From Phycisphaerae bacterium (GTDB taxonomy: Bacteria; Planctomycetota; Phycisphaerae; WQYP01): a stretch of 64,000 nucleotides of DNA. The translations under genes and the position numbers were made by a program. The DNA is taken from positions 68,845 through 132,844 of the forward strand of contig DATJSN010000092.1 in the NCBI GenBank assembly GCA_035504095.1, given 5' to 3'. Positions 1 through 64,000 of the stretch are shown here, piece after piece; position 1 is the first letter of the stretch; the number at the start of each line of letters is the position of its first letter. Below the pieces are notes generated by a model. That model was not told the origin of the DNA. It did not search any database and worked only from the letters and a program-made list of their open reading frames with translations.

Positions 1-1035
1 TTATTTTGTTTGCAGGTTCATCGGTCCGGTGATTTGAATATCTACGGTGTTATTCTGCAGATCAGTCGCTTTAAGTCCGGTTGAACCGCCAAGCTCCTGC
101 TTGAGGGCGGAATAAAAATCATCCGGTGCGCCACCATATTGAACGGCCAGTTCGCCATAGGCGGAGGTGCTGGAGCCGGTGATGCCGCGATTAATTACGC
201 CCAATACGCCCGGGACTTTTTGAATGTATTGTTTGATGGTCAGAACATCATCAACTGAAGCGGCATTGTAAATGCGAACAATAATCGGGTTATACGCCGC
301 AACTCCCCCATTCCATACCGCGGCGAGTTTCTGCATGACCTTGTCGGCCAGATAACTGGTGTAAAGGTTGATGTTGGTTTTGCTCATGGGAAGCGGCATA
401 TCGACATAGTCGGCGCCGAGGACGCGCCCGTCGGTGGTGCTGATAATCGAAACCAGCAGGCGCAGGGCTGTTCCAATGGTTGCCTGAGCGGTCGGGGCAG
501 CTTGTACGACGACCACGACGTCGGTCTGCAGACTTTGTTTAAGCAGAGGCAAAACCGTCTGATCGCCGTTTTGCAGACGCAGGAAGCTTTCGCGATCAAG
601 CACTTTCTGGGCCATGGTGGGATCCTGGATGTCCACCTGACCATTGGCGCCCAGGTAATCGATCATGGAAATCTGGATGGCGTCGTAATCCTGCTGCGAT
701 GCGGCGATGGCCGGAGTGTACGGAGAAGTAGTCTGCGGTTGAATGACTTCAATCATGATGCGCGGCGAGTGCTGGGCCTGATAAGCCTGTACATAAGCCG
801 GTTCATCCGGCAACGGCACGTGCTCGCCATAAGGATTCACGCCGACGGAGGGCGAACCCTGGTTTACACCCATCGGATTGTTATAAGCATTTACCGGCAG
901 CGGCTTGGGCTGTACAACCGGCTGATAAGCGGTTTGATCCTGCGGCGGAGGAACGGGGACATTTTGAACGCTTTGACTGCACCCGGCGAGAGTGAACGTA
1001 ATAAGAGAGATGAATAAGACCAAATTCCTGAACAT
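1..1035 (-). CDS. putative lipoprotein of unknown function (signal peptide with lipobox LAGC)
   Basis: Complete 344-aa ORF. N-terminus MFRNLVLFISLITFTLAGCSQ looks like a typical lipoprotein signal; no family recognised. Confidence 0.45.
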   Translation of the reverse strand: MFRNLVLFISLITFTLAGCSQSVQNVPVPPPQDQTAYQPVVQPKPLPVNAYNNPMGVNQGSPSVGVNPYGEHVPLPDEPAYVQAYQAQHSPRIMIEVIQPQTTSPYTPAIAASQQDYDAIQISMIDYLGANGQVDIQDPTMAQKVLDRESFLRLQNGDQTVLPLLKQSLQTDVVVVVQAAPTAQATIGTALRLLVSIISTTDGRVLGADYVDMPLPMSKTNINLYTSYLADKVMQKLAAVWNGGVAAYNPIIVRIYNAASVDDVLTIKQYIQKVPGVLGVINRGITGSSTSAYGELAVQYGGAPDDFYSALKQELGGSTGLKATDLQNNTVDIQITGPMNLQTK

Positions 1036-1099
1036 AATTTATTCCTCCCAATTGCATGGCGGCCACTTCGCATTAATTATATGCAACATAGGTCACAGG

Positions 1100-1127
1100 T
1101 TACAGAGAGAAGGTTACTGGCTAGAAT
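1100..1127 (+). promoter_or_regulatory. candidate sigma70-like promoter (TTACAG-16nt-TAGAAT) directly upstream of lutA, implying a near-leaderless transcript
   Basis: TTACAG at 1100-1105 and TAGAAT at 1122-1127 with a 16-nt spacer; the lutA ATG is at 1134. Confidence 0.25.
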
Positions 1128-1133
1128 ACCCCT

Positions 1134-1889
1134 ATGAAAGTCAGCTTATTTGTCACCTGCCTGACGGATTTATTTTCACCGCAGGTGGGTTTGGCGGTGG
1201 TCAAAACACTGGAACATTTTGGTTGCGAGGTGGATTTCCCCAGTGCTCAAACCTGCTGTGGACAGCCCGCGTTCAACAACGGCTTTCCCGAGCAGAGCAA
1301 GCCGCTGGCGGCGCGGATGATCCAAGTTTTTCAGGACGCGAATTACGTGGTTACGCCATCGGGTTCCTGCTGCGCGATGATCCGCGATCATTACATTGAG
1401 CTATTTAAAGGCGATTCAGCCATGGAACACAAGGCGACGGAATTTGTCGCCAAGTGTTATGAATTCGTGGAATTTTTGACCAAAATTCTCAAGGTGGATT
1501 TGAACAAGCTTAAGCTCAAAGAAAAAACAACGTTTACCTACCATTATACGTGCCACTTGCGCGGGCTGGGCGCCACCGGCGATCCGGCAATCCGGCTGCT
1601 TAAACAAATCGGCAACGCTGGTTTTGCTCCGCTGGAAAAATCAGAACAATGCTGCGGCTTCGGAGGCACGTTCGCCGTCAAATACCACGACATCAGCGGC
1701 GCCATGGTCCGAGACAAGGTGGATTGCGGGAAAAAAAGCGGCGCCGGCGTCATGATCGTCAACGACACCGGGTGCGCGATGAACATCGGCGGAGCAGGCC
1801 ATCGTTATGCAGCGCCGTTTAAGGTTCGGCACATCGCCGAGGTTATCGCCGAGGCCATTGAAAACAGCCGGGAAGGCGCGAGGAAATGA
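1134..1889 (+). CDS. lutA: lactate utilization protein A (LutA/YkgE, CCG-domain Fe-S oxidoreductase)
   Basis: N-terminus MKVSLFVTCLTDLFSPQVG...TCCGQP and duplicated CCG cysteine motifs. Start overlaps/abuts lutB. Confidence 0.85.
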   Translation: MKVSLFVTCLTDLFSPQVGLAVVKTLEHFGCEVDFPSAQTCCGQPAFNNGFPEQSKPLAARMIQVFQDANYVVTPSGSCCAMIRDHYIELFKGDSAMEHKATEFVAKCYEFVEFLTKILKVDLNKLKLKEKTTFTYHYTCHLRGLGATGDPAIRLLKQIGNAGFAPLEKSEQCCGFGGTFAVKYHDISGAMVRDKVDCGKKSGAGVMIVNDTGCAMNIGGAGHRYAAPFKVRHIAEVIAEAIENSREGARK

Positions 1890-3388
1890 GTCGCCCCGAA
1901 GCCAAAGCATATTCGAAAGCATTCCGGATGCCGCTGCCGGTATTTCATCCGGATTTTCTCAACGAAGCCGCCGCGGCCTCTAAGGATAAAGCCCTGCACG
2001 CGGCTCTGGACAACTCGGTGACCAAAAAAGATTACGGACGCCGGGCAACAATGGCAGAACTGCCCGACCCGGAAGGCCTGCGGGAACTTGCCGGCCGGAT
2101 CAAACGCTTCACACTGGACCACCTGGATTATTACCTGGAGATGCTGGAGCGCAACGTGATCGCCAACGGCGGCAAGGTGCATTTCGCAGCCGACAACGCT
2201 GAAGCTAATAAACTGGTCGTGCAGATCGCGCGCTTTTCCAGCAGCAAGCTGGCAGTCAAAAGCAAAAGCATGGTCAGCGAGGAAACCGAGCTCAATCAAG
2301 CCCTGACCAGCCAGGGAATTGAAGTGGTGGAAACGGATCTGGGGGAATTTATTCTTCAGGTGGACAACGACCACCCCACACACATCGTGATGCCGGTGAT
2401 TCATAAAACCGCTCCAGACATCGGCAAGGTATTCGCCAAATTTTTCAAAACGCCTTTCACGAACGACCCGCAGGAACTCGCGGAAATGGCCCGCGTTTAT
2501 CTGAGGGATAAATTCCAAAAAGCAGACATGGGAATCAGCGGCGTTAACTTCGCCGTGGCGGAAACCGGCTCGATCGTCATCTGCACCAATGAAGGCAACG
2601 GGCGCATGTGCACATCGCGGCCAAAGGTGCATGTGGCCATCATGGGCATGGAAAAATTGATTCCCTCGCTCGACGATTTACCGGTGTTTCTAAAGCTTTT
2701 AGCGCGCTCCGCTTCCGGCCAGTCGCTCACCCAATACACCAGCATCATCACCGGTCCGCGGCGCGAGGGCGAATTCGACGGGCCGAGTCAATTTCACCTG
2801 ATCGTCATGGACAATGGCCGCTCAAAAATCCTCGCCGGCGAATATCGCGACACACTGCGCTGCATTCGCTGCGGTGCATGCCTGAACGCGTGTCCGATTT
2901 ACCGTAAAGTGGGCGGCCGCACGTATGGCAGCGTTTATCCGGGGCCGATTGGCGCTCTGCTGACGCCTCTGTTTAACGGCATGGAAAATCATAAGCATCT
3001 GCCCAATGCCACAAGCCTGTGCGGTGCGTGCTTTGAGGCCTGCCCGGTGAAAATCAACATCCCGGAAATGCTTATCCAGATGAAAGCGGATCAGAACAAG
3101 CTGGGCATCACGCCGCGGAGCCAGAAGCAGCTTTTTAAATTCTGGTCATGGGGTCTAAAGCATTCGTGGAGTTATGCTCTGGGCCAGAAGCTGCAAAAAT
3201 TCATGATGCGGCGGCTGGCGAATAAAGACGGCTGGATTAAAAAGCTGCCCGGACCGGCAAGCGGCTGGACGATGGAACGCGACTTTCCCGCGCCGCCGAA
3301 GGAAAATTTCCGCAAGTTGTGGAGTAAACACCGCCGGGAACAAAGAACACTAAAGAAAAACAAACCTCCGCCGGAGGCCCGGAAATGA
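1886..3388 (+). CDS. lutB: lactate utilization protein B (LutB/YkgF, 4Fe-4S ferredoxin-type)
   Basis: CIRCGACLNACPIY and CGACFEACP ferredoxin motifs plus a LUD domain; 4-bp overlap with lutA. Confidence 0.85.
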   Translation: MSRPEAKAYSKAFRMPLPVFHPDFLNEAAAASKDKALHAALDNSVTKKDYGRRATMAELPDPEGLRELAGRIKRFTLDHLDYYLEMLERNVIANGGKVHFAADNAEANKLVVQIARFSSSKLAVKSKSMVSEETELNQALTSQGIEVVETDLGEFILQVDNDHPTHIVMPVIHKTAPDIGKVFAKFFKTPFTNDPQELAEMARVYLRDKFQKADMGISGVNFAVAETGSIVICTNEGNGRMCTSRPKVHVAIMGMEKLIPSLDDLPVFLKLLARSASGQSLTQYTSIITGPRREGEFDGPSQFHLIVMDNGRSKILAGEYRDTLRCIRCGACLNACPIYRKVGGRTYGSVYPGPIGALLTPLFNGMENHKHLPNATSLCGACFEACPVKINIPEMLIQMKADQNKLGITPRSQKQLFKFWSWGLKHSWSYALGQKLQKFMMRRLANKDGWIKKLPGPASGWTMERDFPAPPKENFRKLWSKHRREQRTLKKNKPPPEARK

Positions 3389-4107
3389 CCTTTGATCCCA
3401 GAGCATCCGCCCTGGCGCCAGGCACAAATCCCAAACGCGACGAGTTTCTCGCCATTGTACGCCATGCGCTGGGGCATTCCGCGGTCGGCAAGCTCGCAGA
3501 ACCAACTGGACGCCCCCCGCGGCATGAAAAGTTGATCCGCCAGATCCAGGCGAACGATCCCGGCCGCGTGGATCGCTGGATTGAATTGGCCGGAAAAAAC
3601 GGCGTAAATGTCAAACGCGCCAGGACCGCAGCGGGCTTACAGGCGGCCATCGACGAATGTCTGAGCGCCCATCAGGTTCAATCAGTATTATTGAACATGG
3701 CTGATTTACCGGAAGAAAGTTTCGCGGCACATCTTACCAAAAAGGGGCTCAAGATTTATCACTGGGCGAAGGAAGGTTGTGCTGAAGCGGCGTTTAATTG
3801 CGATGCGGCGGTAACCGACTGCCGTTATGGACTTGCGGACACCGGCGCCTTTATGGTGTGGAGCGACACGGGATTCGGCCGGTCTTCCACCCTTACGGTT
3901 CCAGTGCACGTGGTCCTTTTACCCGTGGGACGCATCGTCGCCGATATGGTTGATGCGCTGCCGCATGTTTTGCGCGATACCGGCGGACGGATGCCTTCAA
4001 ATGTCGTCATCATCAACGGGCCGAGCAAAACCGCGGACATCGAAATGAAATTGGTGACAGGCGTGCATGGTCCAAAATTTTTGTATGCCGTTATTATTGA
4101 TGATTAA
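3385..4107 (+). CDS. lutC: lactate utilization protein C (LutC/YkgG, LUD domain)
   Basis: Third gene of the overlapping lutABC operon; size and position are typical. Confidence 0.75.
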   Translation: MTFDPRASALAPGTNPKRDEFLAIVRHALGHSAVGKLAEPTGRPPRHEKLIRQIQANDPGRVDRWIELAGKNGVNVKRARTAAGLQAAIDECLSAHQVQSVLLNMADLPEESFAAHLTKKGLKIYHWAKEGCAEAAFNCDAAVTDCRYGLADTGAFMVWSDTGFGRSSTLTVPVHVVLLPVGRIVADMVDALPHVLRDTGGRMPSNVVIINGPSKTADIEMKLVTGVHGPKFLYAVIIDD

Positions 4108-4542
4108 TCAGAGCGCATTGGGGCCAAGCGCAATATTCTCAAGCTGCCAGGCATTGCCATTGCGGGCAAAAGTAAGTGTTTGCCGGGCCGTCGCGCCGGC
4201 ATAGGAAGCAAATACATCGGCAATCAGCTTATTGCTGGATGGATTTTTACAATCGATGCGAATTTGACCGCCGTTGTCAGAGAGTTGCGGCGGCAGATTC
4301 AAAGACCATTGACCCTCAGCGGTTTTGCCGCTTAAAAGCCGATTTTCCAGGGCTGTTCCGCCGGAGAGCAGCATCGCCTGAAGTTGCCCGCGATTCTGAA
4401 TGATTCGCGGCAAGCGGAGTTCATAACTAAACGCCGCGGCCAACAAAGCCAGGCACATTCCAAGCAGAACCACCGCGAACAAAGCGGTAATCAGAGCAAC
4501 ACCGCGACGCCGTGAAAATGAATTGGCGACCAGAGCGTTCAT
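4108..4542 (-). CDS. minor pseudopilin-like protein (prepilin-type N-terminal hydrophobic segment)
   Basis: ALITALFAVVLLGMCLALLAAAF transmembrane segment; sits in an operon with GspE/F-like genes. Confidence 0.45.
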   Translation of the reverse strand: MNALVANSFSRRRGVALITALFAVVLLGMCLALLAAAFSYELRLPRIIQNRGQLQAMLLSGGTALENRLLSGKTAEGQWSLNLPPQLSDNGGQIRIDCKNPSSNKLIADVFASYAGATARQTLTFARNGNAWQLENIALGPNAL

Positions 4543-5153
4543 TTGCCTGAAGCCTCCTCCAGCGAACGATAAAATTTAAACGTCTCGGGCAATTCAACGA
4601 CATTGTCGTGCCCGTCAACTTTATCGTGTACATGGACGATCAACCCGGAAACAGCGAAGCGCATTTCCGCCCCGATGCGCGGCCAGGTCGTGGTAAGATC
4701 AGGCCGAGGGACGATTTGTAAATGATTACCGATGATGGAAACAACCGTGCGGGTTACATCGCCGTTGGAATTGATCACCCATTGAATCAGATCGGCGTCC
4801 GGGCCGTTATCGCAAACCAGCCTATTGTCACTAATCAGACAATCATGAGCCGTCCAGACGTCCTGCCCGAGTTGTGAATACAGACTGTTGGTAAGAGCCA
4901 GGTTGTTTTCGCGGATACTGATGTCCCCCATGGTCTTGACGCTGAACAGGAACATTTGGCCGGCAATCAGCAGGAACACGCCCAGGAGCGCCATCCAGAC
5001 CAAGACTTCGCCTATTGTAAATGAGCCAGACGAGCGGGAGATGGTTCTCTTGCGCTGCACTATTGACCTCCGGCGGACTTTGAAGGCACGGGGGCTAAGA
5101 CAAAAACCGGGACGTTCATAGACGCTTGAGTCTTGGGAGAAATAGAAATCCAT
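4539..5153 (-). CDS. pseudopilin-like protein (GspJ/minor pilin-like)
   Basis: FTIGEVLVWMALLGVFLLIAG N-terminal hydrophobic helix; translationally coupled to its neighbours. Confidence 0.4.
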   Translation of the reverse strand: MDFYFSQDSSVYERPGFCLSPRAFKVRRRSIVQRKRTISRSSGSFTIGEVLVWMALLGVFLLIAGQMFLFSVKTMGDISIRENNLALTNSLYSQLGQDVWTAHDCLISDNRLVCDNGPDADLIQWVINSNGDVTRTVVSIIGNHLQIVPRPDLTTTWPRIGAEMRFAVSGLIVHVHDKVDGHDNVVELPETFKFYRSLEEASGK

Positions 5154-5407
5154 TGATAGCCAGTCGGGGTCTGGTTAAGACGAATCGTCTGGACTCTCAG
5201 GCCTGCCGATTCCGCCGACGGCTTGCCATTGATCAGCATCTGCCAGGCGGCGTTCTGCTGCAGTCTCAAACCATTGCGTAATTGCAGGAGTTTTTGCTCG
5301 CCGATTCTGGATTGGGAAAATACGGCAGCGGCCAGACTGATGGCGACGAGCAGAATGGCAAAGCCGATGACCAGTTCCATCAGAAAAAATCCACGTCGCA
5401 ATCGCAT
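5060..5407 (-). CDS. prepilin-type N-terminal cleavage/methylation domain protein (GspG/H-like pseudopilin)
   Basis: RRGFFLMELVIGFAILLVAISLAA matches the G-F-x-x-x-E prepilin motif. Confidence 0.6.
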   Translation of the reverse strand: MRLRRGFFLMELVIGFAILLVAISLAAAVFSQSRIGEQKLLQLRNGLRLQQNAAWQMLINGKPSAESAGLRVQTIRLNQTPTGYQWISISPKTQASMNVPVFVLAPVPSKSAGGQ

Positions 5408-6675
5408 TATCTCAGTCCCCCAGATTCCATTACATTCATCAATGTAGCATAGGGGAGATACATGAGAAGCATCGTGATTAATACGATGAAGCCCAGAAAA
5501 ATCACTGCTGTGGGAATTAGTGCTCCGCGTACCAGCGACGCGGCTTGTTCATAGCGTCGTTGATAGATCGCATGAATAAACCCAAGCGAGCCGGCAAACG
5601 TGGATCCCGTGGCTTCATCCAGATTGCTGCACAAAAGTCGTGGGAGACCGACGGTCAGTGCTGCGGCTTTAGGCGATTGTCCTTTCTCCATTCTCTTTTT
5701 CCAGCGCAGCAGTCGCCAGCGGGCGATGCTGTTAATTCCGGAATTAGCGGCGGATTCGACTGCAGAAGTAAGTTCGCCGCCAGCGAGTGCATACTCATGC
5801 AGGATGGCTGTAACATTCGCCCAGGTGCGCCATCGGACAATGGCGCAAAAAAACGGCGTGTACCAGGCCAGCAGATCGCCTAAAGTCACAAATCTGCGCA
5901 CACGTTTATAAACGGGAAAAAAGATGCGGGTCAGCAATATAACCATAGCGCAGAGCAAAATAAAAAAAAGAACGATAGGAATGAAAGGCAGAGCGGGTTC
6001 AAAATAGTTTTGGATTTTGGTATAAAAACTCCAAAATATTATGTCCATTTCAGGTAAGGGTAAATGATATTGAACGTATACACGCAATGAATGCGCAATA
6101 AAAAAACTGGGAATTAAAATGATTGCCGTGACAAGAAATAACAGATAAACCCCATAACTCACGTTCAATTCATTGGAAAAGTCCCAGGTCGATTTTGCGG
6201 CGAGCATCCGTTTAAGTGCGGATAAAAGATTTCCCGATTCTTCGGCGGCGGCTATAGCGGCTGCGTCGCTGGCGCGAACTTCGGGAACCGCCAATGGCAG
6301 GGCCTGACCCAGCGTCTTTCCCTGCTGCAGCATTTCTGAAAGAACTGTTAACCTCCTACCCAAGGCCCCACGTTCCGTGTTGCCCGCGGCCGCGAGTGAA
6401 CTCGCCAGCGGATGACCCAGGCGCACCGTGCGATAAAGATAATCGAGAATCAAATCAGCTCTGCGACGCAAACAGAAATAACGAGCGAAAAAAATGACCG
6501 GTAAAACAGCAACAGCGATCTGAATGAATGGGATGAGAAGTAATGTTATAACCACGTACAACAAAGCCATAATCGTAAACTTGAAGCTTTTAGTAGTGCG
6601 CTGTGGATGCACCATGGATTTGCCAAACCTCTTGATTCTTAATTGTTTGAACCACTCAACCAAGATAATCTCCAA
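5407..6675 (-). CDS. type II secretion system F-family platform protein (GspF/PilC paralog)
   Basis: Polytopic membrane protein with a GspF-like cytoplasmic segment (...AAEESGNLLSALKRML...). Confidence 0.55.
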   Translation of the reverse strand: MEIILVEWFKQLRIKRFGKSMVHPQRTTKSFKFTIMALLYVVITLLLIPFIQIAVAVLPVIFFARYFCLRRRADLILDYLYRTVRLGHPLASSLAAAGNTERGALGRRLTVLSEMLQQGKTLGQALPLAVPEVRASDAAAIAAAEESGNLLSALKRMLAAKSTWDFSNELNVSYGVYLLFLVTAIILIPSFFIAHSLRVYVQYHLPLPEMDIIFWSFYTKIQNYFEPALPFIPIVLFFILLCAMVILLTRIFFPVYKRVRRFVTLGDLLAWYTPFFCAIVRWRTWANVTAILHEYALAGGELTSAVESAANSGINSIARWRLLRWKKRMEKGQSPKAAALTVGLPRLLCSNLDEATGSTFAGSLGFIHAIYQRRYEQAASLVRGALIPTAVIFLGFIVLITMLLMYLPYATLMNVMESGGLR

Positions 6676-6681
6676 CTAGAA

Positions 6682-7938
6682 TTAATTAAGAGAACCAATG
6701 GCTTGCAGTATGCGCGTCAAGGGCAGGACCATGGCATAGATGACAAAAAAAATCGCCCCGCCGAAGACTATTAGAAAAACCGGAGACAGAACCGCAGGAA
6801 TCATCGCCGCCCGGCTGCCAGATGCACGGCCGAAACTTTCCGAGAGGATATCCAGCGAATCGGAAAGATTGTTGGCTTGAATCGCACTTTGTAGTGTCGC
6901 GGTTACCGTGGCGGGGATGATGCGCCCGCGCGGCGTCTGATCCAGATTAGCGCCGCGGGTGATCGCCGCGCTGATTTGCCGCCCATCATTGATCGCTGCC
7001 GGGGAGCCGGTGATTGCACCCGCGAGCTGGATGGCATCGGGAAGATCTAATCCAGCTCCAACGGCGATCTTCAGACCGTCGCACCAGCGGGCGATGATGG
7101 CATTACGCAAAGCAGGGCCCAGGAATGGAACGTGTAAAGCCGTCCAATCGCGCAGATGAAGCATGATCCGCCGGTTGCGGCAGGCAATCCAAAATAAAAA
7201 TATTAAAGCCAGAATGATGACGATGGCTGTCAGAATTTGGGGCGCAAGATATCCCGCTTCCCAAATTATTCGTGTGGGCAGGGGAAGAAGCGGAACTTCC
7301 TGCCATGAATTATCTGAATAAACAAACCACTTGGATGCCTTTAATAGCAAAATCATTTGCTGATAGCGCGGAAAAACCACCAGACCCAGAAAACCCAAAA
7401 CCAAAATCGCTCCTAGGAAAACAAAGAATGGATAGGTCAGGGCGCGAAGCAGCGCATCTGAAATTTTTTGTTTTAAATACAGATGTTCACTCAGGTTCAT
7501 TAACACATCGGATAGATTGCCGGACTTGATGCCCGCATCGACAAGCAGGGCATAATCGGCGGGGAATTTGCCGCGATGTTTTTCCAGCGCCTGCGGCAGC
7601 GTGGCGCCAGCGTCGAGTTCCTGGCTGAGCTGCTTAATTGCCGACGCGAGGCGGCCGCGGTGCATGTCCGCTACGAGCAATTTCAATCCGTCTTCAATCG
7701 GCAGGCCGGCTTTTACCAATAGCGCAAGTTGCTGATTGAACGATTTAAAGTCCGCGGGGCCAAGTGGTTTGGAACGTACCGCCGCACCTGAAGGCCAGAT
7801 GCCCAGAACCTTGAGTTTTAGAGATTCAAGCAACGCCGTTGCGGCATTCATGTCGACGGCGTTGAGTGTACCAGCAAACTCGCGGCCGGAATCCAATTGA
7901 GCGCGATACCCAAAGCTTCGTTCTGACGGTCCCGACAT
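6682..7938 (-). CDS. type II secretion system F-family platform protein (GspF/PilC)
   Basis: GspF-type N-terminus (YRAQLDSGREFAGTLNA...ALLESLKLKV) with two GspF repeats and TM helices. Confidence 0.7.
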   Translation of the reverse strand: MSGPSERSFGYRAQLDSGREFAGTLNAVDMNAATALLESLKLKVLGIWPSGAAVRSKPLGPADFKSFNQQLALLVKAGLPIEDGLKLLVADMHRGRLASAIKQLSQELDAGATLPQALEKHRGKFPADYALLVDAGIKSGNLSDVLMNLSEHLYLKQKISDALLRALTYPFFVFLGAILVLGFLGLVVFPRYQQMILLLKASKWFVYSDNSWQEVPLLPLPTRIIWEAGYLAPQILTAIVIILALIFLFWIACRNRRIMLHLRDWTALHVPFLGPALRNAIIARWCDGLKIAVGAGLDLPDAIQLAGAITGSPAAINDGRQISAAITRGANLDQTPRGRIIPATVTATLQSAIQANNLSDSLDILSESFGRASGSRAAMIPAVLSPVFLIVFGGAIFFVIYAMVLPLTRILQAIGSLN

Positions 7939-8100
7939 GTTTACTCCGCCCGCAAAGACAAAGCTGCTTATCTTTTCGGACCTGAAAGGTCCTATATTGA
8001 CTGTGCTAACATTGTATCGTCGAGGGAAATAGATAAATATGAAAAAATTAAGATTTTTTGGTGGGATTTGGGCGGGGATTCGTTAAACCGAATTTTCTCC

Positions 8101-9207
8101 TTACTCCGCACCTAAGACGCGCTGTACTTCCGCCTGATCGGTATAACCGCGCGCCACCAGTTGGGCGGCGTAATCTTTAAGGGAAAAATAGCCCGGTGAG
8201 CTCTGAATTGCCCCTTCGAGCTTGGTCGTGGTGCTAACATCGTCCACCAAGGCCTGTTTGATGCCATCATTCATCCGGACAAATTGCGCCACCGGCATTC
8301 GGCCACTGTATTTGCCGTTAACGGTTCGGCGCACCAGCCGCTGAATCAGCAAGCCATATATGCTGCTGATGATCTGGTAACGCTGAATACCCATTTCCAA
8401 TAAACGGGTGAAGGCAGCCAATGGCGAGCCGGCGTGCATGGTGCATAAAAGTCGATGGCCGGTTAGCGCCGCCTGAATGGTAATTGACGCGGTCTCGGCG
8501 TCGCGCACTTCGCCGACGAAGAGGACCTGAGGGTCTTGCCGCATCATGCTGCGCAGCGCCTTGTGATAATCCATTTGACCCTGGGGTTTAATTTCGATCT
8601 GGGTGACGCCTTTGAGGGTGCGTTCGATAGGATCTTCAAGGGAAACGATACTCAAACCGGGCTGGGTGCGGGCCATGTGTTCGAGCAAAGTGTAAATCAC
8701 GGTGGTTTTACCCGAGCCGGCCGGTCCGACCACGGCCAGCAGGCCGTTATCGGCATGGGCAAAACTTTCAAGAAAATTAACGACGCTCGGCGGCAACATC
8801 AGATCGGAAAGTTTTTGCGGCTGGTACAGATCGGCGGGCATGCGCACCACGGCGCGGAGGCCATGAACCGTGGGCATCACCGCCAGGCGCAACTCAAGTT
8901 TGCGGGATTCTTCAAGTTTGAACGTGATGCGTCCTTCCTGGGGAATATCCTTGCGGTAGGTCACGAGTTTTCCCATGACCATCATGCAGTTCACCATGGC
9001 TTCGCCGAGTTCGGAGTTAATCGAATCGAGCGTGTAAAGCATGCCATCGATGCGCAGCCTGATCTGATATCCCGTGGGAATTGGTTCAATGTGAAAATCC
9101 GAGGCCCGCGAGTTCATGGCGCGGGCAATAAGAGAATCCACGTAAGGGCGGGCATCGGGCGGTGATGTATCACGCGTCGCCAAAATAGTCTCCACTAGCG
9201 ATGACAT
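8101..9207 (-). CDS. GspE/PilB-family type II/IV secretion ATPase
   Basis: Walker A VVGPAGSGKTT, Asp box and His box (LLCTMHAG). Confidence 0.8.
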   Translation of the reverse strand: MSSLVETILATRDTSPPDARPYVDSLIARAMNSRASDFHIEPIPTGYQIRLRIDGMLYTLDSINSELGEAMVNCMMVMGKLVTYRKDIPQEGRITFKLEESRKLELRLAVMPTVHGLRAVVRMPADLYQPQKLSDLMLPPSVVNFLESFAHADNGLLAVVGPAGSGKTTVIYTLLEHMARTQPGLSIVSLEDPIERTLKGVTQIEIKPQGQMDYHKALRSMMRQDPQVLFVGEVRDAETASITIQAALTGHRLLCTMHAGSPLAAFTRLLEMGIQRYQIISSIYGLLIQRLVRRTVNGKYSGRMPVAQFVRMNDGIKQALVDDVSTTTKLEGAIQSSPGYFSLKDYAAQLVARGYTDQAEVQRVLGAE

Positions 9208-9357
9208 CTATTACTTCGCGTTGATTTTACCGTACGCCGGACTATGCAGGCAATTAGCGGCTTGGCGCGACGAACTGTATTGCATGCAGAGGACGTATCA
9301 ATCAGGTGATCGAGTGAGCAAATTGGGATTCCTTGTGATAAACTTACAAAACCAACC

Positions 9358-9431
9358 GCGCCCGTAGCGCAATTGGATAGAGCGCGTGGCTTCGAACCAC
9401 GAGGTTGCAGGTTCGAGTCCTGCCGGGCGCA
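9358..9431 (+). tRNA. tRNA-Arg (anticodon TCG)
   Basis: Acceptor stem GCGCCCG/CGGGCGC, anticodon arm CGTGG-CTTCGAA-CCACG, T-arm GCAGG-TTCGAGT-CCTGC, discriminator A. Confidence 0.8.
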
Positions 9432-9612
9432 GTTCGGCCGAAGGCCGAACTAGAGCAGGAGAGGGTTGAGCAGTCGATCAGGAGAGCAAATTAAGGAAAT
9501 GGATAAATGAGGCCGCCGCAGATCGACAAATGAATTCTCTTCTGCGGTCACCTGTTCTACAGTTCTAAACCTCGGCCGAAGGCCGGAACGAAACGGGGAA
9601 GCAGAGTCTAAG

Positions 9613-10530
9613 ATGAAAAAGCAATCCCCGGCATTGGATTTAACCACCTACCTACTGGCGCGCTGGGCGGTCATGATGCTCGGGTTTTTCCCCGTGAACG
9701 CCAATCTCGCTACGGCGCGGGCTTTTGGTTCGCTTCTCTGGACGTTTGATAAAAAGCATCGCAACCGGGCCATGGAAAATATCACCCGAAGTTTCCCGGA
9801 TATGCCGCGCCACGAAGTGGAGAGAATCGCCCGGCGGTCAATCGAACATTTTTGCGAACTGGCCATGGATGTGATGTTTACCACGCGAATCATCAACGCG
9901 GAAACCTGGCATCATTATGTGCATCCGAAGAATTTCCAGGCCGTGCTGGATATTATCCTGCACGGCAAGGGAGCCATCATGCTCACCGGCCATTACGGCA
10001 ATTGGGAAATTCTGGGCTATACGCTGGCCACGCTGGGCATACGATCCTACAACATCGCCCGGCCGATTGATAATCGATACTTTGATGCCTGGGTGCTTGG
10101 CGTCAGGGAGAAAAAGGGACAGATCATTCTTTCCAAGCGCGGCGTAACCACCACCGCCCAGGAAGTTCTGGAGAATAAGGAAATTCTGGGGTTAACCGCC
10201 GATCAGAATGCCGGTCCCAAGGGAATGTTTGTGCCGTTTTTCGGCAGAATGGCCAGCACGTACAAAAGCATCGGCCTGCTGGCGATTCAACATCAGGTAC
10301 CGGTAGTAATCGGTTATGCGCGGCGGCGCGGCAACAAGTTTGACTTTGATATGGGTGTACAGGATGTGATTTATCCGGAAGATTGGAAAAATCAGCCGGA
10401 TGAACTCTATTACATCACAGCCCGTTACACACGGGCCATTGAAATGATGGTCCGCGACGACCCAACACAATATTTATGGATTCATCGCCGCTGGAAAACA
10501 CGGCCCAAGGGAGAAGAAACGCCGGCCTGA
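9613..10530 (+). CDS. lipid A biosynthesis (LpxL/HtrB-family) lysophospholipid acyltransferase
   Basis: TGHYGNWE (H-x4-E/D) acyltransferase motif; size matches LpxL-like proteins. Confidence 0.7.
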   Translation: MKKQSPALDLTTYLLARWAVMMLGFFPVNANLATARAFGSLLWTFDKKHRNRAMENITRSFPDMPRHEVERIARRSIEHFCELAMDVMFTTRIINAETWHHYVHPKNFQAVLDIILHGKGAIMLTGHYGNWEILGYTLATLGIRSYNIARPIDNRYFDAWVLGVREKKGQIILSKRGVTTTAQEVLENKEILGLTADQNAGPKGMFVPFFGRMASTYKSIGLLAIQHQVPVVIGYARRRGNKFDFDMGVQDVIYPEDWKNQPDELYYITARYTRAIEMMVRDDPTQYLWIHRRWKTRPKGEETPA

Positions 10531-10557
10531 GCGCCGCGGGCAAACTGGTCGTCTTTC

Positions 10558-10761
10558 TTACGGTTTCTTCCGCTGGGCCACGGCCCCGAAGAAGGTCATA
10601 AACGCGCCGAAGAACAGCAGAAGAATTCCCCAATCGAGATCGGCGTTGATCTTCTGTGTGATATTTGGAATCACATTTTGCGGCGAAATGATGCCATAGA
10701 CGGTCAACACCAGACCGATGAGCAGAAAAAATATTCCAATGGGTAATCTTAAATCCATCAT
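10558..10761 (-). CDS. small two-helix membrane protein co-oriented with the symporter (DUF3311-like)
   Basis: 67-aa hydrophobic protein immediately downstream of the SSF transporter on the same strand. Confidence 0.35.
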   Translation of the reverse strand: MMDLRLPIGIFFLLIGLVLTVYGIISPQNVIPNITQKINADLDWGILLLFFGAFMTFFGAVAQRKKP

Positions 10762-10800
10762 AGATGGCTCCTAAAATTCAAAGAATTCAATATACGACAA

Positions 10801-12603
10801 TCACCAGAAAAGAATATTCAAAATGAGCGTCGCTAAAAATACCAACACGGCCAGAACAACAGGCTTCTTCCACCAGGGAAGAAGATGTTCGCCTTCGGGT
10901 TTGGGCGTAAGCTGGTAAACAAGTCCGACCATTTCCTTCTCGGGTTTTTTCTGGGTGAATAAGCTGACAATTATGGCTGCCGCTGCGCCATAAACAAAAG
11001 CCCAGAAAGCGCCCCAGAAATTACCGGCCTGATCGGTATTAAAGGTCAGATGCAAAGACGCCGATCCAAGATGAATGGTATAAGTTCGTAAAATCCAGTG
11101 AACCACGGCGGCGCCTGTGCCAAAGAGCAGGCCAAACACGCCACCCCATGGGGTTGTGAAAGTGGTGAACATGCCCAACAGAAAAACCGCGATAAGCGGA
11201 GCGTTTACAAAACCAAAAATGGTCTGCGTATATCCCATAATGCTGCTTTGACCTTCGGCTATATAAGCAAATCCGACGCTGATGAGCACGCCCACCACGG
11301 TCATGATTCGCCCGACATTCAGATAATGTTTGTCGGGAGCATTGGGACGGATGTAAGCGGCATAAAGGTCATAAGTAAACACAGTGTTGAATGCGGTCAC
11401 ATTGCCGGCCATGCCGGACATAAAGGAAGCCAATAGCGCCGTGAGCCCCAGCCCCAACATGCCTGCTGGGAAATATTTTCCCATCATCAATGGCAAAACG
11501 TTATCAATTTTCATGCCCGCCGGAACGGCGACTCCACCGGGCATGTGTGCGTTGCCCGGGAGAAGACCGGGAATAAGCGGAATGGCCAAAATTCCAGGAA
11601 GAATGACGACAAAGGGAAAGAGCATTTTCGGAATCGCCGCGATCAGCGGCGTGCGCTGGGCGTCATTCATATTTTTGGCGGCCAGTGTTCTCTGTACTAC
11701 GAGGAAATTGGTGCACCAATAAGAAAAGGCGAGTACAAAGCCCAGCCCAAGCACAAGCCCGGGCCAAGTAATTTGCATGGTATTATCGCTGGTGTTTCCC
11801 GTGCCGGTCCACGTAGTCAGGTAATGGGCCCCGGATAAGACATGTCCCCCAGGCACGGGAGATAGCTGCATACCGGTGAGTTTTTGCGTAAATACATGCC
11901 AGTCATTCCACAGGTTCATCCCGCCGCCGTTGGCGATCAGACCGATTATCACGATCGGAGCCGTGCCCAGTACAATCAGGAAAAACTGCAGCACCTCGTT
12001 GTAGATGCTCGCGGTTAAACCACCCATGGCTGTGTAAACCACCACGACCACCGCCGAAAGCGCGACGCTTGCGGTGAAGTTCCACCCCAACAGATCTGAA
12101 AAAACCAATCCCATCGCGTACATGCTGATGCCGGAAACAGCAGGAGTAAAAACCGCGAAAAATATGGCGTTAATGAAACGAGCGACTTCGTTATAGCGCT
12201 TTTTGAGGAACTCCGGCACACTGCGCACTTTGCTGCCGTAATAGAACGGCATCATAAATACGCCCATGAAGATCATGGCCGGAATAGCGGCGATCCAGTA
12301 AAAATTGGCCGTCATCATGCCATATTGATAACCTGAAGTCGCCATGCCCATGACTTCCAGGGCGCCTAAATTGGCGGAAATGAAGGCCAGGCCGGTGATC
12401 CAGGCCGGAATGCTGCGGCCGGAAAGGAAAAAGTCTTCACTGGTCTGATGGCCTTTGCCGGTGATGAAACCGATGGCAAGCACAAAAAGCAGATAGATCA
12501 ACAAAATGACGATGTCTACCGCATGAATATGCAGAAGGGGACCTGATGAAATCGGAACTGGTGTTTGCGCGATCAGATTTCCCAGCATGAATGAAATGTT
12601 CAT
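10801..12603 (-). CDS. sodium:solute symporter family (SSF) transporter
   Basis: 600-aa polytopic membrane protein with the typical SSF N-terminal region (GRSIPAWITGLAFISANLGALE...). Confidence 0.8.
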   Translation of the reverse strand: MNISFMLGNLIAQTPVPISSGPLLHIHAVDIVILLIYLLFVLAIGFITGKGHQTSEDFFLSGRSIPAWITGLAFISANLGALEVMGMATSGYQYGMMTANFYWIAAIPAMIFMGVFMMPFYYGSKVRSVPEFLKKRYNEVARFINAIFFAVFTPAVSGISMYAMGLVFSDLLGWNFTASVALSAVVVVVYTAMGGLTASIYNEVLQFFLIVLGTAPIVIIGLIANGGGMNLWNDWHVFTQKLTGMQLSPVPGGHVLSGAHYLTTWTGTGNTSDNTMQITWPGLVLGLGFVLAFSYWCTNFLVVQRTLAAKNMNDAQRTPLIAAIPKMLFPFVVILPGILAIPLIPGLLPGNAHMPGGVAVPAGMKIDNVLPLMMGKYFPAGMLGLGLTALLASFMSGMAGNVTAFNTVFTYDLYAAYIRPNAPDKHYLNVGRIMTVVGVLISVGFAYIAEGQSSIMGYTQTIFGFVNAPLIAVFLLGMFTTFTTPWGGVFGLLFGTGAAVVHWILRTYTIHLGSASLHLTFNTDQAGNFWGAFWAFVYGAAAAIIVSLFTQKKPEKEMVGLVYQLTPKPEGEHLLPWWKKPVVLAVLVFLATLILNILFW

Positions 12604-12854
12604 CCTTATTCACTCCACGAAGAAACAGAATTGGTTTTGCAACACTACTTTTACGGCTATTCCCCGCACCGCCATGCGGAGAATAGCCGCGATGTTAGCA
12701 AATCATGGCTAAACGTCAATGAACAATTTTGCACCCGTTAGCGATACCCAACCGTACCCTAACGGGGTGAATATGCTTTTTATCGCGGGATATTTTGCAC
12801 TTTTTATTTGCGCCGGGTTGAACTCGCCGGCCCCGGAGTTTATGAAGGGGTGAT

Positions 12855-13244
12855 ATGAACATCGCCCGCATCGACCATTTTGTCCTCACGGTGGCATCGA
12901 TTGACGCGACGTGCGCTTTTTATTCACGAGCCTTGGGGATGCAAGTGATAACGTTTGGCAGTGGACGAAAAGCATTGGCTTTCGGAAACCAGAAGATCAA
13001 CTTGCATCAGCGCGGGCAGGAGTTTAACCCCAAGGCGAAAGTTCCTACTCCCGGTTCCGCGGATTTCTGCCTGATCAGTGACGTACCCATTGCTGAAATT
13101 GTGGAACATCTAAAATCGATTGGCGTATCCATCGAAGAAGGTCCGGTTGCGCGTTCCGGATCGCTTGGTCCAATGACTTCGATTTACATCCGCGACCTCG
13201 ATGGCAACCTCGTGGAAATCTCCAATTACCCACAAGAGAAATAG
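12855..13244 (+). CDS. VOC/glyoxalase-bleomycin resistance family protein
   Basis: [23 protein letters not shown] is a typical VOC N-terminus; 129 aa. Confidence 0.7.
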
Positions 13245-13281
13245 TGATTCCGGCTTTTTAGGTTCTTTGGGCGATTTTTAG

Positions 13282-13765
13282 CTAGCTAAGGCTGGCCAAC
13301 TTCCCCAGTTTTCCCGCCCGAACATCCGCCATTGCCTGACGAATTTCCTCCGGCGAGTTCATCACAAACGGACCGTATGTAACCACAGGTTCATCAATAG
13401 GCTGACCACCCAAAACAAGAAGTTCCGCATCTACCTGCGCTTCAACGATTACGCCATCGCCCTGGCGTTCCAATAACGCCAGTTCCCGTTCACTCGCCGT
13501 GTGCGTCCCGCCCAGCCGGACCTGACCAGTGCGTACAAAGACCGCTGAATTAAAGCCATCCGGAATGAGTAATTTTACCTGGGCGCCTTTGCGAAGGCTT
13601 ACGTCCCACAAAATCACCGGCGTGACTGTTCGTGCCGCGCCCAAGTTTGAATCAAATTCCCCCGCGATGATCCGCGCGCTACCGGCGTTGTCGGGCAATT
13701 GGACCGTTGGAATCGCATCGCGCAACAGAGTTTGGTAGCGCGGCGGCGTCATCTTAAATTTTGCG
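13282..13765 (-). pseudogene. 5'-truncated pirin paralog fragment (C-terminal half only)
   Basis: DNA 13320-13765 is ~97% identical to 15245-15690, the 3' half of the intact pirin gene. The N-terminal ~40 aa of the ORF (13766-13899) are unrelated sequence. Confidence 0.65.
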
Positions 13766-14008
13766 GGCAGATTCCTATAGCACCTGAACCTGCTTCGCTG
13801 GAGCTGCTTGTCGGAGGATCTGTGCTGATGCTTTTTCGCCTCCGGCGTTTGGCCGGGTAAATCGGCTCGAGAAAAGTTTTTCGTGTCCCAGAGGACCATC
13901 GATTCCCGTCTTCAAAGATGTCATTCGAATTTTGACGCTTGATCTCCTTAATAATTCCGCTCGCGAGGTGCTTCGGTTAAATTCTCATTTAAATTTGATG
14001 ATTACTGT

Positions 14009-15157
14009 ATGCTGTTGTCAATGTTTGATAACGTTCAGACAACATCGAAAAAGATTCAAACGCCCGAAACCGAACCAGAGCAGAAAACGCCTGCCCATAC
14101 CAGTTCGGAAGTTGAGGCCAGAGCCGTATGGCTGGAACGCATTGATCCTGGTGCTCATCGCCGCATCAAAGGATTGCGTCTGGTTACCGCGTATGGAATC
14201 GCGGCCATGCTGGGCACCCTTCTGGGTGTAACATATGGTTTTCCCGGCGGTCCCTTACTGGGTTATCTTGCCGGGGGTTTTGCATTATGGGCAAGCGTTT
14301 CAGAAGGTCGGTCGACAAGATATTTATCCAGCCGCGACCTTGTAATATTGACCATGGCCGGGGCCTTGGGCGCGATCTCGATGATCTGCTTGGCGCCGCT
14401 GCTGAGCGGCAAAGACCGGCCTGGACCCGAATTGACGTTCGTGATCGGCGCTTTTCTCGTGGGCTACTTAAAGCGATTCGGGATTCTTGGTGCGGGAATC
14501 GGTTCACAAATCTATATTGGGCAATTTCTTGCCTATCAATATGGATTAACTTTCGCGGATCTGTCAACAATTCTACTGGCTGAACTGGTTGCTTTGGTAG
14601 CGGCGGTTGTCCCGCGGTTGCTCAGTGGTCCGGCGGAACATCCGGCAAGTATATTATCAATCTCGGTCGTCAATGGCGGCGGACTGCCGCAGGAACTTCG
14701 TATGGGATTGCAGGCAGGTGCTGCCGCTCTTGCGATTGTCCTGCTCGGCAATATCGTGAACCTGAAAGAATCCGCGTGGGCCATCACGGCATGTACGTAT
14801 GTCATCGCGGGCTCCGCGATCGGCACGATGAGCCGGGTTCTTCAACGCGTCGTAGGAACATTGATTGGCGTACCGCTTGGCATTGCCTGTCTGCCAATTA
14901 CCGAACACGCAGTTCCCCTGGCCTGGATGTTGGCGGCGGCGGCCATGATCATTTATTCCATGGCGTTGCCTGACCGTTACGACATTGCTTGTGGAGCGTA
15001 TGCCTTCGCATTGATGGTGACACTGGCATTGGGTGGGCAACATTCGGAAGCCCTGCTGGCGGCGCGCATCTGGGAAACTATTCTCGGAGCAACGCTTGGA
15101 TTTGCTGCCGCGACATTTATTCTGCCGCTTCGAACCTCCCGCCCAATAAGCAGTTGA
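14009..15157 (+). CDS. FUSC-like / aromatic acid exporter family inner membrane protein
   Basis: 382-aa protein with many Gly/Ala-rich TM helices; inserted between the pirin fragment and the intact pirin. Confidence 0.45.
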   Translation: MLLSMFDNVQTTSKKIQTPETEPEQKTPAHTSSEVEARAVWLERIDPGAHRRIKGLRLVTAYGIAAMLGTLLGVTYGFPGGPLLGYLAGGFALWASVSEGRSTRYLSSRDLVILTMAGALGAISMICLAPLLSGKDRPGPELTFVIGAFLVGYLKRFGILGAGIGSQIYIGQFLAYQYGLTFADLSTILLAELVALVAAVVPRLLSGPAEHPASILSISVVNGGGLPQELRMGLQAGAAALAIVLLGNIVNLKESAWAITACTYVIAGSAIGTMSRVLQRVVGTLIGVPLGIACLPITEHAVPLAWMLAAAAMIIYSMALPDRYDIACGAYAFALMVTLALGGQHSEALLAARIWETILGATLGFAAATFILPLRTSRPISS

Positions 15158-15208
15158 TTGGCATGGATTTGTTTTCAATGCCTTTTCCTTCACGGTATCT
15201 TTGTGCCG

Positions 15209-16093
15209 TTAATCCAGACTGCCCAGCTTCCCGGAATGAACATCCGCCATCGCCTGACGAATTTCCTCCGGCGTGTTCATCACAAATGGACCGTATGCAA
15301 CCACAGGTTCATCAATAGGCTGACCACCTAAAACCAAAATCTGCGCATCTTCCTGCGCTTCAACGATTACGCCATCGCCCTGGCGTTCCAATAACACCAG
15401 TTCCCGTTCATTCGCCGTGTGCGTCCCGCCCAGCCGGACCTGACCAGTGCGTACAAAGACCGCTGAATTAAAGCCATCCGGAATGGGTAATTTTACCTGG
15501 GCGCCTTTGCGAAGACTTACGTCCCACAAAATCACCGGCGTGACTGTTCGTGCCGCGCCGGGGTTTGAATCAAATTCCCCCGCGATGATCCGAGCGCTAC
15601 CGGCGTTGTCGGGCAATTGGACCACTGGAATCGCATCGCGCAACAGAGTTTGGTAGCGCGGCGGCGTCATCTTAAATTTTGCGGGCAGATTCACCCAAAG
15701 TTGGATTACTTCAAACGCACCACCCCGGCGGGTGAAATCGCGCGAGTGTTTTTCTTCATGTAATACGCCCGAAGCCGCGGTCATCCACTGCACGTCTCCC
15801 GGCCCGATGCTTCCGCTGTTGCCGCCGGAGTCCCGGTGTTCAAGTTCTCCCTGATAAACCACGGTCACGGTTTCAAATCCGCGATGCGGATGCGAATCCA
15901 CGCCGCGCGGCCGGTCCGCAGGCTCAAATTCAACCGGGCCCGCATAGTCCATCAGGATAAATGGGCTTAGGCGGTTCCCAACGTTCTGTGGGGATACTAT
16001 GGTACTGACCGGAAAACCGTCGCCCACCCAATGGGCGTCGGAATTGGTCAGGACGGCTTCGACTTTCTTTAAGTTGTTCATAACAACCTCCAA
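15209..16093 (-). CDS. pirin family protein (bicupin)
   Basis: 294 aa with cupin His/Glu motifs (HPHRGFETVTVV...); divergent from an HxlR regulator. Confidence 0.8.
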   Translation of the reverse strand: MEVVMNNLKKVEAVLTNSDAHWVGDGFPVSTIVSPQNVGNRLSPFILMDYAGPVEFEPADRPRGVDSHPHRGFETVTVVYQGELEHRDSGGNSGSIGPGDVQWMTAASGVLHEEKHSRDFTRRGGAFEVIQLWVNLPAKFKMTPPRYQTLLRDAIPVVQLPDNAGSARIIAGEFDSNPGAARTVTPVILWDVSLRKGAQVKLPIPDGFNSAVFVRTGQVRLGGTHTANERELVLLERQGDGVIVEAQEDAQILVLGGQPIDEPVVAYGPFVMNTPEEIRQAMADVHSGKLGSLD

Positions 16094-16136
16094 TCTGAGG
16101 TCATTATATACACGTCTAATACATACATTATTGCCC

Positions 16137-16160
16137 TATACTATCCTTTATGATAGTATA
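16137..16160. promoter_or_regulatory. perfect 9-bp inverted repeat TATACTATC-N6-GATAGTATA, a candidate HxlR operator in the pirin/hxlR divergent promoter
   Basis: Read directly from the sequence; lies 17 bp upstream of the HxlR ATG. Confidence 0.4.
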
Positions 16161-16176
16161 AATATTGAGGTTCTTT

Positions 16177-16515
16177 ATGGCCAAGCCGCAAAAGTTAGTA
16201 AGTTGTCCGGTCGAATCGACGCTCCACGTGATCGGTGGAAAATGGAAAGTGCTGGTAATTTACCAGTTGCTGGGAAACACCCGGCGATTCAATGAACTCC
16301 ACAGGCTTTTGCGCAGCGTTTCACCGCGTACGCTTGCCAAACAATTGCGCCAACTCGAACACGACGGCGTGGTTCGGCGAAAGGTTTATCCGGAAATCCC
16401 GCCCCATGTCGAATATTCATTGACTCCGCTGGGCAAAAGCCTGGAACCCATCCTCATGGCGATGGATAAATGGGCTGAGGCGTTTTCACATCGTGTTCCC
16501 ACTCGTGAAGATTAA
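16177..16515 (+). CDS. HxlR-family winged-helix transcriptional regulator
   Basis: CPVESTLHVIGGKWKVLVIYQL...HVEYSLTPLG is classic HxlR. ATG at 16177 is preferred over the TTG at 16165. Confidence 0.8.
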   Translation: MAKPQKLVSCPVESTLHVIGGKWKVLVIYQLLGNTRRFNELHRLLRSVSPRTLAKQLRQLEHDGVVRRKVYPEIPPHVEYSLTPLGKSLEPILMAMDKWAEAFSHRVPTRED

Positions 16516-16552
16516 TCAGCCTTGGAGGACGATCCTTATTGGATGATTATCT

Positions 16553-17656
16553 CTATTCCCGATCCAAAAACTCTCCCGCGGTATCGAGCGCTAAATCCAG
16601 GCCTGTATCCGGCAACTTTAAAATCGCCGCGGCGCATTGGCGAACGCGATCTTTAAGCGCTTCATCCGTGATATATTCAACGGGCGATTTGCCGTCTATG
16701 CGCGCCAGCATTAAAGCCCCCAACACCCGCCCCGCCGACGAAGTAACTTCCTTCGCAATGGGTTTAGTCGCCCGCGCCTGATAGATATGCCAGAAGCCGT
16801 CCGCAGCCAGCATGAATCGCCGCCAGTGTTGGCCATGGTGAAAACCTTTCAGCAGCAGATGATTAATCAGCGTGGCCGCATCAAATGATGGATGGCCGTA
16901 GAAATTCACTTCAAAATCCAGCAGCATCAACCTGATCGACTGGTCCGGTTCCGGTATCACAAGCATATTTTTAGGCGAATAATCGCCGTGAATCAGACAG
17001 ATTGGATTCTTTAATAATAGATCACTTACTTTTGCCAATTCATCCGCGAGTTCCGGATGCTTTTGCGCCGTGAAATTCAGATAGGGATTGATGCGCTGTT
17101 GGATGAACAGGCGCGGCTCGCCGAAGCGATCGGAAAATGCCTTCTGCCCCGCAGTCCCGGCATGCATGGCCGCCAGGAACCGCGCGGCGGCTTCAAAGCA
17201 GCGCTTATCTACGCGGCCGGCCAGCAATTCCGACTTCCAGTTCAACGCCCCCGCCGGCGCTGCGGAAACAGCCAGTATAAAATTATCCTCATCGCTCCAG
17301 AGCACTTCGGGAATACCGCCGGCGGGAACTGTTTTTACCAGCATTTGTAACGCGTCGCGCTCGACCCAAATGCGGTCGCGATCTACAAACCATTCAGCTT
17401 TCGTCCGAAATTTTTCCAGCGGCTGCTTGATGACAAAGCACCGCCCTTCGCGCATGCGTTTATCGGGTACGCCTCGTTTTTTCTGGCTTTCCGTGCGCAT
17501 GTCCGTGCCCAGCGGCTCGCCGTAATCCACATCCATGATTTTCAGCACAATTCCCGCGACCCCGCCGGAGAGGGATTTCACCAGAACCTCTCCATTGCCC
17601 ACAGCGCCGCGCTTGCGGAGGTATTCGACAACATTCATTTCTGTCAGTTCGATCAT
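16553..17656 (-). CDS. phosphotransferase (APH/choline-kinase-like) family protein
   Basis: LIHGDYSPKNMLV catalytic loop and DFE motif; 367 aa. Confidence 0.55.
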   Translation of the reverse strand: MIELTEMNVVEYLRKRGAVGNGEVLVKSLSGGVAGIVLKIMDVDYGEPLGTDMRTESQKKRGVPDKRMREGRCFVIKQPLEKFRTKAEWFVDRDRIWVERDALQMLVKTVPAGGIPEVLWSDEDNFILAVSAAPAGALNWKSELLAGRVDKRCFEAAARFLAAMHAGTAGQKAFSDRFGEPRLFIQQRINPYLNFTAQKHPELADELAKVSDLLLKNPICLIHGDYSPKNMLVIPEPDQSIRLMLLDFEVNFYGHPSFDAATLINHLLLKGFHHGQHWRRFMLAADGFWHIYQARATKPIAKEVTSSAGRVLGALMLARIDGKSPVEYITDEALKDRVRQCAAAILKLPDTGLDLALDTAGEFLDRE

Positions 17657-18030
17657 ATTCTTCCCGGCAACTGACGGATTTTTACCCGCCCCCTGGTGAT
17701 TGTGTACAACCGCCGCGGCGCCAGACGCGGATAGCGTTCAAAAAGCCTGTCCATGGCAGTGGCCGGATCCACGCCGGAGTCACCTTGTAAAAAAACGATG
17801 CAGTTTGGAAAACTAAGCTTAAGTTCATAAACAGCCTGAACCAGATCGCGATCGGTGGTAAGAAGGTTCCACTGGCGAGTGGTGAGATGTTTGAGAAGAT
17901 CTTCCGGCAAAAGGGTATCCGGAGCCAGTGCAACTTCGGCCAGGTCAGTATGGGTGTGAACCGTATGGCCATGGCGCTGCAACGCGCCGGCCAGCTCACG
18001 ACCCCCGGAATGAACGAAAAACTGCATCAA
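17653..18030 (-). CDS. hypothetical protein (possibly PIN-like/DUF5615)
   Basis: 125-aa ORF overlapping the neighbouring gene by 4 bp. Confidence 0.3.
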   Translation of the reverse strand: MMQFFVHSGGRELAGALQRHGHTVHTHTDLAEVALAPDTLLPEDLLKHLTTRQWNLLTTDRDLVQAVYELKLSFPNCIVFLQGDSGVDPATAMDRLFERYPRLAPRRLYTITRGRVKIRQLPGRI

Positions 18031-18035
18031 AATCC

Positions 18036-18926
18036 TTATGTTTTAAGCAACTCTGCCGCCGTCAGTGCCTGGACCGCAAGTTTAACATTATGTACGCGAT
18101 GAATCAGAACGCCTTGCGAGGCCAGAAGCGCGGTAACGATTGCCGTAGCCTGATCGCGGGTCGACCAATCACTTTGTTGCGATTCGTGCGCTTCACCGCA
18201 CAAATCGGTCAGGAAACGTTTGCGCGACACACCCACCAAAACCGAATAACCCGTGCGAACGAGCTGCGTGATGCCGGAAAGTAATTTCCAATTATCCGCC
18301 GCGGTTTTTCCAAAGCCGATGCCCGGATCCAGAAAAATATTCTCGCGTGCTATTCCCGCTGCTTCTGCGGCGCCGGCGCGATGCCGGAGATAACCAAAAA
18401 CCTCAGCACAAACATCCTGATAAACCCCGGGCGGCTGACCGGGTTGCTCCATACGGCTGTGCATCAGAACAATTGGACAAGAGTGCGCGGCGGTCAGGGG
18501 AAACATTTCCTGATCGTGCGTTCCTGCGGAAACATCATTGATTATATCCGCGCCAGCATCGAGCGCAGCTCGGGCTACTTTGGCGCTGCGCGTATCGACG
18601 CTGATGGTCACGGGCCGATAAGAATTGTTGTCCATAACCCCTTGCCTGCGGACTCCGGCGATTACGGGAACAACCCGCTGAATCTGCACTGATGGTTCGA
18701 CCGGTACAATGCCGGGCCGATGAAACGATGTGGCCTCACCGCCGACGTCGACGATCGCCGCCCCATCAGCGGCAAGTTCACGGGCATGCTGGATGGTGGC
18801 GCTGTAATCAACATCGGTATTTTCAGTGCGCGAAGAGATAAAACGCCCTCCGTCGCTGAAACTGTCGGGGGTGACGTTCAGAACGCCCATAATCACCGGT
18901 CGGGTTAGATTAAGTTTTGCACTCAT
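18036..18926 (-). CDS. folP: dihydropteroate synthase
   Basis: GVLNVTPDSFSDGG pterin-binding motif. Confidence 0.85.
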   Translation of the reverse strand: MSAKLNLTRPVIMGVLNVTPDSFSDGGRFISSRTENTDVDYSATIQHARELAADGAAIVDVGGEATSFHRPGIVPVEPSVQIQRVVPVIAGVRRQGVMDNNSYRPVTISVDTRSAKVARAALDAGADIINDVSAGTHDQEMFPLTAAHSCPIVLMHSRMEQPGQPPGVYQDVCAEVFGYLRHRAGAAEAAGIARENIFLDPGIGFGKTAADNWKLLSGITQLVRTGYSVLVGVSRKRFLTDLCGEAHESQQSDWSTRDQATAIVTALLASQGVLIHRVHNVKLAVQALTAAELLKT

Positions 18927-19019
18927 GGGAAAACATGATAGCTGTTTTAGGCCATAGGGTAGAGGCCACAGTAGGGATCAGAGGATAGGCGACAGGTTAC
19001 AGTTGAAGGAAAAACAATA

Positions 19020-19805
19020 TCAGGCAGAACGTAAATACCGCTGAATCTTTTCCAGAGACTGGGCGATGCATTCCTGGCGCGGGTTTACAGCCAGTGATTT
19101 TTCATAGCAGCGAGCGGCGTCAGTCATATTGCCAATGTGCGCATAACAGTGCCCCATTCCGGCCATCGCGCCGAAATGTTGTGGCATCAGACTCAGCACA
19201 CGCCGGCAATCACGGATGGACTCGTCGTAACGTTCCTCAAGATAGTAAGCAATGGCGCGCTGGTTGAACGCTTCGGAAAATCCGGGGTCGGCTTCAATAG
19301 CCAGAGAAAATTTTTCAATCGCGGTTTCGAAATTGTTGTGCTTGAGATGATCCAACCCGCACTTCAGGTGATTTAAACTTCGGCCCTTGCCGGAACGGAA
19401 CCAGATTCCCCAAAGGGCATGTTCCGCGGCTTCATTAACCGTCGCATCAGCATCGTGCAGCGCAGCGGCCAGCGGTTTGACCGCGCCCAAATCCCCAACC
19501 AATGAGAGCGACAATGCCGTGAGCCGGCGTACGGCGGCGTCTTTATCTTCCAGCAAAGCAACAAGTTTTTCCTGCGGCCAACTACTTAAAAGAATGTCCA
19601 CCGCGCCCTGGAGTTTGGCGCCGCCGAGCAAATGCTGCAATTCGCGCATGAAACGCGCGGATTCAGAAGAGCCTTTTTTAGGATTCGGATCGGGCATATA
19701 TGGGCCTCCAAGCCGTATAGCTTGTCCGCCCGCAGGAATTTCGTCTTTGCCGTACTTCCCTAAGGCCACGCGGGCGTAATCCACCCTCAAAGCCCCAGTC
19801 GTCAT
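19020..19805 (-). CDS. TPR/HEAT repeat protein
   Basis: Repeated A-x-x-x-Y/L helical hairpin motifs (AIAYYLEERYDESI...). Confidence 0.5.
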   Translation of the reverse strand: MTTGALRVDYARVALGKYGKDEIPAGGQAIRLGGPYMPDPNPKKGSSESARFMRELQHLLGGAKLQGAVDILLSSWPQEKLVALLEDKDAAVRRLTALSLSLVGDLGAVKPLAAALHDADATVNEAAEHALWGIWFRSGKGRSLNHLKCGLDHLKHNNFETAIEKFSLAIEADPGFSEAFNQRAIAYYLEERYDESIRDCRRVLSLMPQHFGAMAGMGHCYAHIGNMTDAARCYEKSLAVNPRQECIAQSLEKIQRYLRSA

Positions 19806-19906
19806 TTACGCCGCTAAAACGGGCATTTTTGTTCGCCAGGGCCTCATATCATGTTATGCAACATCAATGGTGTCAGACAATAAAGTTTTTAATACCCGAG
19901 AGTTTT

Positions 19907-20158
19907 TTAGTACCCGCCAATACCCGTGCCGCTGTTAACCGGCGGCGCGACGAATCCGCTATCGTTAAATTCTCCCTGGTTAGATTGCTCAATAGGCTGG
20001 GGATCAGGGAAGTAGAGTGCTTTATCCTCTGCCTGAGGAGCATTTGGATCGGCAAAAAGGTTGTCGCTACAGCCGCTTAACATGCCTGCGGTTAAGACGG
20101 CAAACAGCAGGACAAAAACCGCCATGCGGCATCTATATTTGTGAAGTAGACCGCTCAT
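19907..20158 (-). CDS. small lipoprotein
   Basis: VFVLLFAVLTAGMLSGCSDN signal peptide with lipobox. Confidence 0.4.
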   Translation of the reverse strand: MSGLLHKYRCRMAVFVLLFAVLTAGMLSGCSDNLFADPNAPQAEDKALYFPDPQPIEQSNQGEFNDSGFVAPPVNSGTGIGGY

Positions 20159-20469
20159 GTGTACTTACACCTTTGGCCCGAGTGAATGAGGCTCTGGGGC
20201 TATTGTAAAAAAAAATCGTGCCAGCTTCAAAACAATAGACCAAAATTGTTGGGTAGACAAGCTACGCAATGATGAATTAAGCTGAAACGAAGGGAATTAA
20301 GCGTTTGGCTTGGACATGGGTGAACTTCTCAATCAAGACGGGATGGCCTGGAGCCTCTAACAAAATAAGATAGGCCGACAGCGCCGCAGAAGGGCTATTG
20401 GCGGCCCAACACGACTCCTAGCTTATTTTGTTAGAGACTCTTAAAGTAACGCCGCCATAATTGTTTATT

Positions 20470-20511
20470 TCTCGCCCGGGTGGCGGAATGGCAGACGCTC
20501 AGGACTTAAAA
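20470..20511 (+). repeat. attL: 42-bp direct repeat equal to 4 nt of upstream sequence plus the 5' 38 nt of tRNA-Leu (through the anticodon loop)
   Basis: tctcGCCCGGGTGGCGGAATGGCAGACGCTCAGGACTTAAAA is identical to 54554-54595. Confidence 0.8.
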
Positions 20512-20655
20512 GCCCCCGATGAGTGTTCCCAACCAGCGGAAAATCAAGGACTTACGCCCACTAATCCGAACCCTGCACAATTAGTGCATAAAACCGATCC
20601 AGACTTGGAATTTTTAGCCGAGCGCTGGGATAGCCTGCCCGAAAACATCCGCAGA

Positions 20656-20692
20656 GCGATCCTGGCGCTGGCTGATGTTGCGGGACGGTAAC
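20656..20692 (+). repeat. 36/37-bp direct repeat (copy 1) flanking the AbiE module
   Basis: gcgatcctggcgctggctgatgttgcgggacggtaac matches gcgatctggcgctgactgatgttgcgggacggtaac at 22676-22711. Confidence 0.6.
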
Positions 20693-20748
20693 GGGAACGC
20701 TGACCGGGTGCCCATCGAATCGGTTCGCGCCAGTGGCTTAATATATGC

Positions 20749-21828
20749 TCACTTCGATGCGCTATTAATCGCGGATTCCATCTCGTTGAGGACGGACAGA
20801 ATGTGATCGAAAGAAGGAGGCGGCCCAAAGATCATCTCCTGCATGCTCTGGTAGTCTTTGCGAAGCTCGTCTAATCGTGATTTAGGCGGAACAAGCCGGA
20901 GTGTACCGGGACGGGCATTCGTATAGTTGGCAGATGCTGATGCAAAAAAGACGCTCTTATGTTCTGCCACCTTGAGCAGCAGTTCCGTGTTCTTCATCGC
21001 CTCACGACCAATGCCGTGTTCGTACATACGGACCAGATCATAATAATGGCGAGATTGCCGCTCCCGCAAAATCTTTTTCTCCGAGGTATGGTACCAAGCG
21101 TGAAGGATTGTCGCCTTTTCCCAAAATGTGCGTTCAGCCGCCAGAACATGCACGGAACATGTGGGTGATACAAAAACCTGCGGGAAATCCTCTGCGGCAT
21201 AAGGCGTCACCACACCATCAATGGCTGGCCAATGATCGGAGCGTGCCCCAATCTCCAAGCGGACGATGGGATGAATGTATGCGGGGCTGGTAACTGATGT
21301 TGCCGTGCCGCTGCCAGGATAGTGGAACACCAGCGTCTGCTGATGAGGATCGCCCTGGACAAGGTCCAAAGTCCATGTTTGCCCAGAAGCCTTGCCCAGC
21401 GCGGTAACGAACGAACTGCGAAGCTGAGGAAGAAACGTGTCGTGGATGAACTTTCGGCAAACGTTTGTAAGCGAGTCCAGCCGTTTCTCGCGTTGTTTCC
21501 CAGTCTTCGCGGCAGCGGGGTCGGAATCACCGCCAAACCCCAAATCGCCTCGGTTAATAGAAAGATCGATGTCTTCCGAGAACCGCTCGATCACCTTGAA
21601 CACTTTGGCCAGAGATGTGCCTCCTTTGAAGATCAACCCTGCCGGCGGCGGGCTTAGTGAGAACAATCGCTTCAGTGTCCAACAAACCCAGAAATCCTTC
21701 TCGATGATGGACGTGCTCAATCCGCGACGGGTTGCTACAGCATGGAAAAGATCGGCTCGGTCGCTAGCAGATCGTTGTGCGAATTCATCCACGCACAGTC
21801 TCCGCTGGCTTCCTAGCGTGGCTGACAA
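20749..21828 (-). CDS. abiEii: AbiEii/AbiGii nucleotidyltransferase toxin (type IV TA / abortive infection)
   Basis: FKGGTSLAKVF motif (DUF1814-like); 44-nt overlap with the upstream AbiEi. Confidence 0.7.
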   Translation of the reverse strand: MSATLGSQRRLCVDEFAQRSASDRADLFHAVATRRGLSTSIIEKDFWVCWTLKRLFSLSPPPAGLIFKGGTSLAKVFKVIERFSEDIDLSINRGDLGFGGDSDPAAAKTGKQREKRLDSLTNVCRKFIHDTFLPQLRSSFVTALGKASGQTWTLDLVQGDPHQQTLVFHYPGSGTATSVTSPAYIHPIVRLEIGARSDHWPAIDGVVTPYAAEDFPQVFVSPTCSVHVLAAERTFWEKATILHAWYHTSEKKILRERQSRHYYDLVRMYEHGIGREAMKNTELLLKVAEHKSVFFASASANYTNARPGTLRLVPPKSRLDELRKDYQSMQEMIFGPPPSFDHILSVLNEMESAINSASK

Positions 21829-22459
21829 TCTGACGGACGACGCCAGCTATCCAATCGGTGGTGTAACGGGAGTCTTTGGCTAGATCACGTTTTTCCTTCG
21901 CCGGAATCACCGCCTTAAGCCGAGTCACGACTTGCGGGTCAACTGCTTGTTTGCCCATGTACCGTAAGGCTTGAAAGACCAAGGCGCTGGTCTGGCTGCC
22001 AAGAGGTAGTTCTTTTGGAGCGACGTGTTTAATTTGCAGTTCCATCTTTCCAATACGAATACGCCGGGATCGCCCATCGCTTAGATACACGAACTTGGCG
22101 GGTACCTGTGTGGATAGCCCGAAGATATTGGCGGCGACCGCTCCGGAGGGGACCATTCGGCTGCCGGTTCGGCGTCCGATGGCCTGAGCGACTTGGTCAA
22201 CATCGGGAGTGAGCTTGATTTTCAGGCGAGGGTTGATACGGGGGTAGTAATAAAGGCCTCGTCCTAGACGCTGGATGTTGCCAGAACGAACCAGACGAGA
22301 AAGAGCTTGATCCGTGGCATGGCGTGAACCAGTGTCGAGGAAGTCTTTGGGTGTAAAGACCCCCCCGCTTTTGGCCGACCGGATACGCTCAAGAATGGTT
22401 TGTTGTACAGTATCCATAGGCGAAACCTCGTCAGAAAAGTGTATACGTTTTTCTGACAA
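21785..22459 (-). CDS. abiEi: AbiEi antitoxin/transcriptional regulator
   Basis: N-terminal winged-helix region with RLGRGLYYYP motif. Confidence 0.65.
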   Translation of the reverse strand: MSEKRIHFSDEVSPMDTVQQTILERIRSAKSGGVFTPKDFLDTGSRHATDQALSRLVRSGNIQRLGRGLYYYPRINPRLKIKLTPDVDQVAQAIGRRTGSRMVPSGAVAANIFGLSTQVPAKFVYLSDGRSRRIRIGKMELQIKHVAPKELPLGSQTSALVFQALRYMGKQAVDPQVVTRLKAVIPAKEKRDLAKDSRYTTDWIAGVVRQIVSHARKPAETVRG

Positions 22460-22675
22460 ACTTCAATCCCTTGGTTTTAATCGAGTTGGTACCAGCGGCC
22501 AAGTGAGGGATGGTAGGAATGCGTTAAACATGCCAAGGTTTCACTGCAAATATCAATTTCAACAGATGCTGAAAACCATAAATGCAGTGAAATGTGCGCC
22601 AAAACGCAATTATATTCTTAATAATAAATTACTTGTTCATTATATGGTTATTCGTAGGATATACTCGTTCGGCGT

Positions 22676-22711
22676 GCGATCTGGCGCTGACTGATGTTGC
22701 GGGACGGTAAC
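22676..22711 (+). repeat. 36-bp direct repeat (copy 2) flanking the AbiE module
   Basis: See copy 1. Confidence 0.6.
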
Positions 22712-22843
22712 AATAACAAAGCCACACATAGCGATAGCGACAATTTAAGGTTTGTGTAGCTAAGACGTGATTTTCAGGCCCAGCGCCTTTAAAATATTGG
22801 AGCTTAAGCCAGCATTTTTAAAAGTAGACGATAGGACATCACG

Positions 22844-23314
22844 ATGGCCTTCTCGGTTTTCATCAGTTATTCCACAAACGATCTGGCCAACGCAAAGGCC
22901 TTAAGCTCTTGGGTCAAGGCAGCAGGCGCACAGCCGTTTCTTGCCGAGTATTCGTTGTCGCCCGGCCAACCGTTGGCGTCAGGCATATTGGCAGCGATTC
23001 GAAACTGTAATTTATTTCTGCTCTTGTGGACTGGCAACGCGCGTAACTCGGAATGGGTGCCTCAAGAGATCGGGATTGCAAAAGGCGCAGGCAAAGACAT
23101 TCTTCCAATTGTTCTGCAACGGGGGCTTACGCTGCCCGGTTTCATCAAGGACCTTAAGTACCTCGCCGTTTACAACGATCAGACAGCTACGATTCAATGG
23201 TTGTATCAACATCTGACGGGCAAGGTCAAGCAAAAGGAGGAAATCGAAAAAGTGGTTGCGGGCGGCATTGTCGGCGCGATTCTCCTTCTGTTGGCCGTGG
23301 CTAGCAAGTCCTAA
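22844..23314 (+). CDS. TIR-domain protein with C-terminal transmembrane helix
   Basis: FISYSTNDLANAKAL TIR N-terminus and C-terminal VVAGGIVGAILLLLAVA hydrophobic helix; 156 aa. Confidence 0.65.
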   Translation: MAFSVFISYSTNDLANAKALSSWVKAAGAQPFLAEYSLSPGQPLASGILAAIRNCNLFLLLWTGNARNSEWVPQEIGIAKGAGKDILPIVLQRGLTLPGFIKDLKYLAVYNDQTATIQWLYQHLTGKVKQKEEIEKVVAGGIVGAILLLLAVASKS

Positions 23315-23515
23315 CTAAGACATGATTTTCATGCCTAGCACTTTTAGAAGATGCTGAAGCTTGTTACTTCCCATCGACTTCCGGCGATGCAGATAATCGT
23401 AAATGTGCCGCTGGCTGATCTTTCCGTCTACTGCCTGGCCAAGTGAGTAAGAGTTTAACCCCAGCTTTTCCACCTTAGCGATCACTGCTTCCTGGATTTC
23501 GTCTTTTTGACTCAT
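23315..23515 (-). CDS. small XRE/Cro-like DNA-binding protein
   Basis: 66 aa; last gene of the ArdC-AlpA operon. Confidence 0.35.
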   Translation of the reverse strand: MSQKDEIQEAVIAKVEKLGLNSYSLGQAVDGKISQRHIYDYLHRRKSMGSNKLQHLLKVLGMKIMS

Positions 23516-23530
23516 GGGTACGATTATACT

Positions 23531-23824
23531 TCATTCTTTTTTTATCCGCTCCCACTTATCGCGCGACGGTGCTCCAGCAGCCAACCAGTCGCGTAGCTCG
23601 TCGATGAGCCAGAGATGACGCCGCGCGATCCAAAAACCTAGCGGCGTCTGGCCAGCCGAAAACTGTGCCAGCCAAGTAGAGCGTGAAATGCCGCATAGTT
23701 TTGCGGCATCAGCAGCCCCAACGGCCAGCGGGGTGATAGGGCTGGCTTGTGGTGTGGCGGTTACGGTGCTAACGGTTTCATCGGGACCGCAGCGTTGGGT
23801 CCGTTTTTCGAGATTACTTGCCAT
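23531..23824 (-). CDS. AlpA/excisionase-family helix-turn-helix protein
   Basis: AKLCGISRSTW...WIARRHLW. Confidence 0.5.
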   Translation of the reverse strand: MASNLEKRTQRCGPDETVSTVTATPQASPITPLAVGAADAAKLCGISRSTWLAQFSAGQTPLGFWIARRHLWLIDELRDWLAAGAPSRDKWERIKKE

Positions 23825-23898
23825 GCTATTTCACCACGCTGCGCCAGAGTCGGGCACGACACATGTCCGGCTCAGGCCCCTATTGTTCAAGTTATTCC

Positions 23899-24876
23899 TT
23901 ACGCTGCAATCGCTTCCGGCTGCTGTTCCGTTGCGACAGCCGCGCCATGCTGGCCAGTGATCCAGTCAGCGGCCTTCTGTGCCGCACCTGCCGCGACTAC
24001 GGCAAGCCGATTGTTGCCGCGTAGAACCTTGATCCATGAGCCGATATAGGCGGCCTGGTTCTCAATGGTCGCTGGCTGAATGCCAGCCCGAGCGCACAGA
24101 TACGCGGCTGACATTTCGGCGATCAACTCTTCACGTACATATTCCGGCGTCTCATGCCCCGTCGGTTTCATCCCGTCTTTGCGATCAAGACGTGTGAAAT
24201 GTCCCGTAGAATGCGCCAACTCGTGAAATAGCGTTGCGTAGTAAGCTTCCGGTGAGACAAACCGTGTAGGCTCCGGGATCAAAACCTTATCTAGCGATGG
24301 CCGATACAACGGGGCGAGGCCGCCATGCTCAATTGTCGGTGCGTTGTCGTACCCTTTGACGATTGCTTCCGCATTTTCAATTGGCGAAAACAAAGTCGGC
24401 TTATATTCGCTGGCATCCGGCGCCGCGATACCTTCGCACTGGTCAACATTGAACACGTTGTAGTAACGCAGCATCGGCACTGTGTCAGGCTCTCCGGTCT
24501 GGCGGTCTACAATCGCCAATTGCTTCCAGAAGATAACCATTGACGATTTTTCACCCTTTTTTACCGAGCCGCCGCGTTCTTTTGCCTGATTGAACGTCAA
24601 CCAGTAAGACGAGACATAACCCTTGCAATACGCCGCAATGTTCAGCGTGAACACGTTCAGGCCGCGATACCCTTTGCCAGTGTTTAGGTTTTTCGGCCAG
24701 CCTGTCTCGCCGCGCCCTAGCACTGGATGACGCCAGGGAACCACGCCTTTTTCAAGCATGGCGACTATCTGATCCGTTACTGTTTGGCACAAATCGAATC
24801 TACTCATTGATGCATCCTCACTATCCCGACGACCGGTCGGCGCGGGCAATCGAACAAATTGGATCGCTAAAGACAC
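23899..24876 (-). CDS. ardC: ArdC-family antirestriction protein (ssDNA-binding N-domain plus HExxH zincin domain)
   Basis: N-terminus DQIVAMLEKGVVPWRHPV and C-terminal FHELAHSTGH. Confidence 0.75.
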   Translation of the reverse strand: MSLAIQFVRLPAPTGRRDSEDASMSRFDLCQTVTDQIVAMLEKGVVPWRHPVLGRGETGWPKNLNTGKGYRGLNVFTLNIAAYCKGYVSSYWLTFNQAKERGGSVKKGEKSSMVIFWKQLAIVDRQTGEPDTVPMLRYYNVFNVDQCEGIAAPDASEYKPTLFSPIENAEAIVKGYDNAPTIEHGGLAPLYRPSLDKVLIPEPTRFVSPEAYYATLFHELAHSTGHFTRLDRKDGMKPTGHETPEYVREELIAEMSAAYLCARAGIQPATIENQAAYIGSWIKVLRGNNRLAVVAAGAAQKAADWITGQHGAAVATEQQPEAIAA

Positions 24877-25214
24877 TATAGAGCTATCGCTCTATAGTGT
24901 CAAGCACATTTTTATAGAATATTTAATAAGACTTGAAGTGAGCGAGCTGTTTAAGTTATATGGGGTTTACACGCTGTTTATTATCGCCGTTATGGTGTCG
25001 ATTCTAGTGGTGATAGCTACGCGAGCATATATCCAATGGACTGATAGTCAGCCAATACCGCTATGGCATCAACCGTCTACAACGCAACAATAATTTGTAT
25101 AATATTCTTATCTCGGATATTTTTTCACCATGCCTAAGCGTCCATTATTAGTTGTGAATAAATATGGCTAATATTTTTCTAGTGGAGCGTGTAGCGAGCT
25201 GAGGAAATTTAAGA

Positions 25215-26579
25215 ATGATACTTGCAATCGTTGAGAACAACAGCCCAGCAATAGCGCTTTTAATTGTGGTAGGCATAGCCGTTCTCGGAAATACTTTATT
25301 GCGTGGATCCAGACTACTATTTAGGAAGTTGAGCGGTTGGAAGGCATTGACACAAAGATTCCCCGTGAAAATTATCCATATGTCCGGCGAGAAATACAGA
25401 GCACATGGAGAGTGTGTCAACTTTAGATTTCGCCACAGCGGCCTATATAAACCGTACCTAATTGAGCTTGCACAAGAAGGCCTTTTAGTCACGGCCAGTT
25501 TCGCTTCAGGCTCGCCAATATTTATTCCCTGGTCTAGTGTCGGCGGTGTTAGCGTGATCGATCTAGATCATTTGGGGACGGCAGTTGGGGTGACTGTGGA
25601 CTATGAAAAAATAATGCGTTTCGAGCTTCCCAATGCCGCACTGACCACCATTCAAAAAAATATTCTTGCAGAACGATTCCAAAAAGTAACGAGTTCTCCA
25701 TTATCTACTGTCTCACTATTCGAGACGAGAAATGCACCAACAATAGAAAAAGACGAACCCACAAAAAGCGTAACGAGAAACCAACCAACGACGGCAGGGC
25801 AAACCTTAATCACCAAACCGAAAATTGCTCCAACTTCAACCAGCCCTGGCAATTTACCAGTTACGATTTCTGAATGGCAATCTGCTACTGATCAACTAGC
25901 CGGAATTAATGAAAGCACTTGGATTCCTTCAAAAGGGTATGCCAATAATTCCCAGAATGTTAATAATGTATACAAATTCTATCAAACCATATACGAGGCG
26001 AATCCTAATCTTTTGTGGGCCGGTCTGGCTGCTGTGGCTGGTAGTAATGATGTACTGTGGACATTGAAGATACTGAATTCACTCGCCGTCTATGATCCAA
26101 CTGATGATCTTCCCATTACTGAAGACACGCTTCTAACTATGCAACAGAACATTTACAAAGACCTTGCTTGGCAACAAGTGGCATATCAGTTTGGTAGGAT
26201 CGATGCAGTCACAAACATTTATCTAAGTGGTGGAATAACGCCAGAAAATTATCAAACATGGCTGAAAATAGATAATGGCATCCAGACAGGTATTAGCAAG
26301 CAAATCGTAACTGGCAATTATGAACTGCTCTATAGGGAACAATTCATGATTGTCACCCCAGGATATGTAAAACTCAGGAACCTTCCCTTCCCAGTCCCAT
26401 CTGTCGTGGAGGATTTATTTGTATCAAATCCAATTCCAGGAGGTGCGCAATTTGATGGCGATATAACTGATTTCCAACAACGAATGTCTTGGATGGGTGA
26501 TCAGGTATTTTATCCATTTAGTCAGATGTCTCCAGGCGACCGTTTAAATCTTGTCGCAAAACCAATTATGAATCAGTAG
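25215..26579 (+). CDS. hypothetical membrane-anchored protein (N-terminal TM, Thr/Pro-rich linker, C-terminal globular domain)
   Basis: 454 aa in a very AT-rich segment; no family recognised. Confidence 0.4.
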   Translation: MILAIVENNSPAIALLIVVGIAVLGNTLLRGSRLLFRKLSGWKALTQRFPVKIIHMSGEKYRAHGECVNFRFRHSGLYKPYLIELAQEGLLVTASFASGSPIFIPWSSVGGVSVIDLDHLGTAVGVTVDYEKIMRFELPNAALTTIQKNILAERFQKVTSSPLSTVSLFETRNAPTIEKDEPTKSVTRNQPTTAGQTLITKPKIAPTSTSPGNLPVTISEWQSATDQLAGINESTWIPSKGYANNSQNVNNVYKFYQTIYEANPNLLWAGLAAVAGSNDVLWTLKILNSLAVYDPTDDLPITEDTLLTMQQNIYKDLAWQQVAYQFGRIDAVTNIYLSGGITPENYQTWLKIDNGIQTGISKQIVTGNYELLYREQFMIVTPGYVKLRNLPFPVPSVVEDLFVSNPIPGGAQFDGDITDFQQRMSWMGDQVFYPFSQMSPGDRLNLVAKPIMNQ

Positions 26580-26648
26580 AGGACAGAAGACAGGATATTC
26601 AGCGAAATTTACCGTACAGAAAAATATGTAGCGTGTGCGGAAAATTGA

Positions 26649-28286
26649 TCAGATAATTTTTAACCATGATACCTCAACATCATCAAATTCTTCTGATAAA
26701 CTAAGAAAAGCCGGTAGACAAGCTCCACATTTCTCTCCTAGATTTTTATTAAATGCTTCATTGTATGAATCGGCATACAACGTGGAACAAATCAAGGCAC
26801 GTGATGTATGGTATTTTACCTTTTCGCTGTAGAAACCAACGCCACCCAGAACAGTATTAAACCACATTTTAACTGTTTCAGCAAAATTATAAGGAATATT
26901 AAGGCGAGATAATGCCCGAATACAAAGACGCCAACCTTGTCTTTCCTCTTTAATATATTTTGGTCTTCTAAAACGCAAAACACTAGTACCATTGCAATAT
27001 TTGTCCAAATTTGTAATCCTGACATTACCCCCACGAACTAAGCTATCAAATGTGGCTTCTACTACATTGTAACCATCTCCAATATACATGGCGGCATGTG
27101 TCCATTGAGCATCCTGGTCCTTGTAGCCGCCTTTGTTTTGGACTTGACTAATCCACTTTGATACAAAATCATTCACCTTGACATCCCGAACTAAAAGCAA
27201 ATCACCAGCGCACAATTTCTTTGTATCGATTAGCTTTCCAAATTTTCTTGTTGTGTCCGGTAATGCGCGCAAATCGCTAATGGTGCCTTTGCTATCGTTA
27301 TTAGGAAGAAGCTCATGCTGGGTTGGTAGCACAAGTGCTGTCGAATCTGGTAAAGCGATTTTCACAAGTTCATTACAGGGAATACATTTTTTTAAGCATT
27401 GTGCAATTATTTCCTCTAGTTCCTTTAGTTCCTTGCTCTCGTCTGATAATACATTCGCTTTGTTGTTAAAGTGTTTAATAAACTCTTCTTGCATAGCATT
27501 GACCAACGAACGCCGCGTCGTGTTCAATGTTATTTTCGGCATATTAATCCCACTGATTTTATTACCAATATAATTTTTAGGAATAGTTCCGCCAATCTCT
27601 TTTGAGGTTTCACTGTGCAAGTTATTGAAATCAATTGCATATTTAGGGTGCTTATCTACAATCAAAACATCTTTAATAAACGGCGCTTCCTTTTGGAGTA
27701 ATGGCTTTATGTTTTCTACCATATCTTTACTCATGTGAAGCTGAGATTTGATTGGCGAATCATTACAAAATAAAACCACGTCATTATTTATGTGTGATTT
27801 TAAAGTCGGTAGATCAATAATAAGTTCTGATATCGCGCCACTGTAATTAAGGAATTTCGTATCCGATCCATATTTCTGTTTGGCATCATCCAATGCTGGT
27901 GCTTTATCTTGTTGTGGACGTAGGTATACTTTTCGAATATTTCTTCTTTGTCCGGTAGTTCTTTTGATTTTAACGCCGGTAACTTTACCAGACTTTGAGT
28001 CTATAGAATATGATACAGGCGTATTGGCGCGGAGATGCAATTTAGTGAAGGACTGACCTCGGTAGTTTTCAATTGCTTCCGGCGTGAAAACTAAAGTCTT
28101 ACCTTCTGGAGTTGAAATATAAACTAATGATCTACCGGATATCCGTTCAACAACACCATTCAATCTAATTCCATCAGTTTGTCCAGCCGCCCCAACTATA
28201 TTCTTTTTAGTACTCGGCATATTGCACCCCTTAAAACTCCAAGCGAATTTACCGTTACCATAGTTTTCTACGTAGTCTATCGCCAC
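26649..28286 (-). CDS. hypothetical protein with C-terminal permuted papain-like (His-then-Cys; YiiX/C92-like) putative hydrolase region
   Basis: 545 aa. WTHAAMYIGDGYNVVEA followed by ALICSTLYADSY; AT-rich. Confidence 0.35.
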   Translation of the reverse strand: MAIDYVENYGNGKFAWSFKGCNMPSTKKNIVGAAGQTDGIRLNGVVERISGRSLVYISTPEGKTLVFTPEAIENYRGQSFTKLHLRANTPVSYSIDSKSGKVTGVKIKRTTGQRRNIRKVYLRPQQDKAPALDDAKQKYGSDTKFLNYSGAISELIIDLPTLKSHINNDVVLFCNDSPIKSQLHMSKDMVENIKPLLQKEAPFIKDVLIVDKHPKYAIDFNNLHSETSKEIGGTIPKNYIGNKISGINMPKITLNTTRRSLVNAMQEEFIKHFNNKANVLSDESKELKELEEIIAQCLKKCIPCNELVKIALPDSTALVLPTQHELLPNNDSKGTISDLRALPDTTRKFGKLIDTKKLCAGDLLLVRDVKVNDFVSKWISQVQNKGGYKDQDAQWTHAAMYIGDGYNVVEATFDSLVRGGNVRITNLDKYCNGTSVLRFRRPKYIKEERQGWRLCIRALSRLNIPYNFAETVKMWFNTVLGGVGFYSEKVKYHTSRALICSTLYADSYNEAFNKNLGEKCGACLPAFLSLSEEFDDVEVSWLKII

Positions 28287-28831
28287 GAACCCGGTTCTTC
28301 CAGAGTTTTCGCTATATTCAGATGTATAACGTCAAATCGGGAATTTGAGTGAGGCTATGTAGGATTGACAATCTGTTCGGATCGCGTTCGATACTAAAAA
28401 TAATTGGTTAACCATTGAGCGATACCGGCAGGTGCGTTAACATCACCCAACGTCGCCATTTCCTGTCGTAATTGCTGGCGACGGTCTGTAAAACATGAAA
28501 ATTTAAGGGGTCAATATGAACGGTCAACTTGATCATGTTGATGAAATGCTCTCGCAACTACGGGCTCTTGCCACCAACAAACAAAACCCAAATAGACCAT
28601 TGCTGTGGAATGAACTGGGATTAATTATTAATTCAATTGACACAATTAAAGACGTTTTACGGGCACAGCAGATTGAAATTGAAAATTTAAAGAAAAAGTA
28701 ACAGTGGAGCACCCGAAAACAAACCGCCGCTAACTCTAAACGGAACCACGCGGGGCCTTCTTTTTAGCTACACAAGAACTTGATTACGTAGTCAAGTAGG
28801 CCATTTTAAGCAAGTTAACCTGCCGGGCTTT

Positions 28832-29038
28832 TTACTTCGCCGTCGGCAGCGTTTCGATGATCGCCTCAATTTCGCCGCGCCGCCAGCGGGTTGATCCGGC
28901 CAGCCGGACCGGGGCGGGCAACTTTCCGGCACTGCTCAGTTTCCAAACCTGGCGGCGGCTCAGGCTGAGTAATTCCGCTACTTCCCAGTCCTTCATCAAA
29001 GCGGACGCCGGATTGCTGGATTTCAGGAAATCGGTCAT
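28832..29038 (-). CDS. AlpA-family phage regulatory/excisionase-like HTH protein
   Basis: WEVAELLSLSRRQVWKLSSAGKLPAPVRL...RWRRGEIEA. Confidence 0.55.
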   Translation of the reverse strand: MTDFLKSSNPASALMKDWEVAELLSLSRRQVWKLSSAGKLPAPVRLAGSTRWRRGEIEAIIETLPTAK

Positions 29039-29259
29039 TTTGGCACTCCATTAAACTCACCTGTTGACAAACAGGCTACAAAAATAAAATTAGCAAATTC
29101 TGTGCATTGGGTTGGCACTCGATTAAACTCGCCTGAGCAAAGCTAAAAAAAACCGCCATTGCTGGCAGATACACGTCCGGCTTAGACGACCCAGGAGTCC
29201 ATTCTCCCAAATTTATGCTGCTGGTACGATTGTCCTTGAAATGAACCTTTTTAAGGATA

Positions 29260-30171
29260 TTGTTCATGAATCTTTTTTCCCGTAAGAATCAACCAAAGCC
29301 AGACACATACCAGTACACGTTCCCTAGTAATGTTCGTAGTCGAATTCTCCTGACCTTCGCAGGCTTTTATGAGAACAACTATGATGGGTCTTCTTTTCGA
29401 TCACTCTTAGATGACGTAGCCCCAATACTTGCGAGAGAGTATGGAGGTTTAATGGGGGGCGACCAAATGGCGTCCCCTAGTCACGACCACCATCCAGTGA
29501 TCTTACACTTGTCATATTGCTCCGACCCGCAAGTGATTGATTTCATAACTATCGCTTTCCGGTCATGGAACTATAGGGCAGGACAGCACGGTGTGGATGA
29601 GATCAATCGCATTCTTCGAGAAGAATCTATTGGATACGAGTTCACACAGTACGTTGAACGAGAAGTACTTAGCCAAGATTCCAGTGGAAGAACAAGAAGA
29701 CTTATCGAATACGATTACCCAGAGGTGATCGTTAAGCACGAAGAATATGCCCATGAAAGCATTGTCAAGCCTTGTCTCAGCGTACTTGCCAATCCAGTGT
29801 TCAAGGTTGCTAACGATGAGATGTTGAAGGCACACGAACATATTCGGAAGAATAACTTGGATGATGCTATAACGTGTTGCGGAGCGGCGTATGAGAGCGT
29901 CATTAAGACGGTTCTCGATAAGAAGGGGTGGACATATGACGCCAAGAAGGATACGTGTGCCACGTTAGTGGACATCTGCGTAAGGGAGGGCTTACTGCCC
30001 GGATTCTGTGCCGATGCATTTAAGGCACCCGGTCGCTTCCGAAACAACCTAAGTTCAGCACACGGACGAGGTCCAACACCACTCCATGTCGCCGACCTCG
30101 AACACGTCGATTATATGATTCAGCTTTCATCTGCCAATATAATATTCCTAGTGAAATTGGCGAAATTCTGA
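29260..30171 (+). CDS. hypothetical protein with C-terminal HEPN-like R-x6-H motif (AbiJ-like architecture suspected)
   Basis: RNNLSSAHGRG near the C-terminus; first gene of a plus-strand block ending in the STAND NTPase. Confidence 0.3.
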   Translation: MFMNLFSRKNQPKPDTYQYTFPSNVRSRILLTFAGFYENNYDGSSFRSLLDDVAPILAREYGGLMGGDQMASPSHDHHPVILHLSYCSDPQVIDFITIAFRSWNYRAGQHGVDEINRILREESIGYEFTQYVEREVLSQDSSGRTRRLIEYDYPEVIVKHEEYAHESIVKPCLSVLANPVFKVANDEMLKAHEHIRKNNLDDAITCCGAAYESVIKTVLDKKGWTYDAKKDTCATLVDICVREGLLPGFCADAFKAPGRFRNNLSSAHGRGPTPLHVADLEHVDYMIQLSSANIIFLVKLAKF

Positions 30172-30203
30172 AGCGCTGGCAAAAGCAAATAGACTGGTAT
30201 TTC

Positions 30204-30776
30204 ATGGCAATTTTCTATCGTGGCGCTGGCATTGGAACTTGGTGGCACAAACACGGTCCTGGCCCAAAAGGCTGGAAAGCGCATTCACCCTATATGGAAG
30301 CTAGCGAAACACGCTTAATGAACCACATTGCAGAAGGCAGCACTGCCAGCCCTTTCATATCTTTAACGCGCTCGTATGGCGTTGCGTTAAACTATGCTCG
30401 TAATTCTGGCTTGAGTCGCCCCAATCGTAGGCGCCGTGCATTCGTTTGGGAAATCGAGCTTGAAGAACCTCTTCCGGATGGCTTGCGTTTACATGACCCT
30501 GTAAAAAGGATTGCCAACCATGTTCCACATCCCCTCGCAACTATTCCGTACCAGCACAATGGTGCACCGACCTGCCTCATCGGTTTGATTGATATAACAC
30601 AAGAGAAACTTCTCGCGCAGATATGTCCTGTGCCACCTAATTCAAATCCACCTTATGGCCCCCCTAATATTTCCCTGGGGCTCAAAACTTTAATCTTCGC
30701 ATTGAGAGACGCGGAAGTTCTCGCTACAGGAGTAATACCCAAAGAATGTGTACGCCGTCGATACGATGTTTTTTAA
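30204..30776 (+). CDS. hypothetical protein with R-S-E ADP-ribosyltransferase-like motif arrangement
   Basis: FYRG (residue 5-8), FISLTRS (~50), EIELEE (~83), spaced as in C3/iota-type ARTs. Confidence 0.3.
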   Translation: MAIFYRGAGIGTWWHKHGPGPKGWKAHSPYMEASETRLMNHIAEGSTASPFISLTRSYGVALNYARNSGLSRPNRRRRAFVWEIELEEPLPDGLRLHDPVKRIANHVPHPLATIPYQHNGAPTCLIGLIDITQEKLLAQICPVPPNSNPPYGPPNISLGLKTLIFALRDAEVLATGVIPKECVRRRYDVF

Positions 30777-30789
30777 TGGACTGATTAAA

Positions 30790-33700
30790 ATGGCTTCTAT
30801 GAGCAAAATCCGCACAATTAAACTGACAGGGTCACTCGGACCGTTGACTTTCCTGAGGGTCGAACTGACAAACGACGCGAGCAACGATTTTGCGATTATC
30901 CGCTACTCTCTTTCGGGGAAGGAGCAAACGGGAGGCTTAAGGCTCGATCTCAATAAACGTACCTTCTTAGATTTGACAGGCGTTGCGGCGGTTGATACCC
31001 AACTTCCTCAAATCGCGCTCCAAGTCCTTAATGCCATTGGAGACAGAGGTAAACATCGCACTCGAAGACCGCCTTACGTGGTCAAAATGCGCGAACCGAT
31101 CACTTCCGAGCGATTCCAACCGCTTTCAACTGGCGCAAAAACAAAAACATTTCTTGGCTTTGACTCTACATCGTTATCTCGTCTTGCAACGAAAGAGACA
31201 ATTGAATTATTTAGAAAAATGTTGTGGTGTTCTGCACGCCGTCATTCGTTGCCTATCCAATCGATCACGATCTCATTAAATGTAAACGCGCCAGATGGCG
31301 GTATCGATGCGTGTGTCGCACCCAACACGATTAATACGGATCAAGACTTATTGATCTCAGGGAATTCATATTTTCAGATCAAAGCTGGCGACTCTTCGAC
31401 CCCATGGCAAAAGTCGTGGCTTCAAAAGGAACTCTTTGGTAATGTTAAAAAGCATTCCAAAGCAGCACTAGGTAAGGCCGTCCAGAATTGCCTTGCGCAT
31501 AATGGCCGATACGTCATTGTTTGTTTCGGAATTGATCCAACCGATTCACAGCGTAGAAAAAGCATCAAATATTTGCGGGAATTATTTGCTGCTTGTGGCT
31601 ACAAACATGCACAAGTTGACGTGTGGGGGCAGGGAACACTGGCGGGTCTTATTCATCAGTTTCCATCAATAGAATTGCAGTTGTCCAACCGCCATCAATT
31701 ACCGTTTTCGACCCACGATGAATGGAAACTCGATTCTGAGATGGGGCGATCATTGCACCTAGGCAATGCTCAAAAAGAAATCATTGATGTAATTCGTAAT
31801 TGTCTACGTGGAACTGAAGTTTACCATGTGCGATTGATCGGTGAGCCTGGATTGGGTAAAACGCGCTTGGCACTCCAAGCGTTATCCGCTGAAGACTTGG
31901 CTCCAACTGTAATTTATGTGCGACACCCCGAAGATTTTCAACAAGGGCCACTGTTCAATGAGATACTTCGTGCCGACAATATATCTTCTATGACGCTTGT
32001 CATAGACGATTGCTCTGAAAAAGAACGAGCTTCGATCTGGAATGTTCTACGGCAACGAAGAGATCGCATTCGTCTCATTACCCTTGACCAAGGGCCAGAA
32101 AAATCTGCCGACGACTTAATGCAAGTATTCGAGTGCCCCGCTCTTGATAAGGAGCAAATAAAGGCAATACTCGCTGAATATATCGGTATGAATCCAGATA
32201 CAAATCGATGGATTGATTTTTGTTCAGGATCACCGCGTGTGGCTCATGCCGTAGGTGAAAATCTTCGTAGGAATCCTGATGATGTCCTTAAGCCAACAGC
32301 AACTGTACCTCTTTGGGAACGCTTCATTCAAGGAAATAGTAAAACTGGAAGCCAGGATGAATCTGAGAAAGAAACCGCTCTTAGGCACATTGCATTATTT
32401 CACAAATTTGGTTTTGAGCATCCTGTAGATGGGGAAGCCAAATTCATTTCGAGCATGATCGAGATTGCAAATCCGGCAATCACGTGGCAACGATTCCAGT
32501 CGATCATTAAGGATTTCCGTGATCGCCGAATTCTACAAGGCAAAACAACCCTCTTCATAGTACCCAAACTTTTACACATTTATTATTGGTGCCAATTTTG
32601 GGAACACTACGGGCCGGGGACGGACATCAGCAACTTGATTTCTCGTATGCCGCAGTCGCTGTTTCGCTGGTTTACCGAGATGTTCAAATACGGCCATGTA
32701 TCACAGAGTTGTCTCACTCGCATCGAGATTATTACTTCGTCAGGTGGTCCATTCGATAAACGAGAGTTTCTCATTTCTGGTCAAGGCTGTGTATTCCTAA
32801 ACGAGCTGGCTGAAGCGAATCCGGAGGCGACACTTCGTTGCCTTGAACGAACGATAGGCAATTGGTCACGTAAAGAGCTATTCGAACTTAGGCAAAGTCG
32901 TCAATACCTTGTATGGGCGTTGGAGAAAATCGCAATATGGAAGAATTTGTTCCAACGTGCCGCCACGGTATTGCTTAAGTTGGCGTTGGCGGAAAATGCA
33001 CCTAATAGCAACAACGCCATCGGTACTTTCTGCGATCTATTTACAATGGGATATGACCGGTTTGCCAGTTCTGAAGCACCGCCAGAATTGCGGCTACCCG
33101 TGCTGCGCACCGCACTCGAATCATCAGACCATGCGACACGAATGCTCGCATTGAAAGCCATCGACAAGAATTTGGATAACCATCCACACACTAAAATAGG
33201 CTGCCCAGAGTACCAAGGAATGCGTCAGCTTCCTGCGCTCTGGCGTCCCAAGACCTACGGAGAACTATTCAACGCCTATCGTTCTTGCTGGCAACTGGTT
33301 GTCGGATTCCATCGAACTGCGACTGGTGTCGAAAAAACAACGGCAACTAAAGTTATGATTGATGCTGCCTTCGGGTTGGTGCAAAATAGATGGATAGAAA
33401 AAGAGATTTTGGTCACACTCGAAAAACTGGCGGTCGATCCTGAAACAGACTTACGTCCTATCGTCAGGTTAATTTCACGATTTCGCGTTCTTCACTGGAA
33501 GAACCTTAGTAGAAATGCCGCCAAAAAATTGCATGCAATTGACAACAGAATTCGCGGCACAACGATTGAATCTCAGATTAAGCGAATGGTATTGCTGGCC
33601 AACCATGACGATATTGATAGAGGCGAGGGTAGCCAATACGGGAACAAATATAGGAAGAAACTAACACAGCTTGCACGATCAGCAATGTCGCAACCAGAAA

Positions 33701-34929
33701 TATTGAAAGCACTTTTGCCTGATTTATTGTCGCAACAAGAGGGTTTCGCCTTAATTTCATTTGGACAAGCTTGGGGAAATGAAGACCAATCTTTAGAATG
33801 GTGGCCCACTATTCTAGAACAGTTCACAGCATTAGGAGGTCAGCGGAATCCAGAACTGATGGCGGGGTATCTTGGAAGTATATTCAAAAAAAATCGCGAA
33901 AGATGGCAACTTATTGCACTGCAAATATTGGAAGATAGAACACTAGTTCGTTACGCAAAGCAACTGATTCTGGGGTCAGGTATGACCGAAGTTGTAATGA
34001 CAAAGCTGTGTACCGCGATAGAAGGCGGTACAGTTTCGGCAGAAGTACTTAGTCAAATGGGATATTTTGGAAAAGCATACGGCTTATCCACCGAACAACT
34101 AGTGGGGTTTATCAGTTGGTGTGCCAAACAAGGAACATTCGAACTGATGAGTGTCGGCTTAACTGCGGCGTACGCACTCTTCTGCACGGATAAGGATGCT
34201 CCACCAATTCCTGAAAAACCACTTCTCCAACTGCTCACGGCACCCAATGTACTGCATAGTCGTACGCCCGACCTTGCAGATTATGAATGGTCTGAGCTTA
34301 CTAAGCGATTTGTCGAGGCATATCCACAACATTCAATGCGCATAATTGAAAGCGTATTAAATCATTTTGATGATTTTGAGTTTGTGTTAGCCTTCTCACA
34401 TTCACAAGCACAGACGGCGATGCTTGATCTGGTACGTCGTGAACGACACGGGGCATGGTTGGCTGTCATCAACAAATTGAATCTACTTAACGGAACGATC
34501 TCGCACAACCTTCAGCATTGGCTAAACCCCGGCTACAAAGTAGGAGAAAATACCGAATTGGGCGTGTTAAACCTATTTGATATAAATGACATATTGGTTT
34601 GGATAGACGAAGATCCAAAAGTGCGAGCGCCATTCATTGCACGGGTATGTCCAAAAACACTAAACCAACATGAAGGAGGGCGACTGACGCGAGAAATACT
34701 CCACCGTTATGGCGATCAGGCCGAGGTTAAGAATGCTTTATGGGTGAATTTTGGCACAGAAAGCTGGATCGGAAGCGCGAGCAGTCATTATCGAAATAAA
34801 CGCGACCAAATGCGAGAGTGGCTATCCAAAGAAACCGTCACGACAGTTATTCGCTGGTTAGAAGAATACATCGATTACCTGGGTAATGAGATCAAGCGCA
34901 ACGAAATTAGCGAGGAGCGTGAGTATTGA
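30790..34929 (+). CDS. Avs-like antiviral STAND NTPase (N-terminal Mrr-type PD-QxK nuclease domain, P-loop NTPase, C-terminal helical repeats)
   Basis: DGGIDACV...FQIKAG (Mrr_cat-like), Walker A GEPGLGKTRLA, Walker B LVIDDC, ~800 aa of alpha-helical repeats. Start at ATG 30790 chosen to avoid overlap with the upstream gene. Confidence 0.6.
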   Translation: MASMSKIRTIKLTGSLGPLTFLRVELTNDASNDFAIIRYSLSGKEQTGGLRLDLNKRTFLDLTGVAAVDTQLPQIALQVLNAIGDRGKHRTRRPPYVVKMREPITSERFQPLSTGAKTKTFLGFDSTSLSRLATKETIELFRKMLWCSARRHSLPIQSITISLNVNAPDGGIDACVAPNTINTDQDLLISGNSYFQIKAGDSSTPWQKSWLQKELFGNVKKHSKAALGKAVQNCLAHNGRYVIVCFGIDPTDSQRRKSIKYLRELFAACGYKHAQVDVWGQGTLAGLIHQFPSIELQLSNRHQLPFSTHDEWKLDSEMGRSLHLGNAQKEIIDVIRNCLRGTEVYHVRLIGEPGLGKTRLALQALSAEDLAPTVIYVRHPEDFQQGPLFNEILRADNISSMTLVIDDCSEKERASIWNVLRQRRDRIRLITLDQGPEKSADDLMQVFECPALDKEQIKAILAEYIGMNPDTNRWIDFCSGSPRVAHAVGENLRRNPDDVLKPTATVPLWERFIQGNSKTGSQDESEKETALRHIALFHKFGFEHPVDGEAKFISSMIEIANPAITWQRFQSIIKDFRDRRILQGKTTLFIVPKLLHIYYWCQFWEHYGPGTDISNLISRMPQSLFRWFTEMFKYGHVSQSCLTRIEIITSSGGPFDKREFLISGQGCVFLNELAEANPEATLRCLERTIGNWSRKELFELRQSRQYLVWALEKIAIWKNLFQRAATVLLKLALAENAPNSNNAIGTFCDLFTMGYDRFASSEAPPELRLPVLRTALESSDHATRMLALKAIDKNLDNHPHTKIGCPEYQGMRQLPALWRPKTYGELFNAYRSCWQLVVGFHRTATGVEKTTATKVMIDAAFGLVQNRWIEKEILVTLEKLAVDPETDLRPIVRLISRFRVLHWKNLSRNAAKKLHAIDNRIRGTTIESQIKRMVLLANHDDIDRGEGSQYGNKYRKKLTQLARSAMSQPEILKALLPDLLSQQEGFALISFGQAWGNEDQSLEWWPTILEQFTALGGQRNPELMAGYLGSIFKKNRERWQLIALQILEDRTLVRYAKQLILGSGMTEVVMTKLCTAIEGGTVSAEVLSQMGYFGKAYGLSTEQLVGFISWCAKQGTFELMSVGLTAAYALFCTDKDAPPIPEKPLLQLLTAPNVLHSRTPDLADYEWSELTKRFVEAYPQHSMRIIESVLNHFDDFEFVLAFSHSQAQTAMLDLVRRERHGAWLAVINKLNLLNGTISHNLQHWLNPGYKVGENTELGVLNLFDINDILVWIDEDPKVRAPFIARVCPKTLNQHEGGRLTREILHRYGDQAEVKNALWVNFGTESWIGSASSHYRNKRDQMREWLSKETVTTVIRWLEEYIDYLGNEIKRNEISEEREY

Positions 34930-35054
34930 TTACGTTGAGGGAGGCGAAACCGGAGGGCGCTACACCATATTTATATTGGTTGGAATGATGCTATCTTGCG
35001 AGTGCTGCCACACAAAGCATTATCGAGCTCGTTCATGGTAGTACAAGTACCGGG

Positions 35055-36407
35055 TTACGAATAACAGTTTCGTCCGGATACATCATAGCCCAAGGCTTCC
35101 AATACCCGGCAAATTTCGCTCCAAACCACGCCAGGGTACTGTGTCTCAATTTCGTCAATCTGCTTCTGGGTGATCTTATGCATTGATTCGGCGTCTTGTA
35201 CGCCCAGGGCAATCAGTACGGATTTAGTCCTTGGGGTTATGTCAAATTCGTCTAATAGCTTGTTCGTGGGAGGTTTCGCAACTTCAGGCCGGGGCGCCAC
35301 CTTGAACAAAGGGTCAAGAGAGTCGGCATACCAAGAGGCCCACTCAGACCATTCACGGAAATTTCTTTCGTCAATGATTCGCATTTCGCCGGATTCCACA
35401 AACTGATTTATCGCTTTTAGATAGGCGCGGATGCGTTCAGCATAGTGCCATCTGTCAACTTGTACCGCCAAACTTTCCCGTCGCTCCTTTTCTTTTTCAT
35501 TGTGCTGTTGTTTGGCCAATCTTAGTTGTTCAATCGCGTTCTTCTGGCGGGCATGGCATTCATTGTCGAGCCGGTGCCGTTTCCGATTTTCAATCTGAGC
35601 CACCAAGCCGTCGAGGATTCGATTGAGAATCTTCTCCAGTCGCTGATGGGTTCCATCGGCCCAATTCAAACGGAGTCCCTCGCTTTGAAAATTCTCGATT
35701 GAAAAGACCAATCGACCGTTCGGACGACTTGGTGGATACCTACGCAAGCGCCTTTTCTCCGGTGTCCCGTTCGGAAGCGGTTCGGGGAGCTCTTTTAGAC
35801 TCACGAGTACTTCATACGGGCCAATTGCAAATGCCGTGCTGTAATGACCAAGGAAACTTTTGACCCCGAGCTTGACCGATCCGCCGACTTCTTCCCATGC
35901 ACGAATCAACGCATCCATGATTTTCAGGGCGCGGGTGATCGAGTCTGACGCGACCGCGATATTCAACGCTGTTTTAGGGTCGCTATGAACGATGCGATTA
36001 TCATCAGGAGTACCTGCACGAAGTTGTATTCTTGTCTGTTCGACCAGCGCATGCGGTGATAAAAGATGCTCGGAAATTAAGATCGGTGCACGATTCACCG
36101 CCATTTGTCCAGATGCCCCATTGGTCACGGTATCGCCAAAAATCGCCGGCTGAGGGTGAAATTGAACTTTTTGAAGCTGCGGATCAGTTACGACCGGCAG
36201 CGGCGTGCGTTCGATCTGGTAGCCATACTTTCGCTGTGACCAGTACCCCTTCGGAGGACGCGGGATATTATGTCGGCGGCATGCTTTGCCGAGGGCCACA
36301 TCAGAAACGCCGTATTTCCGTGAGAGTTGCGTGCCCGGTACTTCCCAGAGTTCCACATAAAGCGTTTCCCGATCAACGCAATGATTTTCAGTTTGAAGTT
36401 GGGACAT
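35055..36407 (-). CDS. hypothetical protein (N-terminal HTH-like segment)
   Basis: 450 aa, 166 bp downstream of the GHKL operon on the same strand. Confidence 0.35.
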   Translation of the reverse strand: MSQLQTENHCVDRETLYVELWEVPGTQLSRKYGVSDVALGKACRRHNIPRPPKGYWSQRKYGYQIERTPLPVVTDPQLQKVQFHPQPAIFGDTVTNGASGQMAVNRAPILISEHLLSPHALVEQTRIQLRAGTPDDNRIVHSDPKTALNIAVASDSITRALKIMDALIRAWEEVGGSVKLGVKSFLGHYSTAFAIGPYEVLVSLKELPEPLPNGTPEKRRLRRYPPSRPNGRLVFSIENFQSEGLRLNWADGTHQRLEKILNRILDGLVAQIENRKRHRLDNECHARQKNAIEQLRLAKQQHNEKEKERRESLAVQVDRWHYAERIRAYLKAINQFVESGEMRIIDERNFREWSEWASWYADSLDPLFKVAPRPEVAKPPTNKLLDEFDITPRTKSVLIALGVQDAESMHKITQKQIDEIETQYPGVVWSEICRVLEALGYDVSGRNCYS

Positions 36408-36572
36408 AAATACTCTCCTGGTCTACGAAATAAACGGTGCATAAAATGTCCCGGATAAGTTACACGACAATACGGCAGAATTCAGCGAGATTTACCGGGC
36501 GGCGGGCCGAGAAATTGAAGTGCATGCGGAAATTGGTATCATGCTAGTTATGTCCTCATTCCGCTCTGTGAG

Positions 36573-37520
36573 TTAGAGGACAAGCTCAGCATAGGATGGG
36601 AGAAACCGATACACATCGCGGTACCTCTTGATATCCTCAGGTGCTGCTTCAAACGCATCTGGAACCCATTCATCTGCACATGGCATGACACAATCCAAAT
36701 GCAGGCGTTCTTTTCGTGTGAATCGCGGAATTTGTAGTTCACATGGGTCAAAGGAAAATGAAGTTCTGTAGTATATAGTGTTCTCTAAACCGGCGGCGGA
36801 CAATCTCCGTTTCTCATCAGGTGTACAAATCATTCCACCCACGGTGAGCATTGTATGGCCATCTTTGTATACAAAATTGAATATGCGGCAAAATTCAGCC
36901 TCACTCCTCGAACGCATTCCACGACTAATGATATTGTCAAGAATTTGCGTATTGAGTTTAACCATGTTTGATTTTGCAAATGTTGTACTGTCATGCCCGC
37001 GTGGAAGATACTCTGCAACCTCGGTAGCAAAATGCTCTTGCCATTGTTTCGGTCCAGTATCCTCTTTTCCCGGAGGTTCGACATCAACGGTTGTGAGCAA
37101 AAGTGATCCGGTCGTCAGACTACTTAAGGCGGATACAATATCGCGTGCATAATCGGCTCTAATAACTGTGTCATAGTCCAACCAAAGAATGTGCTTTCGG
37201 TCACGAGATAGTTCGGGGATTACTTTGCTAATTGGGGCAATGCGAACCTCAACGTTTCCATAAGGCTTATTGAATTCAACCCGCTTTTTAATTGCACTCG
37301 ATATTTCTACGCTGAGCATTTTCTGAATTCCTAAATACTTATGGAACAACGCGAAGTCGAAGAAGTAGATTGAGCCCATACCGGTATATTGATAGTCGGC
37401 AATAGGAAAACCAGCCGCGATTAGCCGTTGAAAGGCGTCAACCAACATGCGTCGCTCAACCTGTTTCGCTTCGCGAAGATCATATGGAACTTTTCGGTAG
37501 CTTTCGCTAATGGCGTTCAT
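36573..37520 (-). CDS. hypothetical protein, partner of the GHKL ATPase
   Basis: 315 aa; 4-bp overlap with the upstream ATPase gene; no recognisable family. Confidence 0.4.
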   Translation of the reverse strand: MNAISESYRKVPYDLREAKQVERRMLVDAFQRLIAAGFPIADYQYTGMGSIYFFDFALFHKYLGIQKMLSVEISSAIKKRVEFNKPYGNVEVRIAPISKVIPELSRDRKHILWLDYDTVIRADYARDIVSALSSLTTGSLLLTTVDVEPPGKEDTGPKQWQEHFATEVAEYLPRGHDSTTFAKSNMVKLNTQILDNIISRGMRSRSEAEFCRIFNFVYKDGHTMLTVGGMICTPDEKRRLSAAGLENTIYYRTSFSFDPCELQIPRFTRKERLHLDCVMPCADEWVPDAFEAAPEDIKRYRDVYRFLPSYAELVL

Positions 37521-38884
37521 TGGACGCCCTCCTGCTTGAGAAAATAATCGAATGTATAACGGCCAATATCTTTGGGAGGCATGCTAGGGCGCCGTAGGTG
37601 TTCGCGCACCTTTTCTAAGTCTGTAAGATTCACATTGTATCGAACGCTCGCCGTGGTCTTCTGTTTTCGCGGAAGCTTTTCCGGATTAAAGCTGCGGCTT
37701 GGCACTGAAGCAACCTGTCCAAGATCAGCTTGGCTAAGGGAAGTCATTATCTTCCGTTCATCCGAGGTCACTTCTGATTTTGACTGAGATAGACTGTTCA
37801 AGAAAGAATAAACTGGCCTTGCGATACTCGCCATTCGCTCACGAACTCGCAAGAACACAGCAGCTTCACGGTTGAGGCTGCGCTTCGTTGTGGTCCATGG
37901 AAGTTTCAAGGGGTCGCGAGAAGAAAAGGAAGCAATTCCAATGAATCCTCGCGATACACTGGTATGAAATTGTGGAAGAATGCCAGCTCCCCATCCGGTC
38001 AACTCCGTTTTGTCTGCGGCAAGAATTACGCGACCGTTACAGAGAACATACCATCCGGCAGGTTCAGCTCGCCATTCATTGGATTCGCCCCTTGCTGCAA
38101 GTCCAGCGATAAGTGTGATGTGGACGCCTTCCTCATCCCATGTCTCCACGGCGGGCGTGAAATTTTCGGACGCACCAAGTGGGATTAATGTGGGAGAAAT
38201 AGACATTCCGTTGAGAATAATATCGACGTATCGAGTTAAAAATGAAGCATAAGTTTGTGCAATCGAGCGATGCAGTGCAGTTGTTGTTGTCGGATCTCTG
38301 AACAGCGACTGGATGTCAGGGCTGATTCGTGCAATATTGATTGTCGTTCCAGGCTGCTCTGGGGGCATTGCTCCTTCAAGGTGATCCAAGGGAAACCGCC
38401 AGTCATTGAGAGTGTCATCCTTCTGTGACCACTCAGCAACATCCACCTTGACTCGAAATCCGTTAACGGCTGTATGAGATGTCATTTCGAAATGATCGCC
38501 AATCTTAAAAATTGCTCGCTTGAGACCAATTCCATAAGCACCCAGTTGTGTTGTGCCCATATCACCGGCAGGGTGTTCCGCATGGCCAAAATTGAATACT
38601 TCCCGTTCAGCATAAGCTTGGTCAATTCCTCCACAATTGTCCTGAATGGAAAAACCGTCTTTTGTATAACTAACCTGAATTCTAGCCTTAGGCTCGTTGA
38701 TAGGTATTATAGGATTGGTGTTCAACAGGTCCTTTGCGTCGAGATTAAGTTGACGCGACCGAATCAGGCCATCAATGGAATTGTCGATCAAATCTAAAAT
38801 GCAGTCTTGGAGTGAGATGTCTCGCGTGAACATCTCCAAAAAAAACCTCTTACGCGGGAGCGCGAGTGCATATGTGTCGGACAT
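37517..38884 (-). CDS. GHKL-superfamily (MutL/MORC-like) ATPase
   Basis: N-box LDLIDNSIDG, G1 box IQDNCGGID, G2 box GAYGIGLKRAIF. Confidence 0.6.
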   Translation of the reverse strand: MSDTYALALPRKRFFLEMFTRDISLQDCILDLIDNSIDGLIRSRQLNLDAKDLLNTNPIIPINEPKARIQVSYTKDGFSIQDNCGGIDQAYAEREVFNFGHAEHPAGDMGTTQLGAYGIGLKRAIFKIGDHFEMTSHTAVNGFRVKVDVAEWSQKDDTLNDWRFPLDHLEGAMPPEQPGTTINIARISPDIQSLFRDPTTTTALHRSIAQTYASFLTRYVDIILNGMSISPTLIPLGASENFTPAVETWDEEGVHITLIAGLAARGESNEWRAEPAGWYVLCNGRVILAADKTELTGWGAGILPQFHTSVSRGFIGIASFSSRDPLKLPWTTTKRSLNREAAVFLRVRERMASIARPVYSFLNSLSQSKSEVTSDERKIMTSLSQADLGQVASVPSRSFNPEKLPRKQKTTASVRYNVNLTDLEKVREHLRRPSMPPKDIGRYTFDYFLKQEGVQ

Positions 38885-39345
38885 GCTCTGTTCCTTCCAA
38901 TCTCTGGTCAGGCACTAATCAGTATATAGTTACCCGTATTCGCTTCAGCCAACCGTTCTATACCACGTTTCGGAACTAATTCCAGTTGGCAGCAAAACCG
39001 ACACCAACCCTAGTGCACGACCACGATGCTGATCTTTCCGTTGTAGGACTTGTTGGCTAGGTAACCTGCGAAACACCAGCCACTCTTCAATTTTGAAATC
39101 ATTGTCGCTTGTTTGAATCGCCCTGTAAACGGCTAATGCAACGACGGATAATCAGATGCCTGGTTAATAATTCAAAGCGTGCGTGCCGGAATTGGTGGTT
39201 GTCCCTAATAGTTCCAAAAGGTCGCTGTCCAAACCATTTCACACCCTCACGCTTAAACTTGCTTCCTAATCGCACTGATATGGCATATGCCCCGGTAAAT
39301 TGCGGCTGCGTCGAGATCACTGGCGGTCATGATCCTGCAACGATT

Positions 39346-40797
39346 TCATCTTCGAACAACCAAACGATGTCCTTTTAGTGTGACTCCGCGTTGGAGCAAG
39401 ACTTTTTCCCAACCGTTGCGCGTTCCAATTGTTGCGGTATCATCAAAAAGTCTATGCCTTTCTTCTTGTTTGGTAAGATGCTCAAAGCGTTCTCTGCGTG
39501 GATCATCAGGCCCTAGGAATGTTTCCTTGCGATGCAATATGGGTGGGTTTGTTGAGTCCCGGAAGTTCAAGTGCTTTACATCCCCGTTGCTGAGCTTAAG
39601 ACGTAGTGATTCAGCTAGAGCAGGATGAGGATCGGTATTAAACTCTGGATACAGCAGATACGACACTTTTGGCTCAACCCGATTCAACTTGATCAAATTT
39701 GCGCCCTCAACATGACCCAGATAGCTGCGAGCACACCCCTCATAGACGCGGAGTAGAGCTGGCAGATGGGCCAGCGCATCGACATGCACATAAAGGGCTT
39801 CGCCCGTAAGCTTTCCGACCGGTGAATGCTCCATCGAATGATTGAGTTCCGCCATGTTTCCGGTGCGGAAAAGCAGTTTATCACCCTCAACGCAGGCCTT
39901 ATTGTACGTGGAGAAGAATTCTCGCACATCCAATTGCTGGTCCGCCGGTAGCTCGGAGAACCGTGGGCGACCACCAAAGCGGTCCAATGCAAAGTGGATT
40001 AGCAACTCTTCTCGCCGTTCCTGCTGTAACTGCTCCCAACGCTCTGCCCCAGTGACGCGCCGAACAACCGCGAATGCTTTCGGCACACTGCCGAAGATTT
40101 CAGCAAGTTGACCATGAACGGGGAATTCTTCAGGTGCAGGCAGCCGTCCGCGATCAGCCACAAATTCCATCAATGGCATGAGCAGATTCTCATGCTGTTG
40201 GAACAGAATGTCGCTCATCCGTGGAACAGGCACCGCCCGATGTCGCCTATACCTAGCTTCTAGGAACCGCTGGCGCAATTCTTCATCGCGGAAAATAAAG
40301 AAAATTCCTGGCGCAGCAGCCAAGGCACGTTGCACCAAGACCTGCTCCAACCAGTCCCGTAGCTCAAGTTGGTTGAAGAATTTCTGAAAAGTTCCGCGAC
40401 CGGTTAGACACCCATCGGCATATGACTCGAACCTCGCCTCCTTGGCCTCGTATACGAGCCGAGCTGAAACAATCAACAGTTTCTTGGCCAAGTCCCATGC
40501 TGATCGCACGACATTGGCCCGTTCTTCTACATTTTCGATAACATTGACTACATAACCCAAGTTCACTACGTCCGCAGATATTCGGGGTGCCTGGGGTTGA
40601 TGGACGGGGTCCCAGCCCGCCGCTTGAAATCCAGAGTCCGCAAGGTTACGCAAATCGTCGCCGCGCCCGCAACCATAGTCGAAAACGGTCGTTTCAAAAT
40701 GGATTAAATGCGACTCCAGGGCCGCACGGAAGGGCTTTGATAGTCCGGCGCGTCCGATAGCCGTTTTGTGACGATGAATTTGAGGCACGTTCGACAT
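39346..40797 (-). CDS. DNA phosphorothioation-associated putative SAM-dependent methyltransferase
   Basis: VFDYGCGRGDD motif I. ATG at 40797 preferred, since the longer ORF to 41004 would overlap divergent dndA. Confidence 0.55.
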   Translation of the reverse strand: MSNVPQIHRHKTAIGRAGLSKPFRAALESHLIHFETTVFDYGCGRGDDLRNLADSGFQAAGWDPVHQPQAPRISADVVNLGYVVNVIENVEERANVVRSAWDLAKKLLIVSARLVYEAKEARFESYADGCLTGRGTFQKFFNQLELRDWLEQVLVQRALAAAPGIFFIFRDEELRQRFLEARYRRHRAVPVPRMSDILFQQHENLLMPLMEFVADRGRLPAPEEFPVHGQLAEIFGSVPKAFAVVRRVTGAERWEQLQQERREELLIHFALDRFGGRPRFSELPADQQLDVREFFSTYNKACVEGDKLLFRTGNMAELNHSMEHSPVGKLTGEALYVHVDALAHLPALLRVYEGCARSYLGHVEGANLIKLNRVEPKVSYLLYPEFNTDPHPALAESLRLKLSNGDVKHLNFRDSTNPPILHRKETFLGPDDPRRERFEHLTKQEERHRLFDDTATIGTRNGWEKVLLQRGVTLKGHRLVVRR

Positions 40798-40910
40798 GTT
40801 ACATTCGAATTTCCAAAACAAAGCCGACGGTCCATGTTTCGAGCAAGCGCAAGGCTGCATTGCAACAGCCTGCCATTGGCTCAGACAACAGTATGTCATA
40901 GGATGTCGGC

Positions 40911-42041
40911 ATGATCTATCTCGATCACAATTCAACAACACCAGTGCTGCCGGAAGTATTGGAGACGATGCTGCCTTATTTCGGCACAGAATGGGGGAAT
41001 CCATCGAGTACTTATCGTTTTGGTGCGAAATTGAAGGGTATGATTGAAGCTGCTCGTGGTGAGGTCGCCGAACTTATCGGAGCACATTCCCGCGAAATAT
41101 TATTTACTTCCTGCGCTACGGAGAGCAATAATACGGCGATTCATGCGGCATTGAAAGCCAATCCTGGCAAGCGGCACATTGTTACATCATCGGTGGAACA
41201 TTCGTCAGTTTTGAATTACTGCATGGCGTTAGAAAAAGAAGGCTTTCGTATAACTTATTTGCCGGTAGATCGAGATGGTCTTCTAAGACTAGCGGACCTA
41301 GAAAATGCAATTACAGTTGATACCGCCATCGTATCTTTAATGTGGGCAAATAATGAGACGGGGGTGCTGTTTCCTGTAAAAGAGATTGCGGAACTATGCC
41401 GGTCCCGAGGGGTTTTGTTCCATTGCGATGCAGTGCAAGCGGCTGGGAAGATTGAAATTGATGTGAAAAAAGTACCAGCAGATTACCTATCGCTAACTGG
41501 CCATAAGTTTCATACACCAAAAGGCATCGGAGCCTTGTTCGTGCGCCGGAAATCTCCATTTACACCATTGATATTTGGCGGGCATCAAGAACGTAGTATG
41601 CGCGGTGGAACTGAGAGCGTGCCGCTAATCGTCGGCATAGGCAAAGCTGCGGAATTAGCGAAGAAACACCTGTCCGACTACAACAAAAAGGTCCGCCCCT
41701 TACGTGATACACTAGAAAAGGGCATTTTGAACTCAATTCCGAACGCAGAGTTAAACGGCCATAAAACGCAACGACTGGTTAATACCACAAACATTACTTT
41801 TCACGGAATTGAATCTGAAGCAATGCTTATACTTCTCGACAAAGAAAGTATTTGTGCTTCGTCCGGTTCGGCTTGTTTGGCGGATTCAGATGAGCCGTCA
41901 CACGTAGTTCGGGCCATGAAGCCCAATTCAACGGCGTCGCGGCAGATGATACGTTTTTCTCTGGACATTGCGAATAATTCTGCCGACATCAAGACGACAT
42001 TGACGGTTTGTCAGCAAGTGGTCGCAATGCTCCGCAGTTAG
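40911..42041 (+). CDS. dndA: cysteine desulfurase (NifS/IscS class; DndA role)
   Basis: PLP-fold desulfurase: TSCATESNN, HK (SLTGHKFH), C-terminal SGSAC active-site Cys loop. Confidence 0.8.
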   Translation: MIYLDHNSTTPVLPEVLETMLPYFGTEWGNPSSTYRFGAKLKGMIEAARGEVAELIGAHSREILFTSCATESNNTAIHAALKANPGKRHIVTSSVEHSSVLNYCMALEKEGFRITYLPVDRDGLLRLADLENAITVDTAIVSLMWANNETGVLFPVKEIAELCRSRGVLFHCDAVQAAGKIEIDVKKVPADYLSLTGHKFHTPKGIGALFVRRKSPFTPLIFGGHQERSMRGGTESVPLIVGIGKAAELAKKHLSDYNKKVRPLRDTLEKGILNSIPNAELNGHKTQRLVNTTNITFHGIESEAMLILLDKESICASSGSACLADSDEPSHVVRAMKPNSTASRQMIRFSLDIANNSADIKTTLTVCQQVVAMLRS

Positions 42042-43273
42042 CGACGTTTAATCCTTGCATGTGCGTCTCCGAGTACCCTCCGGTACTCTTCTACGACATT
42101 GTAATTTGTCGGCGCTGGGTCTTGGTTGGCCATGTAGAGAAGTAAATTCAACGCAAGTTTCTTATACTTCACGATCATAGTCTTTGTGGCAGCATTCCAG
42201 AGCACACCCACCAATGGATTTGACGAAAGATTTAACTGTACCTTCGCTAACTTCATTACGGCGGAATCAACGGATGTTCCCCTATCAATCATCACTCTAA
42301 CTGCCCGTGTGAAGGCCTGTAAGCCAGCGGGTCTAAAAAGCAAATGTCCTCCATTTTCTGTCCTATATCTTCCGGCGAGCGCTGCTCTTGGTGGTGAAGA
42401 CATAACCTTCGCTAGAGGAGGGATGTTCTGCTTGAGTGCGTTCCAATAGGAGATTACAAAATCATTAATTTCTTCGACACGCTGCCAATTAGGCGGGCCC
42501 ACCTCCAGCACCTTTCGTTCACGACTTCCGGTAGCAATACTTATAGTTCGAACCAATTCATAAAGTGCTATTACTGTAGTAACACTAGTCAGATTTCCTG
42601 GCGGAATATTCGCAGTTGGAGAGAGTGGTACAAATTCACCGTTCAGTCCTTGGTATGTGTCAATTAGCCGACGAGTCACGATTGCAAATGCATCATCGTC
42701 GTTGAGGGCGATTAGCTCGGCAGGAGACACAGGCTTTGCGTATTTATTGAGAGTTGTGAACAATCGGCGTGTTCTCTCTCTTCCTTCGTCGGTTCGCTTA
42801 TGTGATACGAAAATGACGACTAATTCATCTTCTTTCAGCTCTACATTACGCTTCAGTGCTTCTTTGATTCCATCAACACGGTGCTGTCCATCGACTGCGA
42901 ATATCTCTTCATTTCCTGACAGATGAAGAAAACCAAAAGTGTTTGCCTGACGTTCATCAAGCTTGATATCCTTTAGCGTCTTACTACTACCGACCTCAAC
43001 TGGAAACCATTCAGGTTCTCCACCATAGATGCCAACAACCACAGCATTAAAAAAGTGTTGTTTTTGTTTAATGAGATAGGTTGCGATTTCCTCTTTCCTT
43101 TCAGGGCGCAAAACTCGTTGAATCCAAGTCTTTAATTCCTTCCTCTCATGTATTTCATCGACTTGTCTGATCCATTTTGCGACTTCGGCGAAGGTCAGAG
43201 TAGTGACATAGAACCATCGATCTCCCATCCGGGAACGAAGTGCGGGAAACAGATTTGAAGGTTGTTCATTCAT
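42038..43273 (-). CDS. dndB: DGQHR-domain protein (DndB-like)
   Basis: Exact DGQHR motif (FAVDGQHRVDGIKEA). Confidence 0.6.
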   Translation of the reverse strand: MNEQPSNLFPALRSRMGDRWFYVTTLTFAEVAKWIRQVDEIHERKELKTWIQRVLRPERKEEIATYLIKQKQHFFNAVVVGIYGGEPEWFPVEVGSSKTLKDIKLDERQANTFGFLHLSGNEEIFAVDGQHRVDGIKEALKRNVELKEDELVVIFVSHKRTDEGRERTRRLFTTLNKYAKPVSPAELIALNDDDAFAIVTRRLIDTYQGLNGEFVPLSPTANIPPGNLTSVTTVIALYELVRTISIATGSRERKVLEVGPPNWQRVEEINDFVISYWNALKQNIPPLAKVMSSPPRAALAGRYRTENGGHLLFRPAGLQAFTRAVRVMIDRGTSVDSAVMKLAKVQLNLSSNPLVGVLWNAATKTMIVKYKKLALNLLLYMANQDPAPTNYNVVEEYRRVLGDAHARIKRR

Positions 43274-43276
43274 GGA

Positions 43277-43783
43277 TCAATGCGAAAATATTTTGGCTAA
43301 AGCATGACGAACCGAAGCTGGAAATTTGTGATTAGAAGGTGGTAAATATGCTGCGAGCAAGGCATTTTCCACTTTTTTTATGTCTTTTCTTTTGTGTATT
43401 ACAGCATAGTAAAACCATAAATAGCCATCCCATTTGTCCAGCATCTCAACCACATGCAGCCGTCGAGACAAGTCGCCTCTTTTTTTATCACTTAAATACT
43501 GAGAAAACCGATCACGAAGCATTTGCCTCTCCGTCATACCGACGTACATAAGATAAGAACAACTAGGGTGGCGGGCGATTCCCGGCTTTATTATAAACGT
43601 ATAAACACCTCCCGCATTGTTGGGCACGTAATTACTCTTCGTAGATTCAAACTTAACATAATGCCACTTCAGTTTTGATCGCAACTTGTAACTGCACCAA
43701 TGTGAAGGAGAAAGCACCATCCTTGTCAATTTATAATCATTGAGTTTGTACTTAGAGGTTTGTCTGCTAAAAATATCGTCCAT
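43277..43783 (-). CDS. small GIY-YIG-like putative nuclease
   Basis: GVYTF...YVGMT...R...E...N spacing resembles GIY-YIG. Confidence 0.3.
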   Translation of the reverse strand: MDDIFSRQTSKYKLNDYKLTRMVLSPSHWCSYKLRSKLKWHYVKFESTKSNYVPNNAGGVYTFIIKPGIARHPSCSYLMYVGMTERQMLRDRFSQYLSDKKRGDLSRRLHVVEMLDKWDGYLWFYYAVIHKRKDIKKVENALLAAYLPPSNHKFPASVRHALAKIFSH

Positions 43784-43789
43784 GCAAAT

Positions 43790-45277
43790 TTATTTTCCTT
43801 CATCTTTCCAAAACTGCCTAGCCATGCCGGTGGTTTGCAACTTCCCACGATTACAAAGCGCTGCTTCGGCCTTTAAAAATTTCTGATGAATGACGCTCCC
43901 GAGAACATTTTTTTGATCCGCGACACTCAGTGTCTGTGGGGAAAAGTGCACGCCGCACTCGGCGAGTTGGGCGAAATTGGTTTCATTCGTACCCGTGGTC
44001 AAAAACTTGTCGGCATCTTGAGACGCGAGCCAGACGGGAAAACCCCATGATCTTCCCTGCCGGGCGAGCGAACTTAATAAGCCAGCTTTATTTTCCTTTG
44101 GCAAGAGCAAATGGGCTTCGTCCACGAACAACACCATTTTGATCGGTTGTACGTCATTTTTGACAGCTACTTGTTGGCTCAATTTTTTAATGAGGAAGTT
44201 TAGGATGAGCGCAACGGCAAGCGCTTTGCCATCGCTGTCTGTGTTAAATTCCTTAAAGTCAATCACCATGGAACTATTCAGCCACTCTTCTGGAGGAATT
44301 GCAGTATGGGCACTGGCAAAAAGATTATAACGCTCAATTTTTTGCACGATGGACAAATCAACTCCGTTTGCGCCGCTGTTTTCCAATTCCCGAACCAAGG
44401 AGGTAATGTCAGGAGAGGCAAGCCGTCGGTAGCAATCGCAAATATTCCGTTCCTGTTTTGCCCCCATTTGTGGCGCAAAGCAACGAATCAAACCAGCTAT
44501 CTCGTAGGCAATTTGATCGTTCTTCGTTGGATTTGGGTGCCGGTAAAGCGGATTGATTGGCAAATCTTGCTGGATAAGACGGACATAGCGTGCACTAGTC
44601 TGTTCCAAAAATTTGGTACGGTTCTTGCGTTGCTGCGGGCTGCGAGGATCGTCTTCTAGTTCACCTTTCATGTCAAAAAAAACAAAACGGACGCCAGTAT
44701 TGCTGAGTTGCGCCAAGAGATCGAGTGCAAGCTGGCTTTTTCCACTACCAGGTTGCCCAGAAATAACTAACAGTCCATTGTTAGTTCCGGGACCGTTTAA
44801 CGACCATTCGGGCGCGTCCGTCAGAACCTTGAGTTTTATTTCCTTTTCGACTAATTGCATGGGAGCCACGGCCTGTCTCAGCATGTAAGGAAGGTCAAGA
44901 TCGCCTCCTATAGATTTCAACAGGGAGGTAACAAAACGCGCTTGGTCGTTGCCTGACTCTACCCATATCTGCCGTAATCGCTGACACCCAAACTCAAAAT
45001 GTCGGCGAAATTCCTGACGGTAGCCCCCTTCATCGAGAGTTTGTCCGGCACGGTGATTCAAGGCTGTTCGCACCAAATCTCTCAACTCATCGCCGACAAC
45101 CTGCTCGTCATTCAACGTCACCCCTTTGGCGTCTTTGGGTTTAAATTCGGCGGGTATACCTTCACCCAACGCCAAGAAAAGTGCCGCACGTCCTAGAATT
45201 GCCTGATTCCTTGCGCCTACACGCGCAAAGACATTTTCGATGAATTCGTGCGCTTCGCTGCTTGTATCAAATTTCAA
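43790..45277 (-). CDS. HerA/FtsK-like (DUF87-type) P-loop ATPase
   Basis: Walker A ISGQPGSGKSQ; Walker B VLFVDEAHLL. Confidence 0.5.
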   Translation of the reverse strand: MKFDTSSEAHEFIENVFARVGARNQAILGRAALFLALGEGIPAEFKPKDAKGVTLNDEQVVGDELRDLVRTALNHRAGQTLDEGGYRQEFRRHFEFGCQRLRQIWVESGNDQARFVTSLLKSIGGDLDLPYMLRQAVAPMQLVEKEIKLKVLTDAPEWSLNGPGTNNGLLVISGQPGSGKSQLALDLLAQLSNTGVRFVFFDMKGELEDDPRSPQQRKNRTKFLEQTSARYVRLIQQDLPINPLYRHPNPTKNDQIAYEIAGLIRCFAPQMGAKQERNICDCYRRLASPDITSLVRELENSGANGVDLSIVQKIERYNLFASAHTAIPPEEWLNSSMVIDFKEFNTDSDGKALAVALILNFLIKKLSQQVAVKNDVQPIKMVLFVDEAHLLLPKENKAGLLSSLARQGRSWGFPVWLASQDADKFLTTGTNETNFAQLAECGVHFSPQTLSVADQKNVLGSVIHQKFLKAEAALCNRGKLQTTGMARQFWKDEGK

Positions 45278-45292
45278 GCTGGTTTCTCCAAC

Positions 45293-47362
45293 TCAAACAA
45301 CATGTCCAAAGTAGTCATTTGTGACGCGAACCTCATAATTATGACCATCGGTTCGTCCATGCGGATGCAGCGTATATACACGCGCGAGTCGATTACGAAT
45401 TTTATCAAACAAAGGGCCATCTGGATCAATTTCAGCATTGGTGCTAAGGATAATGGATTGGTGGCCGCTAAGGTATAGTTGGTCAAGCACGTTGGCACGC
45501 ACTTCTTTATCGAGCCGCGCTAAAGGCGTATCCACAACCAATGGCGGAACGAGCTTGGCGAGACGCCGAAGGGCTTCATAAAAAGCCAACATTCGCACCT
45601 GCCGCTGCCCGGCAGACGTATTGGTTTCTTCCCATGTCACCTTTTTGCCGCCACGCCGTACAAGCCAGCATTGCCAATTACTATCAAATTCCATACCCTC
45701 GAACTCGCGTTCCCGTTCTGCGATTTCCACCCATAACTTGCCAACTTCTTCTGAAATCTGCCGGCGCATTTGAATAGCAGCACGACTACGAATCTCGCCA
45801 GCGGCTTCGCGATAGCGTGTTGATAAAGCAGCCAGGCTTTCACCACGTTCAGCACGTTCGGCAATTTCCCTTTGCGTGGTTTCCTGACGTTTAAGATCAA
45901 CTAATTCAACCCCCATCCGAGTGATTTCAGCATCAATGTCCTTTAGCCGGTTGCTAATTTGATCGCGGCAAGTATTGAGACCGCCCCGTTTTTCATGGAG
46001 TTCTACGCCACGCTTATATGCTGCTGTATTTTGTTGCATCTGTTTCAGCTTTTGATCAATCTGCCGCAACTCCACGGTCATTTTTTCGATGTTGACGCAC
46101 ATTTCAGCTAAATCACGAAGATCACTTTGGTTTGTGGCCAGCCGTGCGCGCACTTGAGCACTCGTGTCGTTACGATCCGCTAGATAAATCCGATCCGGGA
46201 TACCTTGGGGAGGCGGATGAAACAGCCGATGGAGCGCGTCCTCAAGCCGCTTCATGTAAAAAGACTCAATATCTGGCTGAATCGCAAATTCCTTTGGCAC
46301 ATTGCCGAACACATCCTGTTTTACCTGCGGAATTTTCGGCTCGACGCTGGATTTAGCGCTTTCCCATTCACGACGGCGCTCTTCTGCAAGCAGAGTATCG
46401 TGCAATTCTTTCCGATAAATTCCCAGCAAAGAAACCGGCAAGGTCAATTCCCAAGCTTCTGTGAGTTTATCTTCAAGTTTTGTCTTGGCTTCTGTGAGTT
46501 CTGTCCGACGTTCTTGAGCTTTTTGTAACTCGTCAGGATCAACTGCACCGAGGGTCTTCAAATCGTCTTCGACTTCCAATAATTCCGCCTCGATTTCATG
46601 CAAATCGCGCTTAAGCGCATCAAGCTCTTTTCGTCTTGCCTTCAGGACACCTTCGACGGTTATGACTTTGCCATTCAATTCGGCCAGTAACGTTTCGGGG
46701 TCTGTGCCGCCAGAAGCATTGTAAACACGAGGAATTTTTGAACTGATCAATTGGCGGAGATCACTTTCCAACTCGGAGTATGTCCAAAGACCGAGAATTC
46801 GACTCACGCCTTCAACAATGTCTTGTTGTCCCAGATTGATGCTCTGACTGCGTTCAGCATCAAAGAAAAAGAAACGGGCGAGATGCCGTGGCAGAAAAGC
46901 GTCACGTAGTTTATGAATTACCTGTTCATCTTCGATTCGACCTGCTGTGTCGGAACGTGTGGCATAATGTTCCCAGATAGGTGATGAGTTAAGACGAAAC
47001 CGAACTTCACGAAGCAGATCAATTTTTCGACTACCAATTTTATCATCACGAAGATGAACAACGGCTTTCAAACGCATCGTGTCCTGACCCTCAGCCAAAG
47101 CGCGTCGATTCAAAGATTTTTCAAAAGCAAATCGGGTTGCATCGGAGCCAGTCTCCACTTTTTTCAAATCTCCAACCCCGCTTTCACCAACGACCGCCAG
47201 ATACAAAGCGCGAAGCAAGTGCGTCTTTCCGGCACCATTCTTTCCTCCTATAAGAATGCCACATTTGCCTTCTAAACTGCGGAAGTCAATTTTGTGCTCG
47301 CCATAGAATGGCCCAAAGTTCTCCAGCGTTAATGAGTCAATATAGACTTCGGACATAATCAA
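45293..47362 (-). CDS. dndD: DNA sulfur modification protein DndD (SMC/ABC-like ATPase)
   Basis: N-terminal P-loop GGKNGAGKTHLL, long coiled coil, C-terminal signature/D-loop region; 689 aa. Confidence 0.7.
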   Translation of the reverse strand: MIMSEVYIDSLTLENFGPFYGEHKIDFRSLEGKCGILIGGKNGAGKTHLLRALYLAVVGESGVGDLKKVETGSDATRFAFEKSLNRRALAEGQDTMRLKAVVHLRDDKIGSRKIDLLREVRFRLNSSPIWEHYATRSDTAGRIEDEQVIHKLRDAFLPRHLARFFFFDAERSQSINLGQQDIVEGVSRILGLWTYSELESDLRQLISSKIPRVYNASGGTDPETLLAELNGKVITVEGVLKARRKELDALKRDLHEIEAELLEVEDDLKTLGAVDPDELQKAQERRTELTEAKTKLEDKLTEAWELTLPVSLLGIYRKELHDTLLAEERRREWESAKSSVEPKIPQVKQDVFGNVPKEFAIQPDIESFYMKRLEDALHRLFHPPPQGIPDRIYLADRNDTSAQVRARLATNQSDLRDLAEMCVNIEKMTVELRQIDQKLKQMQQNTAAYKRGVELHEKRGGLNTCRDQISNRLKDIDAEITRMGVELVDLKRQETTQREIAERAERGESLAALSTRYREAAGEIRSRAAIQMRRQISEEVGKLWVEIAEREREFEGMEFDSNWQCWLVRRGGKKVTWEETNTSAGQRQVRMLAFYEALRRLAKLVPPLVVDTPLARLDKEVRANVLDQLYLSGHQSIILSTNAEIDPDGPLFDKIRNRLARVYTLHPHGRTDGHNYEVRVTNDYFGHVV

Positions 47363-48654
47363 CCCTTTTTCTCTGCTGATTGCTCTGCCAAGTCATCTTT
47401 CAAAATATTGAGCAAATCGTCCGGCAAGCCGTATGCACGATGGCTTTCACTGTATTCCTCTACTTTGGCAAGCATACGACGGAGAATATCGGGGTTGATT
47501 TTCTTTTCACTGGCAACTTGTTCCTCCAGTTGGCGTAGACGGTTCAGTTCTCGCAAATCGGTATTCATGATGACACCTCGTTGTTTGTTGATGATTCGGG
47601 CAACACCCCGACCATCGTCGGGGTCACGTGCTGCTTTCCACATTTGCTGAATCAAAAGTAGCTCTTCTGGCGTGATGAGCGGCAACCCAGTTTCTTCCTG
47701 TAGCTGGAGAAGGCGCTTCAAGAGTTCGCGGCGACCTTCAATTCGTAATGGTCCAGGTCCATCATTGCCGTTCATGCGGCGGCTGTCACGCCAACCATTT
47801 GCAGGATCACGGAATTGTATAAGTGTTTCACGGAAGGCTATCAGATGTTCCATTCGTTCATCACCAGCGGCAAGCAATCCTTCGCTTGCCTTGTCACGAT
47901 CTACAACGGTGCATGTCCAACATCCAAAACGCGAATTGCCGCAAGAGGGAGTGCTGGTATCAATCTGGATAGGGCACTCGCCGTTGGAAGCATTGGCGTA
48001 TAGTCTATACAAGGAGCGATTATCACTACCCCAAGGATTGTTTTTTTGAAGCAGATATGCCCAGACTTCCTCAGTAGAGAGGAATTCGATTGGATTGTTA
48101 ACCCACACGAGCGGCAAGTCAGGATGACGACGCAAGCCATTACGAGTTATCTGGCCAGCCATTGTCTGTGCCCGTGTGGCGCTTTCAGCACGTCTTGCAC
48201 CCAAATGTAAAATGGCTTCGCCCCAGTGACCAATACGCTGGTTTACGAATGTCGTGACTGGATCAATTTTCATACGCTGAGTACACCAGCGGAATGTACG
48301 ATTTGGTGGTGGATAGCCGCGACCAATAATATTGACCCAAAAGGATTGTTCCGGAGGCGGCTTTAGCAACTGAGTTTCAATGTTAAGATTATTTTGCCGA
48401 GAGCAGCGCCGCATTCGCTCAAGATTCCCTTCAATCCCCTCTGAAACTGCCGGTATCTCGACACGAGTATCAGTGCAAAGGATCGCAATGGGCTTTTTCC
48501 GCTGGTCAACCGGTAGGGACAGGACAGTGTCAAAAACGAGTGACGCGACCATCGTGCTGTCTTTACCCCCGCTGAATCCAACAAGCCAAGGACGTTCATC
48601 TTCGACGTAGAGTCGCAGCATTGCATCTCGTATATCCTGGAACGCCGTGCTCAT
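47359..48654 (-). CDS. dndC: DNA phosphorothioation sulfurtransferase DndC (PAPS reductase/PP-loop family)
   Basis: FSGGKDS PP-loop and C-terminal Cys cluster CGNSRFGCWTC. Confidence 0.8.
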   Translation of the reverse strand: MSTAFQDIRDAMLRLYVEDERPWLVGFSGGKDSTMVASLVFDTVLSLPVDQRKKPIAILCTDTRVEIPAVSEGIEGNLERMRRCSRQNNLNIETQLLKPPPEQSFWVNIIGRGYPPPNRTFRWCTQRMKIDPVTTFVNQRIGHWGEAILHLGARRAESATRAQTMAGQITRNGLRRHPDLPLVWVNNPIEFLSTEEVWAYLLQKNNPWGSDNRSLYRLYANASNGECPIQIDTSTPSCGNSRFGCWTCTVVDRDKASEGLLAAGDERMEHLIAFRETLIQFRDPANGWRDSRRMNGNDGPGPLRIEGRRELLKRLLQLQEETGLPLITPEELLLIQQMWKAARDPDDGRGVARIINKQRGVIMNTDLRELNRLRQLEEQVASEKKINPDILRRMLAKVEEYSESHRAYGLPDDLLNILKDDLAEQSAEKKG

Positions 48655-49280
48655 AATTCCTGTTCTTTCTTTACAAAGTGTTGAAATGCGACCGCGAAGC
48701 CTAGACCCTGCGGAAGCTACGAAAACGGTACTTCACAAATAGGACTATAAGGATAACTTATGGTCCGTTTACTGGCCAATAGGCTCCTAAAAGCAAAAAT
48801 GTCCTCTTCGATTCTGGGCTTAAACAGGGTGAAATTCTTATTTGATGGTTATTTGATGAAAAGGCCGTGAATAGACAGACAATCAGTCGATTGAGCCCAA
48901 AAACCTTGATTTTCAATGGATATTGCAGAAGGGAGAAATGGGTTTTATTTGATTGTCATGTCATATTTTCAATGATTGTCTGGAGCAGGATCATCCGGAA
49001 GCGTTTTTCTATCATGAGTATGGCCAGTGGGGATGTGAAAAATCGTGAGATTTTGATACTAAATCACATAATCCCTTGCAGGTACCTGGCTTAAGATACA
49101 CAAACCAGTCTCAATCCCCGTGAGACACGTTGCACCAGACGAGTCGGGACGACATTCACTCTGAATAGGTTGATCCGGACGATGTAATAGTTCCAGGCAG
49201 GGTTTGAAGTCAATGTTGAGGGCGGAATTAAGCCAGGCCGTTGTCATGCCTGTCAGTCAAGTTTTAATTTCAGCCGGGCA

Positions 49281-49329
49281 AATTAAAGGATTACGCCTTT
49301 TCCTTTAATTGTGAAGCCTTTAATTAAAG
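49281..49329. promoter_or_regulatory. cluster of CCTTTAATT iterons/palindromes (AATTAAAGG ... TCCTTTAATT ... CCTTTAATTAAAG) in an AT-rich intergenic region upstream of alpA-primase
   Basis: Read directly from the sequence. Confidence 0.35.
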
Positions 49330-49692
49330 TTCCCTTCATTGAGAAAATTGGGTCAGCTTTATCAACAGAATCGGCGGCTGGCGTGGTGCTAATAAGAGGA
49401 AATGAATTAATTGTGAGGCTTGAAAGTGTATATAAAACGCTTGTTTTCCCGTCTAAAACCGCTCGTTTTACTTCTCACGATAGAATTTATTTACTATTTT
49501 AGACCCATAATATCGCTATTATTATTAAAATATATCATATTTTGTTCATAATAACGATGTTTTGATCGTAATAAGTTCTAAAAACACAAAATTTCATCGC
49601 ATCTAACCTGCGTGGTTTCCCTATTCATAGATAAAGCACGCCGTGGCAACGCAAGTGCGTTGTGCAGTGCCAATTGGTAACAGGAGTTTTTT

Positions 49693-49881
49693 ATGTTACG
49701 TCAGGATCGAAACGAAACGCTTCTAACCAAAGTTGAAGTCTGTCAGCGGCTTAAATTTTCCTCGCGCAAGCTAAATCGGCTTGTTGCAGCCCGTCAGATT
49801 CCAGCCCTACGGGCCGGGCGGCATCTTCGGTTCCGCGCAAGCGACATTGATCGCTACATCGACACCCTTCCGGCGGCGTGA
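49693..49881 (+). CDS. AlpA-family transcriptional regulator/excisionase
   Basis: KVEVCQRLKFSSRKLNRLVAARQIPALRAGRHLRF. Confidence 0.55.
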   Translation: MLRQDRNETLLTKVEVCQRLKFSSRKLNRLVAARQIPALRAGRHLRFRASDIDRYIDTLPAA

Positions 49882-49936
49882 CATACGAGCTAGTTGAAAA
49901 TGGTTAAGACAGACGCGAGTAGAAAGAAGTATTTAC

Positions 49937-51931
49937 GTGAATAATCATACACAAACTAATCCGGTATTGCAGGCGGCGCTCGATTATTCGCGCCTGGGAT
50001 TACCGGTGTTTCCATGCCGCCCAGACAAGACACCATATACGCCGAACGGCTTTAAGAACGCGACGACCGACGAGAAAACGATTCGGGGTTGGTGGAATCT
50101 TTACCCCGATCTTCTGATTGGTATGCCAACAGGTAAGTCATCTGGTGTGAGCGTGCTGGACATTGACGGCGCCGAAGGTGAAGCAGGCTTAGCAACTTTA
50201 TTGGCAAACAATAATATGCCGGACGCCCCATGTGTTCGCACTGGACGAGGCGGAAGGCACTATTGGTTTTCTCACCGGGATGGAATCAAAAACTCGCAAT
50301 CGACAATCGCTCCGGGCATCGATGTTCGCGGTGAGGGTGGCTATGTGATCCTTCCGCCGAGTTCAAGCAAGCATGGCGCGTACTCGTGGATTAGGAAGTT
50401 TTCCGACAAGCTTGCCGAACTTCCAAACTTCCCCGATTGGCTCAAACCTGCGCCCAGTCAGCCAGCTTTGCCGGTGGGGCATAACGCGACGATTATTTCG
50501 CCTGATGACCAGATAAAACGATGCCGTGCCTACCTGGGCAAGATGTCGGGCGCTATTAGCGGGCAGCGTGGACATGATCGCACGCTTGAGGCAGCGGCAA
50601 CGTGTTTCCGGTTCGGGCTTTCAAAAGATCAGGCTTGGCCACTGATTCTAGAATTTAACTCGCGATGTTCGCCGCCTTGGACTGAGAAAGAACTCGGGCA
50701 CAAGCTCGAAGACGCCGAGCGGAAGGTTCGCGAGTCCGGGGAATTCGGAAAGTTTCTCAATGAGCCGACCTGGCAGCCTTCGCCGTCCGCGTTAGCAGAA
50801 AAAACAACCGGGGTTTTGCCGGAATTGTGCGAGGCCGCTGACATTGCTGACGATGAAAATTCTGAGCTTGGACCACCGGTCATCGACGGCTATCTAAGGC
50901 AGTCCGAGACCATGAATCTCATTGCCGCGCCAAAACTCGGCAAAAGTTTTTTGAGTTACGGTCTTGCCCTATCGGTAGCTCTGGGGCAGCCATGGCTCGG
51001 TCAGTTTCCCTGCCCCCCTCGCAAAGTTTTAATATTGGACAACGAATTGCACAAGCGCACGTTGCGTCACAGGATTAAGCAGGTATGCCGGGCGATGAAC
51101 ATTGATCCTGAAGCACTTCGCGGAAGATTATTCTTCGATATATTTCGTGGGCGACTGGTGCGATTCAATGAACTAACACCATACTTTACCAGCCTGGCTG
51201 ACCACGGGTTCAGCCTGATTATTTGTGACGCATATTATCGGTTTTTTGCGGGCGACGAAAATTCCAATTCCGAAACCGCCACTGCATATAACCTGCTCGA
51301 TCAGTTCGCCGCATTGACCGGCGCGGCAATCGTCCTCATACACCACCAATCGAAGGGGGATCAGTCCGGTAAGTCCGTCACCGACGTGGGCGCTGGCGCT
51401 GGTTCGCAGAGTCGGGCAGCGGATACCCATGCTGTTATGCGGGAACACGAAGAGCCGGGCAAGGTCGTCCTGGAGGCTAAATGCCGGACTTGGAGAACGC
51501 CTCTGGCGATTACGCTCGAATACGACTATCCGTTGTGGAAGGCTCGCCCAGACATTGTGCCTGTTCTCAAAACCCTAAGAAAAAGAAGGGTGCGCGATGA
51601 AACCGAAAAACCCAGTTACGAGACGGCTGCCGAACTCGCCCTTGATGAACCCAAGCCGCTGGTTTATTTCACGGCAAAAATGCGTCTTGGGGCAACCAAA
51701 ACAAGGCAACTCTTAGCGGAAGCCGTGGAGTGTGGTTTGATCCATGCATGGCCGCCGGCAACAAAAAATGAACCCGCTCGGTGGGCAAATAAATCACCCC
51801 CGTTAACGCAAGAGGGGTGCTCGCACGCACCCTATATACACCCCAAGTGTGCGGGAACGCACCTTGGGGCTGAGGTGCTCGCAGGTGCGAGCACTCGCAA
51901 AAAAACGGAAAACGAAAAGGAGAAACCATGA
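49937..51931 (+). CDS. bifunctional DNA primase-polymerase (Prim-Pol) with RepA-like AAA_25 helicase/ATPase domain
   Basis: N-terminus LGLPVFPCRPDKTPY...; Walker A AAPKLGKSF; Walker B VLILDNE. Confidence 0.7.
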   Translation: MNNHTQTNPVLQAALDYSRLGLPVFPCRPDKTPYTPNGFKNATTDEKTIRGWWNLYPDLLIGMPTGKSSGVSVLDIDGAEGEAGLATLLANNNMPDAPCVRTGRGGRHYWFSHRDGIKNSQSTIAPGIDVRGEGGYVILPPSSSKHGAYSWIRKFSDKLAELPNFPDWLKPAPSQPALPVGHNATIISPDDQIKRCRAYLGKMSGAISGQRGHDRTLEAAATCFRFGLSKDQAWPLILEFNSRCSPPWTEKELGHKLEDAERKVRESGEFGKFLNEPTWQPSPSALAEKTTGVLPELCEAADIADDENSELGPPVIDGYLRQSETMNLIAAPKLGKSFLSYGLALSVALGQPWLGQFPCPPRKVLILDNELHKRTLRHRIKQVCRAMNIDPEALRGRLFFDIFRGRLVRFNELTPYFTSLADHGFSLIICDAYYRFFAGDENSNSETATAYNLLDQFAALTGAAIVLIHHQSKGDQSGKSVTDVGAGAGSQSRAADTHAVMREHEEPGKVVLEAKCRTWRTPLAITLEYDYPLWKARPDIVPVLKTLRKRRVRDETEKPSYETAAELALDEPKPLVYFTAKMRLGATKTRQLLAEAVECGLIHAWPPATKNEPARWANKSPPLTQEGCSHAPYIHPKCAGTHLGAEVLAGASTRKKTENEKEKP

Positions 51932-52197
51932 CAATGAAACCTGAAAATCTGCCGCCTTGTCCGGCTGAGCTTCCGATGCCCCAAGGTGGCTGCCTGCTTT
52001 GCGGTCAACCGGAGACATCCGCATCTGTTTGGATGAGGCTTGCTCACCACGGTAAACAGAGAGCGATCAAATATCGCCTTTGCCATGAACATGCCATACA
52101 TGCGGAGGACTTTGTTGATGCCATCAAAGACGCCATTAGGCGAAAAGTAGTAGCTGAGCGTGCAACTAAGAATAACTTTGATACGGAGAATTTATGA
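51928..52197 (+). CDS. small Cys/His-rich (zinc-ribbon-like) protein
   Basis: CPAELPMPQGGCLLCG...CHEH. Confidence 0.3.
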   Translation: MTMKPENLPPCPAELPMPQGGCLLCGQPETSASVWMRLAHHGKQRAIKYRLCHEHAIHAEDFVDAIKDAIRRKVVAERATKNNFDTENL

Positions 52198-52445
52198 AAA
52201 TCGACAATAAAATTCGGCGTGAAGTATTGATACGGTTTGGCGAGGAAAGACGGGAGACCATCGAGGCAGATTGGCGTCCAGAGTTGGTTGACGACGTGGC
52301 CTGCCTCTTTGTCGCCCAAAGGATGGACCTTCCGCTTAGTTTGGTGCGTGAAATATGTCTGACTGATGCCCCGGAGACTTAACAACGCAAGCGCGAGGGT
52401 ATCGGGCAGGGACTGAAAACGAGATAAATACGGGTTTTTTGTCCG

Positions 52446-52904
52446 TTGAATAGGTTTGATTGGAGATTTTTTATGGCGCGGCCTCTATTGAACATCGACC
52501 CCATTATTGTGGGCAAGCTCGCGGCTATGGGGTGCTCAAATTGCGAGATAGCAGACCTACTCGGTTGCAGTGAGGGCACCATACGGTCAAAGCGTTTTTA
52601 CGAGATTTTGGCCAAAAATAGAGCCGAGATTCGTAAGAACTTACGTAAAGCCCAGATTGACGCGGCACTTGCGGGAAATACAGCCATGATGATCTGGCTT
52701 GGCAAACAAATGCTCGGCCAAACGGATAAATCGGAAACCGAAATCAGGGACCAAAGGGGTGAGCCTCAACAGTTGATTGTTGTGCTTGAAGCAAGAAAAG
52801 ATGGGTCGTTAAGAGAAGTTCAGGATGCGAGCGAGGAACCGGCCCAGTTAAACGCCGGTAGCAGCATTGGCGGCGTTATTGACGTGCAGGCTGAAGTGAA
52901 ATAG
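52446..52904 (+). CDS. HTH (sigma70 region-4/LuxR-like) DNA-binding protein; true start possibly ATG 52473
   Basis: LAAMGCSNCEIADLLGCSEGTIRSK. Confidence 0.35.
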   Translation: MNRFDWRFFMARPLLNIDPIIVGKLAAMGCSNCEIADLLGCSEGTIRSKRFYEILAKNRAEIRKNLRKAQIDAALAGNTAMMIWLGKQMLGQTDKSETEIRDQRGEPQQLIVVLEARKDGSLREVQDASEEPAQLNAGSSIGGVIDVQAEVK

Positions 52905-52907
52905 GTC

Positions 52908-53135
52908 TTGACATTAGGCAAGAGGCTTGATAATATATGCATCGTGAACATCGGCGAACAATTAAAATTCTACATTCGCAAGAGCAGGATCACGCAGGCC
53001 GAGCTTGCCCGGCAGACCGGGATTCAAGAATCAGCAATAAGCCGTTTTCTGACTGGTGAGCGGGGATTAGACCTGGTGAGCATCGAAAAACTGGCGAAGT
53101 ATTTCCGCCTGGAACTTAGGAAAAAGGTAAGGTGA
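52908..53135 (+). CDS. XRE-family HTH regulator
   Basis: ITQAELARQTGIQESAISRF. Confidence 0.5.
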   Translation: MTLGKRLDNICIVNIGEQLKFYIRKSRITQAELARQTGIQESAISRFLTGERGLDLVSIEKLAKYFRLELRKKVR

Positions 53136-54664
53136 AAAACATGGCATCAGTTTTCAAACGTGGAAAGAATTGGATTGCATCATTTAAGGATAAGGACGAG
53201 CGTTGGCATCAGAAAGCTTGCGGTAGGGATAAAAGCGTAGCCCAGAAGATCGCTAATAAGCTGGAAACCGAAGGGATGCTTCGCATAAACGGCTTGGTAG
53301 ACCCGAACGTGGATCGCATCGCTGCCGCTGAGAAGAAATCTCTGGCTGTACACTTGGCCGAGTTTCGTGCCGACATTGCAAGCCGAAACGGCAATAACGC
53401 TTATGCCATGCAAGTCCATCAGCGGGCCGAGCGCATCATCAGTTTTGGCGGTATTGAACAATTGTCGCAATTGAAGGCCGCCGCAGTGAACACCGCTATT
53501 GCCAGACTACGCGAGGCCAAATATGCCAAAGCTAAAGATAGCAAGGATAAAGAGGGCAAAGCCAAATATGGCAAAACCAGTGTGTCTCATCATCTGCGGG
53601 CCATCAAAATGTTTTCGCGCTGGTTGTATTGCAATGGACACACCGCTGGCGATACGCTGCTGACCATCAAAGTTCCGACCGTAGCCGCATCGGATAAGAA
53701 AATGCATCGTCGGGCGTTAAGCCTGGCTGAATTTTACGCGCTGGTAACGTTTACTGTCGGGTCTGGAAGCGCCTATGGGATGACCGGCGAAGATCGGGCA
53801 ATGCTCTACACCATGGCTGGATCGACCGGTTTTCGGCAGGGTGAACTACGCGCCCTGACTCCGGAAAGCTTTACTCTTGATGCTGACGCTCCGGCAATCA
53901 CCGTAAAGGCTGCATACTCCAAACGCCGCCGGGATGATCGGCAACCCGTCCCGCCTGCCTTGGCCGACACGATAAAGCCATGGCTGGACCGCAAGGTTGC
54001 CGGAAAACCCGTATTCGCCATGCCATCGCGTTACGAGGTGGCTGATATGCTCAGGAGTGATCTTGATGCCGCCCGGAACCAATGGCTTAAAGAAGCGGAA
54101 AAGAATCAGGAGGAATTAAAGCATCGGCAAGAGGATAGTTTTCTCTCTTCCGATGAGGTTGATTTCCACGCCCTGCGCGTGAGCTATATCTCGTGGCTGG
54201 TTCAAAGCGGTGTGAACGTTAAAACGTGCCAGGAGCTTGCCCGGCATTCAACACCCGTCCTGACCATCGGAACATACGCTCGGATGAGCCTAAATGACCA
54301 AGATAACGCTTTGGCGGCTTTGCCTGTACCCGGAGCCCATCCATACACCCAGCAGCAAATTATTCTGGAGACCGGAACCGGCAACATATCGAGCAACGTC
54401 CATGCACAAAATATGCACAAAGCCGGCGTCCAAATACCGCAAATTGAGGCTCATAGAGGCAAGCGTAAATCTACCATCCAGGCGAGTGCAGGATATCAGG
54501 AAACCACTGTAAATACAGGGGAAAGCCCTGTATTATCCGAGACATTATTGACCTCTCGCCCGGGTGGCGGAATGGCAGACGCTCAGGACTTAAAATCCTG
54601 TGTTGCGCAAGCGACGTGCGGGTTCGAGTCCCGCTCCGGGCAATCGATTGAGAGAGACGCTTGA
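53132..54664 (+). CDS. int: tyrosine-type site-specific integrase
   Basis: R...HALRVSYISW...TIGTYARM catalytic motifs. The ORF runs through the tRNA-Leu gene, so the true C-terminus is uncertain. Confidence 0.8.
   Translation: MKNMASVFKRGKNWIASFKDKDERWHQKACGRDKSVAQKIANKLETEGMLRINGLVDPNVDRIAAAEKKSLAVHLAEFRADIASRNGNNAYAMQVHQRAERIISFGGIEQLSQLKAAAVNTAIARLREAKYAKAKDSKDKEGKAKYGKTSVSHHLRAIKMFSRWLYCNGHTAGDTLLTIKVPTVAASDKKMHRRALSLAEFYALVTFTVGSGSAYGMTGEDRAMLYTMAGSTGFRQGELRALTPESFTLDADAPAITVKAAYSKRRRDDRQPVPPALADTIKPWLDRKVAGKPVFAMPSRYEVADMLRSDLDAARNQWLKEAEKNQEELKHRQEDSFLSSDEVDFHALRVSYISWLVQSGVNVKTCQELARHSTPVLTIGTYARMSLNDQDNALAALPVPGAHPYTQQQIILETGTGNISSNVHAQNMHKAGVQIPQIEAHRGKRKSTIQASAGYQETTVNTGESPVLSETLLTSRPGGGMADAQDLKSCVAQATCGFESRSGQSIERDA
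54554..54595 (+). repeat. attR: 42-bp direct repeat (start of the intact tRNA-Leu)
   Basis: Identical to 20470-20511. Confidence 0.8.
54558..54642 (+). tRNA. tRNA-Leu (anticodon TAA), class II with long variable arm
   Basis: Acceptor GCCCGGG/TCCGGGC with discriminator A, D-arm GGCGGAATGGCAGACGC, anticodon loop CTTAAAA, T-arm GCGGG-TTCGAGT-CCCGC. Confidence 0.85.
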
Positions 54665-54765
54665 TTCCACCGTGCATGACGATGCGCTCTGATTGCTGAT
54701 GCACTTGCAGGGCATAATCCTTAACTTGCGTTTTGCGTTAGCGCATGCTATAGACTTCACGAAAT

Positions 54766-55329
54766 ATGAGTTCAGATGTCCTCCTTGCCATTTTCACACT
54801 CGGTCTGATGTTGTCCACAATTTGGCTGGCGGTTGCCACGCATTTTCTTGTCGTAGGAGCTGAAAAAAACGCCCGAAGACAGTTGCGGGCTTATATTGGA
54901 GTAAGCGAACAGACGGCGGACATCGAAGGCGATCACGTCAAGCCGTTGCGTTTCAAGATTACATTACACAATTATGGAAGCACCCCGGCGTATGATGTGG
55001 TTGTAAAAATCGATGTTTCTTCCATTTGCACGTTTGATACAAAAATAGCGTTTGACCATCTGGTTAGTCTTAAAAAGGGAACGCCGAAGTCTATTATGTT
55101 TCCCGGCAAGGACGTTCCTTATTGGCATTACATGATGAGTACGTCCATTTATCAGGCCATGGCCGAAGTGGGACAGAATGCCAGGGTTATATTTGTATTT
55201 GGTTATATTACGTACAAGGATATTTTTGGTGAAGAACATGACACCAAATTCAGGTCCATGTTCAGCAGGGAATCAGTTCACGGCGGCGGTGGGCTGCTTG
55301 TTTGTGAAGAAGGCAACGAAGCAACGTGA
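54766..55329 (+). CDS. hypothetical membrane-anchored protein
   Basis: N-terminal TM helix; 187 aa. Confidence 0.35.
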   Translation: MSSDVLLAIFTLGLMLSTIWLAVATHFLVVGAEKNARRQLRAYIGVSEQTADIEGDHVKPLRFKITLHNYGSTPAYDVVVKIDVSSICTFDTKIAFDHLVSLKKGTPKSIMFPGKDVPYWHYMMSTSIYQAMAEVGQNARVIFVFGYITYKDIFGEEHDTKFRSMFSRESVHGGGGLLVCEEGNEAT

Positions 55330-55375
55330 TCGTCGCCGTCATTGCCGGTGATTGCATCATATCTGCGGTGAGAAA

Positions 55376-58300
55376 TTATTTTACCGCCGGCGCCTGATAC
55401 CAATTTCTTTCTATAATCTCCCTGAGTAGTTCCAGCGGCGTGGGCACATCGTAAGCTAAACGCACGCCAACGTCGGAAAATCCGCGCGGTCTGTTGAGGC
55501 TGTTATTATCTGACTCGAGTGGAACTTGTGGGGAATTTTGCCAATCAATAGTAATTGATTTACCCGGTGAACGATCGCCAAGAGGCGAAAGCGCGGATCC
55601 ACCGATAACGTAGGTTTCCTCAATAGCCGTGGGTGTCATCAATGAAGTAATCGCGTCGCTGGTCAGGGAGTTGGGATTCTTGAACCAATTGTTTAAAGCC
55701 GTGCGATAATCATTCTCATCGTCGAAAACATAGTCGGCAACGTTGCCCCCAAGGTTGATTGACGTGGTTTGCCCGTTTCCCGCATCGACCGGCTCGAAGA
55801 AAAGCACGGGATTGGGGTCCGTGCCATAGTCATCCAGTGAATTCGCCAGGCCGGGTGCGGAATAAACGAAGAGATCCCAGGCATTTGGCCTGGGCAGACG
55901 GGCGTCATTCGTTGAATTTACGTCTGTTAAATAGGCGATGTAAGCGGAGAGGGTTTTACCCGGCAGATGAAGCTGGGCTTGCGCGCGGTTCTCGAACTGC
56001 CATGCATAATCCCATTCAGCCGTTGTTGGCAACCGACATCCCAACAGGGCCGCGAGGTAAATTGCGGCTCCAGGCGGCACATACTGAACAGGATCATCAA
56101 GACTTGGTGCTCCACCGGTTGCTTTATTTAATTGATCAGGATTCTTGGCGTCCGCCATGTTGGTTGGATAGCGCGGAGCGTTGTAAACCGTGTTGGAATC
56201 GGTAAACCATTTCGGCGCCAAACTGACCTGACCATTATCCGTGTCATACCACCATGTATGAGGACCGAGATAATTATTTATGTCATATTCCGGCTCTGGG
56301 TCGTTTGGCGATCTTACAATGAAATCGTAAAAACCATTTGCCGGATTATGCAACAAATTGTCATTGTTGGTTACCACGTCCAGAAATACCCCTACGCTCA
56401 AATCGGTTGTGCAAAAATAATACGGGCCCAGTCCGCTGGACACAGGCGGCTTGAGCAACACAAAATTTAACGTATAGCCGGACGGACTGGTAAAGGTGCG
56501 GCCGCCATTAGCGGTTTTTGTTTCCTTCCAGCCGGCCAGGGCGGGTCCTGATTGTTGTGACAAGTCAGGATTGGTGCGAATGACATTGTTGAGCGCCGGC
56601 ACAAGCAGCGTGGTATATGTTGCCCATTCAGGACTGTTCGCCAAAACGTCATGCATCTGCTGGGCAATTTGTTGCGCTGTTCGCTGCTGGGTTATGGAAG
56701 CGCCTCCTGCGGCGGGGATATTTTTGACGGCTTTGATGAACTGATAAACAAAAAGATCGAAATTTGCCCTTTGATTCAGTTGAGGAATATCCGGTTTTTG
56801 CGGAAATGAAGGGATTTCGACGCCATAATCAGCCGCGACGGCGCTTACTCCTTCCGTCTGAGGCGCCGTAACGGCCCAGTTCATGCGCTCCAGCCAGCGT
56901 TGGTTATATTGCTCAGACAATCTTTGCAGAAGTGTTTGTTTTCGCCCCAGGGCCAGGTTCTCATCGGTTTTAAGGATATCATCAAGACGTGTGGGAACCC
57001 GGCTTTCGGTATCGATTAAGTCAACAGCGGCGGTATGGGTCATGGAGCCAAGCCTTTGCCAGACGGCAAGCATTAATATGCTGCGATTGACGCTTGCCAG
57101 ATTATTTTTAATTACGTCAAGCGCGGCGGAATTGATTTGCTGCATTTGGCCAACAACAGCGATATCGTCGGAATATATCTTTTGGATGTCAGGATTCGAC
57201 CACCATTGATTGGCTTGCGCCGCCGCATACAGATCGGCTATAGTGCTTCCATCAGAAAGTTGTTCGTCCAGAAGTCGGCAATCTGCGATCGCACTTTGCA
57301 TTTTGTTCAAGTCGACCCGTATGGATTCAAATGCGGTATAGCTTTGCTTCCACGCTGAGGATGATTCCGGATCAATACTCGGAACCAGACCATTCAGGCC
57401 GCCCCAATGTAAACTCGAAATGGCGGAAGTAATGGCCTGGGTCCAGGCTTGTTTGACGCTGTCCGGGAAATCATCCCTTTTAGGGAAATCATTTGCGATC
57501 AAAGCCAGGAGCGAGTCCCGCACCTGTATCATCTCGCGAACTTTGTTGGGCATCTTCCCAATTTGCGGCTTCAGGAGTTTGGCCAAATCGTCAGCATTCA
57601 TCTGGTCAAAGGCGATTGTTCGTCCCAGAAGCACCTGTCCGATTTCGTCAAGACAAGCCTGGTGAACTGCTGGAATAGCGACAATGTCGCCGTGCAAAGC
57701 CGGGGTTATTTTCCCGGATGATGAAGGAATCTGGACGGTTTGCTGCGACTGGGGATCAAGGAACTCAGGGACCCATTTCTTGAGGTTAAAATGCGCATCC
57801 ACGAAATTGGTGACGATCGGAAGCAGGGCATTGATGTCGTTCATGGCATACGCGACTTGCCGTTTAATCTGGGGAAGGTTTTTCTGGATGGGAATAATAT
57901 TTTTGGCGCCATCCAATTCAGCCTTACAAGAATCCAGTTTACCGGTGAAATTTTGTGTATTGGGAAATTGGTTCGCATCTGAAATAAGATCAGCGGCCTG
58001 ATCTGTCAGACTCGTAAACGTTTTGGTGCTAAGAAGAACCGGATTGGCACTATCGGGAATTGGGAGATAGTCCCGAAGATCGGGAAAATATTCGGAGAGG
58101 GAAACGTTCATGTTTGGTTGCGGTAGAGAATCTACCACATCCCAGCGAACCTGATCGCCATATTGTTTTAATACAGCCAATTCCTTCTGTGCGGCCGTCA
58201 GCAACTCCTTTTGTCGGTTTAGCAGAGTCTCCGGATCGGCGGCGGAAGCGAGATAGTTTTGTGCATATGCAGGAAAATGATTAATTAACGCATGCTGGCT

Positions 58301-59725
58301 GTTTTTAAAATTTTTCTCCAGGAAGGCCGAGAGTTGCTGGTCCGTTTGCGCGACCTGCTGCACCTTATTAATTTCATTGAGCCATAGTGAAAGCGATGGA
58401 CCGCCCGGTCCAGGTGCGAATTGCCAGAGAGAACAGAGTTTCCCGGTTCCCGCTGGATTGTAATCTTTCAAAAATGGCAGCAAGGATGCGGCTTGATGCG
58501 GATTATCAGATTTCATGGGATCGAGCAGCATTTGTTTAAAGCTGCTTTCAGCCAGCCAGTGATTGGCGAGCCACTGTCGGTCTTGTTCCTTTAGATGCTC
58601 TGCCAGCAGGCTCATGTTGTATTCCGTATCCATTAACAGCTTCACGGCTTGCCAGAAATTGAGCGCTTCGGACCGATGCGACGTAATCCACTGCTGGACA
58701 TTTTGAGTTGTCATATTCTCGGTATATACATTGAGAATGTTGTCTGGAGCCAGTTCCTGAGGGTCCAGTGGAGCCTCTTGCTTTGAGAGGTTTGCGAATT
58801 CGGGTATTTTGCTTAAAGCTTTACTTTGCGCCGCAAAATCCTTGAACCAGTTCACGTAAGCAGTGTTATATGGAACATAGGTTAGTGGAGTATCCGTGGG
58901 AGGCCCGGGGCGCCAGAAATACCAGATCGTCAAGGCAATGACTAATGCAGCCCCGGCGGCTGTTCCAATTAACGGAGCACGGCTTTTCCTTGGTTTTAAT
59001 TTCGCCAGCATGGCCGCGGCTGTCGTCAGGTTTCGCTCATTGGCGGGTAATGTGGTATCAAGCAAAAAACGGCAGAACTTGATCCAGTCTTTGCGTTGAA
59101 ATCCCAGAGCGCGGAATTCCGCCATGGACGGATCGAGTTCCGTGGATGGTGTCCAGCGGCGGGATGCCATAAGTTCGCAGATCAGACGGCCGAGTTGCTC
59201 CAGATCGCTGGAAACCGCTTCGACCGGGTTGAAAATGGAAGCCTTTGGTGCAGTTAGCACGATGCCGGCCGTTGCCAGTGTGCCATGAGAGGCAAGAACA
59301 TTTTCCGCTTTTAAATCGCCGTGCGTGCGCTCGGTCAATCGTTGAGAGTCTTGCAGAGCCGAAAGCACATCTTTAACCAGCTTGTATAAATCGGCTGGCG
59401 TTGGCTTGATTTGCAGTTGAATGAACCGACTCGCTGACCAGTCGAATCGCTCTAAAACACAGAAAGCGCCGTTCTCTCCAATCGTCTGAACGTCATATAC
59501 TTGCGCCCAGGAAGATGACTGTTTTCCGAGCAGGCGCTGAAGATCATAACTTGCTATAAAAGCCGATTGCGCGTTGCGTAAGCGATAGGGCTTCCAAAAA
59601 TCAATGTTTGGTTCAAGGACGTGAAGTATTCTTGGTTGTCCTGCGTCCTCATTGAGTACGTAGAAAGCGCCCAGGACCTCTCGGCCTGTCATCTGGCTGA
59701 TTTGATATGAACCGAAGTTCGGCAC
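55376..59725 (-). CDS. Ser/Thr protein kinase fused to a large extracytoplasmic region with a C-terminal FGE (SUMF1)-like domain
   Basis: HGDLKAENVL catalytic loop, a single TM helix, C-terminal GCRLPTTAEWDYAWQ FGE-type motif; 1449 aa. Confidence 0.7.
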   Translation of the reverse strand: MPNFGSYQISQMTGREVLGAFYVLNEDAGQPRILHVLEPNIDFWKPYRLRNAQSAFIASYDLQRLLGKQSSSWAQVYDVQTIGENGAFCVLERFDWSASRFIQLQIKPTPADLYKLVKDVLSALQDSQRLTERTHGDLKAENVLASHGTLATAGIVLTAPKASIFNPVEAVSSDLEQLGRLICELMASRRWTPSTELDPSMAEFRALGFQRKDWIKFCRFLLDTTLPANERNLTTAAAMLAKLKPRKSRAPLIGTAAGAALVIALTIWYFWRPGPPTDTPLTYVPYNTAYVNWFKDFAAQSKALSKIPEFANLSKQEAPLDPQELAPDNILNVYTENMTTQNVQQWITSHRSEALNFWQAVKLLMDTEYNMSLLAEHLKEQDRQWLANHWLAESSFKQMLLDPMKSDNPHQAASLLPFLKDYNPAGTGKLCSLWQFAPGPGGPSLSLWLNEINKVQQVAQTDQQLSAFLEKNFKNSQHALINHFPAYAQNYLASAADPETLLNRQKELLTAAQKELAVLKQYGDQVRWDVVDSLPQPNMNVSLSEYFPDLRDYLPIPDSANPVLLSTKTFTSLTDQAADLISDANQFPNTQNFTGKLDSCKAELDGAKNIIPIQKNLPQIKRQVAYAMNDINALLPIVTNFVDAHFNLKKWVPEFLDPQSQQTVQIPSSSGKITPALHGDIVAIPAVHQACLDEIGQVLLGRTIAFDQMNADDLAKLLKPQIGKMPNKVREMIQVRDSLLALIANDFPKRDDFPDSVKQAWTQAITSAISSLHWGGLNGLVPSIDPESSSAWKQSYTAFESIRVDLNKMQSAIADCRLLDEQLSDGSTIADLYAAAQANQWWSNPDIQKIYSDDIAVVGQMQQINSAALDVIKNNLASVNRSILMLAVWQRLGSMTHTAAVDLIDTESRVPTRLDDILKTDENLALGRKQTLLQRLSEQYNQRWLERMNWAVTAPQTEGVSAVAADYGVEIPSFPQKPDIPQLNQRANFDLFVYQFIKAVKNIPAAGGASITQQRTAQQIAQQMHDVLANSPEWATYTTLLVPALNNVIRTNPDLSQQSGPALAGWKETKTANGGRTFTSPSGYTLNFVLLKPPVSSGLGPYYFCTTDLSVGVFLDVVTNNDNLLHNPANGFYDFIVRSPNDPEPEYDINNYLGPHTWWYDTDNGQVSLAPKWFTDSNTVYNAPRYPTNMADAKNPDQLNKATGGAPSLDDPVQYVPPGAAIYLAALLGCRLPTTAEWDYAWQFENRAQAQLHLPGKTLSAYIAYLTDVNSTNDARLPRPNAWDLFVYSAPGLANSLDDYGTDPNPVLFFEPVDAGNGQTTSINLGGNVADYVFDDENDYRTALNNWFKNPNSLTSDAITSLMTPTAIEETYVIGGSALSPLGDRSPGKSITIDWQNSPQVPLESDNNSLNRPRGFSDVGVRLAYDVPTPLELLREIIERNWYQAPAVK

Positions 59726-59779
59726 GGTTTGTTCCAGACCTTGCCCTGGACGATACGACGTCGCTTCTACAAACTTTCT

Positions 59780-60310
59780 CTATGAATTAGGCGGAGTTTC
59801 ACACACCACACCACTGTTCTTGATCTGAATGATGATGGGGTTCGTTGAATCCGACCAGCTGGATTTTGGCAATGGGAGTATGAGACGTCGCGGGTCTTGG
59901 GCGCCCGGCAAATCCTGATGGATGCCCGGAAGTTGCACCATCACAAACAAATATTTATCTCCCTCAGATTGCCACTGTTGCCAGACTGGATCATCCTTGG
60001 CAAAAACGATTGTCGCCGAAGAGCCGGGTATAAAGTCTTCGGTTTTCTTGGTTGCATCGCTGCGTAATGGATCACCTGCTGAAAAATATTGCGTCATCGA
60101 ATAGTTATACCAGCGTTGATAGTCCGATTCGTTGACGCCTACCAGGTCGACCGCGACAGTCCCTACGGATTGATCATCCGCCTGCAGGGTCGGCCCCAGG
60201 TTAATCTGGATGTCCCGATCGACAAGGCCGCTTCCACACCCCGCCAGTCCGGCAAACAGCACCGCCGTAAAAACTGCGTAAACAGCACGATGAATTTTAG
60301 AATGTTTCAT
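59780..60310 (-). CDS. lipoprotein
   Basis: VLFAGLAGCGSG lipobox. Confidence 0.5.
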   Translation of the reverse strand: MKHSKIHRAVYAVFTAVLFAGLAGCGSGLVDRDIQINLGPTLQADDQSVGTVAVDLVGVNESDYQRWYNYSMTQYFSAGDPLRSDATKKTEDFIPGSSATIVFAKDDPVWQQWQSEGDKYLFVMVQLPGIHQDLPGAQDPRRLILPLPKSSWSDSTNPIIIQIKNSGVVCETPPNS

Positions 60311-60549
60311 GGTGCATTCCCTGCTTCTAAATAATCAAGTAACTTGTGAAACCGGAAGCGGCTGCCAACCTGCCTGGAACCGGCGTATCACAGAGCGTAT
60401 CTTACAATTGAACTGCCGATCCATTACAACCAGGCTCCGTGTTTGAATCAATGAGCCGCGGAAGTTTGACCGTCCCTGATTGGAACGTCCTCGCTGGCGG
60501 CCGCATTATACCTTAATGCAAGATGCCGGCACTCGGGTTTCACTTATCA

Positions 60550-63500
60550 TCAATTTTGACTGTCAGATCCCTCGACAAGGTTGACAAACTCCTGTGGCTG
60601 CATCTGATCGGGACATAAATCAGCGAGGATTGTGTTGCGAGAAAGGTTATATTCTGCTTCGCCCAGGCCAAGGTTTTGCGCTTCAATCAGGAGATGACGG
60701 AGGTCCAGAACCGTCAACCAGACCCCTGGTTCACGGTTAATTAGAAAAGCGCGGAATCCCGCGACGGTCGGTTCGTTGTTATTGGTTGTGCCTTTAAGTG
60801 AAACCAGGTAGTCGGCATAAGCTGCCGTAAACATCGCTCCAAGGTCGCTTCTGATAGATTTGTATACATGTCCTCCCTTCTTATTTACCTCCTGTTTTCC
60901 TGTGGTTTTATCGATTACGGGAACAAAAAAGATTTTTAGGTAGTCTGCAATGAAAGCCTCGGTCTGCGAATACGGCAAACGATCGACCGTCACAAAGTAG
61001 TCCTTCAGAGTCGGGTTGAAAATGATAAAGCCGTACTTTTCGGGAATGTCATTGAAAACCGCTCCATGGCTGCTCATGCCGAGCGAGTCTGCGATGTCCG
61101 GGTTGCGGGCGTTGATTCCAGCCTCCAGCAGGGTGGCGACCTGTGCCGCCGATAAAATAACGATAGGGCTGATCTGAGGCGGTGGTGGAATAACGATGTG
61201 TACTGTGACGACTTCGTCATTAGCAATGGGAATACCAAATGGAATATTGAAGCTCAAGAAGTCTGCTACAAGTATAAAACCGGTGCCGTTTTCAAGAAAC
61301 GAAGGATCGCCCAATGCATTTAGTATTGTTCCCGTCATTGTGAGGCTTTTGTCAAGTATGATCGTACCGTAGTAGGTTTGAGGGCCGGTCGTGGTGACGT
61401 TGCCATTAAGTGTTGTGGTCGTTGCTATATTGGGGTCGCCCACGGTCAGCGAAGCCAGAGGAGTAATGCCGCCGACAGTCCCATTGAACATAACGTTTGC
61501 CGGGTTATCCCCCGCGATGGCTGTCAGCGAATACGCGCCATTTACTGTTGTTTTGAAGCTTATCCCTTTGGCGCCCGAATCTGTCAACGTTACATCCTGG
61601 TTCAATGTGACGCTGTTGGCATAAGTCTCACCATTGTTGGTAAATACGTTGATTGCATTAGGCCCGCCAAAAATGGTATTGCCGGTTATGTATAGAGCCC
61701 CTAGTGGTGTTGCTTCGGAACCGAGCGAGCTGTCAAAAGTCACATCGTCTATGATCGTAGACGGTGTACCTATAGTTAGGCTGTCGCCCGGGGTACCTGC
61801 GATTACATTTCCTTGAAGTATGAAATTAGCGCCAGATCCTGTGGAAGTAAGGCTGTTGTTTGCATCTCCTAATGTTATAGCCTGTTGAAAAGTGGTTGTA
61901 TCGTTGGCGCCGATCAGCGTGCCATCCAGCGCGTAGGGTTCTGAGAATATCAGATTGGCAACATCAGAGAAATTGGTTGGATTGATGGTAGTGAAGTCCA
62001 ACTCAAGCGTCTGGCCCGGCCCTATAAATGTTGGGCTGCCGGTGGCACTTAGAGTAGCCCCTGTCATTGTGATGTTGTTGTTAAGTGTTACTGAACCCAC
62101 GTACGTCTGATTGCCGGTGGAAGTAACATTGCCGCCCAGCAAAGTCGTGCCGGTTACATCCAATGTTCCCAGTTGTCCGTTGGCGTCGGTGCCCACGGGA
62201 CCGTCGAAGACGGCGTCGCCGGTGACGGTCAGGTTGTATGCATTGCCTGGATCGCTCTCCACGCTGTCCGCGGCATCTTCAAAACTAATCGTGGTTCCGG
62301 TGAGATTCACCGATGAAGTCAGAGTGACCGTGTCAGTGTAGCTTTGAGTTCCGTTGGTGGTGACATTGCCGCCGAGAGAGGTTGTGCCGTAAACGGTCAG
62401 CGCCGCCAGAGACACATTCGAACCAACATTGGCGCCAAATGAAGCGTCAGTAGCCTGGCTGTTGGAACCAATGGTCAGGGTGTCATCGTCAGCGGTGGCG
62501 CCGTTAACCGTGCCGCCAAATGTCACCAGATTAGCGCCGGCCAGGAGGGTGAAGACCTTGGCTGATCCGGTGTCCAACAGAGTCAGATTGCCGTCATATG
62601 TCTGATTGCCAGTAGAAGTCACGTTGCCGGCTAAGGAGGTTGTACCGGTGACATCCAGCGTGCCTAGTTGTCCATTGACCGCTGAGCCCACCGGACCATC
62701 GAAGACGGCGTCGCCGGTGACGGTCAGGTTGTAGTCCTTGGTGGCCTGGCTATCCACACTGTCGGCGGCATCTTCAAAACTAATCGTGGTTCCGGTGAGA
62801 TTCACGGACGAAGTCAGAGTGACGGTGTCGGTGTAGCTTTGAGTTACGCTGGTAGTGACGTTGCCGCCGAGGGAGGTTGTGCCCCAGACCGTCAGTGCGG
62901 CCAGGGACACGGTGTTGCCGACCGTGGAACCAAATGAAGCATTGGTGGCCTGGCTGTTGGAGCCAATAGTCAGAGTACCGTCGCCGGCGGTGGTGCCGTT
63001 GACCGTGCCGCCAAATGTCACCAGATTAGCGCCGGCCAGGAGGGTGAAGACCTTGGCTGATCCGGTGTCCAGCAGAGTCAGATTGCCGTCATATGTCTGA
63101 TTGCCGGTGGAAGTAACATTGCCGGCTAAGGAGGTTGTGCCGGTGACATCCAGCGTGCCCAGTTGTCCATTGACCGCTGAGCCCACCGGACCATCGAAGA
63201 CGGCGTCGCCGGTGACGGTCAGGTTGTAGTCCTTGGTGGCCTGGCTATCCACACTGTCGGCGGCATCTTCAAAACTAATCGTGGTTCCGGTGAGATTCAC
63301 CGATGAAGTCAGGGTGACGATACCGTAATAGGTCTGCGTCCCACTGGTGGTCACGCTGGCCCCATTGATGTCGATGCTGCTGCCGGAATAGCCCATGCCG
63401 GTATCAACGTCGAGCGCGTCTAACGCTTTGGTGTTGCCGACATCCCCTTCAAAATCCGTCAGGCCGGTGGTATACACCGTCAGGCCATCGGTCCCGGCGG

Positions 63501-64000
63501 CATTGCCGTCGTTGATCGTTGAATCAAACGTGATGTTGCCGGCGTCGGTATCCTTAAGCGTCGTGGTCGTGGTGATGGAAACCGCGCCGCCATATGTCTG
63601 GCCGCCCACATCCGTGGTTACGCCGGCCCCGTTAATGTCGCTGCTGTTGTCCACATCGAGGTATTGGAGCGCCACCGTGTTGCCTACCGAACCTTTAAAG
63701 TCCGTCAGGCCGGTGGTGTCCACCGTCAGGCCGTCCGTCCCCGCGGCGTTGCCGTCATTAATGGTTGAATCAAAGGTGATATTGCTGGCGTCGGTATCCT
63801 TAAGTGTCGTGGTTGTGGTGATTAATACCGCGCCACCATAAATCTGGCCGCCGGCGTCCGTGGTTATGCCGGCGCCATTGATGTCAGTGGTGCCGCCGGA
63901 ATAGCCCATGCCGGTATCAACATCGAGATATTGCAGCGCCGCCGTGTTGCCCACCGAACCTTTAAAGTCGGTCAGACCGGTGGTATCCACCGTCAGGCCA
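60550..64000 (-). CDS. giant beta-strand-repeat surface protein (adhesin/autotransporter-like), 5' end beyond the window
   Basis: More than 1146 aa of Thr/Gly/Asn-rich repeats (VTGDAVFDGPVG..., TDFKGSVGNT...) followed by a non-repetitive ~300-aa C-terminal domain. Confidence 0.65.
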   Translation of the reverse strand, partial: GLTVDTTGLTDFKGSVGNTAALQYLDVDTGMGYSGGTTDINGAGITTDAGGQIYGGAVLITTTTTLKDTDASNITFDSTINDGNAAGTDGLTVDTTGLTDFKGSVGNTVALQYLDVDNSSDINGAGVTTDVGGQTYGGAVSITTTTTLKDTDAGNITFDSTINDGNAAGTDGLTVYTTGLTDFEGDVGNTKALDALDVDTGMGYSGSSIDINGASVTTSGTQTYYGIVTLTSSVNLTGTTISFEDAADSVDSQATKDYNLTVTGDAVFDGPVGSAVNGQLGTLDVTGTTSLAGNVTSTGNQTYDGNLTLLDTGSAKVFTLLAGANLVTFGGTVNGTTAGDGTLTIGSNSQATNASFGSTVGNTVSLAALTVWGTTSLGGNVTTSVTQSYTDTVTLTSSVNLTGTTISFEDAADSVDSQATKDYNLTVTGDAVFDGPVGSAVNGQLGTLDVTGTTSLAGNVTSTGNQTYDGNLTLLDTGSAKVFTLLAGANLVTFGGTVNGATADDDTLTIGSNSQATDASFGANVGSNVSLAALTVYGTTSLGGNVTTNGTQSYTDTVTLTSSVNLTGTTISFEDAADSVESDPGNAYNLTVTGDAVFDGPVGTDANGQLGTLDVTGTTLLGGNVTSTGNQTYVGSVTLNNNITMTGATLSATGSPTFIGPGQTLELDFTTINPTNFSDVANLIFSEPYALDGTLIGANDTTTFQQAITLGDANNSLTSTGSGANFILQGNVIAGTPGDSLTIGTPSTIIDDVTFDSSLGSEATPLGALYITGNTIFGGPNAINVFTNNGETYANSVTLNQDVTLTDSGAKGISFKTTVNGAYSLTAIAGDNPANVMFNGTVGGITPLASLTVGDPNIATTTTLNGNVTTTGPQTYYGTIILDKSLTMTGTILNALGDPSFLENGTGFILVADFLSFNIPFGIPIANDEVVTVHIVIPPPPQISPIVILSAAQVATLLEAGINARNPDIADSLGMSSHGAVFNDIPEKYGFIIFNPTLKDYFVTVDRLPYSQTEAFIADYLKIFFVPVIDKTTGKQEVNKKGGHVYKSIRSDLGAMFTAAYADYLVSLKGTTNNNEPTVAGFRAFLINREPGVWLTVLDLRHLLIEAQNLGLGEAEYNLSRNTILADLCPDQMQPQEFVNLVEGSDSQN
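61770..63300. repeat. three near-identical tandem copies of a ~510-bp unit inside the giant-protein gene
   Basis: 62593-62810 is nearly identical to 63103-63320; the protein repeat of ~170 aa occurs 3 times. Confidence 0.7.
63300..63990. repeat. tandem ~220-bp coding repeats (74-aa units) in the giant-protein gene
   Basis: Protein repeat TDFKGSVGNT(A/V)ALQYLDVD... occurs 3 times at the N-terminal end of the visible ORF. Confidence 0.6.

Follow-up and report, generated by a model that had tools for sequence, protein, structure and literature searches.

In the Myxococcus phage Mx8, attP lies within the integrase gene (int) and integration yields a C-terminally altered integrase (Int), and the SSV integrases also extend across attP (PMC6070905; PMC4383910). 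In the SSV-type, or 'suicidal', arrangement of archaeal viruses and plasmids, the recombination site is inside the integrase ORF and the gene is partitioned on integration (PMC7253208; PMC8371274). Integration at the 5'-distal part of a tRNA is known and rare (PMC6563490); in the account given there, elements recombining with this part go back to Zhao and Williams (J Bacteriol 2002, 184:859), and the 5' fragment thereby becomes the displaced repeat.

Here we describe a 64-kb stretch of DNA (the window) from a Planctomycetota host. With a probability of roughly 0.8, it carries an integrative element of 34.1 kb that a lambda-type tyrosine integrase inserted into tRNA-Leu(UAA) at the anticodon loop. 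A sequence-only reading had proposed a 34-kb integrase-bearing element at this loop with a defence-rich cargo, and this is supported, the same layout being present in 16 relatives; we add that int crosses the attachment site, which that reading had missed. As in Mx8, a tRNA gene is the target, attP appears to lie in the part of int that follows the catalytic domain, and the C-terminus is swapped with the catalytic domain left whole; the Mx8 Int (533 aa) is also of similar length. The two differ in that no homology is detectable beyond the generic tyrosine-recombinase fold (no tblastn match to Mx8 Int; hhalign 26% probability, 18% identity), and Mx8 Int is without the DPDL..AWPxLP..AIL tail. 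Unlike Mx8, the present integrase family is Planctomycetota-wide, at many tRNAs and in both orientations, and the element described here is no phage. The SSV-type shares the site within the integrase ORF and the partitioned gene, but there the enzyme is broken into two non-functional parts, whereas here the C-terminal tail alone is detached; the SSV-type is also described as exclusive to archaea (PF16795), whereas here the catalytic PF00589 domain is intact and the hosts are bacterial.

The repeat ends at the anticodon loop of tRNA-Leu

The features at the two ends of the element are:

20470..20511, +: attL repeat copy, putative displaced 5' tRNA-Leu fragment, leader -4 to position 38 (repeat identity)
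20512..20691, +: detached int 3' end, 59 codons plus stop, ending in DPDLEFLAERWDSLPENIRRAILALADVAGR before the stop (in frame with the repeat)
53141..54664, +: integrase, integrated-state form, 507 aa (lambda-Int-like three-domain body)
54554..54595, +: attR repeat copy, putatively element-supplied 5' half of the functional tRNA (repeat identity)
54558..54642, +: intact tRNA-Leu(UAA) (ARAGORN, Rfam)

The perfect repeat that had been reported was confirmed, the two copies being in direct orientation and identical at 42 of 42 bp; a repeat finder aligned the same pair over 55 nt with 91% identity (20460-20514 and 54544-54598). Among the long repeats in the window, the repeat search showed this pair to be the only one connecting far-apart parts, and it bounds the 34.1-kb element. 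A random 42-mer identity in 64 kb would have a probability of around 1e-16, so the match is not due to chance. The repeat comprises 4 nt of leader and positions 1-38 of tRNA-Leu(UAA), in agreement with its assignment to the 5' part of this tRNA, and therefore ends exactly where the anticodon loop (7 nt, CTTAAAA) ends, beyond which the copies differ (TCCTG... versus GCCCC...). ARAGORN and Rfam each called a single tRNA-Leu(UAA) (56.2 bits, gathering score 29), and neither called a tRNA at the left repeat copy.

In the usual tRNA insertion, the back half of the tRNA is replaced and not the front half. Here the orientation is very probably reversed, in that the element would bring the tRNA 5' half and the chromosomal 5' half would have moved to the far left end. 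The search for an empty tRNA-Leu site, suggested as a check, gave none, nor did this element yield an excised circle or attP junction, and the case for integration is therefore built on its anatomy and its relatives. A G+C scan, also suggested earlier, separated part of the interior (38-50% at 25-50 kb) from the flanks and the core module (50-56%).

Core module and cargo

Int belongs to a core module whose other members are AlpA, the PrimPol-helicase, an HTH protein and a TerS-like protein:

49693..49881, +: AlpA/excisionase-type HTH_17 protein, 62 aa (PF12728 E 3e-11; PHROG excisionase match)
49937..51931, +: PrimPol + AAA_25 helicase replication protein, 664 aa (PHROG primase/polymerase match)
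51928..53135, +: small ORFs of 89 aa and 62 aa, a 152-aa HTH protein and a 75-aa Cro/CI-type HTH protein

From its family matches, the 62-aa AlpA-type protein is a probable recombination directionality factor. The element resembles P4- and PICI-like satellites in having Int, an AlpA-type excisionase, a primase-helicase and a Cro/CI-type HTH protein without structural genes, a possible small terminase, variable defence cargo and a tRNA insertion site. It differs from P4 in that its replication protein is a PrimPol-AAA_25 fusion and not a P4 alpha-type primase. The terminase match, that of the 152-aa HTH protein, is weak (PHROG 309 TerS E 9e-8), a helper phage is not known, and no capsid-remodelling or helper-interference genes were recognised in the element.

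Accessory defence cargo occupies the ~29 kb from the tail to the core module:

20656..20692, +: ~37-bp direct repeat, copy 1 (copy 2 at 22676-22711), bracketing the AbiE module
20749-21828, -: AbiEii toxin (PF08843; PADLOC AbiEii E 8.8e-104)
21785-22459, -: AbiEi antitoxin (PF13338/DUF6088; PADLOC AbiEi E 4e-68)
22844..23314, +: TIR-domain protein, ThsB-like, 156 aa (PF13676 E 4.4e-17; PADLOC ThsB E 4e-8)
23315..23824, -: two small ORFs, 66 aa and 97 aa
23899..24876, -: ArdC-type anti-restriction protein (ArdcN and zincin peptidase domains; PHROG 7245 anti-restriction E 1.8e-72)
25215..28286, both strands: two proteins without significant family, 454 aa (+) and 545 aa (-)
29260..30776, +: 303-aa protein (AbiJ_NTD4 + DUF7014) and 190-aa protein of no named family
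30748..34929, +: 1393-aa P-loop NTPase, PD-Lambda-4_A-like (PADLOC PDLC03991 E 4.5e-28, residues 141-1104)
35055..38884, -: 450-aa protein of no named family, Methyltransf_35 protein (36573-37520) and GHKL ATPase (37517-38884)
39346..48654, both strands: DNA phosphorothioation (dnd) cluster, with
39346-41004, -: dnd-associated methyltransferase (TIGR04096 E 4e-175)
40911-42041, +: DndA (E 1e-144)
42038-43273, -: DndB
43790-45277, -: DndE-HerA-like ATPase fusion
45293-47362, -: DndD (E 1e-59)
47359-48654, -: DndC (E 6e-125)

Several of the proposed cargo labels stand, namely AbiE (both genes by Pfam and PADLOC), TIR and dnd, with DndA to DndE and the methyltransferase all present; family and domain searches gave no support for the HEPN-like and ART-like labels. 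For the 'Avs-like STAND' protein, a P-loop NTPase, PD-Lambda-4_A is the better fit; the AAA_22 match of this protein is weak and no PDB relative was found. One member of the proposed GHKL pair is a GHKL ATPase, but its 450-aa neighbour is not similar to it. ArdC, which had been placed beside the integrase, is present but lies at the far left end; such proteins are more characteristic of conjugatively transferred DNA. No ThsA partner of the TIR protein was found, the 97-aa ORF has a weak HTH_17/excisionase-like match and the 66-aa ORF has no family match. The stretch at 25215..28286 has the lowest G+C (38-42%), and the dnd cluster also holds a 168-aa protein of no named family.

The relatives with both ends present are only 5.3-11.4 kb long, and secondary accretion may account for the 34-kb size. 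The element could then be a composite, in which a family-type element of ~5-10 kb (core plus tail) and independently accreted defence genes came to share one hotspot, perhaps through integration in tandem followed by deletion or in a similar way, and the 34 kb would not be mobile as a unit. The mixed G+C of the cargo, a database protein with two tandem tails and the ~37-bp repeat, whose copy 1 overlaps the last codons of the tail ORF and which duplicates the end of this ORF as if it were the scar of a secondary event, are all consistent with such a history. The window, however, has a single integrase, a single tail and a single tRNA-derived repeat pair, no internal tRNA fragments mark former junctions in the element, and neither end has lost its integrity or its frame; Int could therefore still excise the whole interval. 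We consider the composite unlikely and retain the single 34.1-kb element.

The integrase gene continues at the far end of the element

As had been noted, the integrase gene adjoins the intact tRNA. Its catalytic set is complete (R232, K261, H343, R346, H369, Y379), the catalytic domain is followed by a linker of ~100 aa, and the ORF stays open for ~125 codons beyond the catalytic Tyr, continuing through the repeat; residues 472-485 (SRPGGGMADAQDLK) are repeat-encoded and the final 22 aa are encoded by the tRNA 3' half. The same reading frame resumes past the repeat at the far left end for 59 codons and a stop, within an ORF that runs from stop to stop at 20461-20691.

This tail carries the motif DPDL..W.sLP..IR.AIL. 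A search with the rejoined 544-aa Int found the motif at the extreme C-terminus in 11 of 120 homologues, among which W524, L527 and P528 are invariant. When the window's own sequence was left out of a tail HMM, the only match among 1547 window ORFs was the tail ORF at 20461-20688 (E 4.9e-8; next best 0.7), and the tail profile matched 2437 database proteins, the best 120 of which are orphan ORFs of 39-88 aa, many beginning with tRNA-derived peptides. AF2 models of the homologue P0049, whose closest PDB match is full-length lambda Int (1z1b), and of the rejoined Int gave a pLDDT above 90 for the body, 31-47 for the linker and 85-94 for the tail helices; in the rejoined Int these helices span 515-526 and 529-543 (pLDDT 93-94). 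The 59-aa tail is the conserved C-terminus of full-length Int homologues, and sequence and comparison both show the split gene and its in-frame layout. The protein database holds the 507-aa form of this Int alone and not the 544-aa form.

Related elements place attP inside the integrase gene

In all 16 integrated elements with both ends present, a tRNA-derived repeat joins int to the tail ORF without a change of frame; three of the 16 (L008-L010) are copies of a single element, and the agreement may be partly constrained by which tRNA-fragment frames lack stops. These relatives share the layout at various tRNAs, 4/16 are of the 5'-half type, and the anticodon stem-loop is common to all their repeats. 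In L005, an independent 7.5-kb element at tRNA-Leu(UAA) with an Int 46% identical, the repeat (50 bp) is likewise a tRNA 5' half, and a tail ORF lies in frame at the distal end. In the GTDB loci, a tRNA begins 137-384 bp past the catalytic domain in 68 of 84 int copies, and the int ORF enters it in 63 of the 68 (in 57 cases the tRNA is on the opposite strand, in 6 on the same strand). In the unintegrated L006, L007, L083, L109, L110 and L142, none of which has a complete tRNA gene, the tail is contiguous with int; in L006 and L007 an Rfam partial tRNA sits between catalytic domain and tail. The unintegrated relatives have a matching attP, and the free ones are phage-like contigs. On the strength of the in-frame layout in relatives and the contiguous int-tail in free contigs, attP is therefore likely to lie inside int, in the part coding for the linker, which is predicted to be disordered.

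An ordinary tRNA island, with int reading through by a chance absence of stops and the left ORF an independent small gene or non-coding, is very unlikely and in our view largely refuted. Gene callers do annotate the tail thousands of times as a small 'hypothetical protein' of its own, the left-end ORF has a possible TTG start of its own (ATG in the L005 counterpart), and the linker is weakly conserved; against this stand the frame shared by 16/16 elements, the int-tail fusion in unintegrated relatives and viral contigs, the invariable position of the tail at the extreme C-terminus of long homologues, and the reach of the int ORF past the catalytic domain (family median 109 aa). A partial tRNA duplication or assembly artefact, for which the missing empty site and the breaks of one sample's short-read contigs inside both repeat copies might speak, is refuted by the family comparison, with identical design in 16 related elements, the same junctions assembled independently from other samples (L001, L003) and a repeat that stops precisely at the anticodon loop and is abutted by the integrase.

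Like the reverse-orientation elements in the account of PMC6563490, the present element would have the 5' fragment as displaced repeat and a new 5' half of its own. It differs from them, as far as that account goes, in that reversal concerns ~10% of the family, this element included, that it occurs in at least 5 separate branches of the integrase tree, and that attP lies inside int.

Proposed mechanism

In the model that we propose, the linker connects the catalytic domain with the conserved pair of helices that forms the C-terminal tail. With attP in the linker-coding part, the excised circle would encode a 544-aa Int with the tail. In the integrated 507-aa form, the last 59 aa would be exchanged for 22 tRNA-encoded residues, and the tail-coding piece left 34 kb off at attL, in frame with the repeat. 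By the precedent of Mx8 Int/IntX, the tail may modulate Int assembly or directionality, in which case the form of the enzyme would report the integration state of the element. AlpA may act as excisionase, the circle may be replicated by the PrimPol-helicase, and the TerS-like protein hints at phage-assisted transfer.

Promoter-like signals at the attachment sites

20432..20461, +: promoter-like TAGAGA-18-CATAAT (consensus match only)
54507..54536, +: weak promoter-like hexamers CTGTAA-18-TATTAT (read from sequence)

The TAGAGA-18-CATAAT site precedes the displaced 5' fragment of the tRNA by 12 nt. Presumably it is the promoter that originally served the chromosomal tRNA-Leu gene and was stranded at attL, and the element presumably also brings a promoter for the restored tRNA. 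No sigma-70-like promoter above the scan threshold was found upstream of the latter, and no arm-type repeats above chance were seen. The CTGTAA-18-TATTAT hexamers fall below this threshold and are therefore no more than a candidate promoter; they flank a hairpin, AATACAGGG-GAAAG-CCCTGTATT (54512-54534), and lie with it in the linker-coding part of int, where they precede the restored tRNA by 22-50 nt. Both hexamers and hairpin are kept in the relative L104, with one C-G to T-A change.

Boundaries of the element

The element is delimited by two copies of a direct repeat and by a single tRNA gene, on which ARAGORN and Rfam agree:

20470-20511: left repeat copy (attL), a tRNA fragment and not a gene
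53141-54664: integrase gene (int), 507 aa, PF00589
54554-54595: right repeat copy (attR)
54558-54642, + strand: tRNA-Leu(UAA), intact

The two copies are identical across 42 bp, as had been claimed by the sequence-only reading, and a repeat search extended the pair to 55 nt at 91% identity, with no comparable link between other distant parts of the window. The repeat comprises 4 nt of leader and tRNA positions 1-38, and it stops at the last base of the anticodon loop, which bears out the further claim that it represents the 5' part of tRNA-Leu up to that loop. Since the intact tRNA is at the right end, the element is located upstream of it. Judged from the sequence, the 5' half of the functional tRNA comes from the element side and the original 5' half of the chromosome is the displaced left copy.

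The Islander definition of tRNA-gene islands (PMC4383910) asks for an intact tDNA and a cognate fragment in matching orientation, a 5' fragment being upstream of the tDNA, for an integrase in or overlapping the interval, for a length of 2-200 kb, and for an unoccupied site in relatives or a circle. Here, the 42-bp 5' fragment is found 34 kb upstream of the tRNA on a common strand, the integrase gene lies at the right of the interval, and the interval measures 34,084 bp. The region is a real, well-delimited integrative defence island.

The empty site and the excised circle, whose detection had been suggested earlier, were sought by sequence. The circle would be expected to carry an attP of the form ...GACATTATTGACC + 42-bp repeat + GCCCCCGATGAGTG..., and the empty chromosome an attB of the form ...CATAATTGTTTATT + 42-bp repeat + TCCTGTGTTGCG... 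No match to the exact degenerate attL/attR/attB/attP pattern, the attB and attP junctions included, was found in JGI metagenome contigs or IMG/VR. Related genomes and the flanking proteins yielded no unoccupied tRNA-Leu site: exact look-ups of the protein on each flank led only to the same occupied arrangement or to short contigs broken within the repeat, and at 15 loci whose homologue of the flanking TPR protein is ~50% identical no tRNA was found nearby, indicating that synteny is gone at this level of identity.

The integrase gene spans the attachment site

The int ORF has no stop for ~125 codons past the catalytic Tyr; its frame reads the repeat as SRPGGGMADAQDLK and then continues through the tRNA. 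At the left end of the element, the same frame through the repeat is followed by 59 further codons, ending ...DPDLEFLAERWDSLPENIRRAILALADVAGR*. From the two parts we assembled one protein of 544 aa (Int-544, as opposed to the 507-aa form encoded when integrated, Int-507) and used it as search query. Full-length alignments were obtained for 11 of the 120 best homologues, and in these 11 the motif DPDL..(I/V)..AWPsLP.A(I/L)(R/K)AGI(L/V)AMV forms the extreme C-terminus, with W524, L527 and P528 invariant. A profile of this tail, built with the window sequence left out, matched only the ORF at 20461-20688 among 1547 window ORFs (E 4.9e-8, the next best being 0.7). Integration would exchange a C-terminus of 59 aa for one of 22 aa and keep R232, K261, H343, R346, H369 and Y379, which are invariant in the family. 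At the level of the reading frames, int is split in frame with its catalytic residues intact, and its ORF contains the attP core, past the catalytic domain.

AF2 models of the rejoined integrase and of a homologue (P0049) both consist of a three-domain body with pLDDT above 90, a linker of ~100 aa with pLDDT of 31-47, and a C-terminal helix pair with pLDDT of 85-94; among PDB entries, P0049 is matched best by the lambda integrase in full length, 1z1b. In the models the tRNA-encoded residues are located within the disordered linker, and thus arbitrary tRNA sequence, in either orientation, can sit in the coding region. Inspection of the rebuilt attP revealed no arm-type repeats above chance.

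Relatives in integrated and free states

A scan of one genome per species returned at least 557 relatives, and the best 80 of these are nearly all from Planctomycetota. A tRNA gene begins 137-384 bp (median 246) after the catalytic domain in 68 of 84 int copies, and the ORF enters that tRNA in 63 of the 68, on the opposite strand in 57 (the usual 3'-half arrangement) and on the same strand in 6 (5'-half). In all 16 elements for which the retrieved sequence covers both ends, the tail has an ORF of its own upstream on the int strand and the tRNA-derived repeat sets tail and int in a common frame; these elements measure 5.3-11.4 kb, compared with 34.1 kb for the window element. All repeats hold the anticodon stem-loop at their tail-proximal end, which places the crossover at the anticodon loop. 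Locus L005, on a 759-kb contig, is one example: an element of 7.5 kb occupies tRNA-Leu(UAA), has a perfect 5'-half repeat of 50 bp and encodes an integrase 46% identical to that of the window, the gene passes in frame through the repeat, and the same-frame ORF at the left end terminates in ...DPDLEAVAMAWPTLPAALKAGILAMVKAAGGEGTP*.

The converse arrangement was also found. In loci L006, L007 and L083 and in the viral contigs L109, L110 and L142, int and tail form one ORF and no complete tRNA gene is present; between catalytic domain and tail, L006 and L007 hold a partial tRNA (Rfam) that retains the anticodon arm, the T arm and the 3' acceptor and lacks the 5' half. In these free relatives integrase and tail are fused, as read from their ORFs.

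A tail-only profile matched 2437 database proteins. The best 120 of them are 'hypothetical proteins' of 39-88 aa, many of which start with tRNA-derived peptides such as GTRTPDLRIMRP or MRPGGGTADAEDLKS, and by sequence they look like orphan tails of integrated elements; thousands of Planctomycetota 'hypothetical proteins' of 40-90 aa are probably such orphaned tails. An 86-aa protein on an ENA contig of 514 bp (P0121) has two tail motifs in tandem in one small ORF, as expected if elements of this integrase family stack in arrays at one site. The integrase genes that overlap tRNAs in Planctomycetota genomes are genuine and not annotation errors, and tail ORF and integrase together provide a precise marker of island boundaries.

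A proposed detachable integrase tail

We propose that these proteins may constitute a large, undescribed family of lambda-type integrases of Planctomycetota, with thousands of members in databases, in which attP is situated in the disordered linker of the int ORF, and integration would cut off a conserved C-terminal helical hairpin that excision would restore. The enzyme would be toggled between two forms by its own reaction, a built-in directionality or state switch, in a protein whose linker tolerates either tRNA half. We give this reading as a whole a probability of roughly one in three (0.35). The circle would encode Int-544 and integration would yield Int-507, with the tail modulating assembly or directionality. 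If the proposal is correct, the window element is the most cargo-laden member among those seen here.

To our knowledge, int genes with the attachment site inside them have been described in a single bacterial phage, Mx8, and in SSV-type elements of archaea. The working principle is shared with Mx8, in which attP is likewise within int and the C-terminus is altered on integration; PMC6070905 reports that integration makes a new int 3' end and alters the properties of Int. Membership of the Mx8 integrase family was nevertheless rejected, as tblastn gave no match to Mx8 among 50,697 phage records and hhalign against Mx8 Int returned a probability of 25.6% at 18% identity. The 'suicidal' integrases of SSV type, in which the enzyme itself is split and which are described as archaeal only (PMC8371274; PMC7253208), do not fit either: the catalytic domain is whole when integrated, it belongs to PF00589 and not to Phage_integr_3, and the hosts are Planctomycetota. 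We found no published description of the Planctomycetota family, a negative that is weak given incomplete literature coverage. The attP-in-int design, with a conserved detachable tail, here appears as a phylum-wide bacterial one, and offers a natural system to study how an integrase senses its integration state and why the 3'-half rule exists.

Reversal of the tRNA half and its consequences

By a near-universal rule, elements that target tRNAs carry the 3' part of the tRNA gene. Integration into the 5'-distal part of the gene is known but is termed 'considerably less frequent' (PMC6563490). In the window element the displaced fragment is the 5' part, and the same was found for L005, L052 and L071. 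On a neighbour-joining tree of the integrases, 5'-half cases occur in at least five places:

Integrase branches with the 5'-half (same-strand) arrangement and their tRNA
Window element, L104, L005: Leu-UAA
L052: Leu-CAA
L054: Ser
L071: Met
L078: Met

This scatter indicates that the reversal arose repeatedly, and a linker that tolerates any tRNA-derived sequence would account for its recurrence (~10%).

Locus L104 (10001-11385; JGI 3300004092, a Phycisphaerae MAG) holds an int relic 75% identical to the window integrase; its N-terminal end is missing and a TGA interrupts the linker in frame. The relic lies directly upstream of a tRNA-Leu(UAA) whose 5' half is identical to that of the window, and neither further element genes nor a left repeat occur within 10 kb. 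At L104 an element has apparently decayed, leaving behind a tRNA half that became fixed. The closest integrase, P0002 (75% identical), was considered as a second intact island and rejected, being a decayed relic.

Because the element carries the 5' half, the host relies on element DNA for this half of the tRNA and presumably for its expression, and L104 illustrates that such dependence can freeze an integrase remnant in place. A promoter-like TAGAGA-18-CATAAT (20432-20461) ends 12 nt before the displaced fragment and stays with it. A 24-nt inverted repeat (20351-20440; 92% complementary, 42-nt loop) is found just upstream of both. In a sigma-70 promoter scan upstream of the restored tRNA no site passes; a weak candidate, CTGTAA-18-TATTAT (54507-54536), encloses a 9-bp hairpin and is kept in L104. 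The restored tRNA may be transcribed from there or by read-through from int. The hairpin, AATACAGGG-GAAAG-CCCTGTATT (54512-54534), is part of the int linker, 24 nt upstream of the restored tRNA, and displays a compensatory C-G to T-A change in L104 (about 11258-11281). It could serve to bind a protein or to signal expression or processing of the tRNA.

Core module and defence cargo

Gene content was determined by Pfam, PADLOC, NCBIfam and PHROGs scans. A core module occupies the right part of the element (49.7-54.7 kb), and the cargo amounts to ~29 kb.

Genes of the element
Core: AlpA/excisionase HTH_17 protein
Core: PrimPol-AAA_25 helicase
Core: two small ORFs
Core, 52446-52904: 152-aa HTH protein
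Core: Cro/CI-type HTH protein
Core, 53141-54664: integrase
Cargo: AbiEi/AbiEii
Cargo: ThsB-like TIR protein
Cargo: ArdC, at the left end of the element
Cargo: two proteins without recognised family, in a stretch of 38-42% G+C
Cargo: AbiJ_NTD4/DUF7014 protein
Cargo: 1393-aa NTPase, PD-Lambda-4_A-like
Cargo: 450-aa protein without recognised family, Methyltransf_35 protein, GHKL ATPase
Cargo: dnd-associated methyltransferase TIGR04096
Cargo: DndA, DndB, 168-aa protein without family, DndE-HerA-like fusion, DndD, DndC

The core holds integrase, excisionase, primase-helicase and repressor and no virion genes, the gene set of a P4-like or PICI-like phage satellite. The sole candidate for helper exploitation is the 152-aa protein, whose weak match to a small terminase (PHROG 309, E 9e-8) hints at satellite-like packaging. 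AlpA would act as excisionase and the PrimPol-helicase would replicate the circle; transfer would perhaps be phage-aided, through the TerS-like protein, or conjugation-aided, through ArdC.

tRNA-integrated defence islands are common and the cargo alone is therefore no news; what makes this island interesting is that the tRNA half is reversed and that the integrase gene splits itself. The family scans confirmed the AbiE, TIR and dnd cargo that had been read from the sequence. The antitoxin AbiEi adjoins the nucleotidyltransferase AbiEii, a type IV toxin-antitoxin defence. ArdC, previously placed beside the integrase, is present but at the opposite end. The labels 'HEPN-like', 'ART-like' and 'Avs-like STAND' found no support in Pfam, PADLOC, NCBIfam or PDB sequence searches, and the supposed GHKL pair dissolves, its second protein being unrelated to the GHKL protein. 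Avs was rejected as no Avs model matched, the best PADLOC match of the NTPase being PD-Lambda-4_A (E 4.5e-28), and Thoeris because the ThsB-like protein has no accompanying ThsA.

The Dnd modification set dndA, B, C, D, E is complete, and DndE forms the N-terminal domain of a HerA-like ATPase of 495 aa. This fusion to a HerA/AAA_10-type ATPase is similar to mad8 and to the C-terminus of DndH, and is followed by the 168-aa protein without family; the two genes together occupy 43277-45277. For the restriction module (DndFGH, PbeABCD or SspE), there was no full match to DndF, G or H, and the only DndH match is the C-terminal-like similarity inside the fusion. Beside dnd, the genes at 35055-41004 encode the TIGR04096 methyltransferase, the GHKL ATPase, the Methyltransf_35 protein and the 450-aa protein, none of which PADLOC recognises; these four may be a restriction or sensing arm of the phosphorothioation system.

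The AbiEi/AbiEii module is flanked by a ~37-bp direct repeat with one mismatch and one indel (20656-20692 and 22676-22711), whose first copy coincides with the end of the integrase tail ORF, covering its final 11 codons and its stop. The repeat resembles a scar left by cassette insertion or by recombination of related elements, and together with the 34-kb size it suggests secondary acquisitions within the element.

Other repeats were found outside the element. Past its right edge, at 62102-64000, there are tandem repeats with units of 495 bp (later copies 76-83% identical to the first) and ~246 bp, which continue beyond the right end of the window and probably belong to a gene for a large, repetitive surface protein. 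On the left, two direct copies of a 300-nt sequence (13304-13603 and 15222-15521, 1.9 kb apart) are 93% identical; one of them falls within a Pirin gene (15209-16093), and a recent partial duplication is suggested.

Follow-up and report, generated by a model that had tools for sequence, protein, structure and literature searches.

A putative two-part defence system in a Phycisphaerae genome: an ADP-ribosyltransferase gene and an Avs8-like Mrr-STAND gene joined through a short partner domain

The window analysed here, a 64,000-nt stretch of contig DATJSN010000092.1 from a Phycisphaerae bacterium, carries three consecutive genes (g1, g2 and g3), the last two of which probably make up a two-part system around a portable module: g2 codes for a predicted ADP-ribosyltransferase (ART), while g3 codes for an Avs8-like STAND protein that begins with X, a previously undescribed short partner domain of g2-type ARTs. 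The grouping of g2 with g3, with g1 as a stacked neighbour, follows from the distribution of their relatives, since g2 homologues adjoin X and g1 is not linked to g2. We give an even chance to the fuller reading that g2 and g3 are one two-component defence system, in which an ART, whose partner X is fused to an Avs8-like sensor, would be released by that sensor, g1 being separate.

Gene layout and the AbiJ-type neighbour

The three genes and the g1 motif discussed below are as follows.

29266..30171, plus strand: g1, 301 aa from an ATG (an alternative TTG start at 29260 gives 303 aa)
30204..30776, plus strand: g2, 190 aa
30790..34929, plus strand: g3, 1379 aa from an ATG (alternative starts are GTG 30748, giving 1393 aa, and ATG 30799)
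30040..30063, plus strand: HEPN R-x6-H motif RNNLSSAH of g1, aa 259-266 (family alignment)

These open reading frames, all on the same strand, their intergenic gaps of 32 nt (g1-g2) and 13 nt (g2-g3) and their motifs were as the initial annotation had given them. With the ATG at 30799, which matches the N-termini of the homologues slightly better, the g2-g3 gap is 22 nt. A promoter and terminator scan of the block returned counts at chance level, uninformative on co-transcription. At the DNA level the block had no match in E. coli genomes or plasmids, and PDB sequence searches with g1, g2 and g3 gave nothing significant.

The earlier description of g1 as HEPN-like was borne out by Pfam matches to AbiJ_NTD4 (E 3.3e-10, 41.1 bits, cut-off 34) and to the HEPN family DUF7014 (E 1.5e-11, 44.8 bits, cut-off 27); the NCBIfam STM4504/CBY_0614 match (E 6e-32) scored 111, below the cut-off of 150. 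g1 is therefore best regarded as a predicted AbiJ-NTD4 plus HEPN protein of the STM4504/CBY_0614 family, a known single-gene architecture (Anantharaman et al. 2013, PMC3710099). It shares with AbiJ the two-domain build and the R-x(4-6)-H motif, and differs by its low identity (about 27-28%) to enterobacterial and Exiguobacterium members and by an insertion and a short deletion beside the motif. N261, H266, G267 and G269 are invariant in the family alignment.

As for its genomic context, the g1 family occurs in 334 plasmid records and is a stand-alone gene on pAPEC-1 and E. coli plasmids. About 88 related loci showed no g1 homologue directly upstream of g2, the position being taken by a mixed set of genes without relation to g1; the sole g1 match near a g2 homologue (L025) lies 2 kb off on the opposite strand. 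Because of this missing linkage and of the stand-alone occurrence of its family, g1 is most likely independent of g2 and g3, a separate AbiJ-type single-gene system stacked beside them. It is thus highly improbable that the AbiJ-like protein, the ART and the STAND protein are subunits of a three-component system: the shared strand, the 32- and 13-nt gaps and the want of a convincing promoter or terminator between the genes agree with such a system, but it is largely refuted by synteny, and the g1 family stands alone elsewhere. The two readings initially offered for the block each survived in part: the genes are not three independent ones, as only g1 appears independent, and a multi-component STAND system is correct as far as the g2/g3 link goes, although this link runs via the ART-X pairing rather than the STAND protein as such and leaves g1 out. 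The synteny check proposed for the small genes accordingly showed linkage of g2 with the X domain and none of g1 with g2.

A recurrent gene of 267-289 aa found upstream of g2 in Poribacteria and in L057 was considered as a g1 analogue and rejected, its products being unrelated to one another and to g1. Membership of g1 in the ART-X system was likewise rejected, by synteny and by the stand-alone occurrence on plasmids.

The ADP-ribosyltransferase and its partner domain X

The motifs of g2 and the position of X are listed here.

30213..30224, plus strand: g2 motif 1, FYRG (R6, NAD-binding Arg), conserved in homologues
30360..30377, plus strand: g2 motif 2, SLTRSY (S53/T55/S57, STS-type), conserved in homologues
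30450..30458, plus strand: g2 motif 3, EIE (E83/E85, catalytic ExE), conserved in homologues
30808..31038, plus strand: X domain, about aa 7-83 of g3 (tblastn, iterated HMM and alignments)

Judged from its modelled fold and its motifs, g2 is predicted to be a cytoplasmic mono-ADP-ribosyltransferase of the R-S-E (cholera/pertussis-toxin-like) class, with no evident signal peptide. The AF2 model (pLDDT 84.5) retrieved from the PDB, by Foldseek, a top 34 consisting entirely of cholera toxin A1, PltA, pertussis S1 or CARDS toxin (probability about 1, E 3e-3 and up, TM 0.43-0.51), which upheld the label ART-like; weaker structural matches were a viral DarT fragment and ModA. The order of the R, S-x-T-x-S and E-x-E motifs fits the R-S-E class, and R6, H41, S53 and S57 are present in all 120 homologues, E83 in 116 and E85 in 117. 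Besides the fold, g2 thus shares with cholera toxin, pertussis toxin and PltA the catalytic R, H, S-x-T-x-S and E-x-E, which follow one another as expected, whereas it is small, cytoplasmic, devoid of secretion or B-subunit context, endowed with two further invariant motifs (YQHxG and LRDAE), and without sequence-level match to PDB ARTs or Pfam toxin families. Sequence profiles placed g2 in no curated ART family: DUF7587 matched 27/27 family members weakly (18.7 bits for g2, against a cut-off of 27), a Scabin-like match appeared in 2/27 (E 0.14), and PADLOC gave no match for g2. A phage origin of g2 was rejected, with only one match in 2.9 million viral contigs.

X comprises about 85 aa, with a beta-sheet, a C-terminal helix and the motif G-x-EQ..GLRLDL(D/N)K. 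Its AF2 model (pLDDT 68) found no match in a fold search against the PDB, and only 1/120 homologues has a precomputed Pfam domain. G43 and K56 are invariant in the alignment and D53, E45 and Q46 nearly so; there is no invariant Arg. A DNA-binding autoregulatory domain like that of type II antitoxins was not found in X. Concerning the searches, a single-sequence query of a large protein index returned no matches and an alignment query did, and in the metagenome scan alignment A2 was too divergent and its subset A4 worked.

In every g2 homologue examined, the next downstream ORF lies on the same strand and begins with X. The X HMM detects it in all of L001-L084 except L053 and L057 (E 2e-6 for X in L053, X in L057 being recognisable only by eye); L085-L087 all score, and X is also present in L088. 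Conversely, 41 loci had an intact X with sufficient sequence ahead of it; g2 is intact upstream in 34 of them, fragmented in 6 and missing in 1. The distances between g2 and X sequences are correlated (Mantel r 0.63, best permutation 0.21). g2 is lost or fragmented beside an intact X in 7/41 loci vs. 0/87 for the reverse (Fisher p = 2e-4), a comparison of two different collections in which an assembly error may account for the fragmented g2 of L119. Most ART-X modules are free two-gene pairs, X then being a protein of about 110 aa, and Poribacteria genomes hold several copies each. The free pairs, these multiple copies and the decay of g2 beside intact X suggest a toxin/antidote flavour; as in type II toxin-antitoxin systems, g2 and X are adjacent, obligately co-occurring small genes.

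Elsewhere X lies next to, or is fused with, defence proteins of unrelated kinds, namely ApeA HEPN, type III Res, FRG-TPR (PDC-S15), bSEFIR-STAND and LRR-Roc-TIR; here its partner is Mrr-STAND. Such fusions or tight adjacencies arose repeatedly and concern at least six unrelated families and two different Res families, and the same module is found both fused and split: FRG-TPR is fused to X in L001, L013, L034, L037 and L047 but stands apart from it in L044 and L058, and type III Res forms a fusion in L018 and is split off in L005, L010 and L012. In type III R-M operons the pair also appears as an insertion separating Mod from Res, and in L088 X is fused to a metabolic enzyme, GTP-PEPCK. Housekeeping genes follow X in many loci; within the clade nearest the window, nearly every X is part of a fusion with a large effector. 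The X-Avs8-like fusion itself was seen only in this window, with no independent replicate.

With a confidence just short of even, we propose that ART plus X is a previously undescribed portable "plug-in" in which X, a dedicated docking domain, would add the ART, as a second effector arm released by the sensor or as a gating switch, to six or more defence machines of unrelated kinds (Avs8-like STAND, bSEFIR-STAND, LRR-Roc-TIR, ApeA HEPN, type III restriction Res and FRG-TPR). If so, prokaryotic NLR-like and restriction systems would generally have ADP-ribosylation as a layer of control or output.

The same partner list also fits a regulatory ADP-ribosylation, possible though on balance doubtful, in which X would be a docking or acceptor tag recruiting the ART to its carrier (STAND, Res, ApeA or PEPCK); the ART would modify the carrier or X, keeping it off or primed, and the effector would be switched when the modification is lost in the course of an infection. 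DraT, which acts on nitrogenase, and Cap2, which acts on CD-NTases, are regulatory precedents. Fusion of X to many unrelated proteins, among them the non-toxic PEPCK of L088, is in keeping with such a role, as is the position between Mod and Res, where control of Res is plausible, and an acceptor could be among G43, K56, D53, E45 and Q46. However, in most modules ART and X are free and no output domain lies close by, the loci inspected show no conserved eraser, whether macrodomain or ARH, beside the pair, and none of the invariant residues of X is an Arg, to which cholera-toxin-like ARTs usually attach their ADP-ribose.

The Avs8-like Mrr-STAND protein

The domains and motifs of g3 downstream of X are as follows.

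31168..31700, plus strand: Mrr-like PD-(D/E)xK nuclease, approximate bounds (PADLOC alignment from aa 127)
31291..31311, plus strand: Mrr motif PDGGIDA, aa 168-174 (alignment with two distant homologues)
31372..31389, plus strand: Mrr motif FQIKAG, FQIK being aa 195-198 (alignment with two distant homologues)
31780..32600, plus strand: STAND P-loop NTPase, approximate bounds (weak Pfam AAA_22/NB-ARC matches)
31840..31863, plus strand: Walker A GEPGLGKT, aa 351-358 (G351, G354, G356, K357 and T358 invariant)
31996..32013, plus strand: Walker B LVIDDC, aa 403-408 (D406 invariant)
32601..34926, plus strand: C-terminal helical repeat-like sensor region, approximate bounds (full-length homology to single-gene relatives)

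g3, initially described as Avs-like with an Mrr domain, matches PADLOC PD-Lambda-4_A (E 4.3e-28, 95.5 bits, residues 127-1090 on profile positions 9-989 of 1283), a distant match to a model for which PADLOC provides no cut-off; other Avs/AVAST models gave no match at E<=1. The proposed HMM classification thus assigns the STAND protein to Avs8/PD-lambda-4_A and not to Avs1-4. A Pseudanabaena homologue of g3 carries the PD-Lambda-4_A match to the C-terminus of the profile, and g3 appears related over its whole length to PD-lambda-4_A/Avs8A, with Mrr nuclease, STAND NTPase and helical sensor. D169, G170, G171, D173, Q196, I197 and K198 of the Mrr domain are invariant relative to the two distant homologues. 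This domain is indeed present, but not at the extreme N-terminus where it had been placed: about 125 residues precede it, including X, which the initial annotation had missed.

The full-length relatives of g3 are single genes in cyanobacteria (Pseudanabaena) and haloarchaea (Haloarcula), without X and without an upstream g2. Since these relatives lack X and the Avs8A profile aligns only from residue 127, X is an addition to g3. g3 resembles the Avs8/PD-lambda-4 systems in that this is its best and only PADLOC family match and that the Mrr D...QxK and Walker A/B motifs are intact; it differs by the extra N-terminal X, the upstream ART gene, the distant relation and the absence of an Avs8B homologue (no PD-Lambda-4_B match in g1, g2 or the flanking gene). 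Avs8A is an Mrr-STAND-repeat sensor that binds the HK97-fold major capsid protein (Vassallo 2022, PMC9519451; bioRxiv 10.1101/2025.07.02.662641; PMC13581612). As the PD-Lambda-4_A match is distant (95 bits), such a capsid protein may be the trigger of g3 by analogy only.

These relatives bear on the unlikely case of an incidental fusion, in which g2-X would act autonomously, as a toxin-antitoxin or addiction cassette that inserts into defence islands and whose antitoxin is merely fused to the next gene; the STAND protein would then work alone, with no coupling, and the block would be three independent systems. E. coli Avs8A is sufficient alone, its operon partner Avs8B being dispensable (10.1101/2025.07.02.662641), the nearest relatives of g3 are single genes and housekeeping genes follow X in many loci, all of which agree with this case. 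It accounts poorly, however, for the repeated fusion or tight adjacency of X to at least six unrelated defence families, with two Res families, for the occurrence of the same module both fused and split, and for the near-constant fusion to a large effector in the clade nearest the window.

Proposed coupling of transferase and sensor

In the two-component reading of g2 and g3, X would bind the ART and keep it inactive, as in a toxin/antidote pair or in AriA-AriB. The C-terminal sensor of g3 would then bind a phage protein, possibly an HK97-fold capsid protein by analogy with Avs8, and the STAND module would oligomerise, turning on the Mrr nuclease and releasing or activating the docked ART. Two effectors would thus strike the infected cell, one by cleaving DNA and the other by ADP-ribosylating an essential target in an NAD-dependent manner; we infer the binding, inhibition and release of the ART, its target and the phage trigger from these comparisons.

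To our knowledge, Avs/STAND sensors are described as single polypeptides carrying their own effector. The present locus would be an Avs8-like sensor that has gained a dedicated putative docking domain for a separately encoded ART, and other phyla have the same ART-plus-dock pair joined to restriction enzymes, HEPN RNases and TIR/STAND proteins. Should the coupling be functional, it would be a new modular way of adding or gating an effector in bacterial immunity, with a new ART toxin family and a partner domain without fold match.

PARIS, in which the AriA ATPase sensor sequesters the AriB toxin, similarly couples a sensor NTPase to a separately encoded effector, although g2 and g3 have no sequence relationship to AriA/AriB. 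DarTG and CmdTAC (PMC11618068) also place an ART beside a small cognate partner in a phage-defence context, and DarTG has the same toxin-first order, whereas X differs both from the macrodomain DarG and from CmdAC, a disordered antitoxin with a SecB-like chaperone, and is modular, being fused to other immune proteins. Finally, the EAD adaptors of NTPase conflict systems also link an NTPase to an effector through a small adaptor, by homotypic coupling, in which NTPase and effector each carry a copy of one domain (Kaur et al. 2020, PMC7159879). An adaptor of this type was rejected here: the X HMM never matches g2, only the downstream gene, so g2 contains no X.

Three observations sit uneasily with an antidote role for X: it has neither a fold relative nor the DNA-binding domain of classical type II antitoxins, a gene order with the toxin first is the rarer arrangement, and the X-PEPCK fusion of L088 fits a role in recruitment or regulation better.

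The three-gene block and its AbiJ-type member

The initial annotation described a HEPN-like, an ART-like and an Avs-like STAND gene separated by 32 and 13 nt, either forming one multi-component system or stacked independently. The three ORFs and both gaps are present as stated:

29260 (TTG) or 29266 (ATG)-30171, plus strand: g1, AbiJ-type HEPN gene
30204-30776, plus strand: g2, ADP-ribosyltransferase (ART) gene
30748 (GTG) or 30790 (ATG)-34929, plus strand: g3, Avs8-like STAND gene

As for the two readings, g2 and g3 are linked through a domain of about 85 aa at the g3 N-terminus, hereafter X, while synteny sets g1 apart.

The g1 product carries the Pfam domains AbiJ_NTD4 (residues 2-127) and DUF7014 (180-297), both above cut-off, and matches the NCBIfam STM4504/CBY_0614 family with a score below cut-off. 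Its R-x6-H motif, RNNLSSAH (aa 259-266), lines up with the RN...GHGxG signature of that family, CBY_0614 being the prototype of the AbiJ-NTD4 plus AbiJ HEPN combination (Anantharaman et al. 2013, PMC3710099). The g1 family occurs in 334 plasmid records, with a stand-alone member on pAPEC-1. No g1 homologue adjoins g2 in the related g2 loci searched, the sole match (L025) being encoded on the other strand at a distance of about 2 kb, and the upstream neighbours of g2 homologues are mixed and unrelated to g1. Because of this synteny, and of the stand-alone gene on pAPEC-1, we conclude that g1 is an ordinary AbiJ-type gene independent of g2 and g3; a three-gene system including it is essentially excluded.

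The ADP-ribosyltransferase and its partner domain

Against the sequence libraries, g2 gave only a DUF7587 match below threshold, shared by 27/27 family members tested, two of which also weakly matched 'Scabin-like'; DUF7587 was not mentioned in the literature covered by a non-exhaustive search. The AF2 model of g2 is confident (pLDDT 84.5). Every one of its top 34 Foldseek matches in the PDB belongs to cholera toxin A1, E. coli PltA, pertussis toxin S1 or CARDS toxin, at a prob of about 1, with E values starting at 3e-3 and TM scores of 0.43-0.51. The R, H, S-x-T-x-S and E-x-E motifs stand in canonical order; among 120 homologues, R6, H41, S53 and S57 are conserved in 120, E83 in 116 and E85 in 117. 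The g2 product is thus an R-S-E ART whose catalytic residues are preserved and, given this ordered and conserved motif set, the predicted enzyme is very probably active. It represents a new small family inside the cholera/pertussis-toxin-like group, counting 357 representatives at 50% identity among the 1.84 billion proteins searched, and is nearly missing from viral contigs (one match). The family centres on Candidatus Poribacteria, whose genomes often carry 2-3 copies; further members come from Acidobacteriota, Planctomycetota, Rhodothermales, Chthoniobacterales and a Methylobacterium.

When g3 was compared by tblastn with the loci fetched through g2 homologues, only residues 3-107 matched, each time directly 3' of the g2 homologue. 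With an iterated HMM of 83 positions, X was found to start the ORF directly 3' of g2 in all of L001-L084 except L053 and L057, where a shortened X (E 2e-6 in one, recognisable by eye in the other) precedes a TIR/SEFIR-STAND protein. The same order was found in three more loci, from the closest g2 relatives, and in the single viral locus. A reciprocal, X-seeded search of metagenome contigs yielded 41 loci in which X is intact and the upstream sequence long enough: g2 is intact in 34, fragmented in six (L095, L104, L112, L119, L141 and L149; ART frameshifted or truncated, X intact) and absent from one (L103). A g2 decayed beside an intact X was thus seen in 7/41 loci and a broken X beside an intact ART in 0/87, the two samples coming from different collections and some cases possibly being assembly errors; such an asymmetry is typical of toxin/antidote pairs. 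Distances among g2 sequences track those among X sequences (Mantel r 0.63, against at most 0.21 in 999 permutations), and the whole window holds exactly one copy of each. g2 and X are an obligate adjacent pair.

Proteins joined to X and the proposed role of the pair

For the remainder of g3, PADLOC returned only PD-Lambda-4_A (E 4e-28, residues 127 to 1090). PD-lambda-4, now named Avs8, comprises two proteins: Avs8A, a Mrr-nuclease/STAND protein whose ligands are HK97-fold major capsid proteins and which protects on its own, and Avs8B, a dispensable operon partner (bioRxiv 10.1101/2025.07.02.662641; PMC13581612). Proteins related to the g3 body along its full length are encoded on a Pseudanabaena plasmid (31% identity) and on haloarchaeal plasmids. 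Each comes from a single gene, lacks an ART ahead of it and starts at about g3 residue 110; the Pseudanabaena protein also matches PD-Lambda-4_A, reaching the profile end. A three-way alignment shows no variation in the Mrr motif (D169, G170, G171, D173 ... Q196, I197, K198), Walker A (G351, G354, G356, K357, T358) or Walker B (D406). The body is a distant Avs8 member or relative, and g3 is an Avs8-like STAND that acquired X.

The AF2 model of X is moderately confident (pLDDT 68), with a helix after four or five beta-strands, and gave no significant match in a PDB fold search. G43 and K56 are invariant and D53, Y39, E45, Q46 and F59 nearly so, within the motif G-x-EQ...GLRLDLDK-x-F; the alignments contain no invariant Arg. 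X is a portable module, most commonly free-standing with about 100-125 aa, otherwise fused or tightly adjacent to defence proteins or other partners:

FRG-TPR (PADLOC PDC-S15): fused in L001, L013, L034, L037, L047; separate gene in L044, L058
Type III restriction subunit Res (PADLOC REase_III, 532 and 483 bits): fused in L018; separate in L005, L010, L012, L035
ApeA_NTD1 plus HEPN_Apea: fused or tightly adjacent in L003, L043, L085, L086
bSEFIR/TIR-STAND-TPR: L053, L057
LRR-Roc plus ThsB-like TIR: L087
C-terminal extension of about 110 aa, function unknown: 17 Poribacteria loci
Avs8-like body: the window only, among the loci examined

These repeated independent associations with defence proteins make a purely incidental X-g3 fusion less likely. 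Since g2 and X of the window both have their nearest counterparts in loci where X is fused to ApeA or LRR-Roc, sequence relationships suggest that the pair moved as a unit, recombining with different C-terminal bodies.

In the 17-locus subfamily (L060 7195-9274; e.g. L063, L067, L074-L079, L084), an ORF of 267-289 aa, often 2 nt from the ART, precedes the ART and the extended X; neither this ORF nor the extension matched Pfam or PADLOC.

We infer that X binds the ART. A toxin/antidote or sensor-held-effector logic is favoured because most modules are free two-gene pairs, and therefore function autonomously, because copies are multiple per genome, because the ART decays beside an intact X and never the reverse in these samples, and because no eraser enzyme was seen alongside the pair in the loci inspected. 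On this reading X would keep the ART inactive, and STAND activation in g3 would both fire the Mrr nuclease and free the ART. The main rival, that the ART modifies X-tagged proteins and thereby gates them, draws on an X fusion to GTP-dependent PEP carboxykinase (GTP-PEPCK) and on operons in which the Mod methylase lies just 5' of the ART:

L018 4800-12107: Mod-ART-X-Res, X fused to Res
L010, L005, L012: Mod about 4505-7627, g2 8001-8576, X 8643-8972, Res 8987-12127
L035 3392-11581: Mod-ART-X-Res
L088 1881-9695 (IMG/VR UViG_3300010051_000081), the only viral-contig copy: ART 3314-3892, X-PEPCK 3896-6193 (765 aa)

In the Poribacteria type III operons the pair is inserted between Mod and Res, X being Res-fused (L018) or a separate 109-aa gene 14 nt before Res. 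The viral pair is flanked by tail tube and tape-measure genes, and GTP-PEPCK is an odd, non-defence partner.

The locus is an Avs-type sensor variant using an apparently undescribed ART-plus-dock module; in a non-exhaustive search, the most relevant surveys contained no account of any ART pairing with STAND, ApeA or type III Res.

The surrounding island

The window comes from a contig of a Phycisphaerae metagenome-assembled genome, and the block lies within a lower-GC island (about 25-50 kb). Because of its gene content (AbiEii, TIR, ArdC, an AlpA-like regulator, an Ssp/Dnd-like set, PrimPol and an integrase beside tRNA-Leu), the surroundings are a defence island carried by an integrative element.

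20749-21828, minus: AbiEii nucleotidyltransferase toxin
22844-23314, plus: small stand-alone TIR protein
23899-24876, minus: ArdC with PolyVal metallopeptidase
35055-36407, minus: unknown 450-aa gene
36573-37520, minus: Methyltransf_35, overlapping the next gene
37517-38884, minus: GHKL/HATPase_c_3 (MORC-like)
39346-41004, minus: 552-aa methyltransferase-domain protein
40911-42041, plus: SspA/DndA cysteine desulfurase
42038-43273, minus: DndB-like
43790-45277, minus: DndH/mad8-like ATPase
45293-47362, minus: SMC-like AAA_23
47359-48654, minus: PAPS-reductase-like
49937-51931: PrimPol-AAA_25 primase/helicase
53132-54664: tyrosine integrase, running into the tRNA
54558-54642: tRNA-Leu(taa)

The genes at 20749-24876 typify a conjugative or integrative element. 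The lowest GC of the window (0.38-0.42) is at 25215-28286, which holds two large function-unknown genes (454 aa, plus; 545 aa, minus), the latter with a weak Peptidase_C92 match and no other. The minus-strand genes at 35055-41004, none matched by PADLOC, are a possible further defence operon, and the Ssp/Dnd-like phosphorothioation set spans 40911-48654. Two very large minus-strand ORFs, 55376-59725 (1449 aa) and 60550-63990 (1146 aa), gave nothing in Pfam at E<=0.001. The PrimPol, integrase and tRNA-Leu(taa) region (49937-54664) probably marks the island boundary or attachment site.

Follow-up and report, generated by a model that had tools for sequence, protein, structure and literature searches.

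Two overlapping genes in the window, by which we mean the whole stretch of 64,000 nucleotides analyzed here, encode a MORC-like GHKL ATPase and a protein of the Methyltransf_35 family (MT35). Neither occurs without the other, and a DNA-modification gene almost always adjoins them; they therefore look like the "restriction" half of a restriction-modification (RM)-like system. We hold with moderate confidence that they are the effector part of an RM-like defence module that is linked to DNA modification and probably works without a nuclease, a variant of the predicted MORC/paraMORC RM systems. The evidence consists of the co-occurrence and order of the two genes, the folds of their products, the conservation of their motifs and their linkage to modification genes.

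Both genes are located on the reverse strand, at exactly the coordinates that the earlier note had given. The gene encoding the ATPase (455 aa) occupies 37517..38884 and the gene encoding MT35 (315 aa) occupies 36573..37520. At their junction, CAATGAACGCC, the TGA stop of the GHKL gene and the ATG of the MT35 gene share ATGA (37517..37520, same strand), which gives the 4-bp overlap noted before and implies translational coupling. A GGAGGG sequence lies 8 nt 5' of the MT35 start codon, and a Shine-Dalgarno-like GGAAGGA precedes the GHKL start in the 461-bp intergenic region upstream of that gene (38885..39345, reverse strand). This region may contain a promoter of its own; a promoter and terminator scan gave nothing above shuffled expectation there, and no promoter stood out.

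The ATPase is predicted to be a catalytically competent GHKL+S5 protein of the MORC/SMCHD1 type. The three Bergerat-fold boxes reported earlier, LDLIDNSIDG (30-39), DNCGGID (82-88) and GAYGIGLK (115-122), are all present in the translation and provide the GHKL motif I (D31xxD34N35xxD38), G1 (D82NCGG86) and G2 (G115AYGIGLK122). Residues D34, N35, D38, D82, G85, G86, G118, G120 and K122 were invariant in 105 homologs. The general base, usually Glu in GHKL proteins, is Asp (D31) in this ATPase. The GHKL domain is followed by an S5-fold transducer domain with a conserved Lys, and about residues 342-455 form a helical, family-specific C-terminal extension. The Pfam scan identified HATPase_c_3 (E 5e-10, 40 bits with a cut-off of 25), without a MutL C-terminal or DNA mismatch-repair domain, and structural comparison placed the fold nearest to MORC3, SMCHD1 and MORC2, which is in agreement with the earlier description of a MORC-like protein without a MutL C-terminus. 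Sequence comparison with solved structures gave only marginal matches to HtpG and MORC2 (E 0.02-0.04).

The 315-aa partner had been regarded as a protein without recognisable family. It belongs to Pfam PF20553 (Methyltransf_35; E 8e-80, 268.9 bits with a cut-off of 27), with an alignment spanning positions 2-307 of the 309 positions of the model, and is still experimentally uncharacterised. PF20553 was detected in 120 of 120 homologs among the matches listed. The Pfam description, 'putative O-methyltransferase', is a putative label only. MT35 displays the Rossmann-like seven-strand fold of class I SAM-dependent methyltransferases together with their motif residues, namely a GxG loop after beta1, an acidic residue ending beta2 and a catalytic-loop residue after beta4, and every SAM-binding and putative catalytic residue is kept across deep clades. 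Its N-terminal helix (R16, K19, E22, R23) is conserved as well. Most of its structural neighbours were transferases that act on RNA or small molecules rather than DNA methyltransferases; among the top ones are N-methyltransferases as well as enzymes that transfer alkyl groups other than methyl (spermidine synthase, TYW2). No sequence relative of MT35 was found among solved structures, even at E<=10 with a profile, and no domain fusion among its best 150 representatives. The folds of both proteins are fully explained, the ATPase by GHKL+S5 plus helices and MT35 by the methyltransferase fold plus a small C-terminal subdomain. In neither protein did Pfam reveal a DNA-binding HTH or other regulator domain, nor did Pfam and NCBIfam reveal a nuclease domain (PD-(D/E)xK, HNH, PLD or GIY-YIG).

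A total of 132 related loci were analyzed, comprising 52 genome loci found with MT35 and 80 metagenome loci found with GHKL. GHKL was located directly upstream of MT35 in 51 of the 52 genome loci, and 71 of the 80 metagenome loci had MT35 directly after GHKL, with the genes abutting or overlapping as in the window. Eight of the nine misses in the metagenomes were contig ends, and over both sets all loci with a missing partner but one were contig ends. Co-occurrence of the two proteins, which had been set beforehand as a check, thus holds over at least 13 phyla, including one archaeal MAG. The family comprises at least 2,200 clusters at 50% identity. GHKL, MT35 and the beta-class methyltransferase of the cassette retain 45-55% identity across phyla, whereas the specificity subunits of classical RM systems diversify, and the pair is therefore atypical for RM. 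Phylogenetic analysis placed a small methyltransferase-less subclade, to which the window belongs, within a large clade linked to beta-class methyltransferases, while a deep second clade was linked to C5 methyltransferases, phosphorothioation (PT), DISARM and a Pf phage. This pattern indicates repeated swapping of partners. A scan of IMG/VR for phage carriage of the pair gave nothing; GenBank phages gave one match (PfAC20) and PLSDB plasmids two, one of them broken by IS66.

The usual unit (107 of 132 loci) begins with a gene for a beta-class N4/N6 DNA methyltransferase, which GHKL and MT35 follow in this order. The genome loci contained a beta-class methyltransferase in 36 cases, a C5 methyltransferase in seven and PT genes in five, with incomplete flanks in the other four; 71 of the metagenome loci contained the beta-class enzyme. 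A PF01555 or PF00145 methyltransferase adjoins the pair in 114 of the 132 loci, and some modification gene does so in about 120, mostly in the same orientation. In 69 of the 107 loci the beta-class gene is no more than 150 bp upstream on the same strand, often with a 4-bp overlap. All-against-all clustering of the neighbours identified methyltransferases as the sole other conserved genes. Beyond the modification gene, the neighbours (126 proteins covered by Pfam and PADLOC scans) were heterogeneous, largely housekeeping genes together with defence genes, and the enrichment in defence islands therefore seems just moderate. The natural unit is mostly not the two-gene operon that had been proposed. 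It usually contains three genes, one of them for a dedicated DNA methyltransferase, or is embedded in a larger modification-based system.

Several embedded or variant arrangements were detected. On plasmid pR24_2 of Microvirga terrae the order is DrmD, MmeI-like methyltransferase, GHKL, 'O-methyltransferase', DrmA, DUF1998 and DrmC, with the GHKL gene overlapping the DISARM methyltransferase gene by 4 bp. The nearest relative of the window's pair follows a cluster of SNF2/NOV_C helicase, DUF1156, ..., DUF499. The accessory region of the Pseudomonas aeruginosa Pf prophage PfAC20 carries GHKL, MT35 and a C5 methyltransferase; the same region carries known defence systems in other Pf phages, and in a PADLOC-based study of Pf prophages from 2025 the PfAC20 cassette was an 'incomplete' system of which only the cytosine methyltransferase was scored. 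In five other loci (L032, L037, L040, L044 and L050) dnd/ssp or Dpt-like genes adjoin the pair; in L037 and L050 the Dpt-like genes do not replace the pair but accompany it, and in L044 an Mrr_cat REase gene overlaps the end of MT35. In three loci (L025, L045 and L047) the pair is located beside an apparently complete BamHI-like type II RM system. An intact pair with no modification gene in reach was found in L074 and, within the available flanks, in L066, L101 and L117.

In the window, the pair is part of an island of about 34 kb bounded by a 42-bp direct repeat (20470-20511 = 54554-54595), of which the copy at 54554-54595 is the 5' part of a tRNA-Leu. The island also carries an integrase, PrimPol-AAA_25, ArdC and AbiEii, which bears out the integrative element inferred previously. 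The neighbours likewise agree with those named before: the 1393-aa protein on one side matches PD-Lambda-4_A of PADLOC (E 4.5e-28), and on the other side are a TIGR04096 gene and dnd genes. The former encodes a 'DNA phosphorothioation-associated putative methyltransferase' (39346..40800, reverse strand; NCBIfam E 4.3e-175); since the alignment begins at residue 75 of a long ORF, the likely start is M69 at 40800. The dnd-type phosphorothioation cluster (40911..48654), identified by NCBIfam and Pfam, contains genes for a DndA-like cysteine desulfurase, a DGQHR/DndB-like protein, a 168-aa ORF, a DndE-HerA/FtsK-like ATPase fusion, a DndD-like protein and DndC. No beta-class or C5 methyltransferase was detected in the window by tblastn and HMM searches over all six-frame ORFs. 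The TIGR04096 methyltransferase stands where other loci have their methyltransferase, upstream of the pair, and is thus an uncertain candidate for the provider of the self-mark here; the dnd cluster is an alternative or additional candidate, equally uncertain. The nearest relatives of this methyltransferase are likewise part of this dnd block, but there the pair is absent, and one relative adjoins another GHKL plus a DEAD helicase. Given these pair-less dnd blocks and the 461-bp gap, the link in the window is possibly mere adjacency. The 450-aa ORF at 35055-36407 was rejected as a third gene: it had no homolog in 135 related loci by tblastn and no Pfam, NCBIfam or PADLOC family. The window's subclade also has small upstream ORFs, one of 199 aa in L054/L055 and one of 152 aa in L008, which are conserved nowhere else.

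Among known systems, Mza, reportedly described by Gao and co-workers in 2020 with the GHKL protein MzaB, resembles the pair in that its defence locus, which is associated with a methyltransferase, encodes a MutL-like GHKL ATPase. Divergent GHKLs of the pair's family match MzaB weakly (E 1e-6 to 1e-3) and in the ATP-binding domain only. BREX is a methyltransferase-centred self/non-self system with ATPases; it has no nuclease of its own and stops phages from replicating with no cleavage apparent. It offers the nearest functional analogy for a nuclease-free cassette, but there is no homology (the PglX, BrxC, PglZ and BrxL models did not match the pair), and the cassette has three genes with two different methyltransferase-fold proteins. 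The pair shares with class 1 DISARM its position between the DISARM methyltransferase and drmA in pR24_2; it is, however, no DISARM core gene, and the window has no Drm genes. Compared with classical RM systems (Types I-III), no recognisable endonuclease domain was found; a linked methyltransferase is present for the family, and in the window TIGR04096, a putative methyltransferase, is the only one upstream. DndFGH/DptFGH and SspE/SspFGH, like the pair, are located next to the dnd/ssp genes for modification. SspFGH has a Walker A motif (in SspF) and an FtsK-like protein (SspH) but neither a GHKL nor a methyltransferase fold (PMC8092258); domain content and the absence of PADLOC matches rule out that the pair is SspFGH, DndFGH or SspE. 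As 83.9% of sspBCD clusters have no known restriction partner (PMC8092258), there is room for alternative partners such as this pair. Other GHKL proteins that act in or regulate anti-phage immunity are GHKL-Shedu (paraMORC3, VcSduA) and CapK/CapS. The pair does not have the make-up of CapK/CapS (HTH-STAS-GHKL kinase plus STAS-wHTH repressor), and WonAB and VcSduA of Vibrio cholerae are different proteins.

In agreement with the claim that the pair matches no named system, its two proteins matched no model of PADLOC v2.0.0 at E<=0.1, including those for Mza, Tiamat, MADS, Dnd/Dpt, Ssp, Pbe, DISARM, BREX, PDC and the HEC candidates. For five divergent family members, the MT35s had no match and the GHKLs showed weak similarity to MzaB and TmtA in the ATP-binding domain only. 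No paper describing the GHKL+MT35 pair, PF20553, HATPase_c_3 together with a methyltransferase in defence, or DISARM with a GHKL was found in the literature searched. To this extent the system is undescribed, as had been proposed, but it is not a wholly new category. MORC/paraMORC GHKLs were predicted to be RM components and DNA-looping engines (Iyer, Abhiman and Aravind, 2008; PMC2292703), and these prokaryotic RM ATPases share with the pair the GHKL+S5 module, a sporadic and laterally mobile spread, operon linkage with DNA methylases and a proposed looping or clamping role. The three-gene unit and the embedding in modification systems therefore place the pair in this class.

If the pair is such an effector, it would act on DNA as a complex, against which the linked modification would protect the host. 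The ATPase dimer may be an ATP-gated DNA clamp or loop-former, like MORC2, MORC3 and MutL, and MT35 may use SAM to recognise or covalently mark DNA without the host modification. Unmodified incoming DNA would thereby be kept from replicating or being expressed, with no cleavage involved, as in BREX; in embedded variants nucleases of the surrounding system, e.g., DrmC or an Mrr-like enzyme, might take over this DNA instead. Across the loci, the modification partner has repeatedly been replaced, be it by a C5 methyltransferase, the DISARM DrmMI-type enzyme, a DUF1156 methylase cluster or dnd/ssp genes, and in this window the TIGR04096 methyltransferase and dnd cluster would most likely supply the self-mark. 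A more specific and unlikely version of nuclease-free immunity is that MT35 writes a deleterious or signalling alkyl mark on unprotected DNA, e.g., at the Watson-Crick face, where its structural neighbours Trm1 and TrmI modify RNA, and that the MORC-like dimer topologically entraps and silences this DNA; in variants with Mrr-type enzymes (L044) the newly marked DNA would be cleaved.

Several points stand against the effector reading: one conserved reader is unlikely to sense m4C/m6A, m5C and PT alike, and in neither protein was a nuclease domain found. In addition, GHKL, MT35 and the beta-class methyltransferase are conserved to a degree unusual for RM, a few intact pairs have no modification gene in reach, the link in the window is possibly mere adjacency, the genes around the cassette are for the most part housekeeping genes, and MT35 resembles transferases of RNA or small molecules more than DNA methyltransferases. 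The first two points bear on a somewhat improbable alternative, in which the pair serves DNA-modification systems as a helper, regulator or repair module and has no anti-phage activity of its own. Clamp and SAM enzyme would here assist, time or proof-read the modification enzyme, for instance in setting up modification after transfer, in processing modification-associated lesions or in SAM sensing. The partners are chemically unrelated (N4/N6, C5, DrmMI, DUF1156, PT), and a generic helper fits them better than a mark-specific reader; the DISARM and Dpt loci and the three BamHI-like RM loci, moreover, already have restriction functions or complete systems. CapK/CapS, as two-gene regulators beside RM and immune operons, and MutL/Vsr-type repair linked to Dcm (PMC2292703) provide precedents. 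Yet in 107 of the 132 loci the sole partner is a small orphan-like methyltransferase, with no restriction gene to assist, neither protein has a regulator domain, and a mobile three-gene cassette carried as a Pf prophage moron is better explained as a complete system.

It is distinctly unlikely that the locus serves modification only, with MT35 and the ATPase writing a second mark on DNA or RNA for anti-restriction or epigenetic purposes. The canonical fold of MT35, its conserved residues, the missing nuclease and the frequency of orphan methyltransferases on mobile elements (PMC11878078) are consistent with this, but it leaves unaccounted for an obligate MORC-type ATPase, the strict pairing with a second and different methyltransferase, the embedding between DISARM genes and the overlap with an Mrr-type enzyme. 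The reading of the earlier note, an autonomous two-gene defence system that lies near methyltransferase and dnd genes simply because such genes gather in defence islands, is very doubtful. Intact pairs without detectable modification gene (L074, and L054/L055 in the window's subclade) argue for it, as do the 461-bp spacer and the pair-less dnd blocks. Across the family, however, the adjoining modification gene is mostly co-oriented, within 150 bp and frequently in stop/start overlap, and other neighbours are unconserved and often housekeeping genes, which indicates an operon and not island clustering.

Should the pair be a defence system, as the effector reading holds, it would add a widespread nuclease-free family with members on a Pf prophage and a DISARM-carrying plasmid. 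It could account for some of the numerous 'orphan' methyltransferases and 'orphan' dnd/ssp clusters without known restriction partner. Loci with the cassette are at present labelled 'incomplete RM' by annotation pipelines. If MT35 does mark DNA that the MORC-like dimer then silences, restriction would proceed via SAM-dependent DNA damage or silencing, not cleavage, and the way in which eukaryotes couple MORC ATPases to silencing based on DNA methylation would have a prokaryotic forerunner in the pair. As a defence system it would also provide a tractable bacterial model for the action of MORC-type ATPases on DNA together with modification, a link predicted in 2008.

The two genes of the pair are encoded on the minus strand of the window, the GHKL ATPase gene (455 aa) at 37517..38884 and that of its 315-aa partner at 36573..37520; both ORFs were recovered exactly where the earlier note had placed them. 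At their junction (...CAATGAACGCC...) the stop codon of the first gene and the start codon of the second have ATGA in common, GGAGGG is located 8 nt upstream of the second start, and the ATPase start is preceded by the ribosome-binding site GGAAGGA. This overlap implies that the two genes are translationally coupled.

The 315-aa protein, previously described as having no recognisable family, matched Pfam PF20553 (Methyltransf_35, 'putative O-methyltransferase'; here MT35) from end to end with 268.9 bits against a cut-off of 27, which identifies it by sequence as a bona fide member. Residue conservation was analyzed in 112 family members, among them clades that share only 27-31% identity with the window protein. 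Invariant or almost invariant residues form the glycine loop that follows strand 1 (Y45-x-G47-x-G49), the acidic end of strand 2 (E72) and W113-L-D115 after strand 4; K19, R23, D55, N84, Y218 and E271 belong to the same set. Their conservation makes it very probable that MT35 is an active enzyme using SAM. The acceptor atom and substrate cannot be deduced, and the 'O-' of the Pfam name is a putative label; no solved structure of any MT35 relative was found. The family comprises 2,218 clusters at 50% identity, the best 150 of which were all stand-alone proteins of ~310-350 aa without fusions. A variant in Clostridium tanneri (L050, 9995-11275) is a 426-aa ORF with a ~200-aa insertion between the MT35 halves, and a decayed copy on Sinorhizobium meliloti psymA (L138, 6283-8647) has an IS66 element between GHKL and the MT35 remnant. 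At about 10001-10957 of locus L013, tblastn aligned a full-length MT35 where greedy ORF selection had kept no MT35 ORF.

The 455-aa protein contains all three Bergerat-fold boxes reported for it, and the key residues of these boxes do not vary among 105 aligned homologs. Its sole Pfam match was HATPase_c_3 (E 5e-10), and Pfam gave no MutL C-terminal domain, as the earlier note had stated. The protein has the GHKL plus S5 module of a MORC-like ATPase; unlike MutL, it has no C-terminal domain and is therefore not classed with it. It is predicted to be catalytically competent, with a MORC-type fold.

Scanning the MT35 alignment against one genome per species yielded 52 loci from Acidobacteriota, Verrucomicrobiota, Chloroflexota, Planctomycetota, Bacteroidota, Desulfobacterota, Spirochaetota, Bacillota, Actinomycetota, Ignavibacteriota, Armatimonadota, Abditibacteriota and Pseudomonadota, with one Promethearchaeota MAG. 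A GHKL homolog (28-52% identity) was found directly upstream on the same strand in 51 of them, and the lone exception starts 35 bases from a contig end. In the reverse direction, the GHKL alignment detected 80 loci in metagenome contigs, and MT35 was located directly downstream in 71. Eight of the nine misses end at or within about 300 bp of the ATPase gene end, leaving one locus (L103) without MT35 despite ample flank. The GHKL-MT35 pairing is thus obligate.

Among the clustered neighbour ORFs, one other gene was recurrent, encoding a ~275-aa DNA methyltransferase of the beta class (Pfam N6_N4_Mtase) with DPPF/SPPY motifs and a conserved CxxC...KDYGG segment. By tblastn it was located within 3 kb of the pair in 36/52 genome and 71/80 metagenome loci. 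In 69 of these 107 loci the methyltransferase gene precedes the ATPase gene by no more than 150 bp in the same orientation, and its end frequently has a 4-bp overlap with the ATPase start. A C5 cytosine methyltransferase (PF00145) took its place in seven further genome loci, and phosphorothioation (PT) genes were found near the pair in five: DndA/C/D/B homologs in L032, L037 and L044, a PAPS_reduct gene overlapping the ATPase start in L040, and a DptH-like 1715-aa HerA/FtsK protein in L050 and also in L037. The flanks of the remaining four were truncated. The pair claimed as a two-gene operon therefore stands as a pairing and not as the full extent of the unit, which normally also includes a DNA-modification gene; usually the pair forms part of a larger, three-gene unit. 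A 450-aa ORF downstream of the pair (35055-36407, minus strand), which converges on a STAND gene and had been considered a possible component, was rejected as a member, since it has no homolog in 135 related loci and no Pfam, NCBIfam or PADLOC (v2.0.0, dated 2023) family; it is an orphan.

In a neighbour-joining tree of 128 ATPases, one large clade was linked almost without exception to beta-class methyltransferases; a second, deeply branching clade was associated with C5 methyltransferases, PT genes, DISARM and a Pf phage. The modification-enzyme family linked to the pair has thus been exchanged several times. The window ATPase branched within the large clade, where it grouped with L053, L054, L055 and L008 in a small subclade; no beta-class methyltransferase was seen in this subclade.

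Neither a beta-class nor a C5 methyltransferase was found in the entire 64-kb window. The position upstream of the ATPase gene is occupied, at a distance of 461 bp and in the same orientation, by a TIGR04096 'DNA phosphorothioation-associated putative methyltransferase' (E 4e-175), and further upstream genes encode a NifS/DndA-like desulfurase, a DGQHR/DndB-like protein, a DndE-HerA/FtsK-like ATPase fusion, a DndD-like protein and DndC, which scores above its cut-off; the dnd-cluster neighbour was thus correctly recognised. The closest TIGR04096 relatives (79-81% identity) are encoded in the same dndC-dndD-dndE/ATPase-...-dndA-methyltransferase block without the pair, their downstream slot being occupied by different genes, e.g. 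a PDDEXK_1 nuclease. Therefore, the window pair probably joined a pre-existing block. A 69%-identical relative is encoded on a plasmid-like contig (that of P0398) with ParA/ParB/TraG/relaxase genes but no dnd genes, where it follows another GHKL ATPase (a 576-aa HATPase_c_3 protein), a DEAD/ResIII helicase and a 329-aa unknown. MORC-type RM-like systems may have the TIGR04096 family itself as a partner.

The longest TIGR04096 ORF (552 aa, 39346-41004, minus strand) overlaps the start of the divergent dndA (40911-42041, plus strand). Since alignment to the family model begins only at residue 75, the true start is probably M69 at 40800, which leaves a ~110-bp divergent promoter region. The DndE-ATPase fusion (495 aa, 43790-45277, minus strand) combines a DndE-like N-terminus (28.7 bits, Pfam cut-off 25) with a HerA/FtsK/AAA_10-like ATPase; a separate small dndE is absent from the window's dnd cluster, and two related dnd blocks share this fusion at a length of ~492 aa (L139, 3198-4676; L141, 3403-4881).

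The proposed integrative element was recovered as a lower-GC island of ~34 kb with a tyrosine integrase. Perfect 42-bp direct repeats bracket it (20470-20511 and 54554-54595), and the latter copy forms the 5' part of tRNA-Leu(taa) (54558-54642). Because the integrase ORF (53132-54664) extends into this tRNA gene, the integrase gene probably ends at a position other than the listed one. Besides the pair, the dnd block and PrimPol-AAA_25, the cargo includes the STAND gene (1393 aa, 30748-34929, plus strand), also confirmed, by a PD-Lambda-4_A match (E 4.5e-28). It may form a three-gene unit with an STM4504/CBY_0614-family gene (29260-30171, plus strand; E 6.6e-32, below cut-off) and a 190-aa ORF (30204-30776, plus strand) whose end overlaps its start. 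The AbiEii toxin gene (20749-21828, minus strand) overlaps an upstream 224-aa ORF (21785-22459, minus strand), probably an AbiEi/DUF6088-type partner; a DUF6088 gene precedes AbiEii in L141. Nearby is an ArdC-N plus zincin-peptidase anti-restriction protein (23899-24876, minus strand), a type typical of conjugative or integrative elements.

Elsewhere the settings of the pair differ. On Microvirga terrae plasmid pR24_2 it is inserted in a class 1 DISARM operon (DrmD, MmeI-like methyltransferase, ATP-binding protein, 'O-methyltransferase', DrmA, DUF1998, DrmC), with a 4-bp overlap between the ATPase and methyltransferase genes. The window's nearest long-contig relative (74% identity) has a cluster of SNF2/NOV_C helicase, DUF1156 methylase, SMC_N/AAA_15, a 191-aa ORF and DUF499 upstream. 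On that contig (of P0004), the SMC_N/AAA_15/AAA_21 ATPase and 191-aa ORF (3871-5696), between the DUF1156 methylase and DUF499 genes upstream of the pair, look like another small nested system. ORF1-ORF3 of filamentous prophage PfAC20 (P. aeruginosa) are GHKL, MT35 and a C5 methyltransferase, in an accessory region that houses TA, IetAS, Avs or AbiE systems in other Pf phages; a published PADLOC analysis gave PfAC20 only an 'incomplete' system, the cytosine methyltransferase (PMC11878078). A nuclease lies beside the cassette in a few loci: a HARE-HTH/Mrr_cat enzyme overlaps the MT35 end in L044, and BamHI-like enzymes adjoin the methyltransferase in L025, L045 and L047. The 126 immediate neighbours included defence genes (type I, IIG and III RM, BrxL, PbeC, DndD, DzbA, MzaB) as well as MreB, ribonucleotide reductase, ABC transporters and glycosidases. 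Given this heterogeneity, the cassette is, judged by these neighbours, a self-contained mobile unit that lies only sometimes within a defence island. In C5/PT-linked loci a second, longer GHKL ATPase (539-591 aa) is often near the pair (L034, 6792-8411; L035, 13086-14792; L041, 6727-8451; L044, 124-1899), so that two different MORC-like ATPases co-reside beside one methyltransferase. Among the scanned neighbours, which included the L034 and L035 copies, two matched PADLOC MzaB and two Pfam HATPase_c_3, without per-protein assignment.

The obligate pairing, predicted competence, MORC-type fold, absence of a nuclease from the pair and near-constant operonic linkage to modification enzymes make the non-modifying half of an RM-like self/non-self module the most economical reading, to which, with its clamp/recognition mechanism, we give about an even chance. 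In this reading an ATP-controlled dimer of the ATPase would hold DNA in a clamp or draw it into loops; MutL, MORC2 and MORC3 serve as analogues, and such an action has been proposed for the MORC/paraMORC proteins encoded in RM operons (PMC2292703). MT35 would recognise DNA lacking the protective mark, or act on it covalently in a SAM-dependent manner. The outcome might be a BREX-like exclusion in which the DNA is not cleaved; alternatively, the DNA might be handed to nucleases where the pair sits in DISARM or beside Mrr-like genes. For the window pair the mark may be that of the TIGR04096 methyltransferase, PT or neither, among which sequence alone cannot decide.

Several observations count against the RM-like half. 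A conserved reader is unlikely to sense m4C/m6A, m5C and PT alike, and the three proteins of the cassette show much stronger conservation than the specificity-bearing subunits of classical RM systems. No modification gene lies near some of the intact pairs, and the substrates of MT35's structural neighbours are mostly RNA or small molecules. A module that serves modification systems as a helper, regulator or repair factor would account for the promiscuous partnerships but leaves the many minimal three-gene cassettes unexplained, and seems rather unlikely. That the element only modifies, with two methyltransferases, is improbable, and an autonomous two-gene system merely clustering with methyltransferases is about as improbable, being contradicted by operon-level modification linkage in about 120/132 loci.

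That MORC-like GHKL ATPases belong in RM operons with methylases was proposed in 2008 (PMC2292703). What rates best as new here is a cassette that has neither helicase nor nuclease and in which an enzyme of methyltransferase fold is the second conserved component. With partner family, unit extent and 450-aa neighbour corrected, the core of the earlier proposal is reasonable: we infer that a MORC-like ATPase is the basis of a candidate, as yet undescribed defence system. The module is real, widespread and uncharacterised in the open-access literature, and the cassette is able to combine with DISARM, DUF499/DUF1156 and dnd/ssp systems.
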